DNA of 64,000 nt from an uncultured delta proteobacterium. GTDB taxonomy: Bacteria > Myxococcota_A > Polyangia > Polyangiales > B10-G4. How positions within the stretch are numbered: position 1 is the first letter of the stretch; every line of letters begins with the position of its first letter. Shown here one piece after another: positions 1 through 64,000 of this stretch. The translations under genes were made by a program, and so were the position numbers. Under the pieces are notes generated by a model that was not told where the DNA came from, made no database searches, and saw only the letters and a list, made by a program, of their open reading frames with translations. The stretch lies in the NCBI GenBank assembly GCA_963727445.1, contig CAVSGI010000017.1, positions 128,001 to 192,000 of the forward strand. The letters run 5' to 3'.

Positions 1-682
1 CGATGCGCCGGCCGCGGTCGATGATCCAGGCCTGGTCGACCTTGTGCTCGGTGAAGCCGTGCTTGTTCAAGAGGCGTGGGCCGAAGTAGCCGTTGATCAT
101 CCCCATCGAGGTGTCGCCCAGCATCAGGATGAGCGCACGGCGCGCGCGGAGCTCGGCAGCGACCTCGGAGGCGATCTTCGAGGCGGCCTCGGAGATGGGC
201 GCGTGATGGCGGATGGGCTCCTCCCCGTAACGGATGACGCCGGTGGTGCACCACTCGTCGAGGCGCTCCATGAAGGTCGCGTCCGCAGCGAAGTCGGGGT
301 TGTCGGTCCAGATGCGCGAGAAGGGTCTCTCGAGGCTCTCGAGGCAGGCGCCGGTGTTCAGCAGCCCCACCAGACCCGGCCACTGACCGCTGAAGTTGCT
401 CGCGAGCAGGAGAGGGTTGTCCTTGCCAACCACTCCGTCGGTGGTGTGCGGACCGTAGAGCCAGTGCACGCAGACCCCGATCATCGGATCGTCGATCGGG
501 CCGAGCTTCTCGATCGCGTGATGTGGCTTCGAGAGGAAGCCTTCGACGCGATAGGGCTGGCGGCCGAGCTTCTCGATCGCTCTTTCGAGCTGCACGGTGG
601 CCTCTCGGACGTTGTCGATGGCGAGCTCGTTCGGTTTGTCTCTGGCGTCGCCGGGCCAGAACAGCGCGATGCGGGGCTTCAT
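1..682 (-). CDS. L-fucose/L-arabinose isomerase-like sugar isomerase (5' part; runs off the window edge)
   Basis: Not in the ORF track because it has no stop in the window. Manual translation gives MKPRIALFWPGD...LLLASNFSGQWPGLVGLLNTGACL...MLGDTSMGMING, with a GGAGG SD at ~690-694. It is divergent from a sugar ABC transporter. The family call is from recall of the SGQWPGLVG motif. Confidence 0.6.
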   Translation of the reverse strand, partial: MKPRIALFWPGDARDKPNELAIDNVREATVQLERAIEKLGRQPYRVEGFLSKPHHAIEKLGPIDDPMIGVCVHWLYGPHTTDGVVGKDNPLLLASNFSGQWPGLVGLLNTGACLESLERPFSRIWTDNPDFAADATFMERLDEWCTTGVIRYGEEPIRHHAPISEAASKIASEVAAELRARRALILMLGDTSMGMINGYFGPRLLNKHGFTEHKVDQAWIIDRGRRI

Positions 683-742
683 CACAGGGCCTCCCGGTAG
701 GACGCCGGATCCTATAGGCTCTCGGCGCGTACGGGGAACCTG

Positions 743-1738
743 ATGCGGAAAAGCACACTATTTCTCGGCCTGCTGGCGCTTTCTCTCACAGGCTGCGACT
801 GCTCCGAGCACGGTGAGCAGTCGGCCGGAGGTGAAGAAGAGGGCCAGCGGACGATCGCGGTGATCCCCAAGGGGACCACGCACGAGTTCTGGAAGTCGGT
901 GCACGCGGGGGCGATCAAGGCGGGACGCGAGCTGTCGGTGGAGATCCTGTGGCAGGGCCCGCTCCGCGAAGACGACCGCGCCGATCAGGTGCGGGTGGTC
1001 GAGGACGTGATCGCGCGCGGCGTGGACGGCATCGTGTTGGCGCCGCTCGACGACTCGGCGCTGGTGCCGCCGGCGCGCGAGGCCGCGGCCGAGGGGATCG
1101 GCGTGGTGATCATCGACTCCGATCTCGATTGGGACGGGCGTGTGAGCTTCGTCGCCACGGACAACACGGAGGGCGGCCGCATCGCAGCTCGGCGCCTCGG
1201 GCAGCTCCTCGAGGGCCAGGGCCAGGTGTTGATGATGCGCTACCAGGAGGGATCGGCGAGCACCATGCGCCGCGAGGAAGGCTTCCTCGAGGTGATGGAG
1301 GGCGAGTTCCCGAACATCGAGCTGGTCTCCACCAATCAGTACGGAGGCGCGACCACCGAAACCGCCTACACCAAGGGCGAGAGCCTCCTGGTGAGCTTCC
1401 CCGACGTCGACGGCATCTTCACCCCGAACGAGTCGACGACCTTCGGGATGCTGCGCGCGCTCCGAGACGCGGACCGCGCCGGCACCGTCAAGCTGGTCGG
1501 CTTCGACTCGAGCGAAGCCCTGGCGGCGGCGCTCGAGGCCGGCGACATCCAGGGGCTGGTGCTGCAGCGCCCCTTCCGCATGGGTGAGCTCGGCGTCCAC
1601 GCCGCCGTCGATCATCTCGACGGCAAAGAGGTCGAAGGGCGCATCGACACGGGCGTCACGCTGGTGACGGCGGAGAACATGAACGAGCCGGAGATCCACG
1701 ACCTGCTCGTTCCGGATCTCTCGGAGTGGCTCGACTGA
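743..1738 (+). CDS. Sugar ABC transporter substrate-binding lipoprotein (RbsB-like)
   Basis: Lipobox LTGC; motifs IAVIPKG..HEFW, VDGIVLAP, VVIIDS, VATDN, LVGFD. Confidence 0.92.
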   Translation: MRKSTLFLGLLALSLTGCDCSEHGEQSAGGEEEGQRTIAVIPKGTTHEFWKSVHAGAIKAGRELSVEILWQGPLREDDRADQVRVVEDVIARGVDGIVLAPLDDSALVPPAREAAAEGIGVVIIDSDLDWDGRVSFVATDNTEGGRIAARRLGQLLEGQGQVLMMRYQEGSASTMRREEGFLEVMEGEFPNIELVSTNQYGGATTETAYTKGESLLVSFPDVDGIFTPNESTTFGMLRALRDADRAGTVKLVGFDSSEALAAALEAGDIQGLVLQRPFRMGELGVHAAVDHLDGKEVEGRIDTGVTLVTAENMNEPEIHDLLVPDLSEWLD

Positions 1739-1745
1739 GCGAACC

Positions 1746-3239
1746 ATGACCGCGCTCTTGAGCATGCGCGGCGTCCGCAAGCGCTTCGGTGGGGTGCACG
1801 CCCTGTCCGGGGTGGAGCTCGAGGTGGAGGCGGGCGAGGTGCACGCCCTGGTGGGCGAGAACGGCGCGGGCAAGAGCACCCTGATGAAGGTGCTCTCGGG
1901 AGCGCTCCGCCCTGACGCGGGCGAGATGAAGCTCGCGCGTCTCCCCTACGCCCCGATGGGCCCACTCGACGCACGCCGGCATGGCGTCGCGATGATCTAC
2001 CAGGAGCTCAACCTCGCCCCCGACCTGAGCGTCGAGGACAACGTGATGCTGGGACGCGAGCAGCGGCGCCTGGGTCTGGTGCAGCGCGACGCCGCCCGCG
2101 GGCGCATTCAGGAGGCGCTGGCGTTCCTCGGCCACGACGACATCGACGTGACCGCCCGGGTGAAGTCCCTCGGCCCCGCGCGCCGGCAGGTCGTCGAGAT
2201 CGCGCGCGCGCTGGTGGACGACGCACGCGTCGTGGTGATGGACGAGCCCACCAGCTCGCTCGCCCGGCGCGATGTGGAAAAGCTCTTCGAGGTCGTGCGG
2301 CGCCTGCGGGAGAGCGGCGTGGCGATCATCTACATCAGCCACTTCCTCGAAGAGGTCGAGGAGCTGGCAGATCGGTACACGGTGCTCCGCGATGGCGAGA
2401 CCGTCGGCACCGGCGGGGTGCGCGAGGGTGTCGCCCCGGAGCTGGTGGAGCTGATGGTGGGCCGACCGGTCACCGAGATCTTTCCGACCGTCTATCACCG
2501 GCGCGGCAAGGTGGTGCTCGAGCTCGACGCCCTCGCCGGCCGGAGCCGGCCTAGCGAAGCGAGCCTGAGCCTCTACCGGGGCGAGGTCCTGGGCATCGCG
2601 GGCCTCGTGGGCGCCGGGCGAACGGAGCTCTTGCGCGCGATCTTCGGTCTCGACCCGGTGGTGCGCGGCACCGTCACGGTGGCCGGGGTGATGGATCGAG
2701 GCGCGGGCGTCCCGAAGCGGATCGCCCAGGGCGTGGGGATGCTCTCCGAGGATCGGAAGCACGAGGGCCTGGCGACGACGCTCTCCATCGCCGACAACGC
2801 CACCCTGTCGCATCTCTCGCCCTTGGCGCGCTTCGGCGTGCTCGATCTCTCGGAGCGAGACAAGCGGACCGAGGCGTTGATCGCGCGACTCGCCATCAAG
2901 TGTAGCGGCCCACGGCAACCGGTGAGCGATCTCAGCGGCGGCAATCAGCAGAAGGTGGCCTTCGCGCGGCTGCTCCACCAGGACGCGGACGTGATCCTCC
3001 TCGACGAGCCGACGCGCGGCGTCGACGTGGGATCGAAGGTGGAGATGTACCGGCTGATCGGCGAGCTCGCGAAGGAAGACAAGGCGGTGCTCTTCGTCAG
3101 CAGCTACGTACCCGAGCTCCTCGGGGTCTGTGACCGCATCGCGGTCATGCACCGGGGCGTGTTGGGCAAAGCGCGCCCGCGCGGCGCCTGGGACGAGCGT
3201 TCGGTGCTGGACGAAGCGACGCGGGGGGCGAACGCGTGA
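1746..3239 (+). CDS. Sugar ABC transporter ATP-binding protein (RbsA/MglA-type, two ABC domains)
   Basis: GENGAGKS Walker A, MDEPT, LSGGNQQK, LLDEPTRGVDVG. Confidence 0.95.
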   Translation: MTALLSMRGVRKRFGGVHALSGVELEVEAGEVHALVGENGAGKSTLMKVLSGALRPDAGEMKLARLPYAPMGPLDARRHGVAMIYQELNLAPDLSVEDNVMLGREQRRLGLVQRDAARGRIQEALAFLGHDDIDVTARVKSLGPARRQVVEIARALVDDARVVVMDEPTSSLARRDVEKLFEVVRRLRESGVAIIYISHFLEEVEELADRYTVLRDGETVGTGGVREGVAPELVELMVGRPVTEIFPTVYHRRGKVVLELDALAGRSRPSEASLSLYRGEVLGIAGLVGAGRTELLRAIFGLDPVVRGTVTVAGVMDRGAGVPKRIAQGVGMLSEDRKHEGLATTLSIADNATLSHLSPLARFGVLDLSERDKRTEALIARLAIKCSGPRQPVSDLSGGNQQKVAFARLLHQDADVILLDEPTRGVDVGSKVEMYRLIGELAKEDKAVLFVSSYVPELLGVCDRIAVMHRGVLGKARPRGAWDERSVLDEATRGANA

Positions 3240-4204
3240 GCGGCGAAGCGAAGCGCTTCGACCTGGGGAAGGTCCTCGGCCTCGTCGGCCCCTTCATCGG
3301 GCTCCTTCTGGTGATGGGTCTCTTCGCCATCCTGACGCCACAGAGCTTTCTGTCGGCCTACAACATGAAGACGATCCTGACCCAGACGGTGATCGTCGCT
3401 CTGGGCGCCATCGGGATGACCTGGGTGATCATCGGCGGCGGGATCGATCTCTCGGTGGGCTCGGTGATCGCCCTGTCGTCGGTGGCCGCCGCGATCTGCC
3501 TGCGGGACGGCTACGGCCCGGGGGTGGCCATCGTGGTGGGCGTGGCGGCTGGCGCCGCCGTAGGCGCGGTGAACGGCGGGCTGATCACCGGGCTCAAGGT
3601 CGTCCCCTTCATCGTGACCCTCGGCACGATGCTCATGGCGCGCGGGGTCGCGAAGTGGCTCGGCGAAGAGCAGAAGGTCGACGTGCCCGAGACCTGGCTC
3701 AACAACGTGATGAGCAAGAACCCGGAGCCCTCCTGGCTCCTGCTCTCGCCCGGCGTGTGGACGGCGATCCTCCTGGCTGCCTCGATGGCCTTCGCGCTCC
3801 GGCGCACCGTCCTCGGCGTCCACACCTTCGCCGTCGGCTCGAACGAGGACACCGCGCGCCTATGCGGCGTGCGCGTGTCGCGCGTGAAGATCGCGCTCTA
3901 CTCGATCGCGGGGCTCTTCGCCGGCCTCGCGGGCGTGATGCAGCTCGGTCGCCTCACCGTCGGCGATCCGACGACCGCCATCGGCCTCGAGCTCGACATC
4001 ATCGCCGCGGTGGTCATCGGCGGCGGCAGCCTCGCCGGTGGACGCGGCAGCATCCTCGGCTCGATGATCGGCGCGGTGCTCATGTCGGTCCTCGCCAACG
4101 GATGCACCCTCACCGGCGTCCCGAACTACGTCCGCGAGATCCTCACCGGCGCCATCATCATCGCCGCGGTCGCCGTCGATCAGCTGCGCCAGCGCAAGAG
4201 CTGA
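3236..4204 (+). CDS. Sugar ABC transporter permease (RbsC-like)
   Basis: GGIDLSVGS, PFIVTLG, ELDIIAAVVIGG; GTGA overlap with the ATPase gene. Confidence 0.95.
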   Translation: MSGEAKRFDLGKVLGLVGPFIGLLLVMGLFAILTPQSFLSAYNMKTILTQTVIVALGAIGMTWVIIGGGIDLSVGSVIALSSVAAAICLRDGYGPGVAIVVGVAAGAAVGAVNGGLITGLKVVPFIVTLGTMLMARGVAKWLGEEQKVDVPETWLNNVMSKNPEPSWLLLSPGVWTAILLAASMAFALRRTVLGVHTFAVGSNEDTARLCGVRVSRVKIALYSIAGLFAGLAGVMQLGRLTVGDPTTAIGLELDIIAAVVIGGGSLAGGRGSILGSMIGAVLMSVLANGCTLTGVPNYVREILTGAIIIAAVAVDQLRQRKS

Positions 4205-4210
4205 GCGCCC

Positions 4211-4837
4211 TCAGTCGCAGCGCAGCCAGAACGCGCGACGCGTCCGCACCGGATGCATGCGGCTCCAGAGCGATTGCGGCAGGAAGAGGTCCACCTCGCA
4301 GAACTCGCACGAGATGATGCGAGGGCTCTCGGTGGTGACCTTGGCGGGGGCGCCGCAGTTGGTGCAATCGAACATCACCGGCCGCACCGTCTCGTCCGTG
4401 GTCTCTCGGCCCTGTTCAGCCTCCCGAAGGCCGAGGAAGACCTGGATCACCGCCGCTCGGCGAAGGTAGGGCGGCGCGGGCCACGTCGGCAGAAGCACGC
4501 CGCACTTGGGACAGGGGAAGTCCTCGTCCGTGCCGTCCTGGATGGCGTTGGTGACCTTCTTCAGGTGCTGACCGCAGCTCGGACACACCGGACGAATCCC
4601 CGAGGCCGCCGCGAAGCGAAGATGCGGGTACGGCGAATTCAGATCGACGCGCACGACGGGCTCGAAGCGGTTCTTCTGCTCCATCGCCAAACGAACGACG
4701 TGCTTCCAGACGTCACTGATGTCCGTCTTCGTGTGGCAATGGGGGCAGCTCATTTCGGCCCATGGACCATCGACCATCACCGGAAGCCCGCACTCCAAAC
4801 ATTCCAAGCGGATCTTCAACGCAACCCAGCGAGACAC
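4211..4837 (-). CDS. Hypothetical multi-zinc-ribbon protein (six CxxC motifs)
   Basis: C-terminal ~208 aa of ORF 4211..5620 contain CLEC, CPHC, CPSC, CPKC, CTNC, CEFC; GTG start at 4837 is inferred. Confidence 0.7.
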   Translation of the reverse strand: MSRWVALKIRLECLECGLPVMVDGPWAEMSCPHCHTKTDISDVWKHVVRLAMEQKNRFEPVVRVDLNSPYPHLRFAAASGIRPVCPSCGQHLKKVTNAIQDGTDEDFPCPKCGVLLPTWPAPPYLRRAAVIQVFLGLREAEQGRETTDETVRPVMFDCTNCGAPAKVTTESPRIISCEFCEVDLFLPQSLWSRMHPVRTRRAFWLRCD

Positions 4838-4945
4838 GGTGGGCCACGCTATCAAGCTTCGCCGCGAGAAGCGACCTGGAGCGTGGAACGCGGCCGCGCG
4901 GGGATTTCCGCTCAAGCCGTGGCGATATCGGTCGTTTGTTCGATC

Positions 4946-5767
4946 GTGAATGCAGCACAGCTCGTCAAGAGAGTTCACGAGGTGTGCCCGATGCCGGCGA
5001 CCGCCGCGCGGGTGGTGGGCCTCGCGCGCCGTCCCGACGTTCGCCTCGACCGGCTCGCCGAGGCGGTCGCCGCCGACCCGGGGCTCGCGTCGGAGGTCTT
5101 GCGAATCGCGAATTCTCCGGCGTTCGGCCGAGTGCGAGCCGTGGCGAGCGTCGAAGAAGCCGTGGTCGTTGTCGGGGTCGCGGAGATCCACTCGATGGCG
5201 CTGGCCATGACCATGCTCGCGAGCTTCCGTTCCGATCACGAGCTCTCCACCGACCTGCACGAGGCTTCGGTGGTCACCGGCTGCATCGCGAGCGCGGTCG
5301 CTCGGGGACTGAACGTCGAGCGCCGGCTCGCTTTTCTCTCGGGTCTGCTCGCCGAAATCGGTGCGCTCGCCTGTCTGGCCGTCGATGGCGGGCCATATGG
5401 CGAGCTCTACCGGACCTACGAGGACGACCCGGTGTCCCGCGCCGCGGCAGAAGTGAGACGTTATGGCGCCACGTCCCGCGAGATCGGAGCGCGCCTGCTG
5501 TCCGAAAACGCGCTCCCGGAGGCGATCGTGGAAGCGGTCGGGGCCGTGGACGGGGCCAGCGGGCGCCTCGCGGCGCTGACCGCCTTCGCCCGAAGGGCCA
5601 CGGCGATGCTGCTCGCCCACGCACGAGATGCGGACACCACCGGGCTGTCGAGCGCGCTCGACGCGATCGCCGGTGCGTGCAGCATCGATCTACCCCCTGG
5701 ACAGCTCCTCGATACCTGCCTGGCCGCCGCGCGAACCGCGGGACAGACGATCGCGCTCAATCGGTGA
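4946..5767 (+). CDS. HDOD domain signal-transduction protein
   Basis: PMPATAARV...DPGLASEVLRIANSPAFG...VASVEEAVVVVG, AFLSGLLAEIG; GTG start inferred. Confidence 0.85.
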   Translation: MNAAQLVKRVHEVCPMPATAARVVGLARRPDVRLDRLAEAVAADPGLASEVLRIANSPAFGRVRAVASVEEAVVVVGVAEIHSMALAMTMLASFRSDHELSTDLHEASVVTGCIASAVARGLNVERRLAFLSGLLAEIGALACLAVDGGPYGELYRTYEDDPVSRAAAEVRRYGATSREIGARLLSENALPEAIVEAVGAVDGASGRLAALTAFARRATAMLLAHARDADTTGLSSALDAIAGACSIDLPPGQLLDTCLAAARTAGQTIALNR

Positions 5768-5830
5768 AGCGCGCGCTCGGGCCTCCAGCTCGACGCAACG
5801 CGTCCGATCACCAAGTGAGGGACACGACGC

Positions 5831-6301
5831 TCATCCCAAGGCGAGCTCCATGTACGCGACGTCGTCGTGGGGGTTGTCGTAGTAGGGAGCGATCTCCACG
5901 AAGCCCATCTGGTCGTAGAGCCGGCGCGCAGCCGCCATGGTGCGCAGCGTGTCGAGGCGCATCCGCCGGTAGCCCGCTTCCATCATGAAGGCGACGGTGC
6001 TCGCCGCGAGCAGGCGACCCGCGCCGATCCCGCGGTAGCGCTCGCGCACCCAGAGGCGCTTCATCTCGCAGGTCGCCTCGGGCGCGTTCATGGGCCGCAC
6101 CGCCACGCAGCCCGCGACGTCGATGCCGACGCGGGCGAGCCAGATCCGCCCCTCGGGTGCGGCGTAGCGCCCAGGCAGCGTCGCCAGCTCCTCGTCGAAG
6201 CCCTGAAAGCAGAGATCGATGCCGAGCCATTGCTGGTACTCGCGAAACAGCACGCGAACCATGTCCAGGTCCTTCGGATCGGTCTCGAGCGCAATCTCCA
6301 C
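5831..6301 (-). CDS. GNAT family N-acetyltransferase
   Basis: CEMKRLWV...RGIGAG, MRLDTL, ARRLY..MGF. Confidence 0.9.
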   Translation of the reverse strand: MEIALETDPKDLDMVRVLFREYQQWLGIDLCFQGFDEELATLPGRYAAPEGRIWLARVGIDVAGCVAVRPMNAPEATCEMKRLWVRERYRGIGAGRLLAASTVAFMMEAGYRRMRLDTLRTMAAARRLYDQMGFVEIAPYYDNPHDDVAYMELALG

Positions 6302-6316
6302 GCGAGTCTCCTCGTG

Positions 6317-7183
6317 TCAGACGCAGCGCCCGGTCCCGACGTCGCAGGTGAAGCCGGGCTCCAGACACTGGGAGTCGGCGTTGCACCGTGGCGTGCAGCG
6401 CAGGCGATCGGGGAATGTGTCGTCGGGGAGACACGCGTATCCGTCGCGGCAGTCGTCGTCGATCTCGCAGCCGCGGAGGCAGATCGGATCGCGATAGAAG
6501 TCGAAGACGCAGTGGAAGCCCGCAGGGCAACCGGTATCGCCGGCGTCGTCGCAGCGCAGGATCGTGCAGGCACCTCCTGGGTAGCCGCGGTCGCGCTCGC
6601 GAATGCACCAGTTGTCGATCGGACACTGCTCGGGCTCGGTGCAGGGCGCGCCGACGTCGGCGCTCGGGTCGTAGCATCGGCCTTCCCGCATCCCACCATC
6701 GTCGGGATTGCAGGCGAGGCCCGCGGGGCAGTCAGCGTCCACATCACAGCCGGGCGCGCACACCGGGGCCGCAGGCGCGCCCTCGCCGCAACCGAAGCCG
6801 TGTGGACACGGGTCCAGAGCGGTGGGATCGCAGTCGACGAGACAGACGTCGGTCATGAACGCGATCGGCGCACAGTCCGAGCCCGCCGGGCAGGTGCGGG
6901 CCCCCTCGCTGTCGCAGTAGTCCGTACAATGTCCGTCGACGAAGCCGTCGTCGACGATGCAGATCGGTGCCTCCGCCGGGCACTCGGGGTCGGCGCTGCA
7001 GTGCATCCCCACCGCGCTCGAGCTCCCGGCGTCCGCGTCGGTCGCGGCATCGCGGTCGGCAGCGTCCGGAGACGCGTCCGGCGCTTCGTAGGTGATCGCG
7101 GTGTCGGCCACGTCGGGGGTGTCGGCGTCGCAGCCAATGCTCGTAGCGGCGAGCGCGAGCCACAAGAGGACGGATCTCGGCAT
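6317..7183 (-). CDS. Cys-rich secreted lipoprotein
   Basis: Lipobox SIGC, D/A-rich linker, many C-x(2-5)-D-x-(D/E)-C repeats. Confidence 0.8.
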   Translation of the reverse strand: MPRSVLLWLALAATSIGCDADTPDVADTAITYEAPDASPDAADRDAATDADAGSSSAVGMHCSADPECPAEAPICIVDDGFVDGHCTDYCDSEGARTCPAGSDCAPIAFMTDVCLVDCDPTALDPCPHGFGCGEGAPAAPVCAPGCDVDADCPAGLACNPDDGGMREGRCYDPSADVGAPCTEPEQCPIDNWCIRERDRGYPGGACTILRCDDAGDTGCPAGFHCVFDFYRDPICLRGCEIDDDCRDGYACLPDDTFPDRLRCTPRCNADSQCLEPGFTCDVGTGRCV

Positions 7184-7223
7184 GAGGGAGTCCTCGACGG
7201 TAGCAGAGCCGCGGGACGCCCGC

Positions 7224-8204
7224 TCAGAAGAGCGGCACGCCCAGCATCAACGCCACCAGCGCGGTCGCGATGGCCGAGGCCAGGCCGATGCTGAGGTTGT
7301 CGTCCACGCGGACGCTGACCACCTCGGCGATCGAGCCGGTGACGGCGGCGCCCCCCGCGAGGGCCAGGGCCGTGGCGAAGGGGAGAGTCGGCGCGAAGAT
7401 GAAGGCCGCGGCGAGGCCGGCGAGGGTCGCAGCTGCCACGAAGGCCAGCGCGCCTTCGACGCTGCGGCCGTGAATGATCTTCGTCTTGCCGAAGCGGCGG
7501 CCGATGTAGCCAGCAGCGGGATCGCCGACGCCGAGCACCGCGAGGCCCACGCCCGCCACCAGCGGGGACATGGTCAGGTTGAGCAGGAGGATCGCGGTGA
7601 CGAACCAGGTCGCCGAATTGATCCGCTCGTACTCGTAGGCGTGCGCGATCGGCCCGAAGAACTTCATGACGCGCCGGTTCATCTCGGGGCTTCGGCGGCG
7701 CAGCCCCTCCACCGTCCACGCCCAGGCCACCAGCGGAACGCTGATCAGCAGCGCCCACGCGGGATGGGGCACGGCCCAGAGGATCGCGATGCAGACCGCG
7801 GCGTTCATCGCGTGGAAGAAGGTGCGTAGATGGTTCGTCGGCCGGAGCGTCGGCGCGTTGACCTCGAACTCGCGGAGCTTCTTCGACAGGGACTCGTAGG
7901 CCGGGGTCACGGCGGCGCGGAAGGCCACCCACCGCTGCCCCATCCGGGCCGCGGTGCCTTCGGGATCGGGGAGCTCCTTGGTGAGGCTCTCGCGAAGGTG
8001 CGTCAGGCGGTGGACGATCGTCTCGGTGCGCTCTTCGTTCCAGGGCTCGTCGGCGAGCGCGTCGAGGCGATCACAGATCTGCTGGATCTGCGTGTGCGCC
8101 TCGGCCGCCCTACCCTCCCGCCAGCGAGCTTTCTCGATGGAGGAGAGCGTCCCGTAGAGGTCCATGATGAGCCGACGGCTCTCGTCCACCAGGGCCTGTG
8201 GCAT
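7224..8204 (-). CDS. Polyprenol/phytol/diacylglycerol kinase family (CTP-dependent) membrane protein
   Basis: RTFFH, GDPAAGYIGRRFGK, RSVEG, VDDNL motifs; multiple TM segments; soluble helical N-terminal extension. Confidence 0.8.
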   Translation of the reverse strand: MPQALVDESRRLIMDLYGTLSSIEKARWREGRAAEAHTQIQQICDRLDALADEPWNEERTETIVHRLTHLRESLTKELPDPEGTAARMGQRWVAFRAAVTPAYESLSKKLREFEVNAPTLRPTNHLRTFFHAMNAAVCIAILWAVPHPAWALLISVPLVAWAWTVEGLRRRSPEMNRRVMKFFGPIAHAYEYERINSATWFVTAILLLNLTMSPLVAGVGLAVLGVGDPAAGYIGRRFGKTKIIHGRSVEGALAFVAAATLAGLAAAFIFAPTLPFATALALAGGAAVTGSIAEVVSVRVDDNLSIGLASAIATALVALMLGVPLF

Positions 8205-8293
8205 GGCGAAAAAGATGATACCAGATAGTTGCGCACGCTAGAGCGCAAGCTCACGCCTGGCCGTTTCGTGACAGAGACGAAAAACCAGCGTGA

Positions 8294-8986
8294 TCACGCG
8301 CAAAAAAACGTGCCAAGTCCCGTGCTGACGAAGTCGCACTTGCCGTCGCTCCCACAGGTCGCCGCCGACGGGCTCGAAGCGCCCGCGGTGGTCGCTGCAG
8401 AGACGCACTCGGCGGTCGTCGTGCACGAGAGCGAGCAGACCGTGCCTCCGCAGAGTGAGTCGTAATCGGCGAAGTCCCAGCACACACCCTCCGCGCATTG
8501 GGCGTCGCTGGTGCATCCCGCCGCGCCGGTGGCGAGGGACGCGTCGGCGGTCGCGTCGCTCGCGTCGCTCGCACCGTCACTGGTGCCGTCGGGCAGCGCG
8601 TCGACGGTGGCGTCGGTGCCCATGTCCTCGGCGTCCATGGTCGCGTCGGTGGCGCCGTCGGACGTCGCGTCCATCATCCCGTCCGCGGCGGCGTCCATCG
8701 CGCCGTCCGCGGCGCCGTCCGTCATGGCATCCATGGACGCGTCAGGCATCGTCGAATCGGGTCGCGCGCTGTCCATGGCGGCGTCGCCCATGCAATAGGG
8801 GCGGCACACCGCATCGGTGCAGGCCGTGCCGGGATCGACCAAGACGTCAGTGCCGCAGCAGTTGCAGGTGCCGGCGTCTCGGCTCGCGTCGGGTCCCGTG
8901 TCGGTGGTCGTATCGTCTGCGCAAGCGCCGGCGAACGTCGAGCCGATCAGAACGAAGAGCGTCGTCGTGAGGTGTCGTCGTGGCAT
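8294..8986 (-). CDS. Cys-rich lipoprotein with (D-A/G-x-x)n low-complexity linker
   Basis: Lipobox-like AGAC; DAAM/DGAA/DATA repeats between two Cys-rich ends. Confidence 0.75.
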   Translation of the reverse strand: MPRRHLTTTLFVLIGSTFAGACADDTTTDTGPDASRDAGTCNCCGTDVLVDPGTACTDAVCRPYCMGDAAMDSARPDSTMPDASMDAMTDGAADGAMDAAADGMMDATSDGATDATMDAEDMGTDATVDALPDGTSDGASDASDATADASLATGAAGCTSDAQCAEGVCWDFADYDSLCGGTVCSLSCTTTAECVSAATTAGASSPSAATCGSDGKCDFVSTGLGTFFCA

Positions 8987-9033
8987 TCGGTCATCCTAAC
9001 AGCATCGTCCGCGCCGTCACGGCCGCGCATGCG

Positions 9034-9672
9034 TCAGCGCGAGACGAGCTCTTTGACCACGGCGAAGTCGGTGTCGGAGACGCCGCCGGTGCGGGCGCAG
9101 ACGACGTTGCCGCCGGGCGCGACGAAGATGTGGATCGGCAACGTCGCTCCCTCGTCGAGCCCGATGCTCTCGACCCAGGCGGGCAGCGTCGCGGGATCGG
9201 CGATGCGCGGGCCCGCTGGCGTGTCCCGGTGCGCGTCTCGAAACGCGGTCACCGCTTCGTCGTCGCGATCGGCTGAGAGGAAGACCAGGTCGACCGGCGC
9301 CCCCTCCGCCGCGAGCTCCTCGCGAAAGCGGACGAGGCGCGGGATCTCCTCGATGCAGGGCGCGCACCAGGTCGCCCACACGTTGACCCAGCGAAAGCCG
9401 CTCGTCGCCGCCGGCGCGTCGCCGGCGAGCGCGGGAAACGTCATCTGGGGGCTGTCGTCGCCGCCCGTGACGTCGCAGAACTCCTCGACGTCCGGGCCCG
9501 CGTTCGGGTCGGCCTCGACCGCGATCACCCGACTCGGCGGCGGCGCCCCGTCGCCGTCGTCCCCACAGCCACCGAGCACCACCACCAGAACCGCGAGCCC
9601 GACCCTCGAGCGAAAGCGAGGCGGCGCCGAGCGAAGCGGGTCGATGTCGATCAGAGCGTGCAGTCGATCCAC
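9034..9672 (-). CDS. TlpA/ResA-like thiol-disulfide oxidoreductase lipoprotein
   Basis: VNVWATWCAPCIEEIP, cis-Pro loop TLP, lipobox LGGC; GTG start at 9672 overlapping the upstream gene is inferred. Confidence 0.85.
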   Translation of the reverse strand: MDRLHALIDIDPLRSAPPRFRSRVGLAVLVVVLGGCGDDGDGAPPPSRVIAVEADPNAGPDVEEFCDVTGGDDSPQMTFPALAGDAPAATSGFRWVNVWATWCAPCIEEIPRLVRFREELAAEGAPVDLVFLSADRDDEAVTAFRDAHRDTPAGPRIADPATLPAWVESIGLDEGATLPIHIFVAPGGNVVCARTGGVSDTDFAVVKELVSR

Positions 9673-10343
9673 GTGACGAATGCGCTCCGGTTGAGGTCCT
9701 CGGGCTCGCAGGACTCCGCCTCGCCGCTGCGGTTCCACTCGCAGAAGCTCGGGTCCAGCTGGGCGTACTCCTCGCCGAGCCAGAGCAGCCCCACCTCGCG
9801 TTCGAGCTCCGGCGTCGGGAAGTTCGTCGCCAGGTGCTCGAGCACCGCTTCCGCGCGGCCGCGGGAAAGCTCGCTGTTGAACTCCGCCGAGCCGTCCGGC
9901 GAAGCGCGGGCGACCACCAGGAAGTAGCTCGCGCCGCCGCGATCGGCGAAGACGCTGTCGATGAGCTGCTTGTCGGTCTCGTCGAGATCGATGCCGGCGC
10001 GGTCATACTGAACGATGCCGCCCCGATCCCGCATCGGAACGAAGAGCGCGTTGAAGTCCGCGTCGTCCATGGTGGCCACGTTGCGCGCCTCGAGAGGCTG
10101 ACAGCCGCGGCCGCCCTCCCCGCCGATCAGGCCGCAGCTCGAGAGCACGCGCCTGAGGATCTGCTTGAGCTGCGGGGTGCAGTACGCCTCGTTCGCTTGC
10201 GCCGCGATGGCCACCGCCGGCTGCTCGTCGGCGCTGGCTTCGGCGGCCTTCAGCCGTGCCTCCGCCGAGCCCTCCCAGCTCATCACCAGAGCGGCAGGCA
10301 AGAGCAGAAAGACGACGCCCAGACCATAAGCGAGATACTTCAC
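9651..10343 (-). CDS. OmpA-like (peptidoglycan-binding) domain membrane-anchored protein, Cys-containing
   Basis: N-terminal hydrophobic helix; RASPDGSAEFNSELSRGRAEAV and LNRSA match the OmpA C-terminal pattern. Confidence 0.7.
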   Translation of the reverse strand: MKYLAYGLGVVFLLLPAALVMSWEGSAEARLKAAEASADEQPAVAIAAQANEAYCTPQLKQILRRVLSSCGLIGGEGGRGCQPLEARNVATMDDADFNALFVPMRDRGGIVQYDRAGIDLDETDKQLIDSVFADRGGASYFLVVARASPDGSAEFNSELSRGRAEAVLEHLATNFPTPELEREVGLLWLGEEYAQLDPSFCEWNRSGEAESCEPEDLNRSAFVTWIDCTL

Positions 10344-11953
10344 GGGTCCACCTCCTCACCCAGCGCCGGCTCGGCTGGGGCCATGTCGGGCGGGCCCTGG
10401 GCCATCGAGGGCGGCCCCTGGCCCTGCCCCTGCCCCATGTTCCCGCTGGTCGTACCCTCGCCGGCGATCGCCTCGCCCGCGGCTTGCATCGCCATCGAGG
10501 TCGCCTCGCCCACGGCCTCCGCCGCTTCGGCGACGCCCTCGGCGGCGCTGGTGCCTTCGATCGGCGCCGGTGTCTCGCCTTCCGCCGCCGCCGCTGCATC
10601 CGTCGCCACGCCGGCGTCCCCTGCGGGCGCCTCCTCTTCTTCCTCCGCCGCAGGCGCGTGACGGATCACCTGCCGCGGCGCCTCCTCACGCTCCACCTCG
10701 CGCGCGAGCAGCACCTCCGACTCCTCTACCGGTTGGATGCGCGGCGAGCCTTCGCCGGTGCGGTCGAGGAGGCGAGTGAGCGCGAAGTCCATGCCGAGGT
10801 CGGTGTCCGCGTCGCAGAGTCGGGTGCCGCCCACGTAGACCTGCGGCGTGATGATCGGCATGCGGTTGTCGACCGCGAAGCGCAGCGCGAGGTTGAGACG
10901 CGCGCGCACCGTCGGGGTGCCGATGCACTCGGCGACGAAGGGGAAGTGCTCTGCCACCATGCGGCCGGGCGCCTCGGGGTCGTCCTCGGCGGCGGTGCGG
11001 ATCGCGTCCTGCTCGTCGAAGGCCCAGTCGAGGACCTCTTCTGCCCGATCCCCGGCGCAGAGCACCGCCTCGCTCACGGCGCAGGCGCCCGGATGGATCG
11101 CGCTCGAAATCATCCAGTTGCACTCGGTGTCGAGGGGGAAGAGCAGCGCCTGACGGCTCACGCGATTGGCGAATTCCGCCGCCTCGAAGCGGCGCTCGAA
11201 GCCGCGGCACGCCGGGCAGAGCGGGTCGAGCATCTCGACCATCTCCACCCCGCCACTCTGCGGGCCCATGGGCACGAGGATGTCGTCCGCGATCTCCAGC
11301 TTGGTGAGCTCACCACAGGCGCCGACGTAGTGCTCGAAGTCGGGCGCGGTGGCCGCGTAGGCGCCCACCGGCAAGGCGACGAAGATCACACCGACCAAGA
11401 AGGCGATGCCCATCGCGGCGGGGGTGGCGGGCGCGGGCGCGTCCTCCGGCGCGTCGGCGCGCCCCGCCATGATCGCGAAGACGAGCGCGCCCAGAAACGC
11501 CAGACCACTCGACGCGTAGATGCCGATGCACATCTTGCAGGCGGCATCGAGGGTGACGAGCGAGATGTAGCCCATGACCATGCTGGTGATCAGCGGCACT
11601 CCGGTCGCCGCGACCAGGAACCACCCCGACTTCGCGTCGGCATTGCGCCGGGTCAGGATGAGGAAGACCGCCGCGAAGGCGAGAAAGGAAAAGACCGCCA
11701 TCGCCGGCAGGGAGATGGGGATGCCGCCCCAGATGCTGGCCCGCATCACCGACGAGTAGGGACTCATCAAGGTGACGTGGCAGCCGGTCGCCCCGGTGGC
11801 ATCGGTTCCCTCGATGCCTGGCAGAAACGAACAGTGGATGCCGTGCACCTCTCTATCGAGGTGCTGGACGAAGTCGTAGGTGGAAAACGACGCGAAGAAG
11901 ACGCCGGCCACCGAAGCGACGAAAACGAGAATCAACCATGGGCTCGGACGCAT
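10340..11953 (-). CDS. Vitamin K epoxide reductase (VKOR) domain fused to DsbA-like thioredoxin domain
   Basis: N-terminal TMs with loop Cys pair (IHCS...GCHV), SPYS, CKMC redox motif; second domain has DPLCPAC and TP loop; acidic Ala-rich tail. Confidence 0.88.
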   Translation of the reverse strand: MRPSPWLILVFVASVAGVFFASFSTYDFVQHLDREVHGIHCSFLPGIEGTDATGATGCHVTLMSPYSSVMRASIWGGIPISLPAMAVFSFLAFAAVFLILTRRNADAKSGWFLVAATGVPLITSMVMGYISLVTLDAACKMCIGIYASSGLAFLGALVFAIMAGRADAPEDAPAPATPAAMGIAFLVGVIFVALPVGAYAATAPDFEHYVGACGELTKLEIADDILVPMGPQSGGVEMVEMLDPLCPACRGFERRFEAAEFANRVSRQALLFPLDTECNWMISSAIHPGACAVSEAVLCAGDRAEEVLDWAFDEQDAIRTAAEDDPEAPGRMVAEHFPFVAECIGTPTVRARLNLALRFAVDNRMPIITPQVYVGGTRLCDADTDLGMDFALTRLLDRTGEGSPRIQPVEESEVLLAREVEREEAPRQVIRHAPAAEEEEEAPAGDAGVATDAAAAAEGETPAPIEGTSAAEGVAEAAEAVGEATSMAMQAAGEAIAGEGTTSGNMGQGQGQGPPSMAQGPPDMAPAEPALGEEVDP

Positions 11954-12097
11954 CAGTCCCCCTCCGGGTCGCGATCACACCGACTGGGGATGTGTGCTGT
12001 CAAGCCGCTCGCTCCGTTTGAGGGCGACGAGACCGGAAAGATCCCCCGTTGCGGAAAGTGATTCGCCCCATTGTTTGATCGGGTGGAAAGATCCACC

Positions 12098-12613
12098 ATG
12101 CGCGCCATGAGTGAATCGGATTGTCCCTGCGGGAGCGGCAAGGCCTTCGAGGACTGCTGCGAGCCGGTGATCGAGGGCAAGGAGAAGGCGAAGACCGCCG
12201 AGGCGCTGATGCGCGCCCGCTACTCCGCTTACGCCACGCACCGGACGGCGTTCGTCATCAACACCCACGACCCCGAGACGCGGCACGAGCTCGACGAAAA
12301 GGCCACCGAGAAGTGGGCGGCGGGCAACGACTGGCTGAACCTGGAGATCAAGGAGATCGACAAAGGCGGCGAGAAGGACGAGGCGGGGATCGTCGAGTTC
12401 ATCGCCACCTACTCCGACGAGCGGGAACGCACCCAGACCCACCACGAGCGCTCCGAGTTCGTCCGCCGGGATGGGACCTGGTACTTCCACGATGGGGAGG
12501 TGACGGTGCAGAAGCCGGCCCGATCCGAGAAGGTCGGGCGAAACGAGCCCTGCCCCTGCGGATCGGGCAAGAAGTACAAGAAGTGCCATGGGAGGCCCGG
12601 AGCCACGGCATGA
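12098..12613 (+). CDS. ychJ: YchJ family protein with N- and C-terminal SEC-C motifs
   Basis: [52 protein letters not shown]. Confidence 0.92.
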
Positions 12614-12644
12614 GGGGCGGAATCGCAACGGATTCCGCCTTTCG
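12614..12644 (+). terminator. Probable intrinsic terminator after ychJ
   Basis: GGCGGAATC-gcaacg-GATTCCGCC 9-bp stem followed by TTT. Confidence 0.55.
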
Positions 12645-12751
12645 TGTTGTGTCCGGCCGGCTTTGGGGCTAGATGATGCGCGCTTCGGGGGTCTTCCGGC
12701 CCGAGTGCCGGGGCACTAGAGAAGAGCATCAAGGAATCGAGAGGACTGGTT

Positions 12752-13021
12752 TTGGCGAAACGACGCGGCGGCAGAAGGCGCAGTTACGACGGCGGAGGGA
12801 ACGACGATCGTAGCGATCACGTCAAGGTCGAGGGGGTCGTCAGCCAGGTCTTCGCCGGTGGGCAGTTCGAGATCGAGCTCGACACGGGCGGCACCGTGCG
12901 GGCGCAGCTCTGCGGACGCATGCGCAAGTTCCGCATTCGCGTCCTGCTCGGCGACCGGGTCACGGTCGCCCTCTCCCCCTACGATCTGACCCACGGGATG
13001 ATCGTCTTCCGGACGAAGTAG
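12752..13021 (+). CDS. infA: Translation initiation factor IF-1 with R/G-rich N-terminal extension
   Basis: VEGVV...F.IELD...LCGRMRKFRIRVLLGDRVTVALSPYDLTHG.IVFR; TTG start after GAGAGGA. Confidence 0.93.
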   Translation: MAKRRGGRRRSYDGGGNDDRSDHVKVEGVVSQVFAGGQFEIELDTGGTVRAQLCGRMRKFRIRVLLGDRVTVALSPYDLTHGMIVFRTK

Positions 13022-13323
13022 GTCGTGGAAACGCAGTCCCGGCTCAGGCCCGCTGCGCTCGGGACACGCGCCGTTCGCTTCGCGAACTCTGCGAGTCCTG
13101 CCGCTCCGCGCCCCTGAGCCTTGTGTGTCGTGGAAACGCAGTCCCGGCTCAGGCCCGCTGCGCTCGGGACACGCGCCGTTCGCTTCGCGAACTCTGCGAG
13201 TCCTGCCGCTCCGCGCCCCTGAGCCTTGTGTGTCGTGGAAACGCAGTCCCGGCTCAGGCCCGCTGCGCTCGGGACACGCGCCGTTCGCTTCGCGAACTCT
13301 GCGAGTCCTGCCGCTCCGCGCCC
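13022..13323. repeat. Tandem array of ~2.9 identical 105-bp structured units (REP/BIME-like) between convergent genes
   Basis: Units start at 13022, 13127 and 13232; outer stem GGCTCAGG/CCTGAGCC; inner hairpin GTTCGC-TTC-GCGAAC. Confidence 0.95.
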
Positions 13324-13328
13324 TCGAC

Positions 13329-15107
13329 CTACCCGTCCTTGGTCTTGTCGTCGACGAGCTTCTCGAGCTCTTCGCGGGTGACGCCGAGTCGCTCGGCGAC
13401 CCGGTGGGCGAGCGAGGTCTTGGCGACGCCGAGGATGAAGCCGAAGGTGGGACGCTCGTCCTCGTCGAGCTCGACCTCGAGGAAGGCGAGGCCCTCCACC
13501 GGGGGCTCCTTCTCGAGGCGCGCCGCCAGCCCGAGGAAGTGGGTGCTGATGAAGACCTGGGGCTGGAGGCGCGGCAGCAGCGAGACGACCATCTCGAAGA
13601 TCGCCTCGCCCTCCATCGGGTTGGTGCCGGAGCACAGCTCGTCGAGAATGGCGAGCGACCCGGGCTCGAGCTCCTCGAAGAGACGACGGATGCGCAGGAG
13701 CTCGGTGCCGAGGCGCCCCTCTTTCTGCGCGGCGTCCTGCTCGATCACCAGGGACACGAAGAGGCCAGGCGCGCGCACCAGGCGCGCGCGGGCGGCCGGG
13801 ACGAACATGCCGACCTGACCGAGGCATTGGGTCAGCGCGATCGCCTGGAGGAGGCGCGTCTTTCCGCCCGAGTTGGGGCCGGTGAGGATCGCCAGGTCGT
13901 CGCTCAGGGGAACGTCGCAGGGGATCGGCACGATGTCCTGCAGGAAGAGCAGCGGATTGAACAGACCGTCGAGGACGCGCGGCGCCTCGCCGTCCTCCGC
14001 CGGCTCGTCTGCGTCGTGGATCTCGGGGAGGCAGACCTCGAGCTTTCGCTTCTCACAGAAGTCTCGGAAGGACAGCCCGGCCAGATAGAGCTCCACCGGA
14101 CCGGTGAGCGCGAGGCAGGTGACGACCGCGTCGACGAAGGGTGAGAAGACGACATCGAGCAGACGCACGACCACTTCGTTCTCGCCGTAGCGATGGCCGC
14201 GGAAGAACGAGGCGATGCGCTGAAAGAAGCGCACCACGGGACCGGGCAGGAGCGCGTTGTCCGTGTTCTCCTGGATCCGCGTGATGGCGAAGCCGCGCAT
14301 GATGCCGTCGGCGCCGAGCCGCAGGCGGATGTCGACGGTCGCCATGTTGTCATCGAAGTCGAGGAGCTGGGCCAGGCGCTCGTACGCGTCGCCGTCGCGC
14401 ATGGCTTCGCCCGAAGCGCGGAGGCGACCGAGGAGCGAGCCGGTGCTGGCGAAGCCGTCGGCGAGGGCGTCGATGGAGTCGCGGAGCGCTTCGAGCACCT
14501 GGAGCTTGCGGCGAATGGGGCTGGGCTCTTCGGTGCGGCCGGCCTCGAGGGCGGAGCGCAGCTTGCGGATGGAGACGTAGAAACGCTCGAGATCGGCGCG
14601 CAGCTCGGGACGCTCCACCAGCTCGGCGAAGACCTCCTGGCGCGCGGCGACGTCGAGCGCGTCCTCGGGCGGCGCGGAGAGGATGCGGGTGAGGAGACGG
14701 TCGGCGACGTCGTACCTGCGCCCTTCGACCTCGATGCGGAAGCACTTGGCGATGAGCTCGTCGAAGTAGAGCTGCGGTGCGAAGGCCGGCGCGTCGAAGC
14801 TCGAAGGCGCGAGGGGCGTCGCGTCGATCAGCGTGTCGAAGACGCCCGCACAGTCGCCCCCTTCGTAGGCGAAGCGCACCAGCTCGCGAGCCCCCTTGAG
14901 GTCGCCCCAGCGTCGCGGCTGATCGTGGAGCAGGTCCGGGCCGGCGAGGCCGTCCTCGGAAGGCGCCTGGCCCACGGGCTGGACGTAGTAGCCGGATTCA
15001 GCCTCGTCCTTGCTCTGGGACCGCCGCCGCCGGCGCCGCTGGCGGATGCTCCCCGCCAACTCCTTGGACCTGCCTCTAGAACGCACGACGGATGGGGAGT
15101 ATCGCAT
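13329..15107 (-). CDS. MutS-related ATPase (domain V-type, no mismatch-recognition domain)
   Basis: LTGPNSGGKT Walker A, GMFVPA, GRLGTEL, ILDELCSGTNP.EG, ISTHF; start uncertain (ATG 15107 or GTG 14975). Confidence 0.85.
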   Translation of the reverse strand: MRYSPSVVRSRGRSKELAGSIRQRRRRRRSQSKDEAESGYYVQPVGQAPSEDGLAGPDLLHDQPRRWGDLKGARELVRFAYEGGDCAGVFDTLIDATPLAPSSFDAPAFAPQLYFDELIAKCFRIEVEGRRYDVADRLLTRILSAPPEDALDVAARQEVFAELVERPELRADLERFYVSIRKLRSALEAGRTEEPSPIRRKLQVLEALRDSIDALADGFASTGSLLGRLRASGEAMRDGDAYERLAQLLDFDDNMATVDIRLRLGADGIMRGFAITRIQENTDNALLPGPVVRFFQRIASFFRGHRYGENEVVVRLLDVVFSPFVDAVVTCLALTGPVELYLAGLSFRDFCEKRKLEVCLPEIHDADEPAEDGEAPRVLDGLFNPLLFLQDIVPIPCDVPLSDDLAILTGPNSGGKTRLLQAIALTQCLGQVGMFVPAARARLVRAPGLFVSLVIEQDAAQKEGRLGTELLRIRRLFEELEPGSLAILDELCSGTNPMEGEAIFEMVVSLLPRLQPQVFISTHFLGLAARLEKEPPVEGLAFLEVELDEDERPTFGFILGVAKTSLAHRVAERLGVTREELEKLVDDKTKDG

Positions 15108-15207
15108 GTCGAGACCTTTGGGACACTGGACGCGTCCGGTTGTTCCCATCCTCGGCGCGGCGCCTCGCCAGCGGCCGTGAGCGGGGAGTGCTATACGGCC
15201 CAGACCC

Positions 15208-16752
15208 ATGGCCCTGAAGCTCATCGCCGTTTTCGGCTATCTGGTGGCCTTGCTGGTGATCGGCGCCCTCGCGTCGAAGCGGATGAGCGACGTCGGAGAC
15301 TACTTCGCCGGCGGCAAGAAGCTCGGGTTCTGGGTGGTGGCCTTCTCCTCGCGGGCCACCGGGGAGTCGGCCTGGCTCCTCCTCGGGCTGACCGGCATGG
15401 GGGCCCTGGTGGGCCTGCAGGCGTTCTGGGTGGTCCTCGGCGAGATCCTCGGCGTCGCGGGCGCGTGGCTGGTGATGGCGCGCCGCTTCAAGAAGCTCAC
15501 CGATCGCTACGACTCGATCACCGTCCCCGACTATCTCGAGTCCCGCTTCCGCGACGACAGTCAGCTCCTACGCAAGATCGCCGCCGCCTCCTTGGTGGTC
15601 TTCGTGACCGTCTACGTCAGCGCCCAGATCGACGCGACCGGCACCGCCTTCGAGACCTTCCTCGGTTGGAACTACTACGTCGGGGCTCTGGTGGGCTTCG
15701 CGGTGGTGCTGGTCTACATCGTGAGCGGCGGCTTCGTGGCCGTCGCCTGGTCCGACGTCTTTCAGGGCTCGCTGATGTTCCTCGGCCTGGTGACCCTGCC
15801 GATCATCGGGACCTTCCTCGCGGGCGGCGTCTCGGAGGTGGTGGACGGCCTGCGCGCGCAGGATCCGTCGCTCCTGCACATCGGCTTTGGACGAGGGCTG
15901 AACGGCTACGCCCACGTGCTGAGCTTCGTGCTCATCGGCCTGGGCTTTCTCGGCTCGCCGCAGGTCTTCGTGCGCTTCATCTCGATCCGCTCGCCCGACG
16001 AGGTGCCACGCGGCGCGGCCGTCGCGATCACCTACACGACGCTCGCCCTCTCGGGCGCGGTGCTCACGGGCATGGTGGGGCGACATCTGCTCATCGGCAG
16101 CGGGGCGGACGCCCCCGACGTGGTCGAGACCCTCGGCAACGGCGCCCAGAACGTCCTGCCCATCCTGGTGGAGAGCTACCTGCCGGCGATCCTGGCCGGC
16201 GTCTTCATCGCCATCGTTCTGTCGGCGATCATGAGCACCATCGACTCGCTCCTCGTCGTGGCCGCGAGCGCCCTGGTGCGCGACTGGTACCAGAAGGTGA
16301 AGAACCCATCCCTGCCCGACGACGCGCTGGTGGGGCTGAGCCGCAAGGCCACCGTCGGCCTCGCGTTTCTCGCGCTGACCGTCGCCCTGTCGGTGGCGAC
16401 CTTCGTCCCGGGCCGCACCGTCTTCTGGTTCGTGATCTTCGGCTGGTCGGGGATCAGCGCGACCTTCTGTCCGACGATGATCCTCTCGGTCTTCTGGAAA
16501 GGCATGACCTCCCGCGGGGCCATCGCCGCGATGCTGATCGGTTTTGCGAGCGTGCCCTTCTTCAAGTTCGTCGCCCCGGGACTGCCCGTGGTCGGCGGCT
16601 TCTTCGGGGCACTCGAGGAGCTGCCGCCAGCGTTCATCCTCTCGGGGCTCTTTGGGATCGCCGTCAGCCTGGCGGACGCCCAGGGACGGAGCCACGTGCC
16701 GATGGTGGAAGAAGAGCTCCTGGCCGCTGCCGAGGCGTCAGAGAGGAGTTGA
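15208..16752 (+). CDS. Sodium:solute symporter, PutP (Na+/proline)-like
   Basis: DYFAGG, SSRATGESAWLLLG, GGFVAVAWSD.FQG, GSPQVFVRF, SAIMSTIDS. Confidence 0.9.
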   Translation: MALKLIAVFGYLVALLVIGALASKRMSDVGDYFAGGKKLGFWVVAFSSRATGESAWLLLGLTGMGALVGLQAFWVVLGEILGVAGAWLVMARRFKKLTDRYDSITVPDYLESRFRDDSQLLRKIAAASLVVFVTVYVSAQIDATGTAFETFLGWNYYVGALVGFAVVLVYIVSGGFVAVAWSDVFQGSLMFLGLVTLPIIGTFLAGGVSEVVDGLRAQDPSLLHIGFGRGLNGYAHVLSFVLIGLGFLGSPQVFVRFISIRSPDEVPRGAAVAITYTTLALSGAVLTGMVGRHLLIGSGADAPDVVETLGNGAQNVLPILVESYLPAILAGVFIAIVLSAIMSTIDSLLVVAASALVRDWYQKVKNPSLPDDALVGLSRKATVGLAFLALTVALSVATFVPGRTVFWFVIFGWSGISATFCPTMILSVFWKGMTSRGAIAAMLIGFASVPFFKFVAPGLPVVGGFFGALEELPPAFILSGLFGIAVSLADAQGRSHVPMVEEELLAAAEASERS

Positions 16753-17976
16753 TTCGGGCGCGCGCTCGACCGAGCCGTCCAGGAAATGGATCGCGGGCGC
16801 ACCGGCCTCTTCGGCGAGCTCCCGGAAGTCGGTGTGGAGGTCCCCGCAGAGGCCGCGCTCGGCGAAGCCCACGCCGCCGCAGTGGGTGCTCACGCTGCCG
16901 GAGAAGCCCATGCCGCCGAACACGCGGGGATCGAAATGGCGGCGGGCCCGCGCACAGGAATCGGCGAGCTCGCCCGAGGCGCCTTCGCATCGAGTGTCGA
17001 GGGCGGCCAGGATCTGCGGAGCGTCCGCATCGAAGAGCGCGTTCGGCGCCGCGACGAGGGTATCGATGAGCCCCGCCAGCGCCGCTCCTTCCTCCGGCCC
17101 CTCCTCGAGGCGGAGGATGAGGGTGTCCGGTGCGTAGGACGGCCAGTGCCGGTCGAAGTGATGGAGACGGTGGAGCTCGTCCACATCCCGCGCCTCGGTG
17201 CCGGGCATCACCCGGTCGATCAGCCGGCGGGCGATCGCCTCGCGGACCGGCGCCTGGTAGCTGTCGGCGCGATTGGCGACGATGTCGGCGAAGGTCGCCA
17301 GCGAATCCCACTCCATCGCCTGCGCCTCCGCCGAGAGCTCGACGACGAAAGCGCCGCGATCGAACATCTGCGAGAGGACGTTTTGACGACCCGAATCGGG
17401 CGTGCCCTCGAGCAGCGTGAGCGTGTCGTCCGGCTCCGTGCTCTCCACCAGCGTGCGGCGCATGACGAAGCGCGCGTGGCAGCCCTCCGACTCGGCCCGT
17501 GACAGGAGCGCCAGCCCCTTCTCGAAGGCGCGCTCGGGCCACCCCACGATCGCCACTTCGCGCGTGACCTCCAGCGGCCCCTCGGCCGTGGACGCCCGCA
17601 CGATCGCCCGGTACAGGCCGGGACGCGCGCAATGGCCGTGGCTGTGGCCCAGCTCGGTGCTGCCCCCAGCCGCCAATTCGCGAAGCGCATCCCTGTCGGG
17701 ATCGTAGTGGAGGCACGGATCGGTCTCGGCCCAGGACCCGTCGGACTGCTGAGCTTCCATCCGAAACATGGGCGGATCCCAGCAGAAGCCTTCCTCGCAG
17801 CCGACGGTGATCGTTTCGTCGCTGCCGTTGTGAAGCGTCCACGCCACGTCGCCGTCGTCGTCGACGGAGCCACTGAGCGAAAGGCGCGCGCTCGCTTCTT
17901 CGACGGCGGGCGTGTCGGTCCCCATCATGCAACCGGAGAAGAGAAGGAGAGCGAGTGCGACGAAGAGCGGGTGCAT
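16738..17976 (-). CDS. Hypothetical lipoprotein
   Basis: Lipobox FSGC, high-GC3 codon pattern, several Cys; no recognised domain. Confidence 0.65.
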   Translation of the reverse strand: MHPLFVALALLLFSGCMMGTDTPAVEEASARLSLSGSVDDDGDVAWTLHNGSDETITVGCEEGFCWDPPMFRMEAQQSDGSWAETDPCLHYDPDRDALRELAAGGSTELGHSHGHCARPGLYRAIVRASTAEGPLEVTREVAIVGWPERAFEKGLALLSRAESEGCHARFVMRRTLVESTEPDDTLTLLEGTPDSGRQNVLSQMFDRGAFVVELSAEAQAMEWDSLATFADIVANRADSYQAPVREAIARRLIDRVMPGTEARDVDELHRLHHFDRHWPSYAPDTLILRLEEGPEEGAALAGLIDTLVAAPNALFDADAPQILAALDTRCEGASGELADSCARARRHFDPRVFGGMGFSGSVSTHCGGVGFAERGLCGDLHTDFRELAEEAGAPAIHFLDGSVERAPESTPL

Positions 17977-17981
17977 GCGGG

Positions 17982-18009
17982 CTAGACACCCACCATACGG
18001 CGAAGTTCC
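17982..18009 (-). promoter_or_regulatory. Putative ECF (sigmaE-type) promoter, leaderless
   Basis: GGAACTT-N16-TCTAG ending 5 nt before ATG 17976; matches the GAACTT-N16-TCT consensus. Confidence 0.55.
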
Positions 18010-18024
18010 GTCGGCTCTTCCCCG

Positions 18025-19527
18025 TCAGAAGGCGGTCGGCTTCGTCGCGGGGGCGGGCGCGCTCTTGGGGCTGAGCCCGTAGTAGACGCCGCCGCCGATC
18101 AGAAAGCCGACGAACCAGGCATAGACGTAGATCTGGTCGAAGATGGCGGGGACCGAAGCGACCGCGCCGGCTTCGTGGAGAAAGCCCGGGACGTTGGGAA
18201 GGACCGCCAGCGCCAGGGCCAGCAGGGCGCGCCAGTTCCAGCCGTTTGCGTAGCTGTACTCGCCGTCCTTCCGGAAGAGCTCCTCGACGTTCATCTCCGT
18301 CTTGCGGATGAGGAAGTAGTCGGCGATGAGGATGCCGGCGATGGGGCCGAGGAGCGCCGAGTAGCCGATGAGCCAGACGAAGATGTAGCCGCCGGTGGAC
18401 TCGAGGAGCTTCCAGGGGAACATCGCGATGCCGAGGCCCGCGGTGATGTAGCCGCCCATCTTGAAGCTGATCTTCTCGGGGTTGATGTTCGAAAATCCGT
18501 TGGCCGGCGCGACGACGTTGGCGGCGAGGTTGGTGGTGAGGGTCGCGACCGCCAGGGCGAAGAGCGCGACCACGATGGACCAGCCGCCCATCTTTCCGAG
18601 GAGCGCCACCGGATCCCAGATGGCCTCGCCGTAGATGACGACGGTAGCCGAGGTGACCGCGACGCCGATGAAGGCGAAGAGCGCCATGGTCGGTGGAAGG
18701 CCCACGGCCTGGCCGAGCATCTGGTCCTTCTGCGTCTTGCAGTAGCGGGTGAAGTCCGGGATGTTCAGCGAGAGCGTCGCCCAGAAGCCCACCATCGCGG
18801 TGAGGCTCGGCGCGAAGACGCTCATGAACTGCCCTTCTTTTTCGCCGCCTTCCACGAACTGACTCGGCGTCGAGAGCATGGTGCCGAAGCCGCCCGCCTC
18901 GACGTAGGCCCAGACGAGCAGCGCGAGGCCCATGACGATCAAGAAGGGCGCGGCGTAGGTCTCGAGCCAGCGGATCGACTCGGTGCCCTTGGCGATGAAG
19001 TAGACGTGCAAGGCCCAGAAGGCGAGGAAACAGATCAGCTGCCAGAGGTCGATGCCGAGGAAGCCGATGGGGGTTCCGACGAACCAATCGCTCGAGACGG
19101 CGTTCAGGATGGTGTAGATGGCGGAGCCGCCGACCCAGGTCTGGATGCCGAACCAGCCGCAGGCGACGATGCCGCGAAGGAGCGCGGGCACGTTCGCCCC
19201 GACGGTGCCGAAGCTCGAACGGAGCAGCACCGGAAAGGGGATGCCGTGCTTGGTGCCGGCGTGGCCGACGAGCATCATCGGGATGAGCACGATGACGTTG
19301 CCGAGGAGCACCGTGAGCACCGCCTGCCACCACGCCATGCCCTGCTCGATCATCGACGCGGCGAGCATGTAGGTCGGGACGCAGACCACCATGCCCACCC
19401 AGAGGGCGGCGATGCAGGTCCACTTCCAGGTGCGCCCCTCCTCGGGGGTGGGTGCGAGATCGTCGTTGTAGAGGTGCGGGTCGGCGCCCTCGATCGGCAC
19501 CGGCTTGACGTCGGCGTGGGCGCTCAC
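18025..19527 (-). CDS. NCS1 family nucleobase:cation symporter (uracil/hydantoin-type)
   Basis: N.DLAP, ALWVGM, GIPFPVLLRSSFG, ACGWFGIQTW, WATLSLNIPDFTRY, PWKL. Confidence 0.95.
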   Translation of the reverse strand: MSAHADVKPVPIEGADPHLYNDDLAPTPEEGRTWKWTCIAALWVGMVVCVPTYMLAASMIEQGMAWWQAVLTVLLGNVIVLIPMMLVGHAGTKHGIPFPVLLRSSFGTVGANVPALLRGIVACGWFGIQTWVGGSAIYTILNAVSSDWFVGTPIGFLGIDLWQLICFLAFWALHVYFIAKGTESIRWLETYAAPFLIVMGLALLVWAYVEAGGFGTMLSTPSQFVEGGEKEGQFMSVFAPSLTAMVGFWATLSLNIPDFTRYCKTQKDQMLGQAVGLPPTMALFAFIGVAVTSATVVIYGEAIWDPVALLGKMGGWSIVVALFALAVATLTTNLAANVVAPANGFSNINPEKISFKMGGYITAGLGIAMFPWKLLESTGGYIFVWLIGYSALLGPIAGILIADYFLIRKTEMNVEELFRKDGEYSYANGWNWRALLALALAVLPNVPGFLHEAGAVASVPAIFDQIYVYAWFVGFLIGGGVYYGLSPKSAPAPATKPTAF

Positions 19528-19536
19528 CGTCCCCCC

Positions 19537-20935
19537 TCAGGCCTTTCCATCAGGGGCCTGCGATTTGCCGCGCGCCTTCGCGGTTGCCTCGAGACCACCT
19601 TCGACCCAGTCGGTGCCGGCGTTGATGCGCTCGTTCCAGGTGATGGACTCGGGCGCCTTTCGCTTCTCCACCATGGAGATGCACCCTTCGACCGGGCAGA
19701 CGAGCTGGCAGAGGTTGCAGCCGACGCACTCCTCCTCGTGTACGAAGGGGATGCGCGCGCCGGGCGTCCCGCCCCTCGCGGTGACGGGACGGTCGGGGAC
19801 GTTCTTCGGGAAGGCGACGTGGCCCCGCTTCTTCTTCTCCTCGTCGCTCATGCCGGGAATGTGGATGCACTGATGCGAGCCATCCATACAGGCCACGAAG
19901 CAGAGCTGGCAGCCGATGCACTTGTCCGGATCGATGTCGGCGACGACGTGATAGTTCAGGTCGAGGTTGCCCCAGTCCTTGATAGGCGGGGACCGCTTTT
20001 CCGACGAGGTCCATGGCCGACGCCATCCCCTTTTCGTCGAGGAAGTCGCCCAGGCCCTCGATCATGTCTTCGACGATGCGGTAGCCGTAGTGCATCACCG
20101 CCGTGCACACCTGCACCGAGGTCGAGCCGAGGGCCATGAACTCCGCCGCGTCCCGCCAGTTGGCGATGCCGCCGATGCCGCTGATCGGCTTCGGGAAGAC
20201 GTGCGCGACCTGCCCGAGCAGGTGCAGGGCGATGGGCTTGACCGCCGGGCCGCAGTAGCCGCCGTTCGACGAGGCGTCCCCGACGCGCGGCAGCGGCACC
20301 ATCTTGTCGAGGTCGACGCCCACGATGGACTTCACGGTGTTGATCAGGCTCACCGCATCGGCGCCCGCCTCGAGGGCCGCGACCGCGGGCTCGGTGATGT
20401 CGCCGATGTTGGGCGTGAGCTTGACGATGACCGGAATCTTCGCCTTCTCCATCACCCAGCCGACGATGGTCTTGAGCACCTCGGGCTCGGCGCCGACGGC
20501 GGAGCCCATACCGCGCTCGCACATCCCGTGCGGGCAGCCGAAGTTCAGCTCGATGAGATCGGAGCCGACGTCCTCGACCTTCTGGATGATCTCGTGCCAC
20601 TCCTCGCGGGTGTCGACCATCAGGGAGGCGATCAGCACGTTGTTCGGGTACTGCTTCTTCACCTCCTCCATCTCGCGGAGGTTCACGTCGAGGGGGCGGT
20701 CGGTGATGAGCTCGATGTTGTTGAGCCCCATCAGCTTGGTGTTGCCGTAGTCGACGCCGCCGAAGCGGCTCGAGACGTTCACGATGGGGTTGCCGAGGGT
20801 CTTCCACACGGCGCCGCCCCAGCCCGCGTCGAAGGCGCGCTTGACCTGATCACCGGTGTTGGTCGGAGGCGCGGAGGCGAGCCAGAAGGGGTTGGGGCTC
20901 TTCACCCCGCAGAAGTCGATGCTCAGGTCTGCCAT
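19537..20935 (-). CDS. preA: NAD-dependent dihydropyrimidine dehydrogenase subunit PreA, with a +1 frameshift at ~19981
   Basis: NPFWLASAPP, LNNIELI, ELNFGCPHGM, VKLTPN, SLINT; the C-terminal 2x[4Fe-4S] part (CIGCQLCFVAC, CVGCNLCQLVCP) continues in another frame after ...GCC TAT C AAG GAC TGG. Confidence 0.92.
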
Positions 20936-20952
20936 TCGTCCCTCTCCAATCC

Positions 20953-22278
20953 TCAGCTGAGCATCCGGGTGATCTCGCGGGCGGCGCGCTTGCCGTGCTC
21001 CGCGGCGTTGACGACTTCCTTGCCGCCGTTCACGCAGTCACCGCCGGCGAAGACCTTCGGGTTGCCGGTGCGGCAGGTCTCCTCGTCGACCTTCACCCTG
21101 CCCTTTTCGTCGAGCTCGACGCCCTCGAAGGCCTGAGCCAGCACGGTGAGGCGCGCCTGTCCAATGGCGAAGGCGACCGCGTCGCAGGCGAGGGTCTCGC
21201 TGGCGCCGTCCCCGGCCGTGCTCTCGACCTCGATGCCCACGATGGACCCGTCGTCACCGCGGACGACCTCGGCCACCCGCCGGTTCTCGATCAAGCGCAC
21301 GCCCTCCTTGCGGGCCGCGCTCATCTCGTGACGGTAGCCGCTCATCGCCTCCGCGGTCTTGCGGTAGACCATGTAGACGTCCGACACGCCGAGGAGGGCC
21401 AGCTCGCGCGCGATGTCGATCGCCGTGTTGCCACCGCCGATGATCGCGACGCTCGCGAAGCGGCTGAGGTCGAGGTTGTCGTCGCTCTTGATGCGCTCGA
21501 TGAGCGCCGTCGCGCCGTAGACCCCGGGGCCGTCCATGCCGTCCACGTCGAGGAAGTTGTCGGGACCGAGGCCGATGCCGATGAAGACGGCGTCGTAGTC
21601 CTCGAGGAGCGTCTCGGCGGAGACCTCGCCCTCCCGTGCCTCGCCGCCCACGACCGCGACCCCCGTCCGGAGCTCGATGCCGCCGAGCGAGAGGATGGCG
21701 TCGATCTCGTCGAGCGCATCCTCGGCCTTGAGCTTGTAGGGGGCGATGCCCAGCGTGTTGAGCCCGCCGGGGATCTTCTTCTGCTCGAAGATCACCGCGC
21801 TGTGCCCCTCGAGCGCGAGGTGGCCCGCGGCTGCGATGGACGCCGGCCCACCGCCGACGAGCGCGATCTTCTTGCCGGTGGAGGGCTTCTTGTTCTTCCC
21901 GATCAGCGCCGGGTCAGTGTCGAGCGCGACGGTGGTCGCGTAGCGCTGCAGTCGCCCGATGGCGATCGGCTCGCGGCCCCACTGGTTGTAAACGCAGTCA
22001 CCCGCGCAGAGCACCTCCACCGGACAGACGCGCGCGCAGGACGCGCCGAGCAGGTTGGACTCGAAGATGGTCCGCGCGGCGCCCTTGACGTTGTCGGTCG
22101 CGATCTTGTGGATGAAGGTCGGGATGTCGATCGACGTCGGGCACTTCTTGATGCACGGCGCGTCGACACAGTAGATGCAGCGGTTCGCCTCGGCGACGGC
22201 TTCGGCGTGGCTGTAGAGCGGCGCCTTGTCGCCGAGCTTCGACTCGAGCCGCTCTTTGGGAAGCGGGTAATCGGTCAT
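20953..22278 (-). CDS. preT: Dihydropyrimidine dehydrogenase subunit PreT (GltD-like Fe-S flavoprotein)
   Basis: EANRCIYCVDAPCIKKCP, CARVCPVEVLCAGDC, GGGPA, IGGGNTAID, FAGGD; ATG 22278 overlaps the upstream stop. Confidence 0.9.
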   Translation of the reverse strand: MTDYPLPKERLESKLGDKAPLYSHAEAVAEANRCIYCVDAPCIKKCPTSIDIPTFIHKIATDNVKGAARTIFESNLLGASCARVCPVEVLCAGDCVYNQWGREPIAIGRLQRYATTVALDTDPALIGKNKKPSTGKKIALVGGGPASIAAAGHLALEGHSAVIFEQKKIPGGLNTLGIAPYKLKAEDALDEIDAILSLGGIELRTGVAVVGGEAREGEVSAETLLEDYDAVFIGIGLGPDNFLDVDGMDGPGVYGATALIERIKSDDNLDLSRFASVAIIGGGNTAIDIARELALLGVSDVYMVYRKTAEAMSGYRHEMSAARKEGVRLIENRRVAEVVRGDDGSIVGIEVESTAGDGASETLACDAVAFAIGQARLTVLAQAFEGVELDEKGRVKVDEETCRTGNPKVFAGGDCVNGGKEVVNAAEHGKRAAREITRMLS

Positions 22279-23573
22279 CGTCCTGCCAGTGCGTCGAAGG
22301 ACTCGTCGAGGATGTTCAGTGCCTCGCCCAGGTCGTCCTTGGTGACGTTCAGCATCGGGCTGATGCGCAGCACGTTGCCGTGCAGGCCGCCCTTGCCGAT
22401 GAGAAGCTTGCGCTTCTTGGTCTCCTCGAAGAGCGCGCCCACCGCCTTGGCGTTCGGCGTGCGGTCGCCCTTGGTCTCGTCGACCACCAGCTCCACGGCC
22501 TGCATCAGTCCCATGCCGCGAACGTCGCCGACCATCTCGGGGTGCTTCTTCTGGATCTTCAGGAGACCCTCGCGGAGCTCCGCGCCCCGCTCCCGCGCGT
22601 TCCTCGGCAGGTCGTCGCGCTCGATGATGTCGAGGACGGCGCCTGCGGCCGCGGTGGAGACCGGGTTGCCGCCGAAGGTGGAGATGGTCGACTTGGTGAA
22701 GCTGTCGGCGACCACCGGCGTCGCCACGCAGGCGCCGAGGGGGAAGCCATTGGCGATGCCCTTGGCCATCGTCATGATCTCCGGCTCGACACCGTAGTTG
22801 TCGATGCCCCACATCTCGCCGGTACGACCGAAGCCGGTCTGCACCTCGTCGCTGATCATCACGCCGCCGTACTTGCGGACGATCTCGGCGGCGATCTCGA
22901 AGTACTCCTTCGGCGGGGTGATGAAGCCGCCCACGCCCTGGATGGGCTCCGCGAGCATGCCCGCGATGCGCCCGGTGGTCGTGGTCTGGATCAGCTCGTC
23001 GATGTCCTTGGCGCACTGAACGCCGCAGCTCGGATACTCGAGCTTGAAGGGGCAGCGGTAACAGTAGGGGCTCATGGCGTGCTTGATCGCCGCGACCTGC
23101 GTCGGGATGGCGCGATAGGGCGAGTGCGCCGTGAGCGACTGGGCGAGGAGCGACCGGCCCGAGTAGCCGTGGCGCAGCGCGACAAGCTCCTGATTGCCGG
23201 TGTAGACCTGCGCGAGGGCGACAGCGGTCTCGTCGGCTTCGGTCCCCGAGGCGACGAAGAACGCCTTGTCGAGGTTGCCGGGCGTCACCTTGGTGAGCTT
23301 CTCGGCGAGCTCCACCATCGGCACCGTCGGGTAGAGCGTGGAGACGTGGCTCAGCCGCCCGACCTGGGCGATCACCGCCGCGTTCACCTCTTCGTTGGCG
23401 TGGCCCACGGAGACCGTGAGGATCCCGCCGAAGAGGTCGAGGTACTCGTTGCCGTCGAGGTCACGGATCCGCGAGCCCTTGCCCTCGCTCAGGACGATGG
23501 GCTCCTGGTAGAAGTTGGCGACGGACGGAAACAGGTGCTTCGCGTGCTTTTCGCGAATCTCTTTGCTGTTCAT
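22275..23573 (-). CDS. Class-III PLP aminotransferase (probable beta-alanine aminotransferase)
   Basis: YLDLFGG, SGTEADE, AEPIQGVGG, SDEVQTGFGRTG, TMAKG, STFGGNP; pyrimidine-catabolism context. Confidence 0.88.
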   Translation of the reverse strand: MNSKEIREKHAKHLFPSVANFYQEPIVLSEGKGSRIRDLDGNEYLDLFGGILTVSVGHANEEVNAAVIAQVGRLSHVSTLYPTVPMVELAEKLTKVTPGNLDKAFFVASGTEADETAVALAQVYTGNQELVALRHGYSGRSLLAQSLTAHSPYRAIPTQVAAIKHAMSPYCYRCPFKLEYPSCGVQCAKDIDELIQTTTTGRIAGMLAEPIQGVGGFITPPKEYFEIAAEIVRKYGGVMISDEVQTGFGRTGEMWGIDNYGVEPEIMTMAKGIANGFPLGACVATPVVADSFTKSTISTFGGNPVSTAAAGAVLDIIERDDLPRNARERGAELREGLLKIQKKHPEMVGDVRGMGLMQAVELVVDETKGDRTPNAKAVGALFEETKKRKLLIGKGGLHGNVLRISPMLNVTKDDLGEALNILDESFDALAGR

Positions 23574-23650
23574 AGGCACTTTCGCCCCGCCCGCGCGGAG
23601 CGCCTCCCGCTTCCCCGCCTGGCGACGGCCAAGCCCTGGGAAAGACGACG

Positions 23651-23679
23651 ACTTTGACCCGAGAACGGGTCTCCGTCCA
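23651..23679 (-). promoter_or_regulatory. Shared pyrimidine-catabolism promoter/operator, copy A
   Basis: TGGACG-GAGACCCGTTCTCGGGT-CAAAGT; contains palindrome GACCCG-N4-CGGGTC; recurs at 33423, 45869 and 58144. Confidence 0.75.
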
Positions 23680-23736
23680 ACCTTCGTGCCCGAGTGAGCT
23701 AAACCCTCGAAATCGTTTCGTGAGTCGCCACAGGGC

Positions 23737-25761
23737 TCAAAAGCCACCGCCCGGGACCGGCAGCGAGGTCCCGTCGAAATTGATGCCATTGTCTCGATAG
23801 ACGACGCGGTCGCTGAGGTCGGCCGGATCGATCGTCCCGAGTTGGCTGTTCACGCCGACGGGGTTGTCGGCGATGAGACCGTCGCGGATGGACACGGCAC
23901 CGGGGGAGACGAGCTGCAGCCCGGCGACCTCGTGATTCGAGGTGATGAAGCGCTCCATGTCGAGACCACCGGAGTCGAGCACCACGATGCCCATCCCGGC
24001 CCCGTTGAGCGCGTTGGCCGCGGTCGCTTCGACGCGCACGTCGGTGAGGGAGAGCGAGCCGCTCGGCCCGAGGAGCATGACGCCCGCTTCGGTGCTTCGA
24101 AGCACCTCGCAGCGGGTGCAGCTGAACGTCGCGCCGAGCTGCACCGAGACCCCGCGGCCGCCAGCGCCCGCCGATGTCGGCACGTTGTCCGTCACCACCG
24201 CATCCTCGACCGCGAGCCGCGTATCCGAATCGGTGGCGATCACGGCGCCGCCGATGCTGCCTGGGCTCTGGAGACGCCGAACCGTCACGTCCGCACCCAT
24301 GCGGACCTCCACCGACGCGGCGGCACCGATCATCCGTGAGAGCTCGGGCGCGAGGTCGAGAGTGGTCAGGTCGTCGACCTCCACCAGGGTGCCCGGATTG
24401 ATGGCCGCGATCGCGGCCCCCTTGGTGCCTCGCGTCAGGACGCGCTCCATGACGACGGACTCCGCGGAGTCGATGACGAAGCCGATCCCTCCGGCCATGT
24501 CGCTCAGCTGAGGTCGCACGTCCTGCAGGATGGTGTCCCGGAGTGTGACGTTCAGACCGAAGCCGACCATGGTGAAGGCAGCGCCGGTCGTGCGCGCGAG
24601 GTGGAGCCGCTCGGCGGTCAACGTGCCGCGCACGTTGAGCCCGATCCCGTAGCCGGTATCCCCCCGGAAGGCATCCGACTCGACGTCGCGGATGACGACC
24701 GTGTCGAGATCGCCGTTGGTTCCGCCGGAGAGGAAGAGCCCCGCGCTGTGCACCCGCTCGACCACGACGCGGAGCGCTTCGACGGTGCCCCCCGCGGCTG
24801 CAGCGATGCCGTTGCCGAGGCCCGCATCCGGGCGGTCCACGACGTCCGTGACCGCCACGTCTTCGACGCGCAACGAGCCGCCGCCGTTGATCCCGATCCC
24901 TGCCGCGACGCTCCGCTGGATCACACCCTGACGAATTTCGACGCGGCTCGTGTCGTTGATGAAGACGCCGAAGCCTACGTCCGTCGATTGGTTGTCGGTG
25001 TCGCGGATCGCGATCCGCTCGGCCACGACCGACGCCATCCCGGTGGCCGCCAGAGCGATGAGCGCGACGCGCACCTGCAGATCGCGGAGGTGGCACTCTC
25101 CATCCGACGCCCGGATGCCGGGGCGCAGGCCGGCGACCGTCAGGTTCGACAGAGACGATCCCGCGCCCATGAGCACGCCATGGGTCGACAGATCCCCGGC
25201 GGGGAGGTCGAGGACGGTCTCGGCGACACACGCCCCGACCAGGGCGACGTCGGCGGGGAGGTCGAAGGTCTCCGGATAGACGCCGACCGACACGGCGATG
25301 GTGTCGCCCGCCGTGGCCACCGCCACCGCCTCGGCGATCGTCCCGAAGGGAGCGCTGCGGCTTCCGTCGCCGCCCGTCTCCCCGGCGCGGACGTAGTGAA
25401 CGGTCGAATCGGCGGGCAGGTCGGCGGGCCAACCGTCGGCGGCGCAGCTCGTCCCGAGCGGCGCACAGCGCGCGTCCCCGGGGAAGCGAACCTGGTCGTC
25501 CGGGCAGCCCTCCCACGCGGCGGGCCACGGCTCACACGACTGTGCGCCGGCGACATCCAGAGGCGTCCATCCCGCGGGGCACTCGCCGAAGGAAGGAAGC
25601 GCAGGAGCCGCGGGGGGCGCTGGCGTGGTCGGCATGAAGACGGCCGAGTCCACGGCGCCGTCGGCAAGGCCGGTGTCGCCGGCGTCGATGATGGCGCCGT
25701 CGTCGCCGCAGGCCGCCACACATGACACGAGCGCGACGAGCGACCAGCGTAGGTGCTTCAC
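23737..25761 (-). CDS. Right-handed parallel beta-helix lipoprotein (DUF1565-like)
   Basis: Lipobox VAAC; YV...GDGS..APF.TI.EA....AGDTI.V..G.Y.E; repeated beta-helix turns; paralog of 33505..35553. Confidence 0.8.
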   Translation of the reverse strand: MKHLRWSLVALVSCVAACGDDGAIIDAGDTGLADGAVDSAVFMPTTPAPPAAPALPSFGECPAGWTPLDVAGAQSCEPWPAAWEGCPDDQVRFPGDARCAPLGTSCAADGWPADLPADSTVHYVRAGETGGDGSRSAPFGTIAEAVAVATAGDTIAVSVGVYPETFDLPADVALVGACVAETVLDLPAGDLSTHGVLMGAGSSLSNLTVAGLRPGIRASDGECHLRDLQVRVALIALAATGMASVVAERIAIRDTDNQSTDVGFGVFINDTSRVEIRQGVIQRSVAAGIGINGGGSLRVEDVAVTDVVDRPDAGLGNGIAAAAGGTVEALRVVVERVHSAGLFLSGGTNGDLDTVVIRDVESDAFRGDTGYGIGLNVRGTLTAERLHLARTTGAAFTMVGFGLNVTLRDTILQDVRPQLSDMAGGIGFVIDSAESVVMERVLTRGTKGAAIAAINPGTLVEVDDLTTLDLAPELSRMIGAAASVEVRMGADVTVRRLQSPGSIGGAVIATDSDTRLAVEDAVVTDNVPTSAGAGGRGVSVQLGATFSCTRCEVLRSTEAGVMLLGPSGSLSLTDVRVEATAANALNGAGMGIVVLDSGGLDMERFITSNHEVAGLQLVSPGAVSIRDGLIADNPVGVNSQLGTIDPADLSDRVVYRDNGINFDGTSLPVPGGGF

Positions 25762-25780
25762 CGGTGCATCGTACTCGATC

Positions 25781-25813
25781 GGGCACGGGCACGGGCACAA
25801 GCACGGGGCACGG
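25781..25813. repeat. Short GGGCAC hexamer tandem repeat (intergenic)
   Basis: gggcac gggcac gggcac aagcac ggggcac ggg. Confidence 0.7.
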
Positions 25814-25836
25814 GAGCCGGTTGCCGAGGCAACCGG

Positions 25837-27996
25837 CTAGCGCCGGATGTCGAGGAGATCGAGGATGAAAGCGTAGGTGAGCGCCGTCTCACGATGGCGG
25901 CGGAAGCGGCCCGAGGCGCCCCCGTGGCCCGCGTCCATGTTCACCGAGAAGAGCAGCCGGTGGTCGTCGGTCTTGAGCTCTCGCAGGCGCGCCACCCACT
26001 TCATCGGCTCCCAGTACTGCACCTGCGAGTCGTGGAGCCCGGTGATGACGAGCATGTGGGGGTAGGCCTGCGCGCTCACGTTGTCGTAGGGCGAGTAGCT
26101 CATCATGTAATCGAAGTACGTGCGGTCGTTCGGGTTGCCCCACTCGTCGTATTCGAAGGTCGTCAGCGGGATGGTCTCGTCGAGCATGGTGGTGACGACG
26201 TCGACGAAGGGCACATCGGCGACGATCGCCAGGAAGAGCTCCGGCGCCATGTTGGCGACGGCGCCCACCAGGAGCCCGCCGGCGCTTCCGCCGTGCGCGA
26301 AGAGTCGATCGGGCGCGGTCCACCCCTGGTCCACCAGGTAGCGCGCGCAATCGATGAAATCCTCGAAGGTGTGCCGCTTCTCGAGGAGCCGGCCGTGCTC
26401 GTACCAGGCGCGGCCCATCTCCTGCCCACCGCGGATGTGGGCGATGGCGTAGATGACACCGCGGTCGAGGAGACTGATCCGTGTGGACGAAAAGGTCGGG
26501 TCGAGGGAGTAGCCGTACGCGCCGTAGCCGTACAGGAGTAGCGGTTGGGGCTGACTGCGATCGAGGTCGCGCCGATAGACGACGGAGATCGGCACCGCCG
26601 TGCCGTCGCGCGCCGTGGCGGTGAGACGGGTGGTCGCATAGGCCTCCGGATCGAAGTCGCCCTCCACGCGATCACGCTTGCGGAGCGTCATCTGGCGCGT
26701 CTCCATGTCGTAGTCGTAGACCGACCAGGGCGTGGTCATGGAGCTGTAGTCGAGGCGCAGGGTGGTGGTGTCCGGCTCGGAGTTCGTTCCGATGTCCGCG
26801 TAGTACGCCGGCTCTTCGAAGGCGACCTCGTGGGCAGCGCTTCTGTCGGCCCAGGGGATCACCCGCACGCGCGCGATCCCGTCACGTCGCTCCGCGACCA
26901 CCAGATGATCGTCGAAGAGCTCGAAGCCGCGGAGGTGCACGCCATCGCGCGCCCCGATCTCCTCGCGCCAGTTCGTCTTGTCCTCGCTCCGCCCGGGCTC
27001 CACCGACATCAGGCGAAAGTCGCGGGCCTGCCAGTTGGTGCGGATCCAGAAGCGCCCCTGGAAGTGATCGATGTCGTACTCGTGATCGTCCTCGCGATCG
27101 AGAAAGAGCACCGGCTCCGACTCTGGGTTTCGCGCATCCACGTAGCGGTATTCGTGGCTGAGGGTCTGGTAGCTCCCGATGAGGATGTATCGCCGGGAGC
27201 GGCTCCGGCTGATACCCAGGAGGAACTCGGCATCGGTCTCGTCGTAGACCATCACGTCCTCGCTGGACGCGGTTCCGAGGGTGTGTCGCCAGACCTGATG
27301 CGCGCGCAGCGTTCCTTCTTCACGCTTGATGTAGAAGACGGTGCGGTTGTCGAGCGCCCAGACCAGCGCGCCGGTGGTTCCCTCGATCACGTCGGGGAGG
27401 CGCTCGCCGGTCTCGAGGTCACGGAAGCGCGCGGTGTAGATCCGCCGGCTCACGGTGTCCTCGGCGTAGGCGAGGATCTTGCCGTCGACGGTCACCGTCA
27501 GCCCCGTGGCCGCGTAGTACTCGTGGCCCTCCGCCTCGGCATTGGCGTCGAGGATGACCTGCTCCTCCGCGTCGAGGTTCCCTGCCTTGCGGCAGTAGAT
27601 CGGGTACTCCTTCCCCTCCTCGACGCGGCTGTAGTACCAGTAGCCGTCGAGGCGATAAGGCACCGACTCGTCATCCTTCGGGATGCGCGCGACAATCTCT
27701 TCGTAGAGCGCCTCGCGAAAATCTGCGACGGGCGCCAGCATCCCCTCCGCGTATTCGTTCTCCGCACGGAGATGAGCCAGCACCTCGGGATCGCTGCGGT
27801 CGTCGCTGCGCATCCAGAAGTACGGGTCCTGACGAACGACCCCATGCTCTCGATGTTCGTACGGAACCTGCTTCGCGATGGGTGGGGTCATGTGTCGTTC
27901 TCGGGGAGGGTGGTCGGTGTGGGTGACGGTCGTCCGCGTCCCGCCGCAGGCCATGGCGAGGAGGAGGAAAGCGTGGGAGCAGAGGCGCAGAGCCAT
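25837..27996 (-). CDS. ptrB: Oligopeptidase B (S9A family) with lipoprotein signal
   Basis: DPYFWMR, LLLYGYGAYG, HIRGG.EMG, GGSAGG, VPFVDV, EYDEWGNP, D..V.YWEP.KW, AGHGG; lipobox LAMAC. Confidence 0.92.
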   Translation of the reverse strand: MALRLCSHAFLLLAMACGGTRTTVTHTDHPPRERHMTPPIAKQVPYEHREHGVVRQDPYFWMRSDDRSDPEVLAHLRAENEYAEGMLAPVADFREALYEEIVARIPKDDESVPYRLDGYWYYSRVEEGKEYPIYCRKAGNLDAEEQVILDANAEAEGHEYYAATGLTVTVDGKILAYAEDTVSRRIYTARFRDLETGERLPDVIEGTTGALVWALDNRTVFYIKREEGTLRAHQVWRHTLGTASSEDVMVYDETDAEFLLGISRSRSRRYILIGSYQTLSHEYRYVDARNPESEPVLFLDREDDHEYDIDHFQGRFWIRTNWQARDFRLMSVEPGRSEDKTNWREEIGARDGVHLRGFELFDDHLVVAERRDGIARVRVIPWADRSAAHEVAFEEPAYYADIGTNSEPDTTTLRLDYSSMTTPWSVYDYDMETRQMTLRKRDRVEGDFDPEAYATTRLTATARDGTAVPISVVYRRDLDRSQPQPLLLYGYGAYGYSLDPTFSSTRISLLDRGVIYAIAHIRGGQEMGRAWYEHGRLLEKRHTFEDFIDCARYLVDQGWTAPDRLFAHGGSAGGLLVGAVANMAPELFLAIVADVPFVDVVTTMLDETIPLTTFEYDEWGNPNDRTYFDYMMSYSPYDNVSAQAYPHMLVITGLHDSQVQYWEPMKWVARLRELKTDDHRLLFSVNMDAGHGGASGRFRRHRETALTYAFILDLLDIRR

Positions 27997-28075
27997 GAGG
28001 GAGCGGTAGCCGGCCAAGGGAGGGTTTTCAAGTTGGCCGGGCCTCTGCAACTCCGTAATCTGTGCCGACGGCCCC

Positions 28076-31000
28076 ATGGGCGAGCTCGACGAGACAGAGA
28101 CGGCGCGCGGCGCCCTTCCCGGGCAGCCGCTCGCACCCGAACCGTCCGAGCCGTTGATCCGGGGCATGATGCTCACCGATCGGCTGCGCCTGGTCCGTCC
28201 TCTGGACCGCGGCGGGATGGGGTCGGTGTGGGTCGCCGAGCACCTGGGGCTCGGCAACGAGGTCGCGGTCAAGTTCGTCCTCGGTCGCGCCAACGACAAT
28301 CGCGCGAAGCGGCTGGCGCGCGAAGCGCAGCTCGCCGCCCGCCTGGTGCACCCGCACGCGGTGCGCGTCTTCGATCACGGCGTGACCGATCACGGCACGC
28401 CGTTCATCGTGATGGAGCTCCTCGAAGGCGAGACGCTCAACGACCGGATCCAGCGCGCGGGGCGGATGACCATCGACGAGGTGCGCCAGCTGGTGACGCA
28501 GGTCACGGGGGTGCTGGAGGAGGCGCACGGCCTCGGCATCGCACACCGCGACATCAAGCCGCACAACATCGTGCTGCTGGAGGCGACCGAAGGCCTCTTC
28601 GCCAAGGTGCTCGATTTCGGCATCGCGAAGTCTCTGGATGAGGACATCTCATCGAGCTTGACGACCGAAGGCGAGGTCATCGGGACGCCGGTCTACATGG
28701 CACCCGAGCAGTTGGTGGAGGGGCTGCCCGCAGGAGAGAGCGCCGACCTCTGGGGGCTGACGGTGGTCGCTTATCAGGCGCTCACCGGGCAGCGGCCCTT
28801 CGAGGGGCGCACCCGCGCCGCGCTGGGCGTGGCCATCCTGCTCGGTCGTTACGCCGCCCCCTCGGCGATCGATCCCGCCGTGCCTTCCGACATCGACCGC
28901 TTCTTCGCCGACAACCTCTCCGTCGAACCGAGCCAGCGATGCGCCACGGCGAGCGAGCTCCGCGAGAGCTTCCAGAAGGCCGCGACGAGCAGCGCCCGGG
29001 GGACAGCTCGAAAGCCCCGCCACGAGGGCCGCCTGGTGATCCCCGATCGACTCTACGGGCGGGAGCGAGAAGTGGCGACGCTGCTCGGCGCATTCGATCG
29101 GGCGGCGGCGGACCGCTCGCGCCTGGTGCTGATCGCGGGGTACTCGGGCATCGGCAAGACCGCGCTGGTCGCCGAGATCGAAACGCCCCTCGACGCGCGC
29201 GGCGCGACCTTCGTCGGGGGCAAGTTCGACCAGTTCGACAGGGGCACGCCCTACGCCAGCCTGGTGCAGGCCTTCCGCGGTCTGGTGCTCCGCATCCTGT
29301 CGGGCAAGGAGCGCGAGGTCTGGCGCCGGCGCATCGTTCGGGGCGTGCGCGAGAACCTCGCCGCGCTGACCGACGTGATTCCGGAGCTCACGGATCTCAT
29401 CGGCCCTCAACCCGCGCTCGAGCCCGCTTCGCCGGGCGAGGCGCGCAGCCGTTTCCAAGCGACCATCGGTCGCTTCGTCGCCGCCCTCGCCTCGTCGGAG
29501 CGGCCCCTGGCGATCTTCCTCGACGACCTGCAGTGGGCGGATCTGCCGTCGCTGGACCTCATCGCTTCTCTCGCGACGAACCCGGAGAGCCGACACGTCC
29601 TGTTGATCGGGACCTATCGCGACAACGAGGTCGACGAAGCACATCCGCTCACGGCGATGATCGGACGCGTGCGCGACTCGGGCGCGGCCCTCGACGAGGT
29701 CGCCCTCGGGCCGTTGGGTGAAGAGGCGGTCTTGGATCTCGTCACCGACGCGACCCACAACGCGCCCGGCCGCGTGCGCCTCGCGGTGGAGTGCCACAAG
29801 AAGACGCGCGGCAACGCTTTCTTCCTCCGTCGCTTCCTCGAATCGCTCACCGAAGCCGACCTGCTCCGCTTCGACGCCGACTCGAATACCTGGACTTGGG
29901 ATCTCACCGAGATCCAAGCCGTGCCCATGGCGCCGAGCGTGGTCGATTTCGTCGCGGACGAGATGCGGCGCATGCCAGAGCCCCAGAGGCAGCCCCTGGG
30001 CGTGGCCGCCTGCATCGGCGCGCGCTTCGACCTGGCGGTGCTCGCGTTCGTTCTCGGCATCGATCGAGGCCGCGCCCTCGAGGCGCTCCGTGGAGCGCTC
30101 GAGTCCGAGATGGTCCTGCCCGAGACGCATGGCAGCTGGCTGGCCGGCCCCATCGACCTGCACGAAGGGCGACTCTCCTTCCGCTTCGCCCACGACCGCG
30201 TCCGGCAGGCCGCGCGCTCTCTCGTGGACGACGAAGCGGCCGCGCTGATCCACGGGCGCGTGGGGCGCTACCTCCTCGACCACCTCGACCCCGCGGAGCG
30301 CGAGCAGCGGCTCTTCGAGGTCGTCGAGCACCTGAACCGCGGGGGCGCGGAGGACCTGGAGAGCACCGGTGCGTCGCGCTTGCGCCGCCTGAATCTCGAC
30401 GCGGGCAAGCGGGCGCTCGCCTCCGCCGCGTTCGAGCCGGCGTTTCGCTATTACCAGGAGGCGCACGCTCGCCTGCCGCAGAGCGCCTGGGACGATGGCT
30501 ACGCCGAGACGCTGGACATCCACGTCGAAGGGGCGCGGGCCGCCTACCTGAGCGGCGAGTACGACGCGATGGAAGAGCTGTTGGGCGTCGCCCTCGCGCG
30601 GGCGAAGAGCCCGGTGGAAAGGGCCCGGGTTCAACAGGTGCGCCTTTCGGCCCTGGTGAGCCAGGAGCGCTTCGTCGAAGCCTTCGCCCTCGCCTCGCCG
30701 GTCCTCGCCGAGCTGGGGGTGACGCTCCCGGAGGCGCCCACCGGCGAGGACGTGAAAGCCGCGGTGGGCGCATCCCTGGGCGTGATCCAAGAGCATGGGG
30801 CCGAGGCGATCCTCTCCCTCGAGCGATGCGAGGACCCCGAGGTCGTCGCCGCCATGCACATCCAGTATCAGGTGATGTCGAGCGCCTACCTCGTGCAGCC
30901 CAACCTGGTGCCGGTCCTGACCTCGAACATGGTCCGGGCGACCGTGGAGCACGGCCTGTGCAGAGAGTCGCCCTACTGCTTCAGCGTGCTCGCCCTGGTC

Positions 31001-31984
31001 TTGAACGCCGCCAACCTCATCGAGGCCTGCGCCGGCGTCGGTGAGCTCGCCCTCGGCCTGCTCGACAAGGTCGACGATCGCGCCATCCGGCCGAGCACGC
31101 TTCACGTGATCGCGTGCTACGTGCATGCGTGGACCCATCCCCTGCGCGAATCGATCGAGGCCGAACGGCGCGTCTTTTCGGTGGGCATGGACGTCGGGGA
31201 TCTCGAATACGCCGGATGGGGTCTGCACGTCGGGATGCTCAACAGCTTCGTCAGCGGCACCGAGCTGTCGAGCCTCTTGGAGACGGGCGAAAAGGACATC
31301 GCCATCCTCCGTTATCACCAGCAGCTCCCTCCTCTCTCCTGCTCGGTGCCCATCGCTGGCGCGGCCGCGACCCTCGTGGGGGCGCAGCCCGAGCCGCTTT
31401 ACGACGAAGCTGCGCACCTGTCGGCGCTCGAGGAGGCCGGCTTCCGGGGCGGCGTATGCGTCACCGCGACGATGGGGGCCTTCGTTCGTTTCGTGATGGG
31501 CGATCTCGAAGGCGCAGCCGAATGGGCCGACAAGAGCCTCGCCCACCTGGACGGCGCGGTCGCGACCTACAACGGCGTGCTCGGCCACCAGACCCTCGCG
31601 CTTGGCAGGCTCGGGCAGGTTGCACCGGGCGATCCGGAGGTCGACGCCGTCGTGGCGTCGGTGGCTCCGCACCTCGAGCAGCTCGGCATCTGGCGCACCG
31701 CCTCCGAGGCCAACCACGCCCATCGCGTGCTCCTGATCGAGGCCGAGGTCGCTCGCGTCCTGGGGCAGGACGAAGAAGCGGCGCAGCTCTACGATCGCGC
31801 CATCCTGCAGGCAGGAGGCGAGGAGTTCACCCAGGACGTCGCCCTCGGCCACGAGCTCGCCATGCGCTTCCATCGCGCGCGCGGCGACGACGGCGCGGCT
31901 GAAGCGCACCGGAAAGCGGCTCGAACGGCCTACGAAGCGTGGGGTGCGCGCGCGAAGTGCGCGCAGCTCGACGCCGCCGGTTGA
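28076..31984 (+). CDS. Ser/Thr protein kinase fused to STAND/AAA ATPase and helical repeats
   Basis: RGGMGSV, VAVK, HRDIKPHN, DFG, GTPVYMAPE; LYGRE.E, GYSGIGKT, FLDDLQWAD, F.HDRV. Confidence 0.92.
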   Translation: MGELDETETARGALPGQPLAPEPSEPLIRGMMLTDRLRLVRPLDRGGMGSVWVAEHLGLGNEVAVKFVLGRANDNRAKRLAREAQLAARLVHPHAVRVFDHGVTDHGTPFIVMELLEGETLNDRIQRAGRMTIDEVRQLVTQVTGVLEEAHGLGIAHRDIKPHNIVLLEATEGLFAKVLDFGIAKSLDEDISSSLTTEGEVIGTPVYMAPEQLVEGLPAGESADLWGLTVVAYQALTGQRPFEGRTRAALGVAILLGRYAAPSAIDPAVPSDIDRFFADNLSVEPSQRCATASELRESFQKAATSSARGTARKPRHEGRLVIPDRLYGREREVATLLGAFDRAAADRSRLVLIAGYSGIGKTALVAEIETPLDARGATFVGGKFDQFDRGTPYASLVQAFRGLVLRILSGKEREVWRRRIVRGVRENLAALTDVIPELTDLIGPQPALEPASPGEARSRFQATIGRFVAALASSERPLAIFLDDLQWADLPSLDLIASLATNPESRHVLLIGTYRDNEVDEAHPLTAMIGRVRDSGAALDEVALGPLGEEAVLDLVTDATHNAPGRVRLAVECHKKTRGNAFFLRRFLESLTEADLLRFDADSNTWTWDLTEIQAVPMAPSVVDFVADEMRRMPEPQRQPLGVAACIGARFDLAVLAFVLGIDRGRALEALRGALESEMVLPETHGSWLAGPIDLHEGRLSFRFAHDRVRQAARSLVDDEAAALIHGRVGRYLLDHLDPAEREQRLFEVVEHLNRGGAEDLESTGASRLRRLNLDAGKRALASAAFEPAFRYYQEAHARLPQSAWDDGYAETLDIHVEGARAAYLSGEYDAMEELLGVALARAKSPVERARVQQVRLSALVSQERFVEAFALASPVLAELGVTLPEAPTGEDVKAAVGASLGVIQEHGAEAILSLERCEDPEVVAAMHIQYQVMSSAYLVQPNLVPVLTSNMVRATVEHGLCRESPYCFSVLALVLNAANLIEACAGVGELALGLLDKVDDRAIRPSTLHVIACYVHAWTHPLRESIEAERRVFSVGMDVGDLEYAGWGLHVGMLNSFVSGTELSSLLETGEKDIAILRYHQQLPPLSCSVPIAGAAATLVGAQPEPLYDEAAHLSALEEAGFRGGVCVTATMGAFVRFVMGDLEGAAEWADKSLAHLDGAVATYNGVLGHQTLALGRLGQVAPGDPEVDAVVASVAPHLEQLGIWRTASEANHAHRVLLIEAEVARVLGQDEEAAQLYDRAILQAGGEEFTQDVALGHELAMRFHRARGDDGAAEAHRKAARTAYEAWGARAKCAQLDAAG

Positions 31985-31996
31985 CCAGCAGCCTCG

Positions 31997-33391
31997 TCAG
32001 CGGAGCAGCTCGCCCTGCCCCACACGCTTGATGAACTGGCCGCCGCCCTTGGTCTCGAGCTTGGTGTCGCGGACCACGACTCGACCACGGCTCAGGACCG
32101 TCTCGGTGAAGCCCGTGACCTCGAAGCCTTCGTAGGCCGAATAGTCGACGTTCATGTGGTGGGTGATGGGGTTGTCGATGCTGATCGTCTCCTTGCGCTC
32201 GGGATCGAAGATCACGATGTCCGCGTCGGAGCCGACGGCGATGGTGCCCTTCTTGGGGAAGAGGCCGAAAGCCTTGGCGGCGGCCGTCGAGGTGAGCTCG
32301 ACGAAACGGTTGAGGCTGATCCGCCCGGGCACCACGCCGCCGTTGAAGACCAGGCTCATGCGGTTTTCCACGCCGGGAGCGCCGTTCGGGATCTTGGTGA
32401 AGGTGTCCTTCCCCAGCTCCTTCTGGTCCTTCATGCAGAAGGGGCAGTGGTCCGTGGCGATGGTCTCGAGGTCGCGGAACATCAGTCCCTGCCAGAGCTC
32501 GTCCTGGTTCCACTTCTCGCGCAGCGCCGGGGTCATGACCCACTTGGCGCCTTCGAAGCCGTCCTTGTCGTAGATGGTCTCGTCGAGGAAGAGGTACTGG
32601 GGGCAGGTCTCGGCGATCACGTCGACGCCGCGCGCGCGCCCGCGCTTCACCTCTTCGAGGGCGTCGGAGCAGGACAGATGCACGATGTAGAGGGGCACCT
32701 CGGCCACCTCGGCGATGGCGATGGCGCGGTGAACGCCTTCGGCCTCCATGCGCGTCGGCCGGGTGTGGGCGTGCCAGCGGGGAGCGGTCTTGCCGTCCTG
32801 CACCGCCTGCTTGACGATCTCGTCGATGACGATGCCGTTCTCGGCGTGCATGCAGATGCGGGTGCCGTCCTCGCCCGCCTTGCGGAAGGCGCGGTAGAGA
32901 GTGCCGTCGTCGACGTAGAGCACACCCGGGTACGCCATGAAGAGCTTGTAGGAGCTCACGCCCTCGTCGCGGAGCTTGGTCATCTCCGGCAGCCGCTCGT
33001 CGGGCATGTCGGTGATGATCATGTGGAAGCCGTAGTCGATGGTGGCCTTGCCCTCGGCCTTGGCGTGCCAGGTGTCGAGGCCCTTGATGGTGGATTCGCC
33101 CTTGGACTGGATCGCGAAGTCGATCAGCGTCGTCGTCCCGCCGTGGGCCGCCGCGATGGTGCCCGTCTCGAAGTCGTCGGCGCTGTTGGTGCCGCCGAAA
33201 GGCATGTCCATGTGCGTGTGGGGATCGATCCCGCCGGGGATGACCAGCTTGCCCTTCGCGTCGATCGTCTCGTCCGCCTGAACGTTCAGGTTCTTTCCGA
33301 TCTGGGCGATCTTTTCGCCGTCGATGAAGACGTCGGCGTAATAGTCGTCGGTCGCCGTGATGACGCGGCCGTTGGTGATCAGAATGCTCAT
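31997..33391 (-). CDS. hydA: Dihydropyrimidinase (D-hydantoinase)
   Basis: PGGIDPHTH, GGTTT, SYKLFMAY, HAENG, YIVHLS, AETCPQYL, DHCPF, IPNG.PGVE. Confidence 0.95.
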   Translation of the reverse strand: MSILITNGRVITATDDYYADVFIDGEKIAQIGKNLNVQADETIDAKGKLVIPGGIDPHTHMDMPFGGTNSADDFETGTIAAAHGGTTTLIDFAIQSKGESTIKGLDTWHAKAEGKATIDYGFHMIITDMPDERLPEMTKLRDEGVSSYKLFMAYPGVLYVDDGTLYRAFRKAGEDGTRICMHAENGIVIDEIVKQAVQDGKTAPRWHAHTRPTRMEAEGVHRAIAIAEVAEVPLYIVHLSCSDALEEVKRGRARGVDVIAETCPQYLFLDETIYDKDGFEGAKWVMTPALREKWNQDELWQGLMFRDLETIATDHCPFCMKDQKELGKDTFTKIPNGAPGVENRMSLVFNGGVVPGRISLNRFVELTSTAAAKAFGLFPKKGTIAVGSDADIVIFDPERKETISIDNPITHHMNVDYSAYEGFEVTGFTETVLSRGRVVVRDTKLETKGGGQFIKRVGQGELLR

Positions 33392-33422
33392 CGCTCGCTC
33401 CTCCAGCCTCAGAAGAGCGAGG

Positions 33423-33451
33423 ACTTTGCCGCGAAGATTCCTCGTCGTCCA
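33423..33451 (-). promoter_or_regulatory. Shared pyrimidine-catabolism promoter, copy D (hexamers only)
   Basis: TGGACG-N17-CAAAGT with the same hexamers and spacing as copies A and B, but a different spacer sequence. Confidence 0.6.
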
Positions 33452-33504
33452 GCGCCCCCCCCAAAGCCCCGACCCGAGGGGGCTGTCGGATGTATCATGG
33501 GGCG

Positions 33505-35553
33505 ATGGGCCTCGGTCGCGCGCTGCTCGCCACGCTGCTGCTCCTCGCCGCGTGCGGCGGTGACGATGTCCCGGCAGACGCGAGCGTCGATGCCGCCGAC
33601 AGCGCACCGGATGCCGCGATCACCGGCGCCGCGCCACCGGACATCCCCTGGTGGAACGCTCTGACTGACGCGGTCGATTCTCCGTTTCGCCAGATGAGCT
33701 GCCGCGAGGGTTATCGCACCGTCGTCGACGATGGCATCACGCTCTGCGAGCCGTGGCCCGAGACGGGACGCGCGACTTGCGGGTTCGGCGACAATCACTT
33801 CCCCGGAACGGTGGCCTGCGCCGCCGTGGGGGCGCCTTGTCCCAGTGGCGAGATGCCGGAGGACCTGCCCCTGGACGCGACCATCCGCTACGTCGACGAC
33901 GACGCTGCTGCAGGAGGTGATGGCAGCCTCGCGACCCCGTTTCAGCGGATCTCCGAGGCGTTGGTCGGAGCGGAGCCGGGCACGGTCGTGGCGGTCGCCA
34001 AAGGTACTTATGACGAAGCCCTGACCATCCCCGGCGGCATCACCGTACAGGGCGCCTGCGCCGCCGAGTCGATCATCGCGCCCAGCTTCGGCGACGCCTC
34101 CGCCGCCGTGGAGATGCTCGAGACGAGCCGTCTGACGAACATCGGCATCCACCCACGTGGCTGGGGCATCCATGCAAACGGAGAGAGCGTCACCATCGAG
34201 GGCGTGCACGTGGAGGGAGGAGCCCGTTACGGCATCCTGCACACCGCGGGACGCATGCAGCTCGATCGCGTGGTCGTTCAGAACGTGGCGCGGAGCTCCG
34301 CCGGCGTAGGAACGGGCATCCTGAGCATGGGAGTTCAGGCCATCCTCTCGAGCGTGGTGGTCGATCACGCGGCCACTCGGGGCGTCGAGCTGAGCGGTGT
34401 GCAAGGGGTCATCGACGCGCTCACCATCGTCGACACCTCCACGCCCGAGAGCGGAGGGGAGGGGGTGGGCATCGTGATCGGGCTGGGGTCGGTCACCATG
34501 GGCACCAACCTGCTGGTCGAGCGCTCGGTGGGGACCGGCCTTCAGATCGGCCACACCGGCACCATGGTGCAGCTGACCAACGCGATAGTTCGGGACACCA
34601 CGCAGCTCTTCGGGGATCGGGAGGGGCAGGGGATCTTCGTCGACGACGAGGCCGTCGCCACGCTGTCCCGCGTGCGCTTGGAGCGCAATTTCGTTAGCGG
34701 CATCGACATCGGCCGCGGCGCGTCAGTGCAGGCGAGTGGCTTCCTCGTTCAGGACATCGTGGGCGGGAGCGCGCTGGGCGAAGGAGGACACGGCGTGGGT
34801 GTGGCAAATGATGCTTCCGCTTCCTTGAGCGGAGGGGTGATTCGGGACGTCCAGGGTGGAGGCGTCGTCGCCAACGGCGACGGCACCGAACTGACTCTTC
34901 GCGGCGTGTGGATTCACGACATCAGTCCGGATCCCGCTGGCGCCTTCGGGCGGGGCGTGGGCGTCCAACTCGGGGCCACCGCCACCATCGAGACGACGCT
35001 CATCCAGAGCACGTACGAGATCGGTATCTTCGTGGGCGGCGCCGACACGAGCGCCACCCTGCGGGACGTCGTCGTCCAGGACACGCAGAGCCAGATGGCC
35101 GAGGGCTTCGGCGGCCGGGGGCTGAGCGTGGAGAACGCCGCCTCCGTCACCGCGGAGCGCCTGCAGATCGACCGGAGTCACGAGCTCGCGCTCATCGTGA
35201 TGGACGGGGAGTCGGCGATGAGCGGCACCGACGTCGCGGTATCGGGGGTCGCGCCCCGCGCGTGCGCGTCCACCACCTGTCCAGACGAGCCCTTCGGCAT
35301 CGGCCTCGGCAGCTACTATGGAGCGCGCCTCGACCTCACGAGCTTCGAGGTGGCGGACTCGGAGCTCTGCGGCCTGCAGCTGGCCGAAGGCGCGAGCATC
35401 GATCTCACCCGCGGCCTGGTGACCGGCGCCACCATCGGCGCGTGCGTGCAAGTCGACGGCTACGACCTCGACCGGCTCAGCAACGACGTCGAGTACCGCG
35501 AAAATGGCAGCCCGCTCGAGAGCACCATGCTGCCGATCCCCGACCCGAACTGA
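33505..35553 (+). CDS. Right-handed parallel beta-helix lipoprotein (DUF1565-like)
   Basis: Lipobox LAAC; CEPWP, GDGSLATPFQRISEAL...GTYDE; same architecture and C-terminus (LP.P) as 23737..25761. Confidence 0.82.
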   Translation: MGLGRALLATLLLLAACGGDDVPADASVDAADSAPDAAITGAAPPDIPWWNALTDAVDSPFRQMSCREGYRTVVDDGITLCEPWPETGRATCGFGDNHFPGTVACAAVGAPCPSGEMPEDLPLDATIRYVDDDAAAGGDGSLATPFQRISEALVGAEPGTVVAVAKGTYDEALTIPGGITVQGACAAESIIAPSFGDASAAVEMLETSRLTNIGIHPRGWGIHANGESVTIEGVHVEGGARYGILHTAGRMQLDRVVVQNVARSSAGVGTGILSMGVQAILSSVVVDHAATRGVELSGVQGVIDALTIVDTSTPESGGEGVGIVIGLGSVTMGTNLLVERSVGTGLQIGHTGTMVQLTNAIVRDTTQLFGDREGQGIFVDDEAVATLSRVRLERNFVSGIDIGRGASVQASGFLVQDIVGGSALGEGGHGVGVANDASASLSGGVIRDVQGGGVVANGDGTELTLRGVWIHDISPDPAGAFGRGVGVQLGATATIETTLIQSTYEIGIFVGGADTSATLRDVVVQDTQSQMAEGFGGRGLSVENAASVTAERLQIDRSHELALIVMDGESAMSGTDVAVSGVAPRACASTTCPDEPFGIGLGSYYGARLDLTSFEVADSELCGLQLAEGASIDLTRGLVTGATIGACVQVDGYDLDRLSNDVEYRENGSPLESTMLPIPDPN

Positions 35554-35567
35554 CTGACTCCCGCCGA

Positions 35568-36686
35568 TCAGATGAGCGGGCCCGGACAGCCGAAGTCGAC
35601 GTCGATGCTCGCGACGCTGCCCGACTGCACTTCGGTGCACTCCGCGCCGTAGAAGGTGATGGTGTTGGTGGTGGGGTCGTAGTCCCAGCCGCTGGCGTGG
35701 CTCGTGTCGCGGGGGATGAGCGCGCCCCCATCGAAGCTCACCTGGAAGAGCGCGGGATCGCGCGTCGGACCGTCGAGCTCGACGGTGCAGCTGGGTGGGA
35801 TGATCCCCGCGGCGATGGTGTCGAGGGCGGTCGCCAGCGCGTCGGCGGAGGTCGCCGAGTAGGGCGTGCCCGTCCCGCCCGCAGTCGCCATGCGGTTCAG
35901 CGCGGTGGGGTCACCGGTGATGTCGCTGCCGAAGCCGAGGACGTAGGTGTTCACGCCGGCGCTGGCGAGGTTGGTGATGGCGGTGACCGTCTCGTCCACC
36001 GTCTCCGCGGTGCTTCCGTCGGGCTGCTCGGGGCCGCAGTTCGGCAGGCCGTCGGTGGCGAGGAGCGCGAACTGGCCGACGGGATTGACCGGGATGGTGC
36101 CGTAGTAGGCGCGGGCCTCGTCGATCGACGAGAAGGTGGGCGTCGCGCCGGTGTTCGAGGTGGCGCAGCCGAAGAAGCTGACGTTGAGGCCCGCGAGCGT
36201 GCTCTGGATCGCGCTGGCATTGCGCATCATGATCGGGTTGCGCACCGTGCCGGCGCCGCAGGCCCCGTCTCCCGGAAAGAGCATGAGACCGAAGTTGATG
36301 CGGCCGTCGTAGGCAGTCACCAGGTCGTCGAGCGCGTCCTTCATGATCGAGAGCTTGGTGGTCATCGACCCGAACGAGCTCAGGAGCGGCGTGCACATCG
36401 AACCCGAGATGTCGACCACCAGGAGCATGTCGGGCGGGTCGCCGACGATGGTGGTCGCCACCGGCGTCGTCGACTCACAACCCGCGTCGACCCACATGCC
36501 CGTGTCCACGCGCATGCTGCTGTCGCGCCCGGTCACGGTCGAGTCGACGCCGCCGTCGGAGCCGCCGCCCCCGCTGTCGCTCCCAGTGCCGCCGCCGTCC
36601 CGGCCCGTGCCTCCCCCGCCGCGCGCGCTGCAACCGAAGGCGAAGAGAAGGGTCGTGAAGATGAGGCCGAAAGAGAAGGTACGCAT
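35568..36686 (-). CDS. VWA-domain lipoprotein (CglB-like)
   Basis: Lipobox AFGC; MIDAS DISGS, GATPT, LATDGLPNC, TYVLGFG; C-terminal GW.YD...G..C...FGCP. Confidence 0.82.
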   Translation of the reverse strand: MRTFSFGLIFTTLLFAFGCSARGGGGTGRDGGGTGSDSGGGGSDGGVDSTVTGRDSSMRVDTGMWVDAGCESTTPVATTIVGDPPDMLLVVDISGSMCTPLLSSFGSMTTKLSIMKDALDDLVTAYDGRINFGLMLFPGDGACGAGTVRNPIMMRNASAIQSTLAGLNVSFFGCATSNTGATPTFSSIDEARAYYGTIPVNPVGQFALLATDGLPNCGPEQPDGSTAETVDETVTAITNLASAGVNTYVLGFGSDITGDPTALNRMATAGGTGTPYSATSADALATALDTIAAGIIPPSCTVELDGPTRDPALFQVSFDGGALIPRDTSHASGWDYDPTTNTITFYGAECTEVQSGSVASIDVDFGCPGPLI

Positions 36687-36733
36687 CGGATCGGCAGGAT
36701 ACACCGGGAACGGTCTCCACGAGACCAGCCCCG

Positions 36734-39049
36734 TCATTCGAAGGGAAGTGTGAAGCCGATGCCGGGGCGAAGTACCCAGAGATCGGGCTCGTCAGGGCGG
36801 ACCGCCGGCTGCACCTCCAGAATTAAGAGGATCCGCAAGACCTGAAAGAAGGACAGCGCGAGGTAGCCCTGCACCAGAGGGCGGGAGCACGGCACTGTCT
36901 CCTCTCCGGCCACGCCGCAGTTTCCCGCGAGCCATCCGTCGCCGGTCGAGAAGACGAAGCCGCCTCGCGCGCCGACGCGCGGCTGGATGATCCCGCCGCT
37001 CAGCGGAAGGATCTCCGCCTCGAGACCGACCAGGGGAGCGAGGCCGAACCAGCTCGGGTCGGAGGACACGAGGGTGGTGAGCCCCCGAAGCTCGAGCGCA
37101 ACTGTGAGGCGAAGCCACTCCCACGCGGTGCCGGGCCGGGTGCCGCTCCAGCCGATGTCGAGCCCGATGCCGGCCGTGACCTGAAAGAGGTTGGTGGGCG
37201 CGCGGTACTCGAGGGTGTTCACCGCGACCTCCGACGCGAGCTCGATGGGAAGGCTGAGCTCGTTCTGCGCGCGCGACAGGCTCCGGCTCATCTCGGCGAG
37301 GAGCAGCCGCACCTCCTCCGCGCCCTCCTCGGAGCGACTGGGGTCGAGGCCCAGGTCGCGAAAAGCGAACCCGTGCGCGCCGAGGCGTCGGAGCAGCCAG
37401 GCGTAGTCCGCCTCGTCCTCACGGCTCCGCCAGCCCCCGCGGGGGCGAACGAAGGGCACCCGAGGGACCGCGCGGCCCGCGCGCGCGTCGACGCACGCCG
37501 GGCTCGGCCGCTCGCTTCGCAGACAGTCGTCCCAGAGGCGCTCGAGAGAGACGCGCAACAGGATCCGAAAGTCGCGAAGGTCCTCGCCGGCGCAGCTGTT
37601 CCGACTGCCGAACCCATCGAAGACGTAGCGCAGGCAGTCGAAGGGTCGCCAGCCGAGGCGGGCCGCGTGCGGCCGGGTTCGCTCGTCCGGCAGGTCCCAC
37701 CTTCGTGATGCGCCGGGCCCAGCGGGCAGGCGCTCGATCAACGTGCGGCGCGCGTCGTACATGCCGAGGTGGAAGTCGAAGCGCCGGAGCTCGCGATCGA
37801 AGAAGCCCATGAACGCGCCGAGGCTCGCGCTCGCGAGCGGATGGTTCACGCGGTTGGTGAAGAGCATCTTGCGCGCTTCGGGCACCGACTCGAGGAGCGC
37901 ATGGAGCTCGGCGGTGCGCGCCGTGCGGATGAAGTCCCCCGCCATGGTCAGGACGTAGGGCACGAGATCGGGATCGGTGCTGTCGCCCTCGTCGTCGTCC
38001 TCGTCGTCCGGGAGCGGAAACGCGTAGAGCTCCGGATCGACGAAGAGAAAGGTCGTGTCCTGTGGCAGGAGGCGGCTGTCGTCGGGCCGCGGCAGGATCG
38101 CCGGCGGGCCCTCGGAGGTGACGCCCATCTGGACCGCGTCCACCGCGAGCCTCAGCGGTTGGTTCGAGTAGAAGCCGCCGTCGAGGAAGAGGTCGGTCTC
38201 GGCACGGTCGGGCGTGCATGGCCCCTCGCTACCCAGGCAATGCGCGATCGGCTGCGGCTCGAAGGCGATCGGAAAGCAGCTCGAAGCGAGGATCGCCTGG
38301 AGGATCGCGTCGAAGGGCCGCGCGTCGGGGCCATCGAGGGGCAAGAGCGGCCGCTGCGTCCGGCGATGGGGCGAGACATAATTGTCGACGCGCGGTGGCC
38401 GCCCAGGGCCGCGACCGCGGATGCGCACGAGGAAGCGCTCCGCCATACGCGGCAGGCTCAGGACGCCGCCCCCCACCTCCACCTCGCGGGGGCGCATGCG
38501 GGTGGCGGTGATGCCGAGGAGCAGATCGCAGTCCTCGCGAAGCCCCGCGTTCCACGCGCGGCGCAGCTGCTCCACGGGACCGAAGCCGCGCCGCGTGAAG
38601 ATCGCGTTCGGCTTCACCTGGTCGGGGTCGAAGAGCTCTTCGATGCCGATCGCCGACCAGGTCCGGAAGAAATGAGAGCTCTCCGGATCGCGCGGGGCCT
38701 CGGTGCACAGGCTCAGCACCGACAGAAACGCGTTGATGCTTCCCGCCGAGGTGCCCGCGAAGACCACCGGATGCACGCGCTCCGGCGACGCGCGCATCGC
38801 CTCGACGCTGTAGTACATCGCGCCGGCCTCGTAGGCGCCCATGGACGCGCCGCCGCTGATGGTGGTGGCCACGGGAACGGGTCGGGCGACGGGGTCGGGC
38901 TCGGTGGGCAGGGCGTCAGCCGGCGGCGCCAGCCAATCGGTCTCCCCACGATCCCGCGGCACCGCCGAGTCGAGCCGCGGCACGTCCTGCGCCGCCGCCG
39001 GAGCGGCGAGCGAGAAGACGATCGAGAGCGAGAGGACGAGGCGCCGCAT
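36734..39049 (-). CDS. Secreted patatin-like phospholipase
   Basis: Signal peptide (..AAAQ), SGGASMGAY, GTSAG nucleophile motif, DGG; beta-rich C-terminus. Confidence 0.85.
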   Translation of the reverse strand: MRRLVLSLSIVFSLAAPAAAQDVPRLDSAVPRDRGETDWLAPPADALPTEPDPVARPVPVATTISGGASMGAYEAGAMYYSVEAMRASPERVHPVVFAGTSAGSINAFLSVLSLCTEAPRDPESSHFFRTWSAIGIEELFDPDQVKPNAIFTRRGFGPVEQLRRAWNAGLREDCDLLLGITATRMRPREVEVGGGVLSLPRMAERFLVRIRGRGPGRPPRVDNYVSPHRRTQRPLLPLDGPDARPFDAILQAILASSCFPIAFEPQPIAHCLGSEGPCTPDRAETDLFLDGGFYSNQPLRLAVDAVQMGVTSEGPPAILPRPDDSRLLPQDTTFLFVDPELYAFPLPDDEDDDEGDSTDPDLVPYVLTMAGDFIRTARTAELHALLESVPEARKMLFTNRVNHPLASASLGAFMGFFDRELRRFDFHLGMYDARRTLIERLPAGPGASRRWDLPDERTRPHAARLGWRPFDCLRYVFDGFGSRNSCAGEDLRDFRILLRVSLERLWDDCLRSERPSPACVDARAGRAVPRVPFVRPRGGWRSREDEADYAWLLRRLGAHGFAFRDLGLDPSRSEEGAEEVRLLLAEMSRSLSRAQNELSLPIELASEVAVNTLEYRAPTNLFQVTAGIGLDIGWSGTRPGTAWEWLRLTVALELRGLTTLVSSDPSWFGLAPLVGLEAEILPLSGGIIQPRVGARGGFVFSTGDGWLAGNCGVAGEETVPCSRPLVQGYLALSFFQVLRILLILEVQPAVRPDEPDLWVLRPGIGFTLPFE

Positions 39050-39100
39050 CGGGGCGCCGAGAATACGGCGCGCCCTCGAAATGAAAAGCCTCGCGCCTGC

Positions 39101-40259
39101 TCAGGTGGGCGTTTCGATCTCGCCGTTCGGGCGTCGCGCGAAGCGATCCTGCAGGCGCGGATGCACCGGATCGTCGCGGGTCCAGGGCCAGCCCCCGAAC
39201 TGGGTGCGCTGATAGTCGGCGTAGGCCTGACGGATCTCGGCCTCGGTGTTCATCACGAAGGGGCCGTGCCGCGCGATGGGCTCGCCGATCGGCTTGCCCT
39301 GCAGCATCAAGATCTCGTTCACGTCCGGTCCCGCGTCGAGGACCACGTCGCTGTCCGGCCGGAGCGCCACGTGGTGGTAGTCGGGGATCCGCCGACCGGC
39401 GACGCGCAGTCCGGTGCCACGGTGGAAGTAGAGCGAGCGATTCGTACCGCGCGGCGCCGCCGGCAACGTGAAGCGCGCACCCGGCTCGAGGGCCAGCGTC
39501 CAGATGGCGACGTGATGATCCCGTTCGGCCGCCCACGAGCGGGGCGCGGGATCGGCGGCCACGGTTTCGTCGTAGGTCCCGGCGATGATGGTGAGCTTGG
39601 TTCGGCGCCCCGCTTCGTCGCGCACCTCGCGGGTGGGGATCGTCGGCTTCCAGAGCATCGAGAAGTACGGCTCGACCATCTTGTTGGCGGACGGAAGGTT
39701 CAGCCATATCTGGAAGAGCTCGAGGGGGTTGTCGCTGCGCTGCTCGAGGAGCGGGAACATCTCGGCGTGCATGATCCCCGCGCCCGCCGTGAGCCACTGC
39801 ACGTCGCCCTCGCCGTAGCGCGCGGTGGCGCCGAGCGAGTCGGAGTGATCGAGCAGCCCAGTGCGCACCACGGTCACCGTCTCGAAGCCGCGATGCGGGT
39901 GGCGGGGGAAGCCGGGGATGACGTCCCCGTGGTACATGTTCCAGCCGGCCGCGTTGCCGAAGTCACTCCCGATGTTGTGACCGGCGAGGGACGCCGCGGG
40001 ACCGAGCTGGGCGTTACCGTGGGGGTAGGCGTCGTCGTGATGCGCACAGAAGAGGAAGGGATCGGAGGTCTGCCAGAATCCGATCGAGGGGCTCGATGCG
40101 CGCGACCGCCTCGGCACCGGTGGAGTCGGGCGGCAGGGCCTCGGCGGAGGCGGGGGTTTCGTGCCGGCGCGGCGACTCGGCGCGGGTGCAACCGACGAGG
40201 GTCGCCGCCCCGGAGGCGGCGAGGAGCTCGAGCGCGCGGCGACGGGAGAGCGGCTCCAT
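39101..40259 (-). CDS. Pirin family protein with Tat/lipoprotein signal, +1 frameshift at ~40080
   Basis: DPFLFCAHH, GFPRHPHRGFETVT, HSDSLG, QWLTAG.GIMHAE, QIWLNLP, GPFVMN; N-terminus MEPLSRRRALELLAASGAATLVGC lies in another frame. Confidence 0.85.
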
Positions 40260-40316
40260 GGCTGTGATCATGGACCTACGCGTCGGGATTGCAAGGGCGT
40301 CGATGGGCCCGCCGAG

Positions 40317-41114
40317 ATGAACGGAGTACCATCACACTCGGTGCGCGCGGCCATCCTCGCCTTCGCCTGGGCCCTCGGCGGCTGCGGGCTCCTCCTCGAT
40401 TCGGACCCACGTTCGCAGGCGAGCGACGGCGGCGTTCGCATCGACTCGGGCCGCACGGACGCCGGGCCGATGGACGCCGGACCGATGGATGCCGGGCCGA
40501 TGGACGCCGAAATCGTCGACGGAAGCCCCATCGACGCGACGGACGACCGGCGGCCGACCGACGCCGGGATGGACGGGGTGCGCGCCGACACCGGTGTCAT
40601 GTTTCCGAGCGGCAGCCTGGTCCTCTTCGTCACCTCCGACCAAACCGATGGCGCGATGGGTGGGCTCCCCGGCGCCGACGACTTCTGCCGGAATGCGGCG
40701 CGAACCGCGGGACTCGGTCTCGACGCGCTGGTCGCCCTCCTCTCCGATTCCGGGACGGATGCCCGGGCGCGCATCGCCATCGACGCCCCCGTGGTCAACA
40801 CCCGCGGCGAGCTCCTGGCGAACGACCTCGAAGACCTCTTCGACGGCACCATCCTGACCCCGGTTCGCTACTCCGAGACGGGGGCCAGCAACTACGCGGT
40901 GACCTACACCGGAACCAACACCAACGGAGCGCGCGACATGCATTCCGGCCAGATGTTCTGCGGGGACTGGACGGACACCACCGCGGGAAACGCGCAGATC
41001 GGACGGTCCGGAGAGATCGACGGTCAGTGGATCGCGGCCTACAGCGAGTCGGACGTGCTGGCCAACCCCTGCCGCAACCCACTCTCTCTCTACTGCATCG
41101 GCGTGGTCCCCTGA
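40317..41114 (+). CDS. DUF1554/endostatin-like domain lipoprotein
   Basis: Lipobox LGGC, DAGPM repeats, FVTS...G.MGG..GADDFC, TYTGT, CGDWT, LYCI. Confidence 0.72.
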   Translation: MNGVPSHSVRAAILAFAWALGGCGLLLDSDPRSQASDGGVRIDSGRTDAGPMDAGPMDAGPMDAEIVDGSPIDATDDRRPTDAGMDGVRADTGVMFPSGSLVLFVTSDQTDGAMGGLPGADDFCRNAARTAGLGLDALVALLSDSGTDARARIAIDAPVVNTRGELLANDLEDLFDGTILTPVRYSETGASNYAVTYTGTNTNGARDMHSGQMFCGDWTDTTAGNAQIGRSGEIDGQWIAAYSESDVLANPCRNPLSLYCIGVVP

Positions 41115-41163
41115 GCTGCAGAAAACTTGGCGCCCTACCCCTCCGCGTGATCTCACTTTGGTC

Positions 41164-41844
41164 ATGCGGATTACCCACGTCTCGTCGCTCGCGCTCGTCG
41201 CTGCGCTCTCTTTGACGCTCCTGCCTCGCTCGGCCGCGGCCGACCAGGGAGAAGGCGCCCTGCGCGTCGGAGCCGACGTCTACCTCCTGGATCTCTCGGT
41301 CTTCCCCAACGTGGCGGGTGATCCGAACGTTCGAGGCGGCGTGCTGCCGGCGCAGCTCGCGGTCGGCGTCGGCTATCAGCTGAACGACAGCATCGTGATC
41401 GGCGCGCGGACCACCTTCGGCTACGCGGGCGTCAACGTCGGCGGCCCGGGCGTGTACCGCTACGGCGTCATCTCGCTCCTGCCCTTCTTCGAGTACATGT
41501 TCATCGAAGGCGACATTCGACCCTTCGTCGGCGCCCACGCCGGCCCGACCTTCTACTTTCCCGACATGGCCGACACCCAGGTGACCGGCATGTTCGGCGG
41601 CGAGTTCGGCGTCCACCTCTTCGCCGACGACGCCTTCAGCTTCAGCCCCGCCCTCTGGGCGAGCTTCCTCTACGACGGCTCCATCCGCCGCGGCGGCTTC
41701 TCCATGGGCATCCTCGTCAGCCTGGAAGGCTGGCTCTTCGGCGAGGGCAGCAGTCGCCGCTCGAGCGGCCGGCCCGCGTCCTCTGGTGGTGGACGCACGC
41801 GCGAGGCGGCTGATCCCACCGATCCGGCGAGCTACGAGCAGTAG
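41164..41844 (+). CDS. Outer-membrane beta-barrel protein
   Basis: Signal peptide (AAAD); alternating amphipathic strands (VGVGYQL, FFEYMF, RPFVG, GVHLF). Confidence 0.7.
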   Translation: MRITHVSSLALVAALSLTLLPRSAAADQGEGALRVGADVYLLDLSVFPNVAGDPNVRGGVLPAQLAVGVGYQLNDSIVIGARTTFGYAGVNVGGPGVYRYGVISLLPFFEYMFIEGDIRPFVGAHAGPTFYFPDMADTQVTGMFGGEFGVHLFADDAFSFSPALWASFLYDGSIRRGGFSMGILVSLEGWLFGEGSSRRSSGRPASSGGGRTREAADPTDPASYEQ

Positions 41845-41909
41845 GGTGAGGACGCCTCCATCCCTGGAGCGAGCCGCGCACGCTGCGCGAGTCGGGTCCC
41901 AATCCCTAT
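41841..41909 (+). other. Structured intergenic element (multi-hairpin, REP-like)
   Basis: Outer GTAGGG/CCCTAT and GGAC/GTCC stems enclose CTCCA-tccc-TGGAG and CGCGCA-cgc-TGCGCG hairpins. Confidence 0.45.
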
Positions 41910-42399
41910 CGCACGTTTCAGGTCGGCGCCGCGGACCTCCTCGGTCGGCGCCGCCGCATCGAGGGCGCCCACATCGCGGCCGACGCCGAGCTCGACATCG
42001 TCGCCCGCGTCCCGGTGGCGCGCGCTGCCGGCCATGACGCGGGGGGCGAAGACGAGCGCCCGCCGGCCGTCGTCCGCCACCGCTTCGAGCGACGGCGTCA
42101 CGACGCCCCGCGACGCCTCATCACGCTGCGCGACCGCCGACGCGGGCGGCCCCCAGGCTCCGACGCACCTGCCGACTGAAAGCGCGCCGGCCGAGGGCGC
42201 TCGTCGTTCGGAAAACACGCCGGGCGGCGCATTCGTGCGTTCGGGGGCGGAGACCGACGCGAAATTCGGGCTTCGGGAGCGGCGCAGCGCGCCGTGAGAC
42301 GTGCCGCATGGCACTACAGCGGCGTCCGGAGCGCCGAGACGGGTCGGTCTCCGTGGATCGGCCAGCTTCATTCGCGGCGTACATCGGTCGGTTCCCCTC

Positions 42400-42645
42400 G
42401 GTAACGTCCAATCGCGTGGTGTAAGAGCAGGCACGAGTGATCAAGCCTGAGACCTATTAACGTCTCGGCCATCGCGTCATCTTCGAGTTGCGAACCAACG
42501 AGGAGGACGACGATGACCGAGACGAAGAAGACGATGGATGCAGTGGCGCTGATGCGCAAGCACCTCGAAGCAGCGGACGGCGACCAGCTCCGGTCGATGG
42601 TGCAGTTCATGGCCGAGGCGCTGATGGAGATGGAGGCCGAGGGGG
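42400..42645 (+). mobile_element. IS256-family element, left end and first ~44 codons only
   Basis: End GGTAACGTCCAATCGCGTGGTGTAAG resembles IS1081-type IRs as recalled; SD GAGGAGG; ATG 42513 MTETKKTMDAVALMRKHLEAADGDQLRSMVQFMAEALMEMEAEG resembles IS256 transposase N-termini. Confidence 0.75.
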
Positions 42646-42811
42646 TTGGCTTCCGTGGAGGCCTGGAAACCGGAGCTCACCATATGACTTCGCCATAAGA
42701 GTTGAAGGCCAATCCGATATCCTGGTTGACATCACCACTAGACGAGAACTGTGGAAACATTTGGATCCTCGCCGAAACCTCGATGTCGTTATCACCAATC
42801 ACCGACCATGA
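42645..42811 (+). pseudogene. Orphan C-terminal fragment, probable polymorphic-toxin tip
   Basis: ..PYDFAIRVEGQSDILVDITTRRELWKHLDPRRNLDVVITNHRP*; lower GC; its TGA overlaps the ATG of the next gene (ATGA). Confidence 0.45.
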
Positions 42812-43509
42812 CGCACGTACTTGAATCCACCCGGTACATGGGAGAACGGCTGCCGGCAGGGAGCCGAGCGGCTGGCATCAGGATCCTGAGGTGCGAGTTC
42901 GAGAACTGCGTGGTGGGAACGATGCGCGGGGGAGCGCCATGCGAAATCGTGGATGCACAGATCGAGAACTCAACCGGCAAGTCGGTGTACCTGTACGACA
43001 CGACGTTTCGGCGATGTCGCGTCTCTGGGTACCAAAGCAAGGGGCCGCCCACGCTGCTAGAGGGATGCTTCTTTGAGGACGTCGTGGTCGAGGATGTTCA
43101 TGGTCGAATCCTCGTTCAGCCACGAGGCTTTCCAAATGCTTCTGGCGAGGCCGAGCGCGCGTTTTACGTGGGGCTTGATACTTTTGCGCTAGACATCCGC
43201 CGCTCGACGGGGGCGTTGGAAGTTAGTGCGATCCCGCCGGAGGTGGTGTGGTGTGACCCATCTCGGCAAGGGTTCGTTCGAGTGAAGGAAGCCCTAAGCC
43301 ACCAACAGGCTAAAGAGGGCCCGTTTCGAAATGAGTTGCTGAGTTCGGCGGACTTTGGGGAAGAGCACCTTTTCGTGTCGCTTCCTGCGCGAGGCAAGAA
43401 GAACGAGGAACGGAGGCGTCACCTTCGGAGGCTTTCCGAACTCGGTCTACTCGGCGTGACCTACGATGAGGGATCCCTCCGACGTAGGCAAAAGTCTGTG
43501 AAGCCGTGA
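42808..43509 (+). CDS. Hypothetical protein, probable immunity protein (solenoid-like N-terminus)
   Basis: Lower GC than flanks; CEFENC/TTFRRC/CFFEDV repeats, FY...FALDI...IPP...DP..Q; translationally coupled to the fragment upstream. Confidence 0.55.
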   Translation: MTHVLESTRYMGERLPAGSRAAGIRILRCEFENCVVGTMRGGAPCEIVDAQIENSTGKSVYLYDTTFRRCRVSGYQSKGPPTLLEGCFFEDVVVEDVHGRILVQPRGFPNASGEAERAFYVGLDTFALDIRRSTGALEVSAIPPEVVWCDPSRQGFVRVKEALSHQQAKEGPFRNELLSSADFGEEHLFVSLPARGKKNEERRRHLRRLSELGLLGVTYDEGSLRRRQKSVKP

Positions 43510-43626
43510 TGCGTCGCAGCGTGACGTTCGCCGGCGGTTCGCCGGCGGCCGTCAGCCGACGCGCCCCGTTCTTCCCGTGTTTTCCAGGGAAAGGCCTCGG
43601 CACGGCATGTGATTCACCCGCCGCCG

Positions 43627-44130
43627 ATGGCGCGGACACGCATCATCGTCCCGGGCGGCACGGTCGCGCTGACGCGGCGCACGACGTGCCGCAAGGCGTT
43701 CCTCGCGCCCTATCACGCGCTCGTCAATCAGATCTGGCTCGACGCGCTGGCCGACGCCTCGCGCGCCACGGGCGCCTGCATCCACGTCGCGACGCCGGTC
43801 ATGAACCACCACCACGTCGACGTCACCTGTCCGCTCCCCAACCTGCCTGAATTCGCGCGCCGCTTTCACCACGACACCAGCTGCGCCATCAACACCTTGC
43901 TCGCCGAGCTGCGCTACGACGCGCCGGGTGAGCTCTTCGACGACCGCGAGCCCCACTACACCCGCCTGGTCGATGCTGAGGCGCAGGCCAGCCGATTCAC
44001 ATACGACGCCATCAACTGCGTCAGCGCGGGCCTCGTTGCCCGCCCCGACGACATGCCGGGCCTGCGCATCAGCCCGGCTCAGTGGAAGAACGGCGTCATC
44101 GTCGTCGACCGGCCGCCGCTTTTCTTCGGC
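43627..44130 (+). pseudogene. REP-associated tyrosine transposase (RAYT/Y1 HUH)-like, 3'-truncated
   Basis: MARTR.IVPG...LTRR, MNHHH (HUH), Y...NCVSAGLV..PDDMPG (NPV.AGLV-like); the reading frame runs into IS3-like DNA after DRPPLFFG. Confidence 0.72.
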
Positions 44131-44230
44131 ATTTGCTCGTCGGTGAACCTGCTTCTCTTCGGCATGCCTCGGTCCTTTCCGAGGCTCGAAACTTACACAA
44201 AAACTGGCTCGAATTTTCGGGGGCAGATCA
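44130..44230 (-). mobile_element. IS3-family (IS407-like) left end with first ~12 codons of orfA
   Basis: Starts TGATCTGCCCCCGAAAATTCGAGCCAGTTTT (5'-TG end); ATG 44165 MPKRSRFTDEQ resembles the M-K-x-S-R-F-T-(E/D)-E-Q orfA start. Confidence 0.75.
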
Positions 44231-44595
44231 CAGTGCGTTATTCAGGGAGCAATCGTACTCAGGGTCGCAGGCGTCAAACCCACAGCCATAGACGTGCAAT
44301 GACATGTTCAGGACGTCGACCCCGTCTGCGGTCGCCTGCTCAACCGCTGCGAGCACCCAGCCATAGTCGTAGTAGTAGATCTCGGCCTCTCGCAGCATTC
44401 CTGAGCGCCGCCTGCGTTCATAGGGATCCGTGATGCTTGCATCCTGTCCTTGCTCGATCGACCCCGCGGCGATCCACGCTACCGCGGTGCCGTGGCCGGT
44501 AGTATCGGCAGCAGGGCTTGTGATGGAGCACGTTCCTCCGTCGCAGTTGTAGTAGGCCTTTATCCGGCTGGATGCTCCTGCGTAGTCGAGCCATT
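44228..44595 (-). pseudogene. Internal fragment of an S8 (subtilisin-like) peptidase
   Basis: Manual translation WLDYAGASSRIKAYYNC...GHGTAVAWIAAG...AVEQATADGVDVLNMS...NNAL*; the stop is created by the IS3 end; not in the ORF track. Confidence 0.75.
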
Positions 44596-44853
44596 CATCG
44601 CGGCGCCATCAGGGGCGGTCACCGCAGCGCCGCTCACGGCGTCATAGGCGTCGATGGTCGGCTGGTCGCCGTAGCTCCTCGCGCGAAGGACGACGACCCC
44701 TTCGAGTGGGATGGTGATGGGCGCTGCCAGAATGCGAACCTGCACCCCGGTTGGAGGCGCGCTACACGCACGGGCGGTCGCGGGAGACAGGTTCGCCCCC
44801 ACCACACAGACACACACGGCCAGAATCAAGACCCGCAGGCAAGTCACGGACAC
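44560..44853 (-). pseudogene. 5' fragment of a secreted protein
   Basis: Signal peptide ending ARA-CS; the frame ends soon after running into the S8 fragment. Confidence 0.45.
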
Positions 44854-44967
44854 TGAGCGAAGCAGAAAACGGGCCGAGCTAGAAAGCCCGCCTTCTTCAC
44901 CCGAGCGGCTGGCGCCTGAGTCACTTCGTGCCAGCCCTGTCCCCCCTCACGGGTGAGAGCGGGACAA

Positions 44968-45840
44968 TTACGGCAGCTGCTCGACCATGTCCTCGTACGT
45001 CTCCGGCCGGCGGTCGCGGTAGAACTGCCAGGTGCGGCGGACCTCTTCGATGAGGTCGAGGTCCATCTCGGCGACGACGAGCTCGTCGTCGGTGCGCGAG
45101 CCCTTGGCGAGGAAGTTGCCGCGGGGGTCGACGAAGTAGCTGGTGCCGTAGAAGTGGCCGATGTCCCAGGGCGCTTCGGTGCCGACGCGGTTGGAGGCGG
45201 CGACGAAGTAGCCGTTGGCGACGGCGTGAGCGGGCTGCTCGAGCTGCCACAGGTACTCGGAGAGACCCGCGACGGTGGCCGAGGGGTTGAAGACGATCTC
45301 CGCGCCGTGCAGGCCGAGCAGGCGCGCGCCCTCCGGGAAGTGGCGGTCGTAGCAGATGTAGACCCCGACCTTCGCGTAGCGGGTCTGGAAGACGGGGTAG
45401 CCGAGGTTGCCCGGCTTGAAGAAGAACTTCTCCCAGAAGCCGTTGGTCTGCGGGATGTGATTCTTGCGGTACTTGCCCAGATAGGTCCCGTCGGCGTCGA
45501 CCACGGCGGCGGTGTTGTAATAGACGCCCGGCATCGCGCGCTCGTAGACCGGGATGACCATCGCCATCTGGTACTTCTTGCAGTACTCGGAGAGCCTCTC
45601 GACCGTCGGGCCGGGGACCTCTTCGGCGATGTCACACCACTTGGCGTCCTGGCTGGGGCAGAAGTAGGGGCCGTTGAACATCTCCTGCAGGCCCAGGATC
45701 TGCACGCCCTTCTTGCCCGCTTCCTCGATGTAAGGGAGGTGCTTTTCGAACATCGCGTCCCGGATCTGCGGAACGGTCGCGCCCGGATCGTTGAGCGCGT
45801 TCGAAAGCTGGATCAGTCCACCGACGACTTTGCGGGCCAT
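44968..45840 (-). CDS. Nitrilase-family beta-ureidopropionase (N-carbamoyl-beta-alanine amidohydrolase)
   Basis: E-K-C triad in LQEMFNGPYFC, YRKNHIP and ICYDRHFPE; GGAGG SD; ATG 45840. Confidence 0.9.
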   Translation of the reverse strand: MARKVVGGLIQLSNALNDPGATVPQIRDAMFEKHLPYIEEAGKKGVQILGLQEMFNGPYFCPSQDAKWCDIAEEVPGPTVERLSEYCKKYQMAMVIPVYERAMPGVYYNTAAVVDADGTYLGKYRKNHIPQTNGFWEKFFFKPGNLGYPVFQTRYAKVGVYICYDRHFPEGARLLGLHGAEIVFNPSATVAGLSEYLWQLEQPAHAVANGYFVAASNRVGTEAPWDIGHFYGTSYFVDPRGNFLAKGSRTDDELVVAEMDLDLIEEVRRTWQFYRDRRPETYEDMVEQLP

Positions 45841-45868
45841 GTCTCGTTCCTCCCTGGAAAAGTGGGGG

Positions 45869-45897
45869 ACTTTGACCCGAGAACGGACGCGCGTCCA
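45869..45897 (-). promoter_or_regulatory. Shared pyrimidine-catabolism promoter/operator, copy B
   Basis: TGGACG-CGCGTCCGTTCTCGGGT-CAAAGT. Confidence 0.75.
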
Positions 45898-45929
45898 ATC
45901 CCGCCCCACAGAGCCTGCATTCGCCGCCG

Positions 45930-46673
45930 CTATTCCGGGCGGAAGCGCTGCTCGGGACCCGGCGGCGCGTAGACCTGCAGCACGCGGAGCGGCTCCGTGC
46001 CGTGCTCGTAGCCGTGGTTCGTGTCGGCCGGAACGTAGACGACACTCCCCGCCTCGAGGGGCGTGCGCTCCTCGCCGAGGATCATCCGTCCATCGCCCGA
46101 GAGCACGTAGAGCGACTCGACCGAGGTGGCGTGAACGTGCTCGGGCACGCTCAGGTCGGCGTCGCCGTCGAGGAGGCTGAAAGCGCCGAAGCGCGCGCCC
46201 GCGGCAGCGTCGAAGAAGATCTGAACGCGGAGCTTGCCGCCCGCGTTGGGCAGAACCGCGGCCTCTTCGAGGGAGGAGGATTGCGCGATGGGCTCTTGTC
46301 CGGCAGCGTCCGGCGCCTCGGCGCGCGCCGCGATGACCCGAGTGCCGGCGCGGGCGGGCAAGGTGTGGCTGCCGCGCAAGTGAACGACGGATCCCTCACC
46401 GTACCGCTCGAGGCCGCCGGACTCGACGTAGAGGAACACCTCCTGGTTGGGCTCGGTCTCGACCACCAGCTCGTCGCCCTCCCCCAGGTCGAGGGCCTGC
46501 CACTTCACGAGCGTGCCGCCTTCGCTGGGTTCGAGAGTCACGGGACTCCGCGCGACGCTCCGTTCCGTTCCCGTGCTCGCGGGCGGGGTCGACTGCGTCG
46601 TGGCGGCGGGCTCCCCACCACCACAGGCACCAAGCGTCACCACGAGCAAAGCGAGCGAGCTTACCCTTTGCAT
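45930..46673 (-). CDS. Cupin-domain lipoprotein
   Basis: Lipobox LGAC; VPEHVH...E.LYVLSG.G, G..VYVPA..NHG. Confidence 0.8.
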   Translation of the reverse strand: MQRVSSLALLVVTLGACGGGEPAATTQSTPPASTGTERSVARSPVTLEPSEGGTLVKWQALDLGEGDELVVETEPNQEVFLYVESGGLERYGEGSVVHLRGSHTLPARAGTRVIAARAEAPDAAGQEPIAQSSSLEEAAVLPNAGGKLRVQIFFDAAAGARFGAFSLLDGDADLSVPEHVHATSVESLYVLSGDGRMILGEERTPLEAGSVVYVPADTNHGYEHGTEPLRVLQVYAPPGPEQRFRPE

Positions 46674-46729
46674 GCGCGGGAGCATGACGGACACGCCGGC
46701 CGGCGACAACCACGTCGCCATCTGCGCGC

Positions 46730-47585
46730 TCAGAGGTCGCGTTCACCCGCGAAGAAGGTCAGAACGCGCCGGGTCTTGGTGGTCTGCGCGTCGTCGAGGC
46801 TCACGCCGAGCCCATCGACGTAGTCGAGGAGCGCTTCCATCGCGGCTTCGCTGCCCTCGAGGTCGACCTTGATGGAGAGCTCCATCAGGATGCCGCCATC
46901 CGGCATCTGCCAGAGCTCTACCGTGAGCTTGTCGTCGTCGAGGTCGGCGACGCGGAACTTCCAGCGCTGAGTGTCCACCGGCCCGAGGACCACCAGGTCG
47001 TCCCAGTCGAAGCCGTCGGGCGCGAAGCGCGCGACCAGGTCCTCCTGCTCACGGGAGAAGAGCTTGTCGACGTCGCGCTCGCCGTCGGCGACGTCGTCGA
47101 ATCTCCCCCGTGTCCTGCCCGGCCTTGAGCGAGCAGGAGCTGACCTCCCGACTCGGCGTGCGGTCAATCTCGCATTTGAACTCGTCTTCTTCGAAGTACT
47201 CGGGGATGAGCGCCCAAGCCTCTTCGGAGGTCATCGGCCGCATCTTCACGCTCGAGTCGTCGTCGTCATCCACGACCTTGCGGGCACGGAGCACGAGACC
47301 CGCCTCGAAGAGCGCCAGGTCCGCGGTGTCGTAGTAAGTCACGTAGCGCCGCTCGGCATCGTCCTCGTCCAGACCCAACGCCGCGATCGCCGCCTCGATG
47401 TCTTCCGGATGGATGGTGACCTTCAGCTCGACCCCGGGCGGGGGGGCCTCGCTCCCGACCTCGTCGGCGATGGTGTCCGCCTTGCCGTCGAGCCCCGTCG
47501 GGCTGCCGGTGCGCGGATCGGCGCTCATGGCGCAGCCGCTCAGCAGGGCGAAGATCAGAGCGAGGATGGTCGTCCGGCGCTTCAT
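46730..47585 (-). CDS. CYTH-like domain lipoprotein, +1 frameshift at ~47101
   Basis: Lipobox LSGC, DGKAD, VELKVT, YYDT.DL.L...GLVLRAR, VKMRP; second frame continues LGP, VELW, MELSIK, QTTKT. Confidence 0.7.
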
Positions 47586-47682
47586 GCCCCCGAGCGAGCA
47601 AGCATCGGACCACCATCATCGGCTGAAGATCGCTGAGGTTCTCCAGCAGAAAGTGGCCACGGAAGAAGCCACCGCGGGCCGT

Positions 47683-49035
47683 TCAGGTCAGGCCGCTGAC
47701 GGTCCCCGTGCAGTAGTCGGGGTTGCCGAAGGTCGTATCCGGCATGCCCATCCCCTGCATCAGATCGACGAACATGTTGCCGTGGGGCGCGTCCACGGTC
47801 ACGTAGCGCCCGGTCCGGAAGTAGCCCCCGAGGCTGCCCGCGATGATGTACGGCATCCGGTTCCAGCTGTGATGATTGTCGATGCCCTGCTCCTGCTCGT
47901 TCACCCACACCAGGGCGGTGTTGTCGAGGAGCGTGGTGCCGTCACCTTCGGTGATGGAGTCGAGGGCGCCCACGAGATACGCGAACTGCTCCGCGTACCA
48001 GGTGTCGATCTCGGAGGCGACCTGGCGCCAGGTCTTGCTCGCATCCCAATCGGAGGGCTGGCTCCCGGTCTCGTGGGAGATGCCGTGATGGCCGGCGCCG
48101 TGCCCGAGCCAGCTCATGCGCACCCCCGACTGCCCCGTCGACCACTGGATCGAGGCCACGCGCGTCAGGTCGCACTTCAGCGACTGAACGATCATGTCCA
48201 TCTGCAGCCGGCCGAGCATCTGGTACTCGGTGCTGTCGCCGCGCGTAGGCGGGTCGCAGACGGCGCCCGCCAGATCCGCGAGCTGCCCCTGGAGCTCGTC
48301 GATCGAGGCGATGTGCGCGTCGACGCGCCGCCGATCGTCGGCGCCGAGCTGCGCGCGGAGCCGCCCGAGATCGTCGGTCACCGATCCGAGCACCAGCTCG
48401 CGCCGTCGCTTGCGCGCGTCCGCCGCCTCCCGCCCACCGGCGAGGGGGGCGAAGATGCGGTCGAAGGCGTTGCCCGCGTCGTTCATCGGGATCACCGGCT
48501 CACCGGCGGCGCGATAGGAGATGCGGCTCGGCAGCGCCTGCCCGATCCCCTCCGCCTTCACCCCGAACTCGAGGCTGCGGTAGGGCGTGTCGCCGTCGAC
48601 ATAGTCGGCGATCACCTGATCGATCGAGGGCCCGCTCGAGGTGCCGTCCCACAGGTGACCGAACTCGCCGAAGCCCATGGGCCCGGCGACTGGAGGTCGC
48701 GCCGTCATGCAGTGGACGGTGCCCTTGTCATGTCCGTTGCGCGCGAAGCTGTCCTCGAGGGCGGTGGTCATCGACACGCCGTCGGGGATCAGGATCTTGT
48801 CGCGGTAGGGCTCGAGGGGCCGCATTGCCTGGTTCAGGACGAAGTCGGTCTCACCGCCGGTGGGCCACCAGGTGGTGGGCGCCGGACCGCAGGAGGAGAA
48901 GAAGAAAATGACGCGGCGCGGGACCGTCTGCGCGACGGTGCGGCCGCTGCCGAGCATCGCTTCGAGGAACGGAAGCGAGATGGCGACGCCGCCGGCGCCG
49001 AGGAGCATCTTGCGTCGGGAGAGCTTCTTCTTCAT
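47683..49035 (-). CDS. DUF1552 domain protein (Tat substrate)
   Basis: LSRRKMLLGAGGVAISLPFLEAM, SIDQVIA, CDLTRV, HHGISH, EGDGTTLLDNT. Confidence 0.9.
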   Translation of the reverse strand: MKKKLSRRKMLLGAGGVAISLPFLEAMLGSGRTVAQTVPRRVIFFFSSCGPAPTTWWPTGGETDFVLNQAMRPLEPYRDKILIPDGVSMTTALEDSFARNGHDKGTVHCMTARPPVAGPMGFGEFGHLWDGTSSGPSIDQVIADYVDGDTPYRSLEFGVKAEGIGQALPSRISYRAAGEPVIPMNDAGNAFDRIFAPLAGGREAADARKRRRELVLGSVTDDLGRLRAQLGADDRRRVDAHIASIDELQGQLADLAGAVCDPPTRGDSTEYQMLGRLQMDMIVQSLKCDLTRVASIQWSTGQSGVRMSWLGHGAGHHGISHETGSQPSDWDASKTWRQVASEIDTWYAEQFAYLVGALDSITEGDGTTLLDNTALVWVNEQEQGIDNHHSWNRMPYIIAGSLGGYFRTGRYVTVDAPHGNMFVDLMQGMGMPDTTFGNPDYCTGTVSGLT

Positions 49036-50714
49036 GGCGAGGTCTCCATGACGGGGGCCACCGTGTCCTGATCGGCCACGCGGTAGAGGAAGGTCTCCGA
49101 GAGCGCGAGCCCGACCAACAGCTCGCGCACGTCGAAGTCGGCGCCGCGGAACTTACCGAGCAGGTCGTCGAGCGCGCAGGCGTCCTGCGCTTCGTCGCCG
49201 CGCCCGAAGGCCTGGGGAAACCAGCGCTCGGCGAAGCAGGTCTGGGTCTGCTGGCTCTCGATGAGCATGTGCGCCAGGTCGACGCCGTTTTCGAAGGCGC
49301 CGTCGTTGTCCGAGTCGGTGAGCTCGCCGGAGGCGTCGATGGGGATGTCGTTCTCGGTGGCGCGGAAGCGCCCCGCCGCGTCGAAGTTCTCGAAGGCGAA
49401 GCCCAGCGGGTCGAGCTGGCGGTGACAGGACGCGCAGTAGGGATCGGAGCGGTGCGCCGCGAAACGCTCGCGGGTGGTCGCGTCGGGGTCGGGGTCGGGC
49501 AGCGTGATGTCGAGGCCCGAGGGGACGTCGGGGATGACGCCGCACATCACGTTGCCGCGGATGAACATGCCGCGGTGAACCGGGGAGGTCTCGTAGGTCC
49601 GGGCGCGGGTGGCCAGGACGCCGCCCTGGGTCAACACCCCCGAGTGGTATTGCGCGTCGAGCTCGACGCGCTCGAAGCTGTCGCCGGCCGGGCCGCTGAC
49701 GCCGTAGTACGCGGCGAGGTCGGCGTTCATCATCGACCAGGGCGCCGTCATCAGCGTGATCCAGCTCCCGTCGCCCCGGAACACGACCTCCTCGACGAAG
49801 GCCTCGGTCTCCTGGCGGAAGAGATCGGGCGTGCCTTCGTTCCACTGGGGGAAGAGGGTCACATCCTTGTCGACGGTGTCGAGCTTGTCGAGCTCGAGGA
49901 AGCGCTGGAAGAAATGCTGCACCGTGGCGTGCGCCTGCGGATCGTCGAGCATGCGCCGCACGTGCGCTTCGACGCCGGCGTCGGTGTCGAGCTCCCCCGC
50001 CTCGGCGGCCGCGAAGAGCGCGTCGTCCGGCATGGTCTGCCAGAGAAAATAACTGAGGCGCGTGGCGAGCTGATAGCCGGTGAGACGGACGACCGCCTCG
50101 CCGCCGGTGGGCACGATCTCGACGCGATAGAGGAAGCTCGGCGATTGGAGCATGGCCTCGAGGACCATCTGGACGCCGACCTCCACGCCCCCATCGTCCC
50201 GGCCCGCTTCGTAGAGCGCATAGAGTCGATCCACCTCGCCGTCCTCGGCCGGCCGCCGATACGCGAGAGGCACCGTGCGCTCGATGAAGTCCAGGGCGCA
50301 GTCGTCGTCCCCCAGGGCCGCGCGATCGCAGCCGAGGGTCTCGTCGAAGACCGCGGCGTCGACCAGGCGCGCGGCGACGTCCTCGGCGGCGTACATGTAC
50401 TGCTCGGCGAGGAGCGGCGTCACGAGGCGCGCATCGGCGCTGAGGACGCCGCGCTCGTTGTCGACCAGGCGCGCCGCCGGCTCGCTGGTGTCGCCGAAGA
50501 GATCCCTCAGGGTGTTGTCGTATTCGGTGACGGTCAGGCGCCGGAGCGGCGCCCGGCCGGGGAAGAGAGCGTCGCCCTCGCAGACGACCGGGGTGGGCCC
50601 GGTGGGATCAGGGCCCGGACCACCGCCGGGGGAGATCCCCGGGTCCGAGATGAGTCCCTGGCAGCCCGAAAGGACCGCCAAAAGGAGCCAGGACAGCTTG
50701 CTCCGCCCGCTCAA
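49032..50714 (-). CDS. DUF1592/DUF1588/DUF1595/DUF1587/DUF1585 multi-domain lipoprotein with heme-type CxxCH
   Basis: RRLT..EYDNT.RDL, LQSPSFLYR, LATRLSYFLW..MPD, TSPVHRG, CASCH..LDPLGFAFENFD; TTG start after GGAGG. Confidence 0.9.
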   Translation of the reverse strand: MSGRSKLSWLLLAVLSGCQGLISDPGISPGGGPGPDPTGPTPVVCEGDALFPGRAPLRRLTVTEYDNTLRDLFGDTSEPAARLVDNERGVLSADARLVTPLLAEQYMYAAEDVAARLVDAAVFDETLGCDRAALGDDDCALDFIERTVPLAYRRPAEDGEVDRLYALYEAGRDDGGVEVGVQMVLEAMLQSPSFLYRVEIVPTGGEAVVRLTGYQLATRLSYFLWQTMPDDALFAAAEAGELDTDAGVEAHVRRMLDDPQAHATVQHFFQRFLELDKLDTVDKDVTLFPQWNEGTPDLFRQETEAFVEEVVFRGDGSWITLMTAPWSMMNADLAAYYGVSGPAGDSFERVELDAQYHSGVLTQGGVLATRARTYETSPVHRGMFIRGNVMCGVIPDVPSGLDITLPDPDPDATTRERFAAHRSDPYCASCHRQLDPLGFAFENFDAAGRFRATENDIPIDASGELTDSDNDGAFENGVDLAHMLIESQQTQTCFAERWFPQAFGRGDEAQDACALDDLLGKFRGADFDVRELLVGLALSETFLYRVADQDTVAPVMETSP

Positions 50715-50810
50715 ATTTTCCTCCCGCCGCACCGAGTGTTCGAAGGTCATCTTAGCACGCGAGACTCCCATGAGCGTCCGCGCTAAGGACTGCTAAGGTA
50801 GGGCCCGCCG

Positions 50811-51482
50811 ATGGGGAAAGAAGCCAAACATATCTGGGTGGTAGAGGATGATCCGGGCATCGCCAGCCAGCTGGTCCGGGGCCTTCGCAGGGCTGGTTTG
50901 ATGGTCTCCCTCTCCACCCAGGACCTCGACGTCCGGGAGTGTCTGAGGGCCGAGCCGGACCTGGTGATCCTCGACCTGATGCTCCCCGACAGGAGCGGCT
51001 TCGAGATCCTCGCCGAAATCCGCGAGCGCTCCTCACTGCCGGTGATCGTGGTGACCGCGCGGGGCAATCTCGAGGACCGCCTCAAGGCCTTCGACCTCGG
51101 CGCTCAGGACTACGTCACCAAGCCCTTCTTCGTCGAAGAGGTGCTGGCGCGGGTGCGGGTGCGCATCGGCGGCGAGACCGAGCGCGACATCATCGAGTTC
51201 GGCGGCGTGCGCATGGACCGGACCGCTCGCGAGCTCACCAAAGACGGCGAGAGCCTCGCGCTCACCCCCTACGAGTACGAGCTCCTCGAGTACCTCGTGG
51301 AACGCGCCGGACGCGCCATCTCCCGCGACGTGCTGTCCAAACAGTTGGTCCGCGGCAACCCCAACGCCAACGCCCGCAGCGTCGACAGCCACGTCGCCAA
51401 GCTGCGCAAGAAGCTGGGCGACGAGGCCTCGGAGCACATCCGCACCATTCGCGGGCTGGGCTACCGCTTCGACCCAGAATGA
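50811..51482 (+). CDS. OmpR-family response regulator
   Basis: VVEDD, ILDLMLP, VTAR, DYVTKPF, VDSHVAKLRKKL, TIRGLGY. Confidence 0.95.
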   Translation: MGKEAKHIWVVEDDPGIASQLVRGLRRAGLMVSLSTQDLDVRECLRAEPDLVILDLMLPDRSGFEILAEIRERSSLPVIVVTARGNLEDRLKAFDLGAQDYVTKPFFVEEVLARVRVRIGGETERDIIEFGGVRMDRTARELTKDGESLALTPYEYELLEYLVERAGRAISRDVLSKQLVRGNPNANARSVDSHVAKLRKKLGDEASEHIRTIRGLGYRFDPE

Positions 51483-52531
51483 GCCGGATGCAGATCGGCC
51501 GCTCGATATCGGTTCGCATCCTGATCGTCACCAGCGCCTGCGTGCTCTTCAGCGCGGTGCTCCTGAAGATCAGCGGCGCCGACCCCTTCGAGAGCGTGAC
51601 CGGCGGGGGTCTTCTCGTCCTGTTGCTCCTGACCACCATGGTCCTGAGCCACGTGGCGATCATCCAGCCGCTGAACCGTCGCTTCGAGAAGCTCACCAAG
51701 CTCGCCGGCAGCGTCGGAAAGGCGGAGGAGACGGTGGAGCCCGAGGTGACCCACGACGAGATCGGCCAGGTCTCGCGGGCCCTGGCTGGCGCGCACCGGC
51801 GCATGCTCGATCACGAGCGCTTGCTCAGCGCGCAGTACCAGGCGCTCCGCATGAAGCAGATCAACGTGGCCCACGATCTGCGGACGCCGCTCACCTCGCT
51901 CCTGATGTCGCTCGAGAACGCCCGCGACGCCGCGATGAGCGCGAACGAGGATCCCGCGCCATCGATCCGCGACGCCATGGCCGAAGCGCTCTACATGACG
52001 TCCCTGGTGCAGAACCTCCGAATCGCCAGCCGCATGGACGCGGGCTTCGCGAGCCTCGGCGCCCGCGCGCCCCTCGATCTGACGTCGCTGGTGCAGCGGG
52101 TGGCGAACCGCTTCCGCCTCCTCGCCAAGGGCGGCGGCACGGAGATCCACGTCGCCTATCCCGATGAGCCGGTCATGGCCCTCGGCGACGACACGATGAT
52201 CGAGCAGCTGGTCACCAACCTGGTGCAGAACTCCCTGACCTATGGAGGCGGCATCGATCAGCAGATCATCATCAACCTCGACGCCGAGGACGGCCGCTTC
52301 ACCCTCGACGTCCTCGACGAGGGCCCGGGGATCAGCCCCGACGCCCTCGAGCTCATCACCGAGCGCTGGGTGCGCGGCGCCGCCGGCAAGGGACGCAGCA
52401 AGTCGGGACAGGGCCTCGGCCTGGCGATCGTGAGCGAGGTCGCCGCGGTCCACGACTGGACGCTGAAGCTCGAAAATCGCGAGGAGCGGGGCCTGAGGGC
52501 GCGCGTCGAAGGCGCCACCACCGCGAGCTGA
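51479..52531 (+). CDS. Sensor histidine kinase (2 TM, HAMP)
   Basis: AHDLRTPL, NLVQNS, DEGPGI, GQGLGL; ATGA overlap with the response regulator. Confidence 0.92.
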   Translation: MSRMQIGRSISVRILIVTSACVLFSAVLLKISGADPFESVTGGGLLVLLLLTTMVLSHVAIIQPLNRRFEKLTKLAGSVGKAEETVEPEVTHDEIGQVSRALAGAHRRMLDHERLLSAQYQALRMKQINVAHDLRTPLTSLLMSLENARDAAMSANEDPAPSIRDAMAEALYMTSLVQNLRIASRMDAGFASLGARAPLDLTSLVQRVANRFRLLAKGGGTEIHVAYPDEPVMALGDDTMIEQLVTNLVQNSLTYGGGIDQQIIINLDAEDGRFTLDVLDEGPGISPDALELITERWVRGAAGKGRSKSGQGLGLAIVSEVAAVHDWTLKLENREERGLRARVEGATTAS

Positions 52532-52534
52532 CGC

Positions 52535-53125
52535 TCAACTCGAGCCGTGCGCGTCGACCACGGCCTTCATCGCCGCGAAGCCTTCCTCGATCTTGGCGAA
52601 GAAAGAGCTCCGGTGCGCGACCACGGTCAGGTTCGGATGCTTCGACCACAGCGCGAGGAGCGCGCGGTCGATCCGGCTCGCCTCGACGTCGTCCTCGATG
52701 CGGGTGGGGTTGTTGCCCTCGATGCTCATCCCGCCGACCGCCGCGCTCTCGAAGAAGATGACGGCGTCGTAGCGAGCGAGCTCGGCCTCGAGGGTCGTGC
52801 CCATGGCCTCGAAGAAGTCGCCGTCCACGGGCCAGTAGGCGGCGCCATCGACCGTACCGCGATCACAGAGGAGGACCCGCTGTGGATGGAGGCTCGCGTG
52901 CAGGTCCTCCATGTTCTGCTGGACGTGGAAGATCGCCCGCTGCGCATGGCGACGGGCGTCGGTGGCCGTGGTGCGAGGAAAGCCGCCGCTGAAGAGCATG
53001 GTCGCCGCCTCGGGGACCGCGGCCACACGGTCCCCCAGCTCGCGTCGGAAGAGGTCGAGGGCGGTGCTCTTGCCACCACCGGGCCCCCCGGTGATGGCAA
53101 TACGGCATCGCGTGTGCGTGCTCAT
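52535..53125 (-). CDS. AAA_28/NadR-like P-loop NTPase
   Basis: ITGGPGGGKST, VPEAAT, LCDRG. Confidence 0.85.
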   Translation of the reverse strand: MSTHTRCRIAITGGPGGGKSTALDLFRRELGDRVAAVPEAATMLFSGGFPRTTATDARRHAQRAIFHVQQNMEDLHASLHPQRVLLCDRGTVDGAAYWPVDGDFFEAMGTTLEAELARYDAVIFFESAAVGGMSIEGNNPTRIEDDVEASRIDRALLALWSKHPNLTVVAHRSSFFAKIEEGFAAMKAVVDAHGSS

Positions 53126-53140
53126 GGCCGGGCGCGTGGC

Positions 53141-54970
53141 TCAGCGCCGGCGGCGCCGCACGAGGGCGAGGCCGATCAGGATGCCGAAGAGCACCGTGGG
53201 GGGCGCGGTCTCGGAGCGGGACACCGAGCAGCCACCGCCGGGCTCGACGGGGGGCGGCGGTGGCGGTGTGCACATGGCCACGGTGCCGTCGTCGGAGAGC
53301 ACACACTCGAAGGCGCCTGAGCACGGAGCGTCGGAGCTGCACTCCTGGGTGCATACCCCACCGGTGCTGCAGATGCCGGAGATGCAATCGTCATCCACGG
53401 TGCAGGCGTCACCCACGACGCCGTTGGCCGGCGCGCAGATGCTGGAGTCGCCCACGGCCGTGCAGTCGAAGCCTTCGGGGCAGGGGTTTTCGTCGCTGCA
53501 GAACGTGGTGCACCAGCTGACGCCGGTGCGCGTCGCGCAGAACGTGTCGTCCATGCAGTCGCCGTTTTCGATGCAACCGCCGCCGATGCTGGCGAGGGCG
53601 CCGCGGACGCAGAGCCCGTCGCGACAATGGAAGCGATCGCCCCTGCCGCAATCGGAGTCGGTGGTGCACGCATGCGAGCAGTAGGAGAGCCCGGCCTCGC
53701 TCAGACATTCGCCCGAGGCGCACGCGTCGCTACCGTCGCAGGGCTCGCCGAGCCCGCGCGCGCCCACGACGATGTGTTCGTCGACGCAGCCGCCGCATGC
53801 GCCCATCGCCGCCGCGCAGACCTCGCCGCCGAGGCACATGCCGTCGCCACCGCGGCAGGGCGTGAGGCAACGCTGGCGGCCGTCGCCGGGGTCTGCGCAG
53901 AAGAGGCTCGCGCACTCGAGGTCATCGGTGCAGGGCGCGTCGACGCCGAGAGGCTCCGGCCGTGCGTCGGGCAGGGGCACGCAGAGGCCTTCGCATCCGC
54001 TGGTCCGCGCGCAGTACAGACCGGTCGCGCAGCTGAGCTCCGGGCGGAGTGGATCGCACTCGGTGGTGCAGCGGCGCCCGGCAGGGGTGTCGGCGCAGTT
54101 GTTGCCGAGGCACTCGTCGTCGAGGGCGCACTCGGAGCCGAGGGGAAGGCAGGTCTCGTCGACCTCGCCGTTGCAGTCGTTGTCGTATCCGTCGCAGCGC
54201 TCCTCGCCGTCGTTGAGGCAGGAGCCCGAGTCGCCCACCACCATGTCGATGAGATCGAGGTAGGTGTCGACGCGGTTGGCGCCGGCGAGGCCGCCGGTGC
54301 CGCAGCCGGTGCCGCCGAAGGAGGTGATGGCGACGATCTCGTTCGTCTCGCTGAGGATGATCGGCCCGCCGCTGTCGCCCTGACAGGTGAGGTCGCCGGT
54401 GTAGAGCACGTTGCCGTCGATGTAGCGGATACGGCCGGTGGTGCTGTATTTGGTGCCGGCGTCTGCTCCCGGCGTCCGGCCGAAGCCGATGGCGGTGACG
54501 TCGTCGCCCACGAGCTCGCTCACGTCGCCGCGGTAGACGCCGATGGGATCGATGCCGCTCACCCCGGTGGCGAGGGTGATGAGCGCGACGTCGTTGCCGA
54601 CCAGGCCCCGGAGCCGTGCGTCGTAGGATCCCGGCGTGGTGTGAACCTCGATGGCGTTGAAGCTCTGGCTCACGTGATTGATCGAGTCGCCGATGCCGAT
54701 GGTGAATGCGGCGGCGGGGTCGGGCGACGTGGCGTTCTCCTCCTGCACGCAGTGCTTCGCCGTGAGGATCACGCGGGGGGCGATCAGCGAGCCGCTGCAC
54801 ATCCCGCCGAGGCGGCGGTTGTACAGGACGATGACCGCCGGGTTGTGGTCGAGGACCCCGTCGACGATGGGCTCGGCCCGCGAGCCGACCGAGCCATCAC
54901 CGGTGGGCGCTGTGCAGCTCGCACCCGAGAGAAGAAGAGAAATAGCCCCCAAGAACGAAATCCACCGCAT
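53141..54970 (-). CDS. Trypsin-like S1 serine protease with Cys-rich repeats and MYXO-CTERM-like tail
   Basis: CSGSLIAP.VILTAKHC, DVAL, CQGDSGGP; CDGYDNDCNG.VDE; GGGCSV...TM...RRRR. Confidence 0.92.
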   Translation of the reverse strand: MRWISFLGAISLLLSGASCTAPTGDGSVGSRAEPIVDGVLDHNPAVIVLYNRRLGGMCSGSLIAPRVILTAKHCVQEENATSPDPAAAFTIGIGDSINHVSQSFNAIEVHTTPGSYDARLRGLVGNDVALITLATGVSGIDPIGVYRGDVSELVGDDVTAIGFGRTPGADAGTKYSTTGRIRYIDGNVLYTGDLTCQGDSGGPIILSETNEIVAITSFGGTGCGTGGLAGANRVDTYLDLIDMVVGDSGSCLNDGEERCDGYDNDCNGEVDETCLPLGSECALDDECLGNNCADTPAGRRCTTECDPLRPELSCATGLYCARTSGCEGLCVPLPDARPEPLGVDAPCTDDLECASLFCADPGDGRQRCLTPCRGGDGMCLGGEVCAAAMGACGGCVDEHIVVGARGLGEPCDGSDACASGECLSEAGLSYCSHACTTDSDCGRGDRFHCRDGLCVRGALASIGGGCIENGDCMDDTFCATRTGVSWCTTFCSDENPCPEGFDCTAVGDSSICAPANGVVGDACTVDDDCISGICSTGGVCTQECSSDAPCSGAFECVLSDDGTVAMCTPPPPPPVEPGGGCSVSRSETAPPTVLFGILIGLALVRRRRR

Positions 54971-55148
54971 CACCACCTCCGAGAACCCCACGCACCGGAT
55001 AGAGAGGGCACCCACGAGGGAGCACGTCCACCCACCCTGCTTGCGCTGCGTGGCTTTAGGACACGGCGGAGGAGCGGTAAAGAATGCCCCCCTTCAGGGG
55101 CAATGAGACGGCAACAGATCGCTTCTCGATCCCACGAAGCCGTGGAGA

Positions 55149-56126
55149 TCAGTGTCCGCGGCGCCTGCGCAGAATCAGGACGGAGAATGTGAGAAAAGAC
55201 ACGAGCGCCCGCCACGGCGCGCGCTGCGCAGCGGCCCCGACGGTGCAGGCAACGCAGCCCGATCCATGGGCCACGATGTTTCCGGTGCCGCCGTCGCCCG
55301 CATCGCCCGCGCCGCCATCGGGCGCGGCGGACGCGGCGCATTGGCCCGTGTCGTCGCAATGGCCGCTGAGGCAGCGCCGATCGCGATCGCAGACCGCCCC
55401 CACGCCGCCGGCCATCGAGCACTCGGTGCCGGCGCAGTAGCTGTCGGGCTCGCAGTCCTCGTCGACGGAGCACGTCGCACAGGAGGTGTCATCCTGGCAC
55501 ACGCCGAAATCGCAGGCGACGGTCGCGGGGCCGCAGACGCCCGTCGCGTCGCAGAGCTGATCCGTTCGAACCCCGTCCGCGCAAGAGGCCATGCCGCAAG
55601 AGGCGCCCGCCGGGGCCGCGGACCAGCCGTCAGGCAGGGTGTCGGGCACGCAGAGCTCGCAGGGCACATCGGGGTTGGGCTCGCCGTCGTAGCGGCAGGT
55701 GCCGTCGATCAGGCAGGCGCCGGCGCGGATGGGGTTCTCGCAGACGTCATCGGTGTCGTTGCAGCGATCGATGGTGCACGAAAGTCCGTCGACGCAACCC
55801 CTCCGCGGTCCCGCCATGCAGAGCCCGGCTCCGTCGCAGACGTCTCCGTCGGTGCAGAACGCGCCGTCGGTGCACTCGGTGCCCATGGGGCGAGGCGGAT
55901 GGTCACAGGTGTCTGTGGCCTCGTTGCAGACGTCGTCGGTGCACGCGACTCCGTCGAGACAATCGCGCGGTTGCCCGACGCAGGTGAGGGTCGTGTCGCA
56001 TCGATCCGTGACGGTGCACCACTGCCCGTCGTCGCACGCGTCACCGGCGGCCATGCACTGTGCGCGCGCAACCCCGGCGTTCAGCGCGCTGGCACAAAGC
56101 ACGACGAGCAAGAGTGAAGAGCGCAC
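55149..56126 (-). CDS. Cys-rich repeat surface protein with MYXO-CTERM-like tail
   Basis: C.DG..CT..D.C repeats; GSGC..C.V + TM + RRRR. Confidence 0.8.
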   Translation of the reverse strand: MRSSLLLVVLCASALNAGVARAQCMAAGDACDDGQWCTVTDRCDTTLTCVGQPRDCLDGVACTDDVCNEATDTCDHPPRPMGTECTDGAFCTDGDVCDGAGLCMAGPRRGCVDGLSCTIDRCNDTDDVCENPIRAGACLIDGTCRYDGEPNPDVPCELCVPDTLPDGWSAAPAGASCGMASCADGVRTDQLCDATGVCGPATVACDFGVCQDDTSCATCSVDEDCEPDSYCAGTECSMAGGVGAVCDRDRRCLSGHCDDTGQCAASAAPDGGAGDAGDGGTGNIVAHGSGCVACTVGAAAQRAPWRALVSFLTFSVLILRRRRGH

Positions 56127-56174
56127 CGAACGATGGTGGCGCGCGAGGCTGTCACCGAGCAAGTTGCGCCACGC

Positions 56175-56555
56175 TCACCGGCAGGTCAGGAGCTCGCAGT
56201 CCCAGACCTGACCGTCGGAGCACACGGGCGTGCAATCCACCTCGCCGCAGGAACCGCAGGTCATGCAGCAAACCGCGCCGGGGGTATCGAGGCAGGAAGG
56301 CTCGCACTGACCCGGCGCCGTGGTCGACCCGTCCCCGGTCGTCGAGCCATCGGTGGAGACCGAGGTGTCGGCGACGGCGCCATCGCCCACGGCGGTATCG
56401 CCGACACCACCATCGAAAGATCCGTCGGCGGAGCCGTCGATCGTGACGGAAGAATCCCCGCCCGACGACCGCGGCCCCCGGTATCCATTGCCACAGCCGA
56501 ACAGCAGGAAAGCGACCGCGAGGACGAGGCCACCTTTGAGCGCAGTAGAAGTCAT
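56175..56555 (-). CDS. Small Cys-rich lipoprotein
   Basis: Lipobox LFGC, D/G/S/T linker, 10-Cys C-terminal domain. Confidence 0.72.
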   Translation of the reverse strand: MTSTALKGGLVLAVAFLLFGCGNGYRGPRSSGGDSSVTIDGSADGSFDGGVGDTAVGDGAVADTSVSTDGSTTGDGSTTAPGQCEPSCLDTPGAVCCMTCGSCGEVDCTPVCSDGQVWDCELLTCR

Positions 56556-56626
56556 GTCAGCTCCAGAAGGTTCGCGAGGTGCTACGCCACCCTAGCACGC
56601 CACCTTCCTTCGCGACCCGGCTCGCT

Positions 56627-58108
56627 TCAGCTCATCCAGTTGGCGTCGGGCTGCAAGCTCCACTTGGTCGTGAGCTTCTGCGTGCGGGACCAGAGCTCGA
56701 CGCCGCCAGCGCCGGTCATGTCGCCCTGGCCGAAGCGCGAGGACTTGGCGCCGCCGAAGCTGAAGGGCTCGCGGGGGACAGGGACGCCGACGTTGACGCC
56801 CACCATGCCGGTGGGGACGCGATCGGCGACGTAGCGCGCGACGTCCCCGCGGCTGGTGAAGACGCTGGCGGCGTTGCCGTAGGGCGTCGTGTCCTGCAGG
56901 GCGAGGGCCTCATCGAGCGTCTTGACGCGGACGATGGTGAGCACCGGGCCGAAGAGCTCCTTGGTGGTGCACTCCATCTCCATCGAGGCGTGGTCGATGA
57001 TGGTGGGGGCGAGCCAGTTTCCCTTTTCATAGCCCGAGGGCGCCGCGGCGCCGCGGCCGTCGAGGCGGATCTTCGCGCCTTCGTCGGCAGCCTTCGCGAT
57101 GTCGGCGTTCAGGCGGTCGAGCGCCGCCGGATCGATGATGGCGCCCATGTCGGTGCCGAGCTGGACCTTCCCGGCCTTTTCGATGATCGCATCGATCAAG
57201 TGATCGACGTTACCCACGGCGATCATCAGGCTGGCCGCCATGCAGCGCTGGCCGGCGCAGCCGATGAAGGAGCTGACCACGCCGTCGACGGTCACGTCCT
57301 TCTCGGCGTCGGGGACCACGATGAGGTGGTTCTTCGCGCCGCCGAGGCAGAGGGCGCGACGATCCTGCTTGGTGACGCGCTCGTAGACGGCGCGCGCGAC
57401 CGGCGTCGAGCCGACGAAGCCGAGCGCCTGGACGTCCGGATGGTCGGCCAGGGCCTCCACCGCGTCGCGGCCGCCGTGGATGATGGAGAAGACGCCGGGC
57501 GGAAAGCCCGCCTCGACCATCAGCTCGCCGCTCATGTGCGCCGTCAGCGGCACCTTCTCGGACGGCTTGAGGATGAAGGCGTTGCCGAGGGTGACGGCGA
57601 TCGGGTACTGCCACATGGGCACCATCGCCGGGAAGTTGAAGGGCGTGATGCCGGCGACGACGCCGAGCGGGAGGCGACGGGTCTCGCAGGTGACGCCGCG
57701 GCTCACCTCGAGGATGTTGCCCACGTCCATGTTCTGAAGGCTGAGGGCGTACTCGACGATCTCCACGCCCTTGAGGACACCGGCCTTCGCCTCGGCCACC
57801 GTCTTGCCGGACTCGATCGCGGCCGAGTTGCTCAGCCGGTCGATGTGCTCGAGGACGAGCTCGCGGAAACGGAAGAGCACCTGGGTGCGCTCCTTGATCG
57901 GCACCGCGCGCCAGGCGACCTGCGCCTCCTTCGCGGCAGCGACCGCAGGCGCCACGTCGGCGGCCTTGCTCACCGGGATCGTCCCGATGACTTCGTTCGT
58001 GTATGGCGTGACGACGTCCATCCGCTCGCCGCTCTGGGCGTCGCGCCACTCACCGGCGACGAGGTTTTTGGCGACGATGGGCGTGTTCGGAAGCTCTACC
58101 AAGGACAT
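56627..58108 (-). CDS. mmsA: CoA-acylating (methyl)malonate-semialdehyde dehydrogenase
   Basis: ITPFNFPAMVP, KPSE, FVGST, GGAKNH, CAGQRCMA, ELFGP, GMVGVNVGVPVP. Confidence 0.93.
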   Translation of the reverse strand: MSLVELPNTPIVAKNLVAGEWRDAQSGERMDVVTPYTNEVIGTIPVSKAADVAPAVAAAKEAQVAWRAVPIKERTQVLFRFRELVLEHIDRLSNSAAIESGKTVAEAKAGVLKGVEIVEYALSLQNMDVGNILEVSRGVTCETRRLPLGVVAGITPFNFPAMVPMWQYPIAVTLGNAFILKPSEKVPLTAHMSGELMVEAGFPPGVFSIIHGGRDAVEALADHPDVQALGFVGSTPVARAVYERVTKQDRRALCLGGAKNHLIVVPDAEKDVTVDGVVSSFIGCAGQRCMAASLMIAVGNVDHLIDAIIEKAGKVQLGTDMGAIIDPAALDRLNADIAKAADEGAKIRLDGRGAAAPSGYEKGNWLAPTIIDHASMEMECTTKELFGPVLTIVRVKTLDEALALQDTTPYGNAASVFTSRGDVARYVADRVPTGMVGVNVGVPVPREPFSFGGAKSSRFGQGDMTGAGGVELWSRTQKLTTKWSLQPDANWMS

Positions 58109-58143
58109 GATTTCCCCACTGACTCTCTAGAGACGAAGCGGGC

Positions 58144-58172
58144 AATCTGACCCGAGAACGGCGGGCGCGCCA
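58144..58172 (-). promoter_or_regulatory. Shared pyrimidine-catabolism promoter/operator, copy C
   Basis: TGGCGC-GCCCGCCGTTCTCGGGT-CAGATT. Confidence 0.7.
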
Positions 58173-58283
58173 ATCAGGCCCTCGAGATGAGTGAAATCCG
58201 TCCTTTCGCCGTGGGGATGCAGCGTCTTGGTGAGGCGGTGGCCTGGGCGCGGGAAGCGCGTTTCGCTGCTCACGGGGTCTAAC

Positions 58284-58536
58284 GGGGACGGTCTACACTT
58301 TTCAACTTTCGCCACATGCGCGGGGCACCAGCCGAAAGGGCTAACGGGGACGGTCTACACTTTTCAACTTTCGCCACGCACGCCCCATTTCCATCCGCAG
58401 GCGCGCGGCCCTGCCGAAAGTTGAAAAGTGTAGACCGTCCCCATCAGGCGCGGGGCCCTGCCGAAAGTTGAAAAGTGTAGACCGTCCCCATCAGGCGCGG
58501 GGCCCTGCCGAAAGTTGAAAAGTGTAGACCGTCCCC
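58284..58536. repeat. Five identical 28-bp repeats: two forward then three inverted (REPIN/BIME-like)
   Basis: GGGGACGGTCTACACTTTTCAACTTTCG at 58284 and 58346 (+); reverse complement at 58415, 58462 and 58509. Confidence 0.95.
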
Positions 58537-58589
58537 ATCGCTGGCGGCCTTCGGCCGGCCACGGGTTTGAGCCTTTTCTTGGGAGCCTC

Positions 58590-58646
58590 AACGCACTGCC
58601 GGCTCGGGCCCGCTGCGCTCCCGTACGCTCTGCGGCCCCGAGCCTT
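58590..58646. repeat. Single shortened relative of the 105-bp element
   Basis: AACGCA.T.CCGGCTCgGGCCCGCTGCGCTC...CCCgAGCCTT compared with the 13022 units. Confidence 0.7.
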
Positions 58647-58657
58647 CTCCTAGGGGC

Positions 58658-60202
58658 CTAGAGGCCGATCATGACCGATGCGCTGCCCGAGGCCATGCCG
58701 CCCATGGCGCTGCCGCCCGCGGACGCGCCGGCGTTCAGCATCACCGACGGCGGCCGAACCTGCGCCGCCGCCATGTTGGCCGCGGCCTGGGCTTCGACCC
58801 GGGCGCGCTGCGCCTGGCCGCGGGCGTTCACCGCCGCCGCACGCGCGCGATCGGCCTCGGCCTGCGCCTGGGCCGCCGCCATGTTCGCCTGGGCGCGCGC
58901 CATTCCGGCCGCCGCGTGGGCCGCGCCCGCTGCCGCGTGGGCCCCACCCATGGCGCTCACGTCGACCTCGACGTCGCCGCCGACATCCGCCACCGCCGTA
59001 CCGCTGTGACGACCGCGCACCTCGGCGTTCGAAGCGAGACGCATCTGCTGGCCCGGCGGGATCGCGCCCCCCGCGCCCGACTCGAGGCGCGAACGCCAGG
59101 CCACGCCGAGATGACGGCCCGCGGCCACAGCGATGCCGCCGCGCTGTGCATGACCCTCGCGCTCGACGACCACCTGGATCGGCGCGGTGCTCACGTCGAC
59201 GTCCGCCGCGAGCTCCCCCTTGTACGCGCCCGCGCCCTCGTCCCAGGCGAGCATCACGGGCGCGTCCACACCCGCGACCTCGACCGTGACGTCCGCGCCC
59301 GCCGTCACGGCTTCGCCGTTGGGCGCGGTCACGTAGGCCTCGAGCTGGCCGTTCGCCGCCGGGACGAGCTCCACGTTGAGGTCGCCCACCGCGACCACGT
59401 CGCCCTCGTGAGCGGGCGCCGCCACCGACACGTCGGCGAGGCCGGAGCTCTGCTCCTGGCCGTTGATGGTCGCAGCCAGGGAGAGGTTGCCGTTGGCGAT
59501 CGTCGTGCCCTCGGGCAGTACGGCCACGAAGCCCGCGCTGGGCTCGTCCCACTGCACGGGCACCTCGACGGTCTGCCCGCCTTCGGCCGTCACGTCGACC
59601 TTCATGTCGACGTTGGCATCGGCGCCGAGATAGGCGTCGCCCTGCTTGGCAGCGATGTAGAGCACTCCGTCCGCCTCCGGGCGAACCTCCGCGGCGATGT
59701 CGCCGACGAGCACCACGTGACCGCCGTAGACCGGGGTCGGCGCGACCGCGACCGTCGGCGCGCTCGCCTCCACCGTCGCGTCACCCTGGGTGACCTTCAC
59801 CGTCGCGGGACCGGGCGCAGGCGCCGTGCCCGCCATCGTGCCCATGTACGCAGACGCCGAGGCATCCCAGGCCAGGGTCACGGTATGCGGCTGTCCGTCG
59901 GCGCCCTGCATCTCGACCTCGAGGTTCGCGTCCTGCACGGGCGCGCCCTCGGCGTTCGACACGAACGCCTTCACGACGCCACGCGCCTCGGGGCGGAGCT
60001 CGACGCCGAACTGTCCGACCGCCATCCGAAGTCCGCCGATCCGCGAGGCGATGGAAGCGAGGTCGATCGCTGGCGCCGGCGGCACCTCTTCGGCCTCGAC
60101 TTCGGGCTCTGCGTTGGTGTTCGAGGGGTCTTCTTGTGCTGGCTCGTCGCAAGCCATGGCCAGGGCGAGGGCGAGGAGCGTGAGGGTCTTGATGTGTTTC
60201 AT
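58658..60202 (-). CDS. Hypothetical lipoprotein with three repeated beta-rich domains and Ala-rich tail
   Basis: Lipobox LAMAC; repeats GG.....VG....E..P plus L.WD.....Y.G; GGAG SD. Confidence 0.75.
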   Translation of the reverse strand: MKHIKTLTLLALALAMACDEPAQEDPSNTNAEPEVEAEEVPPAPAIDLASIASRIGGLRMAVGQFGVELRPEARGVVKAFVSNAEGAPVQDANLEVEMQGADGQPHTVTLAWDASASAYMGTMAGTAPAPGPATVKVTQGDATVEASAPTVAVAPTPVYGGHVVLVGDIAAEVRPEADGVLYIAAKQGDAYLGADANVDMKVDVTAEGGQTVEVPVQWDEPSAGFVAVLPEGTTIANGNLSLAATINGQEQSSGLADVSVAAPAHEGDVVAVGDLNVELVPAANGQLEAYVTAPNGEAVTAGADVTVEVAGVDAPVMLAWDEGAGAYKGELAADVDVSTAPIQVVVEREGHAQRGGIAVAAGRHLGVAWRSRLESGAGGAIPPGQQMRLASNAEVRGRHSGTAVADVGGDVEVDVSAMGGAHAAAGAAHAAAGMARAQANMAAAQAQAEADRARAAAVNARGQAQRARVEAQAAANMAAAQVRPPSVMLNAGASAGGSAMGGMASGSASVMIGL

Positions 60203-60314
60203 GGGGTCTCCTGGACCGGCGAGCATATCGAATCACGCCCCGGACCGAAGTCGCCGAATGGGTGCAGAAGAGAAAGACCGTTGTCATTGAAATCCTTCAG
60301 TATTCGCTTCGGAC

Positions 60315-60350
60315 TTGAGTCCAGCCGCGAAGTTAGTGAATACTTACTAA
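60315..60350 (+). promoter_or_regulatory. Leaderless sigma70-type promoter overlapped by a TetR-type operator
   Basis: TTGAGT(60315)-N18-AATACT-N6-ATG; imperfect palindrome TTAGTGAATACTTACTAA at 60333-60350. Confidence 0.65.
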
Positions 60351-60956
60351 ATGTCCTCTTCAGGCCGCCTGAGCTCCGAAGCCCGCAAGGGTTCCATCAT
60401 GACGGCGGCGATCGAGGTCTTCGCCGACGGCGGTTTTCGTGGGACCACCACCGCGGCCCTGGCGAAGGCCGCCGGGATCACCGAGGCCCTGCTCTACCGA
60501 CACTTTCGGAGCAAGAAGCACCTCTTCATCGGTGCAGTGGAGAAGGTCCTCTCCGCCGTCGACGCCGAGGTGAAGAAGAATCTCGAGGCGCACGCCCATC
60601 CGGCCGAAGCGCTCTCGGCGCTCCTCCTCTACTTCCAGAACGAGCTCCGCCACAACCCCGAGCTCGGTCAGCTCACCTACGCGGTGACCGGTGAGCTCGG
60701 CGATCCCGACATGCGTGCGGTCTACCTCCGCTATCAGGATCGGATCCTCGGGCGCATCGAGGACGCAATCCGGGGCTGGGAGCGCGACGGCTACGTCAAG
60801 AGCGGCGTCGATGCGCGCGCGGCCGCGTGGATCATCCTCGGCGCCCACCAGACCCTGACCCTGATGCAGCGATGCGACCGGCTCGACGAGATCGGACCGG
60901 AGCACGTGCGAGCGTTCGTTTCGGCCTTCCTGGTCGAAGAAGAAGCCGAGGTGTGA
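60351..60956 (+). CDS. TetR/AcrR family transcriptional regulator
   Basis: I.TAAIEVFA..GF.GTTT..LA..AGIT..LLYRHFRSK..LF. Confidence 0.93.
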   Translation: MSSSGRLSSEARKGSIMTAAIEVFADGGFRGTTTAALAKAAGITEALLYRHFRSKKHLFIGAVEKVLSAVDAEVKKNLEAHAHPAEALSALLLYFQNELRHNPELGQLTYAVTGELGDPDMRAVYLRYQDRILGRIEDAIRGWERDGYVKSGVDARAAAWIILGAHQTLTLMQRCDRLDEIGPEHVRAFVSAFLVEEEAEV

Positions 60957-60957
60957 C

Positions 60958-61899
60958 ATGTCTCGAACCGGGTTCAAAGACCAGCTCGCCCGCGCGGTGA
61001 ACCGCGCGGTCGATGCCTTCGGTGGGCATACTTTTCAGATCCGTCCCGAGGTGCGCTACCGCAAGGTTCAGCGCCTCTACGAGAACGCCAAGCGCGATCA
61101 GTGGAACGCCGCGGTAAAGCTCCCCGGCGAGGAGCCGCTCGATCCCGGCGTGCTCTCACCCACGGAGGTCACGGCGATCTGTCGTCTCTTCAGCCAGCTC
61201 TACTACGGCGAGCGCGGCGCTCAGGTCATCAGCGGCCAGCTCTGCACCATGGCGCCCGACAACGAGGCGGCGAAGTTCCTGAGCTCGCAGTGCATGGACG
61301 AGGCGCGGCACGTGGAGGTCTTCGAGCGCCTGCTCACGCGCATGGACGGCATCTACCCGATGAACCCCTTCCTGAACGCGCTCCTCACCGACATGAAGCG
61401 GACCGACAGGCTCGAGGAGAAGCTGGTCGGGATGAACCTCCTGGTCGAGGGGCTCGCCCTGAGCGTCTTCAAGTTCGCGGTGAAGCTCTTCGACGAGGAT
61501 CCCCGCTACCGCTCCGAGGTCGGCCATCAGGTGCACGAGTCCATCCGGATGATCCTCCGCGACGAGTCCCGCCACGTCGGCTTCGGGATGCTCTACCTGC
61601 CGGACCTCCTCCGCGCCCTCCCCGCTCGCCGCCTGCGCGAGCTCGAGGCGCGCCAGCTCGTCTGGATGGGCCTGCTCTTCGGCTCGGTGCGCTACCACAA
61701 GCGCGACGCCGCCATCGTCGGCATTCCCTACGTCGAGATCCTCGCCGACATCCTCGCCGACCACGAAAAGCGCGTCGAGGAGATGGGCGTCAGCGGCATC
61801 GTCACGGGCGCGCAGCTCGCGCAATACGTCCCCGTGATCGACGAGGTGCTCGACCGGGTCACCGGCTACGAGGCGCCCGAGCTGCCGGAAGCCGCCTGA
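60958..61899 (+). CDS. Ferritin-like diiron protein (AurF/desaturase-like fold)
   Basis: GE..A, DEARH, VEG.A, DESRH: two ExxH diiron motifs. Confidence 0.82.
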   Translation: MSRTGFKDQLARAVNRAVDAFGGHTFQIRPEVRYRKVQRLYENAKRDQWNAAVKLPGEEPLDPGVLSPTEVTAICRLFSQLYYGERGAQVISGQLCTMAPDNEAAKFLSSQCMDEARHVEVFERLLTRMDGIYPMNPFLNALLTDMKRTDRLEEKLVGMNLLVEGLALSVFKFAVKLFDEDPRYRSEVGHQVHESIRMILRDESRHVGFGMLYLPDLLRALPARRLRELEARQLVWMGLLFGSVRYHKRDAAIVGIPYVEILADILADHEKRVEEMGVSGIVTGAQLAQYVPVIDEVLDRVTGYEAPELPEAA

Positions 61900-61935
61900 C
61901 TCGAGACGCGCCGCGAGCGTACGCGGTTCGCTTCT

Positions 61936-64000
61936 CTAACACTTGATGCGCGTCATCTTCGGGTCGTAGAGCGGCGCGAGGCTGAGGACGGCCGGGTGAC
62001 GCGTCCCCGCGATGTCGACCTCCCACTCACCCGCATCGAGATAGGCCTGGGTGATGGGCTCGTCCGCTTCGATCATCGCGAGCCCCACCGCGCCGCCGAG
62101 GGTGTGTCCGTAGGAGGCGGCGCGGATGTAGCCCAACGGCTCGCCGTCCCTCAGAACGATCTCCGCGTGGAACATCATCGGCTCGGGGTCCTTCACCAGG
62201 ACCTGAACCAGCGCCTTCTTCAGCGGCCCCGCTTCCTTCTGCGAACGCACCGCGTCCTTGCCGAGGAAGCCGCTCTTCTTCTTCATGCTCACCGCGAAGC
62301 CCAGCCCCGCCTCGAGCACCGTGTCGGTGTTGTCGATGTCGTGGCCGTAGTCGCGGTACGCCTTCTCCATGCGCAGGCTCGACAGCGCCTTGAGGCCCGC
62401 GTGGACCAGGCCCAGGGGCTCGCCGCGCTCCACCAACAGGTCGTAGACGTGGCACGCGTTCTCGGCCGGGATGTAGAGCTCGTAGCCGAGCTCGCCCAGA
62501 TAGGTGATGCGGATGCAGGTGACCCGGGCGTAGCCGATCTCGATCTCGCGCACGGTTCGGAAGGGAAACGCCTCGTTGGACAGGTCCGCGGTCGTCAGCG
62601 CCGAGAGCACCTCGCGCGACTTCGGGCCCTGCACGTTGAGCTGCGCCAGGGCGCCGGTGATGTCGGTGATGGTGACGTGCGCGTCCTCGGCGAGGTGCCG
62701 ATGCATCCACGCCTCCACGTGACGGTGCGCGGTGTCGGTGGCGACCACCACGAACTTCTGCGGGTCGAGCTTGGCGACCGTGAAATCCGCCTGGAGCTTG
62801 CCGTCCTCGTCGAGCCACTGGGTGTAGGTGATGCGCCCCGACTTGCCGTTCACGCGTCCCGCGCTGAGCCAGTCGAGGAAGGCGCCCGCGTCCCGGCCCT
62901 GGACCATGAACTTCGACATGAAGGACATGTCCATCACGATCGCGGCCTCGCGCGCCGCGCGATGCTCCGCCTCCCAGTAGGGAAACCAGTTCTGCCGGCC
63001 CCAGGAGAGGCGCTCGACCTCGGGCTCTTCGCCGGACGGCGCGAACCAGTCGGCGCCTTCCCAACCGCTGACGTCGCGGAAGTACGCGCCGCGCGCCGCG
63101 AGCCGGTCGTAGAAGGGTGACTTCTTCGCGCCACGCGCCTGCTCGGGCGAGCGCGTCGGGTAGTGGCATTGATAGACCATGCCGAGCATCTCCACCGTGC
63201 GGCGCGCGCGATACTCGGGGTTCGTCTGGTACGGATGAAGGCGGTCGACGTTCATGTAGGTGACGTCGCAGTCCGGTCGGCCCGTGAGGATCCAGTGGGC
63301 GAGGACGCGCCCGAGACCGCCGCCGGTGGTGATGCCGATCGAGTTGAGCCCCGCCGCCACGAAGTAGTTCTTCACCTCGGGCGCCTCACCCACGATGGGG
63401 CCGAGGTCCGGCGTGAAGCTCTCGGGCCCGCAGAAGAAGAGCTTCACCCCCGCCGTCAGGCTCGAAGGAATGCGGCTCATCGCCTTTTCGAGGTAGGGCC
63501 CCATGCGATCCCAGTCGGGCGGGAGCGTGCCGAAGGAGAAGTCCTTGGGGATCCCCTCCACCTTCCACGGCGCGCACACCGGCTCGAAGAGACCGATCAT
63601 CAAGCCGCCGCCCTCGGGGCGGTAGTAACCGTAAGAGCCCGGATCCTCGAGGACCGGAAGGTCGGCAGTGATCTCCGCCATGGGCTCGGTGAGCAGGTAG
63701 TAGTGCTCCGTCGCCTGCAGCGGCACGCTCACCCCCGACAGGCGCCCGAGCTGATGCGCCCACATGCCCGCGCAGTTGACCACCACCTCGCACTCGATCT
63801 CGCCGGCGGTGGTGCTCACGGACTTCACGGCGCCGCGCTCGGTGGTGACGCCGGTCACGCTCACGCCCTCGATCACGTGCGCGCCCGCGAGGCGGGCGCC
63901 CTTGCCGAGAGCCATGGTGACGTCGACCGGATTCACCCGGCCGTCCTCCTTCACGTAGAAGCCCGCGAGGATGTCGTCGGTGTGCGCGGGGGGAAAGAGC
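61936..64000 (-). CDS. GcvT-family FAD-dependent oxidoreductase (dimethylglycine/sarcosine dehydrogenase-like), 5' end outside the window
   Basis: VVNCAGMW, GPESFTPD, AGLNSIG, GWE.ADWF, DMSFMSK, QGPKSR, YLGELGYE, SLRMEKAY, YDP. Confidence 0.92.
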   Translation of the reverse strand, partial: LFPPAHTDDILAGFYVKEDGRVNPVDVTMALGKGARLAGAHVIEGVSVTGVTTERGAVKSVSTTAGEIECEVVVNCAGMWAHQLGRLSGVSVPLQATEHYYLLTEPMAEITADLPVLEDPGSYGYYRPEGGGLMIGLFEPVCAPWKVEGIPKDFSFGTLPPDWDRMGPYLEKAMSRIPSSLTAGVKLFFCGPESFTPDLGPIVGEAPEVKNYFVAAGLNSIGITTGGGLGRVLAHWILTGRPDCDVTYMNVDRLHPYQTNPEYRARRTVEMLGMVYQCHYPTRSPEQARGAKKSPFYDRLAARGAYFRDVSGWEGADWFAPSGEEPEVERLSWGRQNWFPYWEAEHRAAREAAIVMDMSFMSKFMVQGRDAGAFLDWLSAGRVNGKSGRITYTQWLDEDGKLQADFTVAKLDPQKFVVVATDTAHRHVEAWMHRHLAEDAHVTITDITGALAQLNVQGPKSREVLSALTTADLSNEAFPFRTVREIEIGYARVTCIRITYLGELGYELYIPAENACHVYDLLVERGEPLGLVHAGLKALSSLRMEKAYRDYGHDIDNTDTVLEAGLGFAVSMKKKSGFLGKDAVRSQKEAGPLKKALVQVLVKDPEPMMFHAEIVLRDGEPLGYIRAASYGHTLGGAVGLAMIEADEPITQAYLDAGEWEVDIAGTRHPAVLSLAPLYDPKMTRIKC

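Follow-up and report, generated by a model that had tools for sequence, protein, structure and literature searches.

Four co-oriented blocks of reductive pyrimidine-catabolism genes, with similar promoter-like sequences at their heads, probably derive from a compact operon

The window, a 64-kb stretch of DNA, carries seven genes for reductive pyrimidine catabolism, all on the minus strand and arranged over 40 kb in four co-oriented blocks: mmsA, bup, hydA, and aminotransferase-preT-preA-NCS1. In this pathway, uracil or thymine taken up by NCS1 is converted by PreTA, HydA, and Bup to beta-alanine, which is processed by the aminotransferase and MmsA to acetyl-CoA. In order of increasing coordinate, the gaps between blocks are 8,424, 11,577, and 10,787 bp long, and the start-to-start distances are 9.8, 12.4, and 12.3 kb. 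Each pathway gene occurs once in the genome, with all other matches below 35% identity. Profile searches bore out the coordinates and families of a first-pass annotation that had described this four-block layout.

By sequence models, the PreT/PreA, dihydropyrimidinase, beta-ureidopropionase, and malonate-semialdehyde dehydrogenase activities of the Pyd pathway are all represented. Block 1 is mmsA (56627-58108), a CoA-acylating (methyl)malonate-semialdehyde dehydrogenase (TIGR01722, 502 bits versus a cut-off of 448.5), and block 3 is hydA (31997-33391), a dihydropyrimidinase (TIGR02033, 609 bits versus 393). Block 2 is bup (44968-45840), a nitrilase-family protein (PF00795) that is predicted to be a PydC-like beta-ureidopropionase on the basis of its best solved relatives in the PDB (fly CG3027 and beta-ureidopropionase, E values of 9e−61 to 1e−54), a score well below the AguB cut-off, and adjacency to hydA in relatives. 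Block 4 is headed by a class III aminotransferase (22275-23573, PF00202) that matched no NCBIfam model above cut-off and, in the PDB, only generic omega-aminotransferases; its gene context indicates that it is likely a beta-alanine aminotransferase. It is followed by preT (20953-22278, PF14691 and PF07992), the FAD/Fe-S subunit of dihydropyrimidine dehydrogenase, the adjoining preA (19537-20935, PRK08318, 521 bits versus 335), the FMN subunit, and an NCS1 nucleobase:cation symporter (18025-19527, TIGR00800, 393 bits versus 353).

A point missed by the first-pass annotation is an apparent one-base frameshift in preA near 19980, which leaves a second, C-terminal ferredoxin (Fe-S) domain in another frame. 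preA is intact in all seven relatives checked, and apparent frameshifts affect 20 of 139 tested genes in the window's assembly; the one in preA probably reflects an error of assembly. Among the matches listed from four low-share DNA sequencing runs, no piece spanned a block junction or this frameshift.

A similar promoter-like element had been proposed for each block, and a sigma70-like element of the form T(G/C)GACG-like-N17-CAnnnT was indeed found at all four heads of the window and at all four of a sister species, G001, so that all eight heads share the hexamer pair. On the minus strand of the window, these elements are TGGCGC-N17-CAGATT before mmsA (58144-58172, 35 nt before the ATG) and TGGACG-N17-CAAAGT before bup (45869-45897, 28 nt), hydA (33423-33451, 31 nt), and the block-4 aminotransferase (23651-23679, 77 nt). 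The spacer is CCGTTCTCGGGT at mmsA, bup, and block 4 and differs at hydA. Among the eight heads the spacer is common to some only, being missing at hydA in the window and at the aminotransferase in G001. The pattern TGG-N3-N17-CARAKT, which is post hoc in that it was written from the sites themselves, matches the window four times, once per block head, compared to 0.59 times in shuffles. TGGACG-N17-CAAAGT occurs three times in the 9.47-Mb genome (0.23 expected), always at block heads, and zero to one times at other spacings. The spacer word CCGTTCTCGGGTCA likewise occurs three times in the genome, always at block heads, and once exactly in G001, before bup.

With a profile built from the G001 sites alone, the window sites ranked 1, 2, 35, and 275 of 18.9 million positions, with the block-4 element first in the genome; the hydA element, the weakest match to the shared profile, ranked 102 of 18.9 million when left out. 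A scorer blind to the shared spacer chose the same element at all four window heads (at mmsA, the same −10). The window bup element is identical to the aminotransferase element of its own genome at 35 of 46 nt and to the G001 bup element at 26 of 46. Among 4,487 upstream regions, no other non-paralogous set of three genes lying within 60 kb has a rare 13-mer in common. A strict sigma70 scan gave no match at the block-head elements, and the core pattern is not rare, because its loose form came out as the top call in 134 of 4,039 upstream regions. The block-head elements are called promoters by resemblance only. A sigma54 promoter was rejected by eye against the consensus, as the GC at −12 is absent.

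One reading of these elements is that the CCGTTCTCGGGT spacer, lying between the −35 and −10 hexamers, is the binding site of a dedicated, putative transcription factor and that the blocks form a classical repressor or activator regulon. A 14-mer of this spacer is restricted to three block heads in the genome and recurs exactly before bup in G001, although coding DNA of the two species is only 82 to 87% identical, and the spacer contains a short inverted repeat, CCG-N4-CGG. In other families, no pathway gene was found to be preceded by the spacer, and its absence at hydA in the window and at the aminotransferase in G001 makes it more likely to be a relic of shared ancestry, which a putative regulator may use, than a strict operator. 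Candidate regulators include 24 weak TetR-type matches in the genome. One of these, at 60351-60956, lies in the window, but its score of 41.7 is far short of the RutR cut-off of 368, and its gene is coupled to one for a di-iron oxidase. Control by RutR/PydR was rejected: in a genome that is 86% complete, the best TIGR03613 score was 54.5 (cut-off of 368), and PF08362 had no match. Beside the compact operons of relatives, no regulator was shared beyond two close kin in 18 loci, and the 67 flanking proteins scanned of 87 included one AraC protein. The element profile revealed no clear fifth regulon member in the genome and no element at pdp, PNP-cdd, or upp, which leaves the suggested link to nucleic-acid scavenging without support. 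We consider a dedicated factor unlikely.

The history of the locus was assessed in 17 of 46 loci, which belong to six other families and have hydA at least 66% and the aminotransferase at least 70% identical to those of the window. bup and hydA are adjacent in 15 of 15 relatives, with gaps of 6 to 169 bp, and hydA and the aminotransferase are adjacent in 16 of 17 loci, with gaps of 6 to 116 bp. Because the same gene types are adjacent in relatives, both splits are derived. Both pairs also show the remaining marks of an operon split by insertion, as the genes are single copy, near each other, and in order. The two split species group as sisters (support of 99) in a quick hydA tree, inside a mostly compact group. 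In G001, mmsA, bup, and hydA share a contig and an orientation, with gaps of 3.4 and 8.6 kb (spacing of 4.9 and 9.5 kb), and block 4 is on another contig; the two contigs are not joined, having no end overlap. G001 is split at the same junctions as the window, with different genes between. Nine loci of another family carry hydA without the other six pathway genes in the stretch examined, which indicates that dispersal recurs in the taxonomic order. Metagenome and genome scans found no third member of the window's family.

The first-pass proposal of an ancestral cluster that was split with its order kept holds for bup-hydA-aminotransferase-preT-preA-(NCS1), which is compact in relatives, but is only partly supported for mmsA. 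Contiguous mmsA-bup is common in relatives, but with another mmsA subfamily of about 40% identity. The window's mmsA falls by FastTree in a clade with relatives at 68 to 86% identity, and in six relatives mmsA of this clade lies 0.2, 0.7, 3.0, or 11.6 kb upstream, is divergent, or is on another contig. Within the clade, mmsA-bup does not have the pattern of an operon split by insertion. The mmsA-bup junction is older, being already open and variable in relatives, and mmsA membership of the operon is only partly supported. The promoter type TGG..-N17-CA is found in three of four scored relatives of the same mmsA clade, and TTGAG..TAC is found at eight of nine bup promoters of compact relatives (two families).

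The family content of the three gaps agrees with the earlier description of mostly unrelated secreted, surface, and signalling genes. The first (23737-31984) holds a beta-helix protein, a prolyl oligopeptidase, and a Ser/Thr kinase; close homologs of this peptidase (79% DNA identity) and kinase (63%) are on other contigs of G001. The second (33490-44433) holds a beta-helix protein, VWA, patatin, and pirin proteins, genes of unknown function, an IS end, and a truncated transposase-like open reading frame; G001 has 8.6 kb of other genes at this position. The third (45930-56555) holds a cupin, DUF1552/DUF1592 proteins, a two-component pair, an AAA_28 protein, a trypsin-like protease, and a Cys-rich secreted protein; the 3.4 kb in G001 shares only the Cys-rich family, at 44% and not as a best reciprocal match. 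A foreign origin of this fill was rejected on the basis of GC3 values of 0.85 to 0.93, host-like codon scores for most genes, and close homologs elsewhere in G001. The only intervening stretch of lower GC, 42.1 to 44.9 kb, holds mobile-element remnants. Rfam gave no match within the window. Two same-strand genes closely follow mmsA, and the first terminator-like site comes only at 55102; judged from the sequence, the exclusion of intervening genes from co-regulation may fail directly behind mmsA.

We conclude that the seven genes probably stem from a compact bup-hydA-aminotransferase-preT-preA-NCS1 operon with mmsA nearby and that a similar sigma70-like sequence came to head each block. In the ancestor of the genus, hydA and the aminotransferase would each have gained an internal promoter of one type, probably a copy of the mmsA-type promoter. 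These would have freed the junctions to take up genes moving about an expanding genome. The fill has been exchanged since the two species diverged, as the same junctions hold different genes. With similar promoters, the four blocks would be similarly active, and uracil and thymine would be degraded by a co-ordinated set of enzymes. The comparison bearing on whether promoters or insertions came first covers two split species. The conversion of an operon into a regulon is a known process, of which the window is likely a tidy example.

Stretching as such is a habit of this genome that needs no special cause, since milder, order-keeping stretching is seen in 4 of 70 other operon-like pairs at 2 to 25 kb, plus one at 25.4 kb. 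The shared promoter trio, unlike stretching, is not a genome habit: a search for promoter-copy stretching elsewhere gave 35 near pairs compared to 20.6 expected, mostly paralogs or single words, and no second trio. In one alternative, the elements are ordinary weak housekeeping promoters left from copying and the blocks are constitutive, lying near each other only through the local nature of rearrangements in this lineage. The CAnnnT −10 hexamers belong to the general promoter signal of the genome, in which TTGAC..CA...T peaks at a spacer of 17, and other clusters are stretched likewise, such as one of fatty-acid type on contig C9 that encloses a DUF1592/1552-like pair. Most of the co-expression is lost from dead operons in E. 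coli, as described in PMC1480536. Against this, the spacer identity before bup survives between species, which is not expected of neutral DNA at that distance, and the genome has no other promoter trio of this kind. We regard such an origin as improbable.

Regulator-free sensing would require no operator. Pyrimidine-catabolic promoters across the order would be built to start with UTP or CTP and so fire only when these are plentiful, in a mirror of pyrC/pyrBI; since such a switch would take up only about 40 bases in all, its duplication before single genes would let the operon disperse into a regulon without a transcription factor. Positions 7 to 9 after the −10 hexamer, the predicted starts, are all pyrimidines at all four window heads. 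Position 7 is described as the preferred start, with a strong preference for a purine (PMC5730371). Among 51 regions examined in relatives, 14 of the 22 pathway promoters that scored well had a pyrimidine-only predicted start window (24 of 41 with a less strict cut), compared to 142 of 755 in the window's genome and 12 of 51 in relatives' other genes. The absence of a RutR-like C-terminal domain from the genome (86% complete) and of a regulator conserved beside the compact operons would also fit. For the hydA leader, folding over the ribosome site (−13.2 kcal) is predicted when the transcript begins with the G of position 5, and weak folding (−6.3) when it begins at position 7. However, only one of four G001 heads has such a window, none was seen at pdp, PNP-cdd, or upp, and the background is higher, at 36 of 116, when only the best-scored promoters are counted, giving 19 to 31% overall. 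Merging kin left 18 family-by-gene groups, of which 8 had the window in the majority and 3 in half of their members; taken as a round 9 of 18, this gave P = 0.003 against 19% but P = 0.07 against 31%. The pattern was spotted by eye before counting, the starts are predicted only, and a conserved TTCG might instead serve as an operator or form the base of a 5′ hairpin. We judge this explanation quite unlikely.

If the entire operon had been amplified in tandem and each copy had then lost a different set of genes, the promoter copies and co-orientation would be explained in one step, and the start-to-start distances of 9.8 to 12.4 kb do lie near the roughly 9.3 kb that the seven genes add up to, but such a history is very improbable, as the intervening DNA holds no convincing pathway-gene remnants (only matches of 21 to 69 nt, or E > 0.003 at the protein level), G001 spacing is 4.9 and 9.5 kb, and random gene loss need not preserve order.

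The pathway itself and operon death by insertion are already known. With the descent from a compact operon as our preferred reading, the locus adds a clean snapshot of such an event: compact in six families, opened at the same junctions in two sisters with different fill, and carrying a similar promoter-like sequence per piece. The origin of new promoters, a step that is usually hidden, thereby becomes testable with short reporters. If true, the start-window lead would be a catabolic use of nucleotide-sensing initiation, of which no example was found in the literature searched. Within the openly accessible literature, the search found no paper on this split-operon case.

Pyd clusters as described in PMC7332683 (PydA1/A2 or PreT/PreA, PydB, PydC, PydD, and MSDH) encode the same enzyme set as the window. 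Common to both are a split dehydrogenase, a hydantoinase-type dihydropyrimidinase, a ureidopropionase, an aminotransferase, a malonate-semialdehyde dehydrogenase, and an NCS1 transporter. The window differs in its four units over 40 kb and its nitrilase-type ureidopropionase, and no PydR/RutR ortholog was found. The E. coli genes pyrC, pyrD, and pyrBI, which are controlled through the initiating NTP and the start site (PMC6524683), offer a possible parallel only in the pyrimidine-rich predicted start windows and the predicted hydA leader hairpin over the ribosome site; these genes are biosynthetic and turned down by high CTP/UTP, whereas a catabolic regulon would need the opposite sign. Split trp operons resemble the window in that one pathway is carried by several sub-operons that keep their internal gene order, but pieces 10 kb apart in order and a repeated promoter set the window apart from the cases as described (PMC2395257). 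Operon death by insertion, in which genes stay close, is reported for 11 of 66 dead E. coli pairs (Price et al. 2006, PMC1480536): here, too, a conserved operon pair has been split and its genes are still close. The window goes beyond the cases described there in that two or three successive junctions of a single pathway were opened, order was kept, the fill differs between sisters, and a similar promoter-like sequence accompanies each piece.

All seven genes of reductive pyrimidine breakdown are on the minus strand where the first-pass annotation had placed them, and their identities were assigned by family models. Each occurs once in the genome. They form four blocks: mmsA; bup, a nitrilase-family beta-ureidopropionase gene; hydA; and aminotransferase-preT-preA-NCS1. 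Counted from the aminotransferase block back to mmsA, the blocks are separated by 8.4, 11.6, and 10.8 kb. The chemistry from uracil to acetyl-CoA is established, according to PMC7332683. The closest bup matches include named Byssovorax and Sorangium and also one Planctomycetota bin. The contig carrying the window belongs to a 9.47-Mb assembly that is 86% complete. Near 19980, a single-base frameshift appears to interrupt the preA gene. This is likely an assembly error, because preA is unbroken in 7 of 7 relatives and apparent frameshifts affect 20 of the 139 genes that were tested from this assembly (including window 46730-47585), although for 6 of the 20 the query came from a relative itself carrying breaks. 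Broken genes in this genome are therefore best regarded as likely assembly errors.

Genomes of the same taxonomic order, 41 at first and then 401, were searched with hydA, and 46 loci were fetched. The compact state was counted in 17 loci from six other families, with matches of at least 66% for hydA and at least 70% for the aminotransferase. The bup-hydA gap is 6 to 169 bp in all 15 selected loci that have bup, and the hydA-aminotransferase gap is 6 to 116 bp in 16 of 17 (1.9 kb in the remaining locus). The other fetched loci have different gene orders, with hydA alone in nine. The full order predicted by the first-pass annotation, from mmsA through NCS1, is present in two relatives, but their mmsA is of a distant subfamily and separated by 0.9 to 1.9 kb. 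In a tree, the mmsA of the window falls in a clade with relatives' mmsA genes that lie 0.2 kb before hydA, lie 0.7, 3.0, or 11.6 kb before bup, are divergent from bup, or occupy a separate contig. A quick hydA tree places the two species with split loci as sisters among mostly compact relatives. From the compact junctions and the variable placement of mmsA, it follows that the bup-hydA and hydA-aminotransferase junctions are derived splits and that the mmsA-bup junction was loose beforehand.

Within the family, just one further genome was available for comparison, that of the sister species (G001). Its mmsA, bup, and hydA share one contig and orientation with spacings of 3.4 and 8.6 kb. Block 4 sits on a different contig and, should the two contigs join, would be 6 kb or more away. 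The two contigs do not overlap and have paralogous Flp-like genes at their ends. These paralogues (L018:6291-7136 and L001:76-1668), which sit between hydA and the aminotransferase gene, fuse a Flp pilin-like N terminus to long, differing C termini and resemble polymorphic secreted proteins. The same junctions are open in both species, and the intervening genes are unlike. Those in G001 include a radical SAM gene, a hybrid kinase, and TPR, SnoaL, and DUF1585/1501 genes. The radical SAM gene has an 82% match on contig C6 of the window's genome, and several intervening genes of the window have close homologues on other G001 contigs. The intervening DNA is thus mostly resident, mobile gene content rather than a foreign island. 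Kinase, beta-helix, and DUF1592 families are expanded in the high-GC genome of the window; together with the bup matches, these traits make a myxobacterium the likely source.

Several repeats were observed in the window. Just upstream of the mmsA promoter-like element, window 58279-58539 holds direct and inverted copies of a 36- to 47-nt repeat; this intergenic stretch has 448 blastn matches elsewhere in the genome, a REP-like family. Three tandem 105-nt copies lie at 13022-13336 (34 matches elsewhere), and a 31-nt piece of this repeat reappears at 58590-58620. The region at 42100-44433 has lower GC. A 113-nt part of it, an IS end, has identical copies on two other contigs. The region also contains an orphan ORF and a truncated ORF, the latter with four 60% paralogues. 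By eye, the truncated ORF looks like an HUH/REP-associated transposase; it had no Pfam match. A Cys-rich secreted protein family (55149-56555) follows mmsA in both species. It may share the mmsA transcript, because it is on the same strand and the only terminator-like site behind mmsA is at 55102.

A hexamer pair with 17-base spacing lies 28 to 77 nt before the start codon at all eight block heads of the two species. TGGACG-N17-CAAAGT occurs three times in the window's genome (0.23 expected), each time at a head, and CCGTTCTCGGGTCA likewise occurs three times, exclusively at heads; in G001 the latter has one exact match, before bup. A profile built only from G001 sites ranks the four sites of the window 1, 2, 35, and 275 of 18.9 million. 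The general promoter signal of the genome has a spacer peak at 17 to 18 and includes CAnnnT. A spacer-blind promoter scorer selects the same elements; a strict E. coli-type scan did not pick them. Among the genome's upstream regions, a rare word common to three unrelated nearby genes was found only at the pyrimidine locus. The mmsA promoter is weakly suggested as the donor, because the hexamers match the type of mmsA promoters in three of four relatives and differ from the TTGAG..TAC type, to which 8 of the 9 bup promoters from two compact families belong. The bup and aminotransferase elements of the window agree at 35 of 46 bases, and at 26 and 32 of 46 with their G001 counterparts; copying, conversion, or coevolution with a factor would each produce this likeness. 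Upstream of bup in seven compact loci (L005, L229, L231, L233, L234, L006, and L239), TTGAG-like-N17/18-TAC.. is followed about 7 nt later by TTCG and then a G-rich run, a potential 5' hairpin and possible leader element.

We consider it probable that an operon was stretched: an mmsA-type promoter would have been copied ahead of the other blocks, insertions would have come later, and the elements would act as promoters that keep the blocks coexpressed. Three alternatives concern control and are compatible with this history. Control by a factor binding the spacer is doubtful, and that the elements are plain constitutive promoters is equally doubtful. No RutR/PydR orthologue was found in the 86%-complete genome, nor any regulator conserved beside the compact operons of relatives. 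At 60351-61899, a TetR gene that is not a RutR orthologue forms a coupled pair with a gene for an AurF/R2-like di-iron oxidase. The element is absent from the salvage genes examined in this genome.

Nucleotide sensing at the promoters is somewhat less likely still. Positions 7 to 9 after the -10 hexamer, the predicted start window, hold nothing but pyrimidines at all four heads here, at one of the four in G001, and at 14 of the 22 pathway promoters that scored well in relatives, against 19% in this genome, 24% at other genes of relatives, and 31% at best-scored promoters. Beyond the set of relatives, at a loose cut, the counts are 9 of 33 high-GC and 9 of 56 low-GC loci. With kin collapsed, the excess has P values of 0.003 to 0.07 for a pattern spotted before counting, a lead rather than a result. 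The usual start is a purine at position 7 (PMC5730371); for biosynthetic genes, NTP pools are known to control the start site (PMC6524683). The window has no Rfam match. Amplification of the operon followed by gene loss is scarcely credible.

Literature searches turned up no publication that describes this locus. Both the pathway and the process were known before; the observation is real, with support beyond what the first-pass annotation could have had. About 800 kb from four relatives was surveyed with our own gene caller, giving 72 operon-like pairs with clear homologues in the window's genome. There, 44 are adjacent, 6 within 2 kb, 12 far, 4 near but inverted, and 6 stretched by 2 to 25 kb with order kept (2 from the pyrimidine locus). 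Elsewhere in this genome, two more clusters are stretched with order kept: a fatty-acid-type cluster (C9:36931-50554) is opened by 7.3 kb, and a run of four genes spans 35 kb (C21:380786-415559). Stretching is a habit of this genome, because 6 of 72 pairs are of this kind here versus 11 of 400 in E. coli (PMC1480536), in agreement with the fast gene turnover described in myxobacteria (PMC8538405).

Follow-up and report, generated by a model that had tools for sequence, protein, structure and literature searches.

Results

An operon in four pieces

How can the pieces of an operon that has been broken up remain under shared control? The question is raised by a 64,000-nucleotide stretch of DNA (the window), in which the reductive pyrimidine-degradation operon lies in four pieces, pydD-preT-preA-NCS1, pydC, mmsA and hydA (Table 1). 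pydC-hydA-pydD form a single operon in most relatives; pydC lies immediately 5' of hydA in 11 of 16, and pydD adjoins hydA in eight of the ten that have a close pydD ortholog. The same three junctions are broken in this genome and in its only sister species (G001), with mostly different inserted genes. For one gene of the mmsA/pydC insert (55149-56054) the corresponding insert of the sister contains a 43.5% homolog, and the pydC/hydA insert has no homologs among the sister's inserts. The C-terminal Fe-S part of preA is found in a different frame, a frame change relative to the sister sequence.

Table 1. Pyrimidine-degradation genes, inserts and predicted promoters in the window.
Feature	Position	Strand	Description
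NCS1	18025..19527	minus	nucleobase:cation symporter; TIGR00800, over cut-off
preA	19550..20935	minus	dihydropyrimidine dehydrogenase subunit; NF006183, 521 bits
preT	20953..22278	minus	dihydropyrimidine dehydrogenase Fe-S/flavin subunit; PF14691 + PF07992
pydD	22275..23573	minus	class-III aminotransferase, inferred beta-alanine aminotransferase; PF00202
Insert hydA/pydD	23574..31996		8.4 kb of unrelated genes: Ser/Thr kinase, oligopeptidase B-like, beta-helix protein
Site A	23651..23679	minus	TGGACG-N17-CAAAGT, predicted sigma-70 promoter of pydD-preT-preA-NCS1; box 23655-23668
hydA	31997..33391	minus	dihydropyrimidinase; TIGR02033, 608 bits, over cut-off
Insert pydC/hydA	33392..44967		11.6 kb of unrelated genes
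Site D	33423..33451	minus	TGGACG-N17-CAAAGT, predicted sigma-70 promoter of hydA; without box
pydC	44968..45840	minus	carbon-nitrogen hydrolase, inferred beta-ureidopropionase; PF00795
Insert mmsA/pydC	45841..56626		10.8 kb of unrelated genes: cupin, DUF1552/DUF1592 pair, two-component system, trypsin-like, others
Site B	45869..45897	minus	TGGACG-N17-CAAAGT, predicted sigma-70 promoter of pydC; box 45873-45886
mmsA	56627..58108	minus	CoA-acylating (methyl)malonate-semialdehyde dehydrogenase; TIGR01722, 502 bits, over cut-off
Site C	58144..58172	minus	TGGCGC-N17-CAGATT, predicted sigma-70 promoter of mmsA; box 58148-58161

Four predicted promoters of the ordinary sigma-70 class

The initial annotation had placed one promoter, TGGACG-N17-CAAAGT, upstream of all four blocks. 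The four 29-mers match the minus strand letter for letter at the given coordinates and the 17-nt spacer is present in each, while the hexamer pair is exact at sites A, B and D and site C deviates in both hexamers, as the initial annotation itself showed. Across both strands of the 9.47-Mb genome this pair at this spacing occurs three times, at A, B and D; against the three matches in the window, 100 shuffles averaged 0.00 (maximum 0). Outside the genus, 399 other genomes of the order contained no exact match and 35 matches with one mismatch (37 for the reversed control), and none of the 28 loci derived from these 35 had a pyd gene within 1.5 kb. The sister orthologs of sites B, C and D read TCGACG-N17-CATGGT, TCGACG-N17-CAGAGT and TGGACG-N17-CAGAGT, respectively, and that of site A keeps the hexamers and the start of the leader but not the spacer (7/17); the spacing is exactly 17 nt in all four sister promoters. 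Sites A and B do share TTT(C/T)CCAGGG at an equal offset, 7 nt past the -10 hexamer, a likeness that is weak by itself as 4.6% of unrelated promoter-leader pairs reach it.

Reading the hexamers as -35 and -10 elements agreed with the genome-wide pattern, in which T[TGC]GAC-N17-[TC]ANNNT is enriched upstream of genes with a peak at spacers of 16-18 and TTGACN-N17-CANNNT is found 25 times versus 4. TCGAC/TGGAC -35 elements with a CANNNT -10 element at 17-nt spacing are also conserved in both species before unrelated genes (7 and 5 of 12 pairs), among them an era-like GTPase gene. With a fixed scorer, whose weights were set by hand after the sites had been seen, the pyd site was the top-scoring upstream candidate in seven of the eight promoters of the two species, the exception being mmsA of this genome, where a repeat-derived site 170 nt upstream scores slightly higher. 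A promoter model fitted by EM without constraints, which drifted towards TCGA composition, was dropped.

The sites share with RpoD promoters a TNGAC-like -35 element, the 17-nt spacer, -11A/-7T and -14G, the last being present in 8/8 sites of both species, and they differ in having C at -12 (8/8) and an unusually shared spacer. The combination of -11A/-7T and a 17-nt spacer is the primary-sigma pattern, and the RpoD-like protein of this genome carries regions 2.4 and 4.2 that are canonical by comparison with E. coli. A dedicated sigma factor of the alternative kind, recognizing T(G/C)GACG together with an extended -10 element (GGGTCA...T), is highly improbable: the genome does hold 48 sigma-70 region-2 matches and the exact hexamer pair is restricted to pyd genes, but the same boxes at the same distance before unrelated genes, the genome-wide enrichment and the primary-sigma pattern all argue against it. 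The hexamers thus appear to belong to the ordinary sigma-70 class of the genus rather than to a special sigma factor, and the four sites are treated here as predicted promoters.

A conserved box in the spacer

The 14-mer CCGTTCTCGGGTCA, which had been described as common to A, B and C, is found there in the same register, and these three pyd promoters hold its only matches on either strand of the 9.47 Mb. It runs through the spacer into the -10 hexamer, of which it takes in two bases, the first and second, at about -25 to -11. The sister keeps it in 14/14 positions before pydC and in 12/14 before mmsA. At four-fold sites the five pyd genes are 0.51-0.59 identical to those of the sister, with 0.47-0.49 expected for unrelated sequence; because synonymous sites are nearly saturated, retention of the box at pydC and mmsA marks constraint. 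Similarity also extends across genes, the sister's pydC spacer being identical to that of site A at 15/17 and to that of site C at 14/17 positions, and A-C as well as B-C at 13/17. Among unrelated sigma-70-like promoters of this genome, 12/17 spacer bases were shared by 5 of 5460 pairs and 13/17 by none of 5460, and when 18.9 million positions were ranked with a matrix derived solely from the four sister sites, A came first, B third, C 35th and D 364th. Sister retention together with the unrelated pairs supports the proposal of a constrained element in the promoter spacer. Since the hexamers match the general promoter class of the genome, specificity lies in the spacer and not in the hexamers, and at the level of sequence the spacer box is a real signal.

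As had been stated for this genome, the hydA promoter is without the box, and this is true of both species. In total the box is present in five of eight promoters, missing from the hydA promoter of either species and from that of pydD in the sister; its presence before pydC and mmsA is common to both species, and this genome has it before pydD in addition. Two findings speak against an operator: orthologous spacers of unrelated conserved promoters reached 11-12/17 in 2 of 12 cases, and a portion of the box, TTCGG or CGGG ahead of CA, reappears in the conserved promoters of two genes unrelated to the pathway.

Matrix and palindrome scans for a wider regulon added a single strong site, which precedes an acyltransferase gene (G000:C8:520880). 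Genes of pyrimidine synthesis and salvage, picked by motif with several picks clearly wrong, were without such a promoter. The box was not found in pyd upstream regions of at least 80 metagenome loci, no congener being among them, and the matches listed for one DNA read run were distant coding pieces only.

The palindrome GACCCG-N4-CGGGTC reported at site A is present, but its role as the core of the sites is not supported, as it is good in A only. There the box sits within an imperfect 20-bp palindrome (23654-23673) with 6/8 paired arm positions, compared with 3/8 or 4/8 (two sites each) among B, C and the sister's two box-bearing sites and 1/8 in the pydD promoter of the sister. Genome-wide, eight places carry the 6-4-6 palindrome, a detail that is weak by itself.

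Search for a regulator

Resemblance to the RutR site had also been suggested. The TetR-family regulator RutR recognizes a 16-bp dyad, TTGACCAnnTGGTCAA (PMC2475637), and PydR, of the same family, controls pydXA, hyuC and pydB in P. putida (bioRxiv 10.1101/2022.01.11.475908). The pathway is identical and the right arm of the box, GGTCA(A), resembles the right RutR half-site; unlike the 16-bp dyad, the box here is asymmetric or at most a weak 20-bp dyad. A link to RutR was not supported, the best consensus matches in eight 82-nt promoter windows being 7-9 of 14. Allowing up to three mismatches, the dyad had no match in the 250 nt upstream of pyd genes. The C-terminal domain of RutR (PF08362) was found in neither of the two genomes, both about 86% complete, with the control positive in E. 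coli and Caulobacter.

The search covered the neighbours of pyd clusters, the RutR domain, the TetR gene of the window, and the TetR and GntR families. Among 93 scanned of the 97 genes flanking the pyd clusters of relatives were two DNA-binding regulators, each at a single locus, and no regulator gene is seen repeatedly next to them. The TetR encoded in the window was looked for in five relatives and found in none, and upstream of 31 TetR and six GntR genes no box scored clearly above the random best-score range. The upstream regions gave no full match to the PyrR binding-loop consensus; a partial match at B, one of 23 such, overlaps the Shine-Dalgarno sequence. A search of the window against Rfam returned no matches and the leaders fold no better than shuffles. 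In the leaders of B and D, pyrimidines at the 5' end can base-pair with the Shine-Dalgarno sequence, again no better than shuffles, and this pairing is absent in the sister.

BauR and OapR are regulators that respond to beta-alanine. A further one, BarR of the Lrp family, controls a beta-alanine aminotransferase gene (PMC4977709). This shared target fits the box-bearing genes here, whereas no such regulator gene recurs beside the pyd clusters.

Operator, copied promoter or nucleotide sensing

On balance we lean towards the box being a genus-specific operator of a putative repressor, possibly spread by promoter copying. CCGTTCTCGGGTCA at three of the four sites would be bound by a repressor that blocks RNA polymerase, and a pathway intermediate would release the repressor from the box and allow transcription; the hydA and pydD promoters may be copies of the pydC promoter made during operon break-up. 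We infer promoter function, protein binding to the box and repression, the last because of the position of the box over the promoter, and the evidence for an operator comes from two genomes. Against it stand the regulator search, which yielded no cognate gene among the cluster neighbours and the TetR and GntR families, and the weak symmetry of the sites. The box-bearing genes make or remove beta-alanine, so the effector is perhaps on the beta-alanine side; our guess is ureidopropionate, beta-alanine or malonate semialdehyde, not uracil.

It is possible, though rather unlikely, that no repressor is involved and that one ancestral promoter was spread by duplication or gene conversion during operon break-up, the spacer aiding a -12C promoter as an extended -10 or shape element that RNA polymerase or some general factor recognizes. 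The identical hexamers of A, B and D fit such copying, as do the invariant -14G and the mosaic structure of site A, whose flanks resemble its own ortholog (a leader score reached by 0 null pairs) and whose spacer resembles the pydC promoter. The acyltransferase-gene promoter is of the same build and keeps TCGACG...CGGGCCAGCAT in both species, TTTCGG is retained in this register before a second unrelated gene, and no regulator gene emerged from the RutR domain, the cluster neighbours or the TetR/GntR upstream regions. Copying alone, however, would not preserve 14 consecutive bases over near-saturated divergence. Upstream of genes CGGG[TC]CA...T shows slight enrichment (37 versus 24 simulated) and GG.CA...T hardly so (495 versus 446), the inserts were searched for remnants of duplicated pyd genes and none were found, and the leader likeness of A-B and B-D is at about the 3-5% level only.

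Factor-free sensing is very unlikely. Here transcription would start on pyrimidine runs, with initiation or start-site choice rising with CTP/UTP and turning catabolism on, mirroring the control of E. coli pyrC and pyrBI. This class of mechanism is described in PMC6524683, where high UTP/CTP shuts down genes of biosynthesis or salvage in the known cases, whereas the pyd genes are catabolic. Sites A, B and D and site A of the sister resemble start-site switching at pyrC/pyrD and reiterative transcription at pyrBI in having a run of pyrimidines or of T where transcription is predicted to begin; the four promoters read CTTT, CTTT, TTCG and TCTT at positions 7-10 counted from the -10 hexamer, and position 7 is C or T in 8/8 sites. 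At discovery loci with scores of at least 9, TT occurred within positions 7-10 in 14/26 promoters heading pyd blocks versus 2/42 of other genes, and pyrimidines at 7-9 in 18/26 versus 9/42, nine of the 26 being orthologous pydC promoters.

A held-out test fixed beforehand mostly failed, however. It left out two low-GC loci and loci from genomes already used, and its last 20 regions were 2.4 kb each, which yielded few controls. Pyrimidines at both 7 and 8 were in excess at threshold 8 (26/42 versus 13/40, p=0.007), but at threshold 9 neither these (18/26 versus 10/23, p=0.06) nor position 7 (19/26 versus 18/23) nor TT (6/26 versus 4/23, p=0.45) set the pyd promoters apart, and nothing was significant at threshold 10 or across 41 metagenome loci. 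Position 8 is G at three of the four sister sites, starts rich in C/T are frequent in this genome, the leader folds lend no support, and the spacer box would be left unexplained.

A broader proposal strikes us as unlikely, namely that a copied promoter before each orphaned piece made an instant regulon, controlled by a new ureidopropionate/beta-alanine regulator or by an RNA polymerase that senses CTP/UTP at pyrimidine start sites, and not by RutR/PydR; the polymerase variant would be a catabolic counterpart of 'repression without repressors'.

Discussion

The operator reading carries a consequence for the genus: since the sister's pydD-preTA-NCS1 promoter is without the box, control of the main unit would differ between two species of one genus. 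Coming from an uncultured lineage represented by two genomes, the result has a modest payoff until the binding factor is named. A literature search that covered few subscription journals listed no paper on the regulation of this pathway in myxobacteria, and published regulon tables may already contain the motif. Should the box prove to be an operator, it would point to a regulator for reductive pyrimidine catabolism in these bacteria. The two species, with a box gained or lost promoter by promoter and three identical split junctions holding mostly different fillers, would then provide a clean small example of a broken-up operon that retains shared control.

Results

The four 29-mers claimed by the initial annotation as shared promoter/operator elements (sites A, B, C and D, predicted promoters of the pydD-preT-preA-NCS1 unit, pydC, mmsA and hydA) matched the window letter for letter. 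TGGACG-N17-CAAAGT occurred three times in the window and in none of 100 shuffles, and the genome-wide scan proposed earlier returned three matches across the 9.47-Mb assembly (G000), each of them inside the window. The hexamers are of an ordinary type for this genus. TTGACN-N17-CANNNT was present 25 times in 4058 upstream regions compared to 4 in shuffles, TCGACN-N17-TANNNT 21 times compared to 3, and both exhibited spacer peaks at 16-18. Comparison with the sister species G001 covered 1.2 of its 7.1 Mb and used ortholog pairs with an intergenic gap; these 253 pairs revealed 17 conserved promoter-like pairs, five of which were excluded as coding-like. Among the 12 kept, the -35 was TCG or TGG in seven and C occupied -12 in five, one upstream of an era-like gene (named by eye), the search pattern having permitted these letters. 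All four pyd promoters of G001 have 17-nt spacing (pydD TGGACG/CAAAAT, hydA TGGACG/CAGAGT, pydC TCGACG/CATGGT, mmsA TCGACG/CAGAGT), and promoters built alike were found upstream of pydD (by eye) and mmsA in G115, another genome of the order. Class enrichment and conserved layout bear out the -35/-10-like reading, so that the predicted promoters are well supported in their anatomy. Use of an alternative sigma factor appears very improbable, given a hexamer class that is enriched upstream genome-wide and conserved before unrelated genes.

The pydC promoter of two further families exhibited a conserved TTGAG-N17/18-(TG)nTAC site (L005, L006, L183-L185, L187-L189, L191), mostly lacking the -7 T. 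In many cases CCCCTTCGC and a complementary G-rich stretch come next and may form a conserved leader hairpin.

The specific signal is the spacer box CCGTTCTCGGGTCA, common to A, B and C as reported; these are its three matches genome-wide in G000. Four-fold sites of G000 and G001 were 0.51-0.59 identical compared to 0.47-0.49 for unrelated sequence, so that the likeness of neutral DNA is almost gone between the two. The G001 pydC promoter carries the exact 14-mer and the mmsA promoter 12 of 14 bases. Spacer identity among the five box-bearing promoters was 12-15 of 17 in nine of ten pairs and 9 in the remaining one (B with G001 mmsA); all pairs with D or the G001 hydA or pydD promoter gave 4-7. 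For 105 unrelated promoters, five of 5460 pairs reached 12 and none more, while orthologous promoters of other genes averaged 7.8 (2 of 12 reached 11-12). A matrix from the four G001 sites ranked A, B, C and D 1, 3, 35 and 364 among 18.9 million G000 positions. Outside the genus, the box was not found among the genomes searched.

Other parts of the initial annotation fared less well. The palindrome is good in A only (6 of 8 arm pairs, versus 3-4 in the others), and the 6-4-6 palindrome by itself occurs at eight places in G000. TTT(C/T)CCAGGG is indeed common to A and B but stands out only slightly, a likeness of this degree being reached by 4.6% of null leader pairs. Site D lacks the box, as stated, but hydA is not the sole exception, since the G001 ortholog of A kept hexamers and leader start while the box was absent throughout its 450 nt; the dehydrogenase and permease unit thus differs between the two species.

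A site built like the pyd sites precedes an HGSNAT-like acyltransferase gene and carries a 20-bp dyad that is near-perfect and shares the register of site A; its G001 ortholog (L122) kept the hexamers and the CGGGCCA right arm but not the dyad. The site is compatible with a fifth target as well as with a general promoter element.

The suggested likeness to RutR was not supported, its consensus (PMC2475637) scoring at most 9/14 against the sites. Searches of both genomes (each 86% complete) did not recover the RutR ligand domain, no recurrent regulator emerged among 93 of 97 genes neighbouring pyd clusters, and the window's TetR was not found in five relatives examined. In one genus, four large genomes (L195-L197, L205) have a PAS-STAS gene lying divergent beside the pyd operon. 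The gap between the pyrR-like gene and pyrB held no PyrR-loop consensus.

Gene order and coordinates of the features described
Feature	Position	Strand	Remarks
Site C, then mmsA		minus	first in order
Insert, mmsA to B			10.8 kb
Site B, then pydC		minus	CN-hydrolase, putative beta-ureidopropionase
Insert, pydC to D			11.6 kb
Site D, then hydA		minus	
Insert, hydA to A			8.4 kb
Site A, then pydD, preT, preA, NCS1 permease		minus	pydD, class-III aminotransferase
Tandem array	window 13022-13336		3 x 105 nt
preA C-terminal Fe-S part	window 19537-19970		out of frame with remainder
Segment inside pydC-hydA insert	window 42500-44850		poorly coding, short ORF fragments
Tandem array	window 58398-58539		3 x 47 nt
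31-nt unit of first array	window 58590		90%
Acyltransferase site (L117)	G000:C8:520880		TCGACG-N17-CAGCAT
pyrR-like gene	G000:C8:559734-560260		frameshifted; directly before pyrB, short intergenic gap

The window encodes the full reductive route from uracil via beta-alanine to acetyl-CoA. Among relatives, hydA lies directly 3' of pydC in 11 of 16 with a close pydC, and pydD directly 3' of hydA in 8 of 10 with a close pydD. In G001, the sole congener compared, gene order and the three breaks are identical, the hydA-pydD junction being deduced across two contigs; of the 23 genes in the G000 inserts, only one has a counterpart by homology in those of G001. A separate mmsA promoter is present in several relatives as well, so the promoters of hydA and pydD are the new ones. 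The cluster was split independently in other genomes of the order, among them G115 (L192, L193), whose predicted pydD, preT and preA promoters stop 7-9 nt before the ATG, a leaderless-like arrangement.

Many genes broken similarly to preA (pyrR, mur genes) suggest indel errors in the G000 assembly. The poorly coding segment is possibly decayed mobile or pseudogene sequence, and recurrence of the 31-nt unit suggests a small dispersed repeat family.

Discussion

The observation stands, and the feature probably has a function. From the sequence comparisons we slightly favor RpoD promoters in which an operator covers the spacer together with the margin of the -10 box: RpoD would transcribe from the sites, and a repressor would bind the candidate operator. 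Retention of pydC and mmsA as targets (plus pydD in G000) hints that its effector may come from the lower pathway. Promoter copying together with a polymerase-level spacer element, without a repressor, is a less likely alternative; the hexamers of A, B and D are identical and A is mosaic in make-up, although no duplication remnants were found. For these two reasons copying probably contributed whether or not a repressor acts. Nucleotide sensing at a pyrimidine start appeared strong in the discovery loci but is improbable, as a held-out test set beforehand largely failed (one of 12 comparisons at p<0.01, 68 loci) and none reached p<0.01 in 41 metagenome loci.

The putative system would work like a local repressor of the RutR/PydR type, with P. 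putida PydR as the comparison; the motif of the sites places them outside this group, and the searches recovered no gene of that kind. The literature searched, supplements aside, yielded no description of this regulation in myxobacteria. The box would be a newly recognized candidate operator, of a type already familiar, in a lineage of two genomes.
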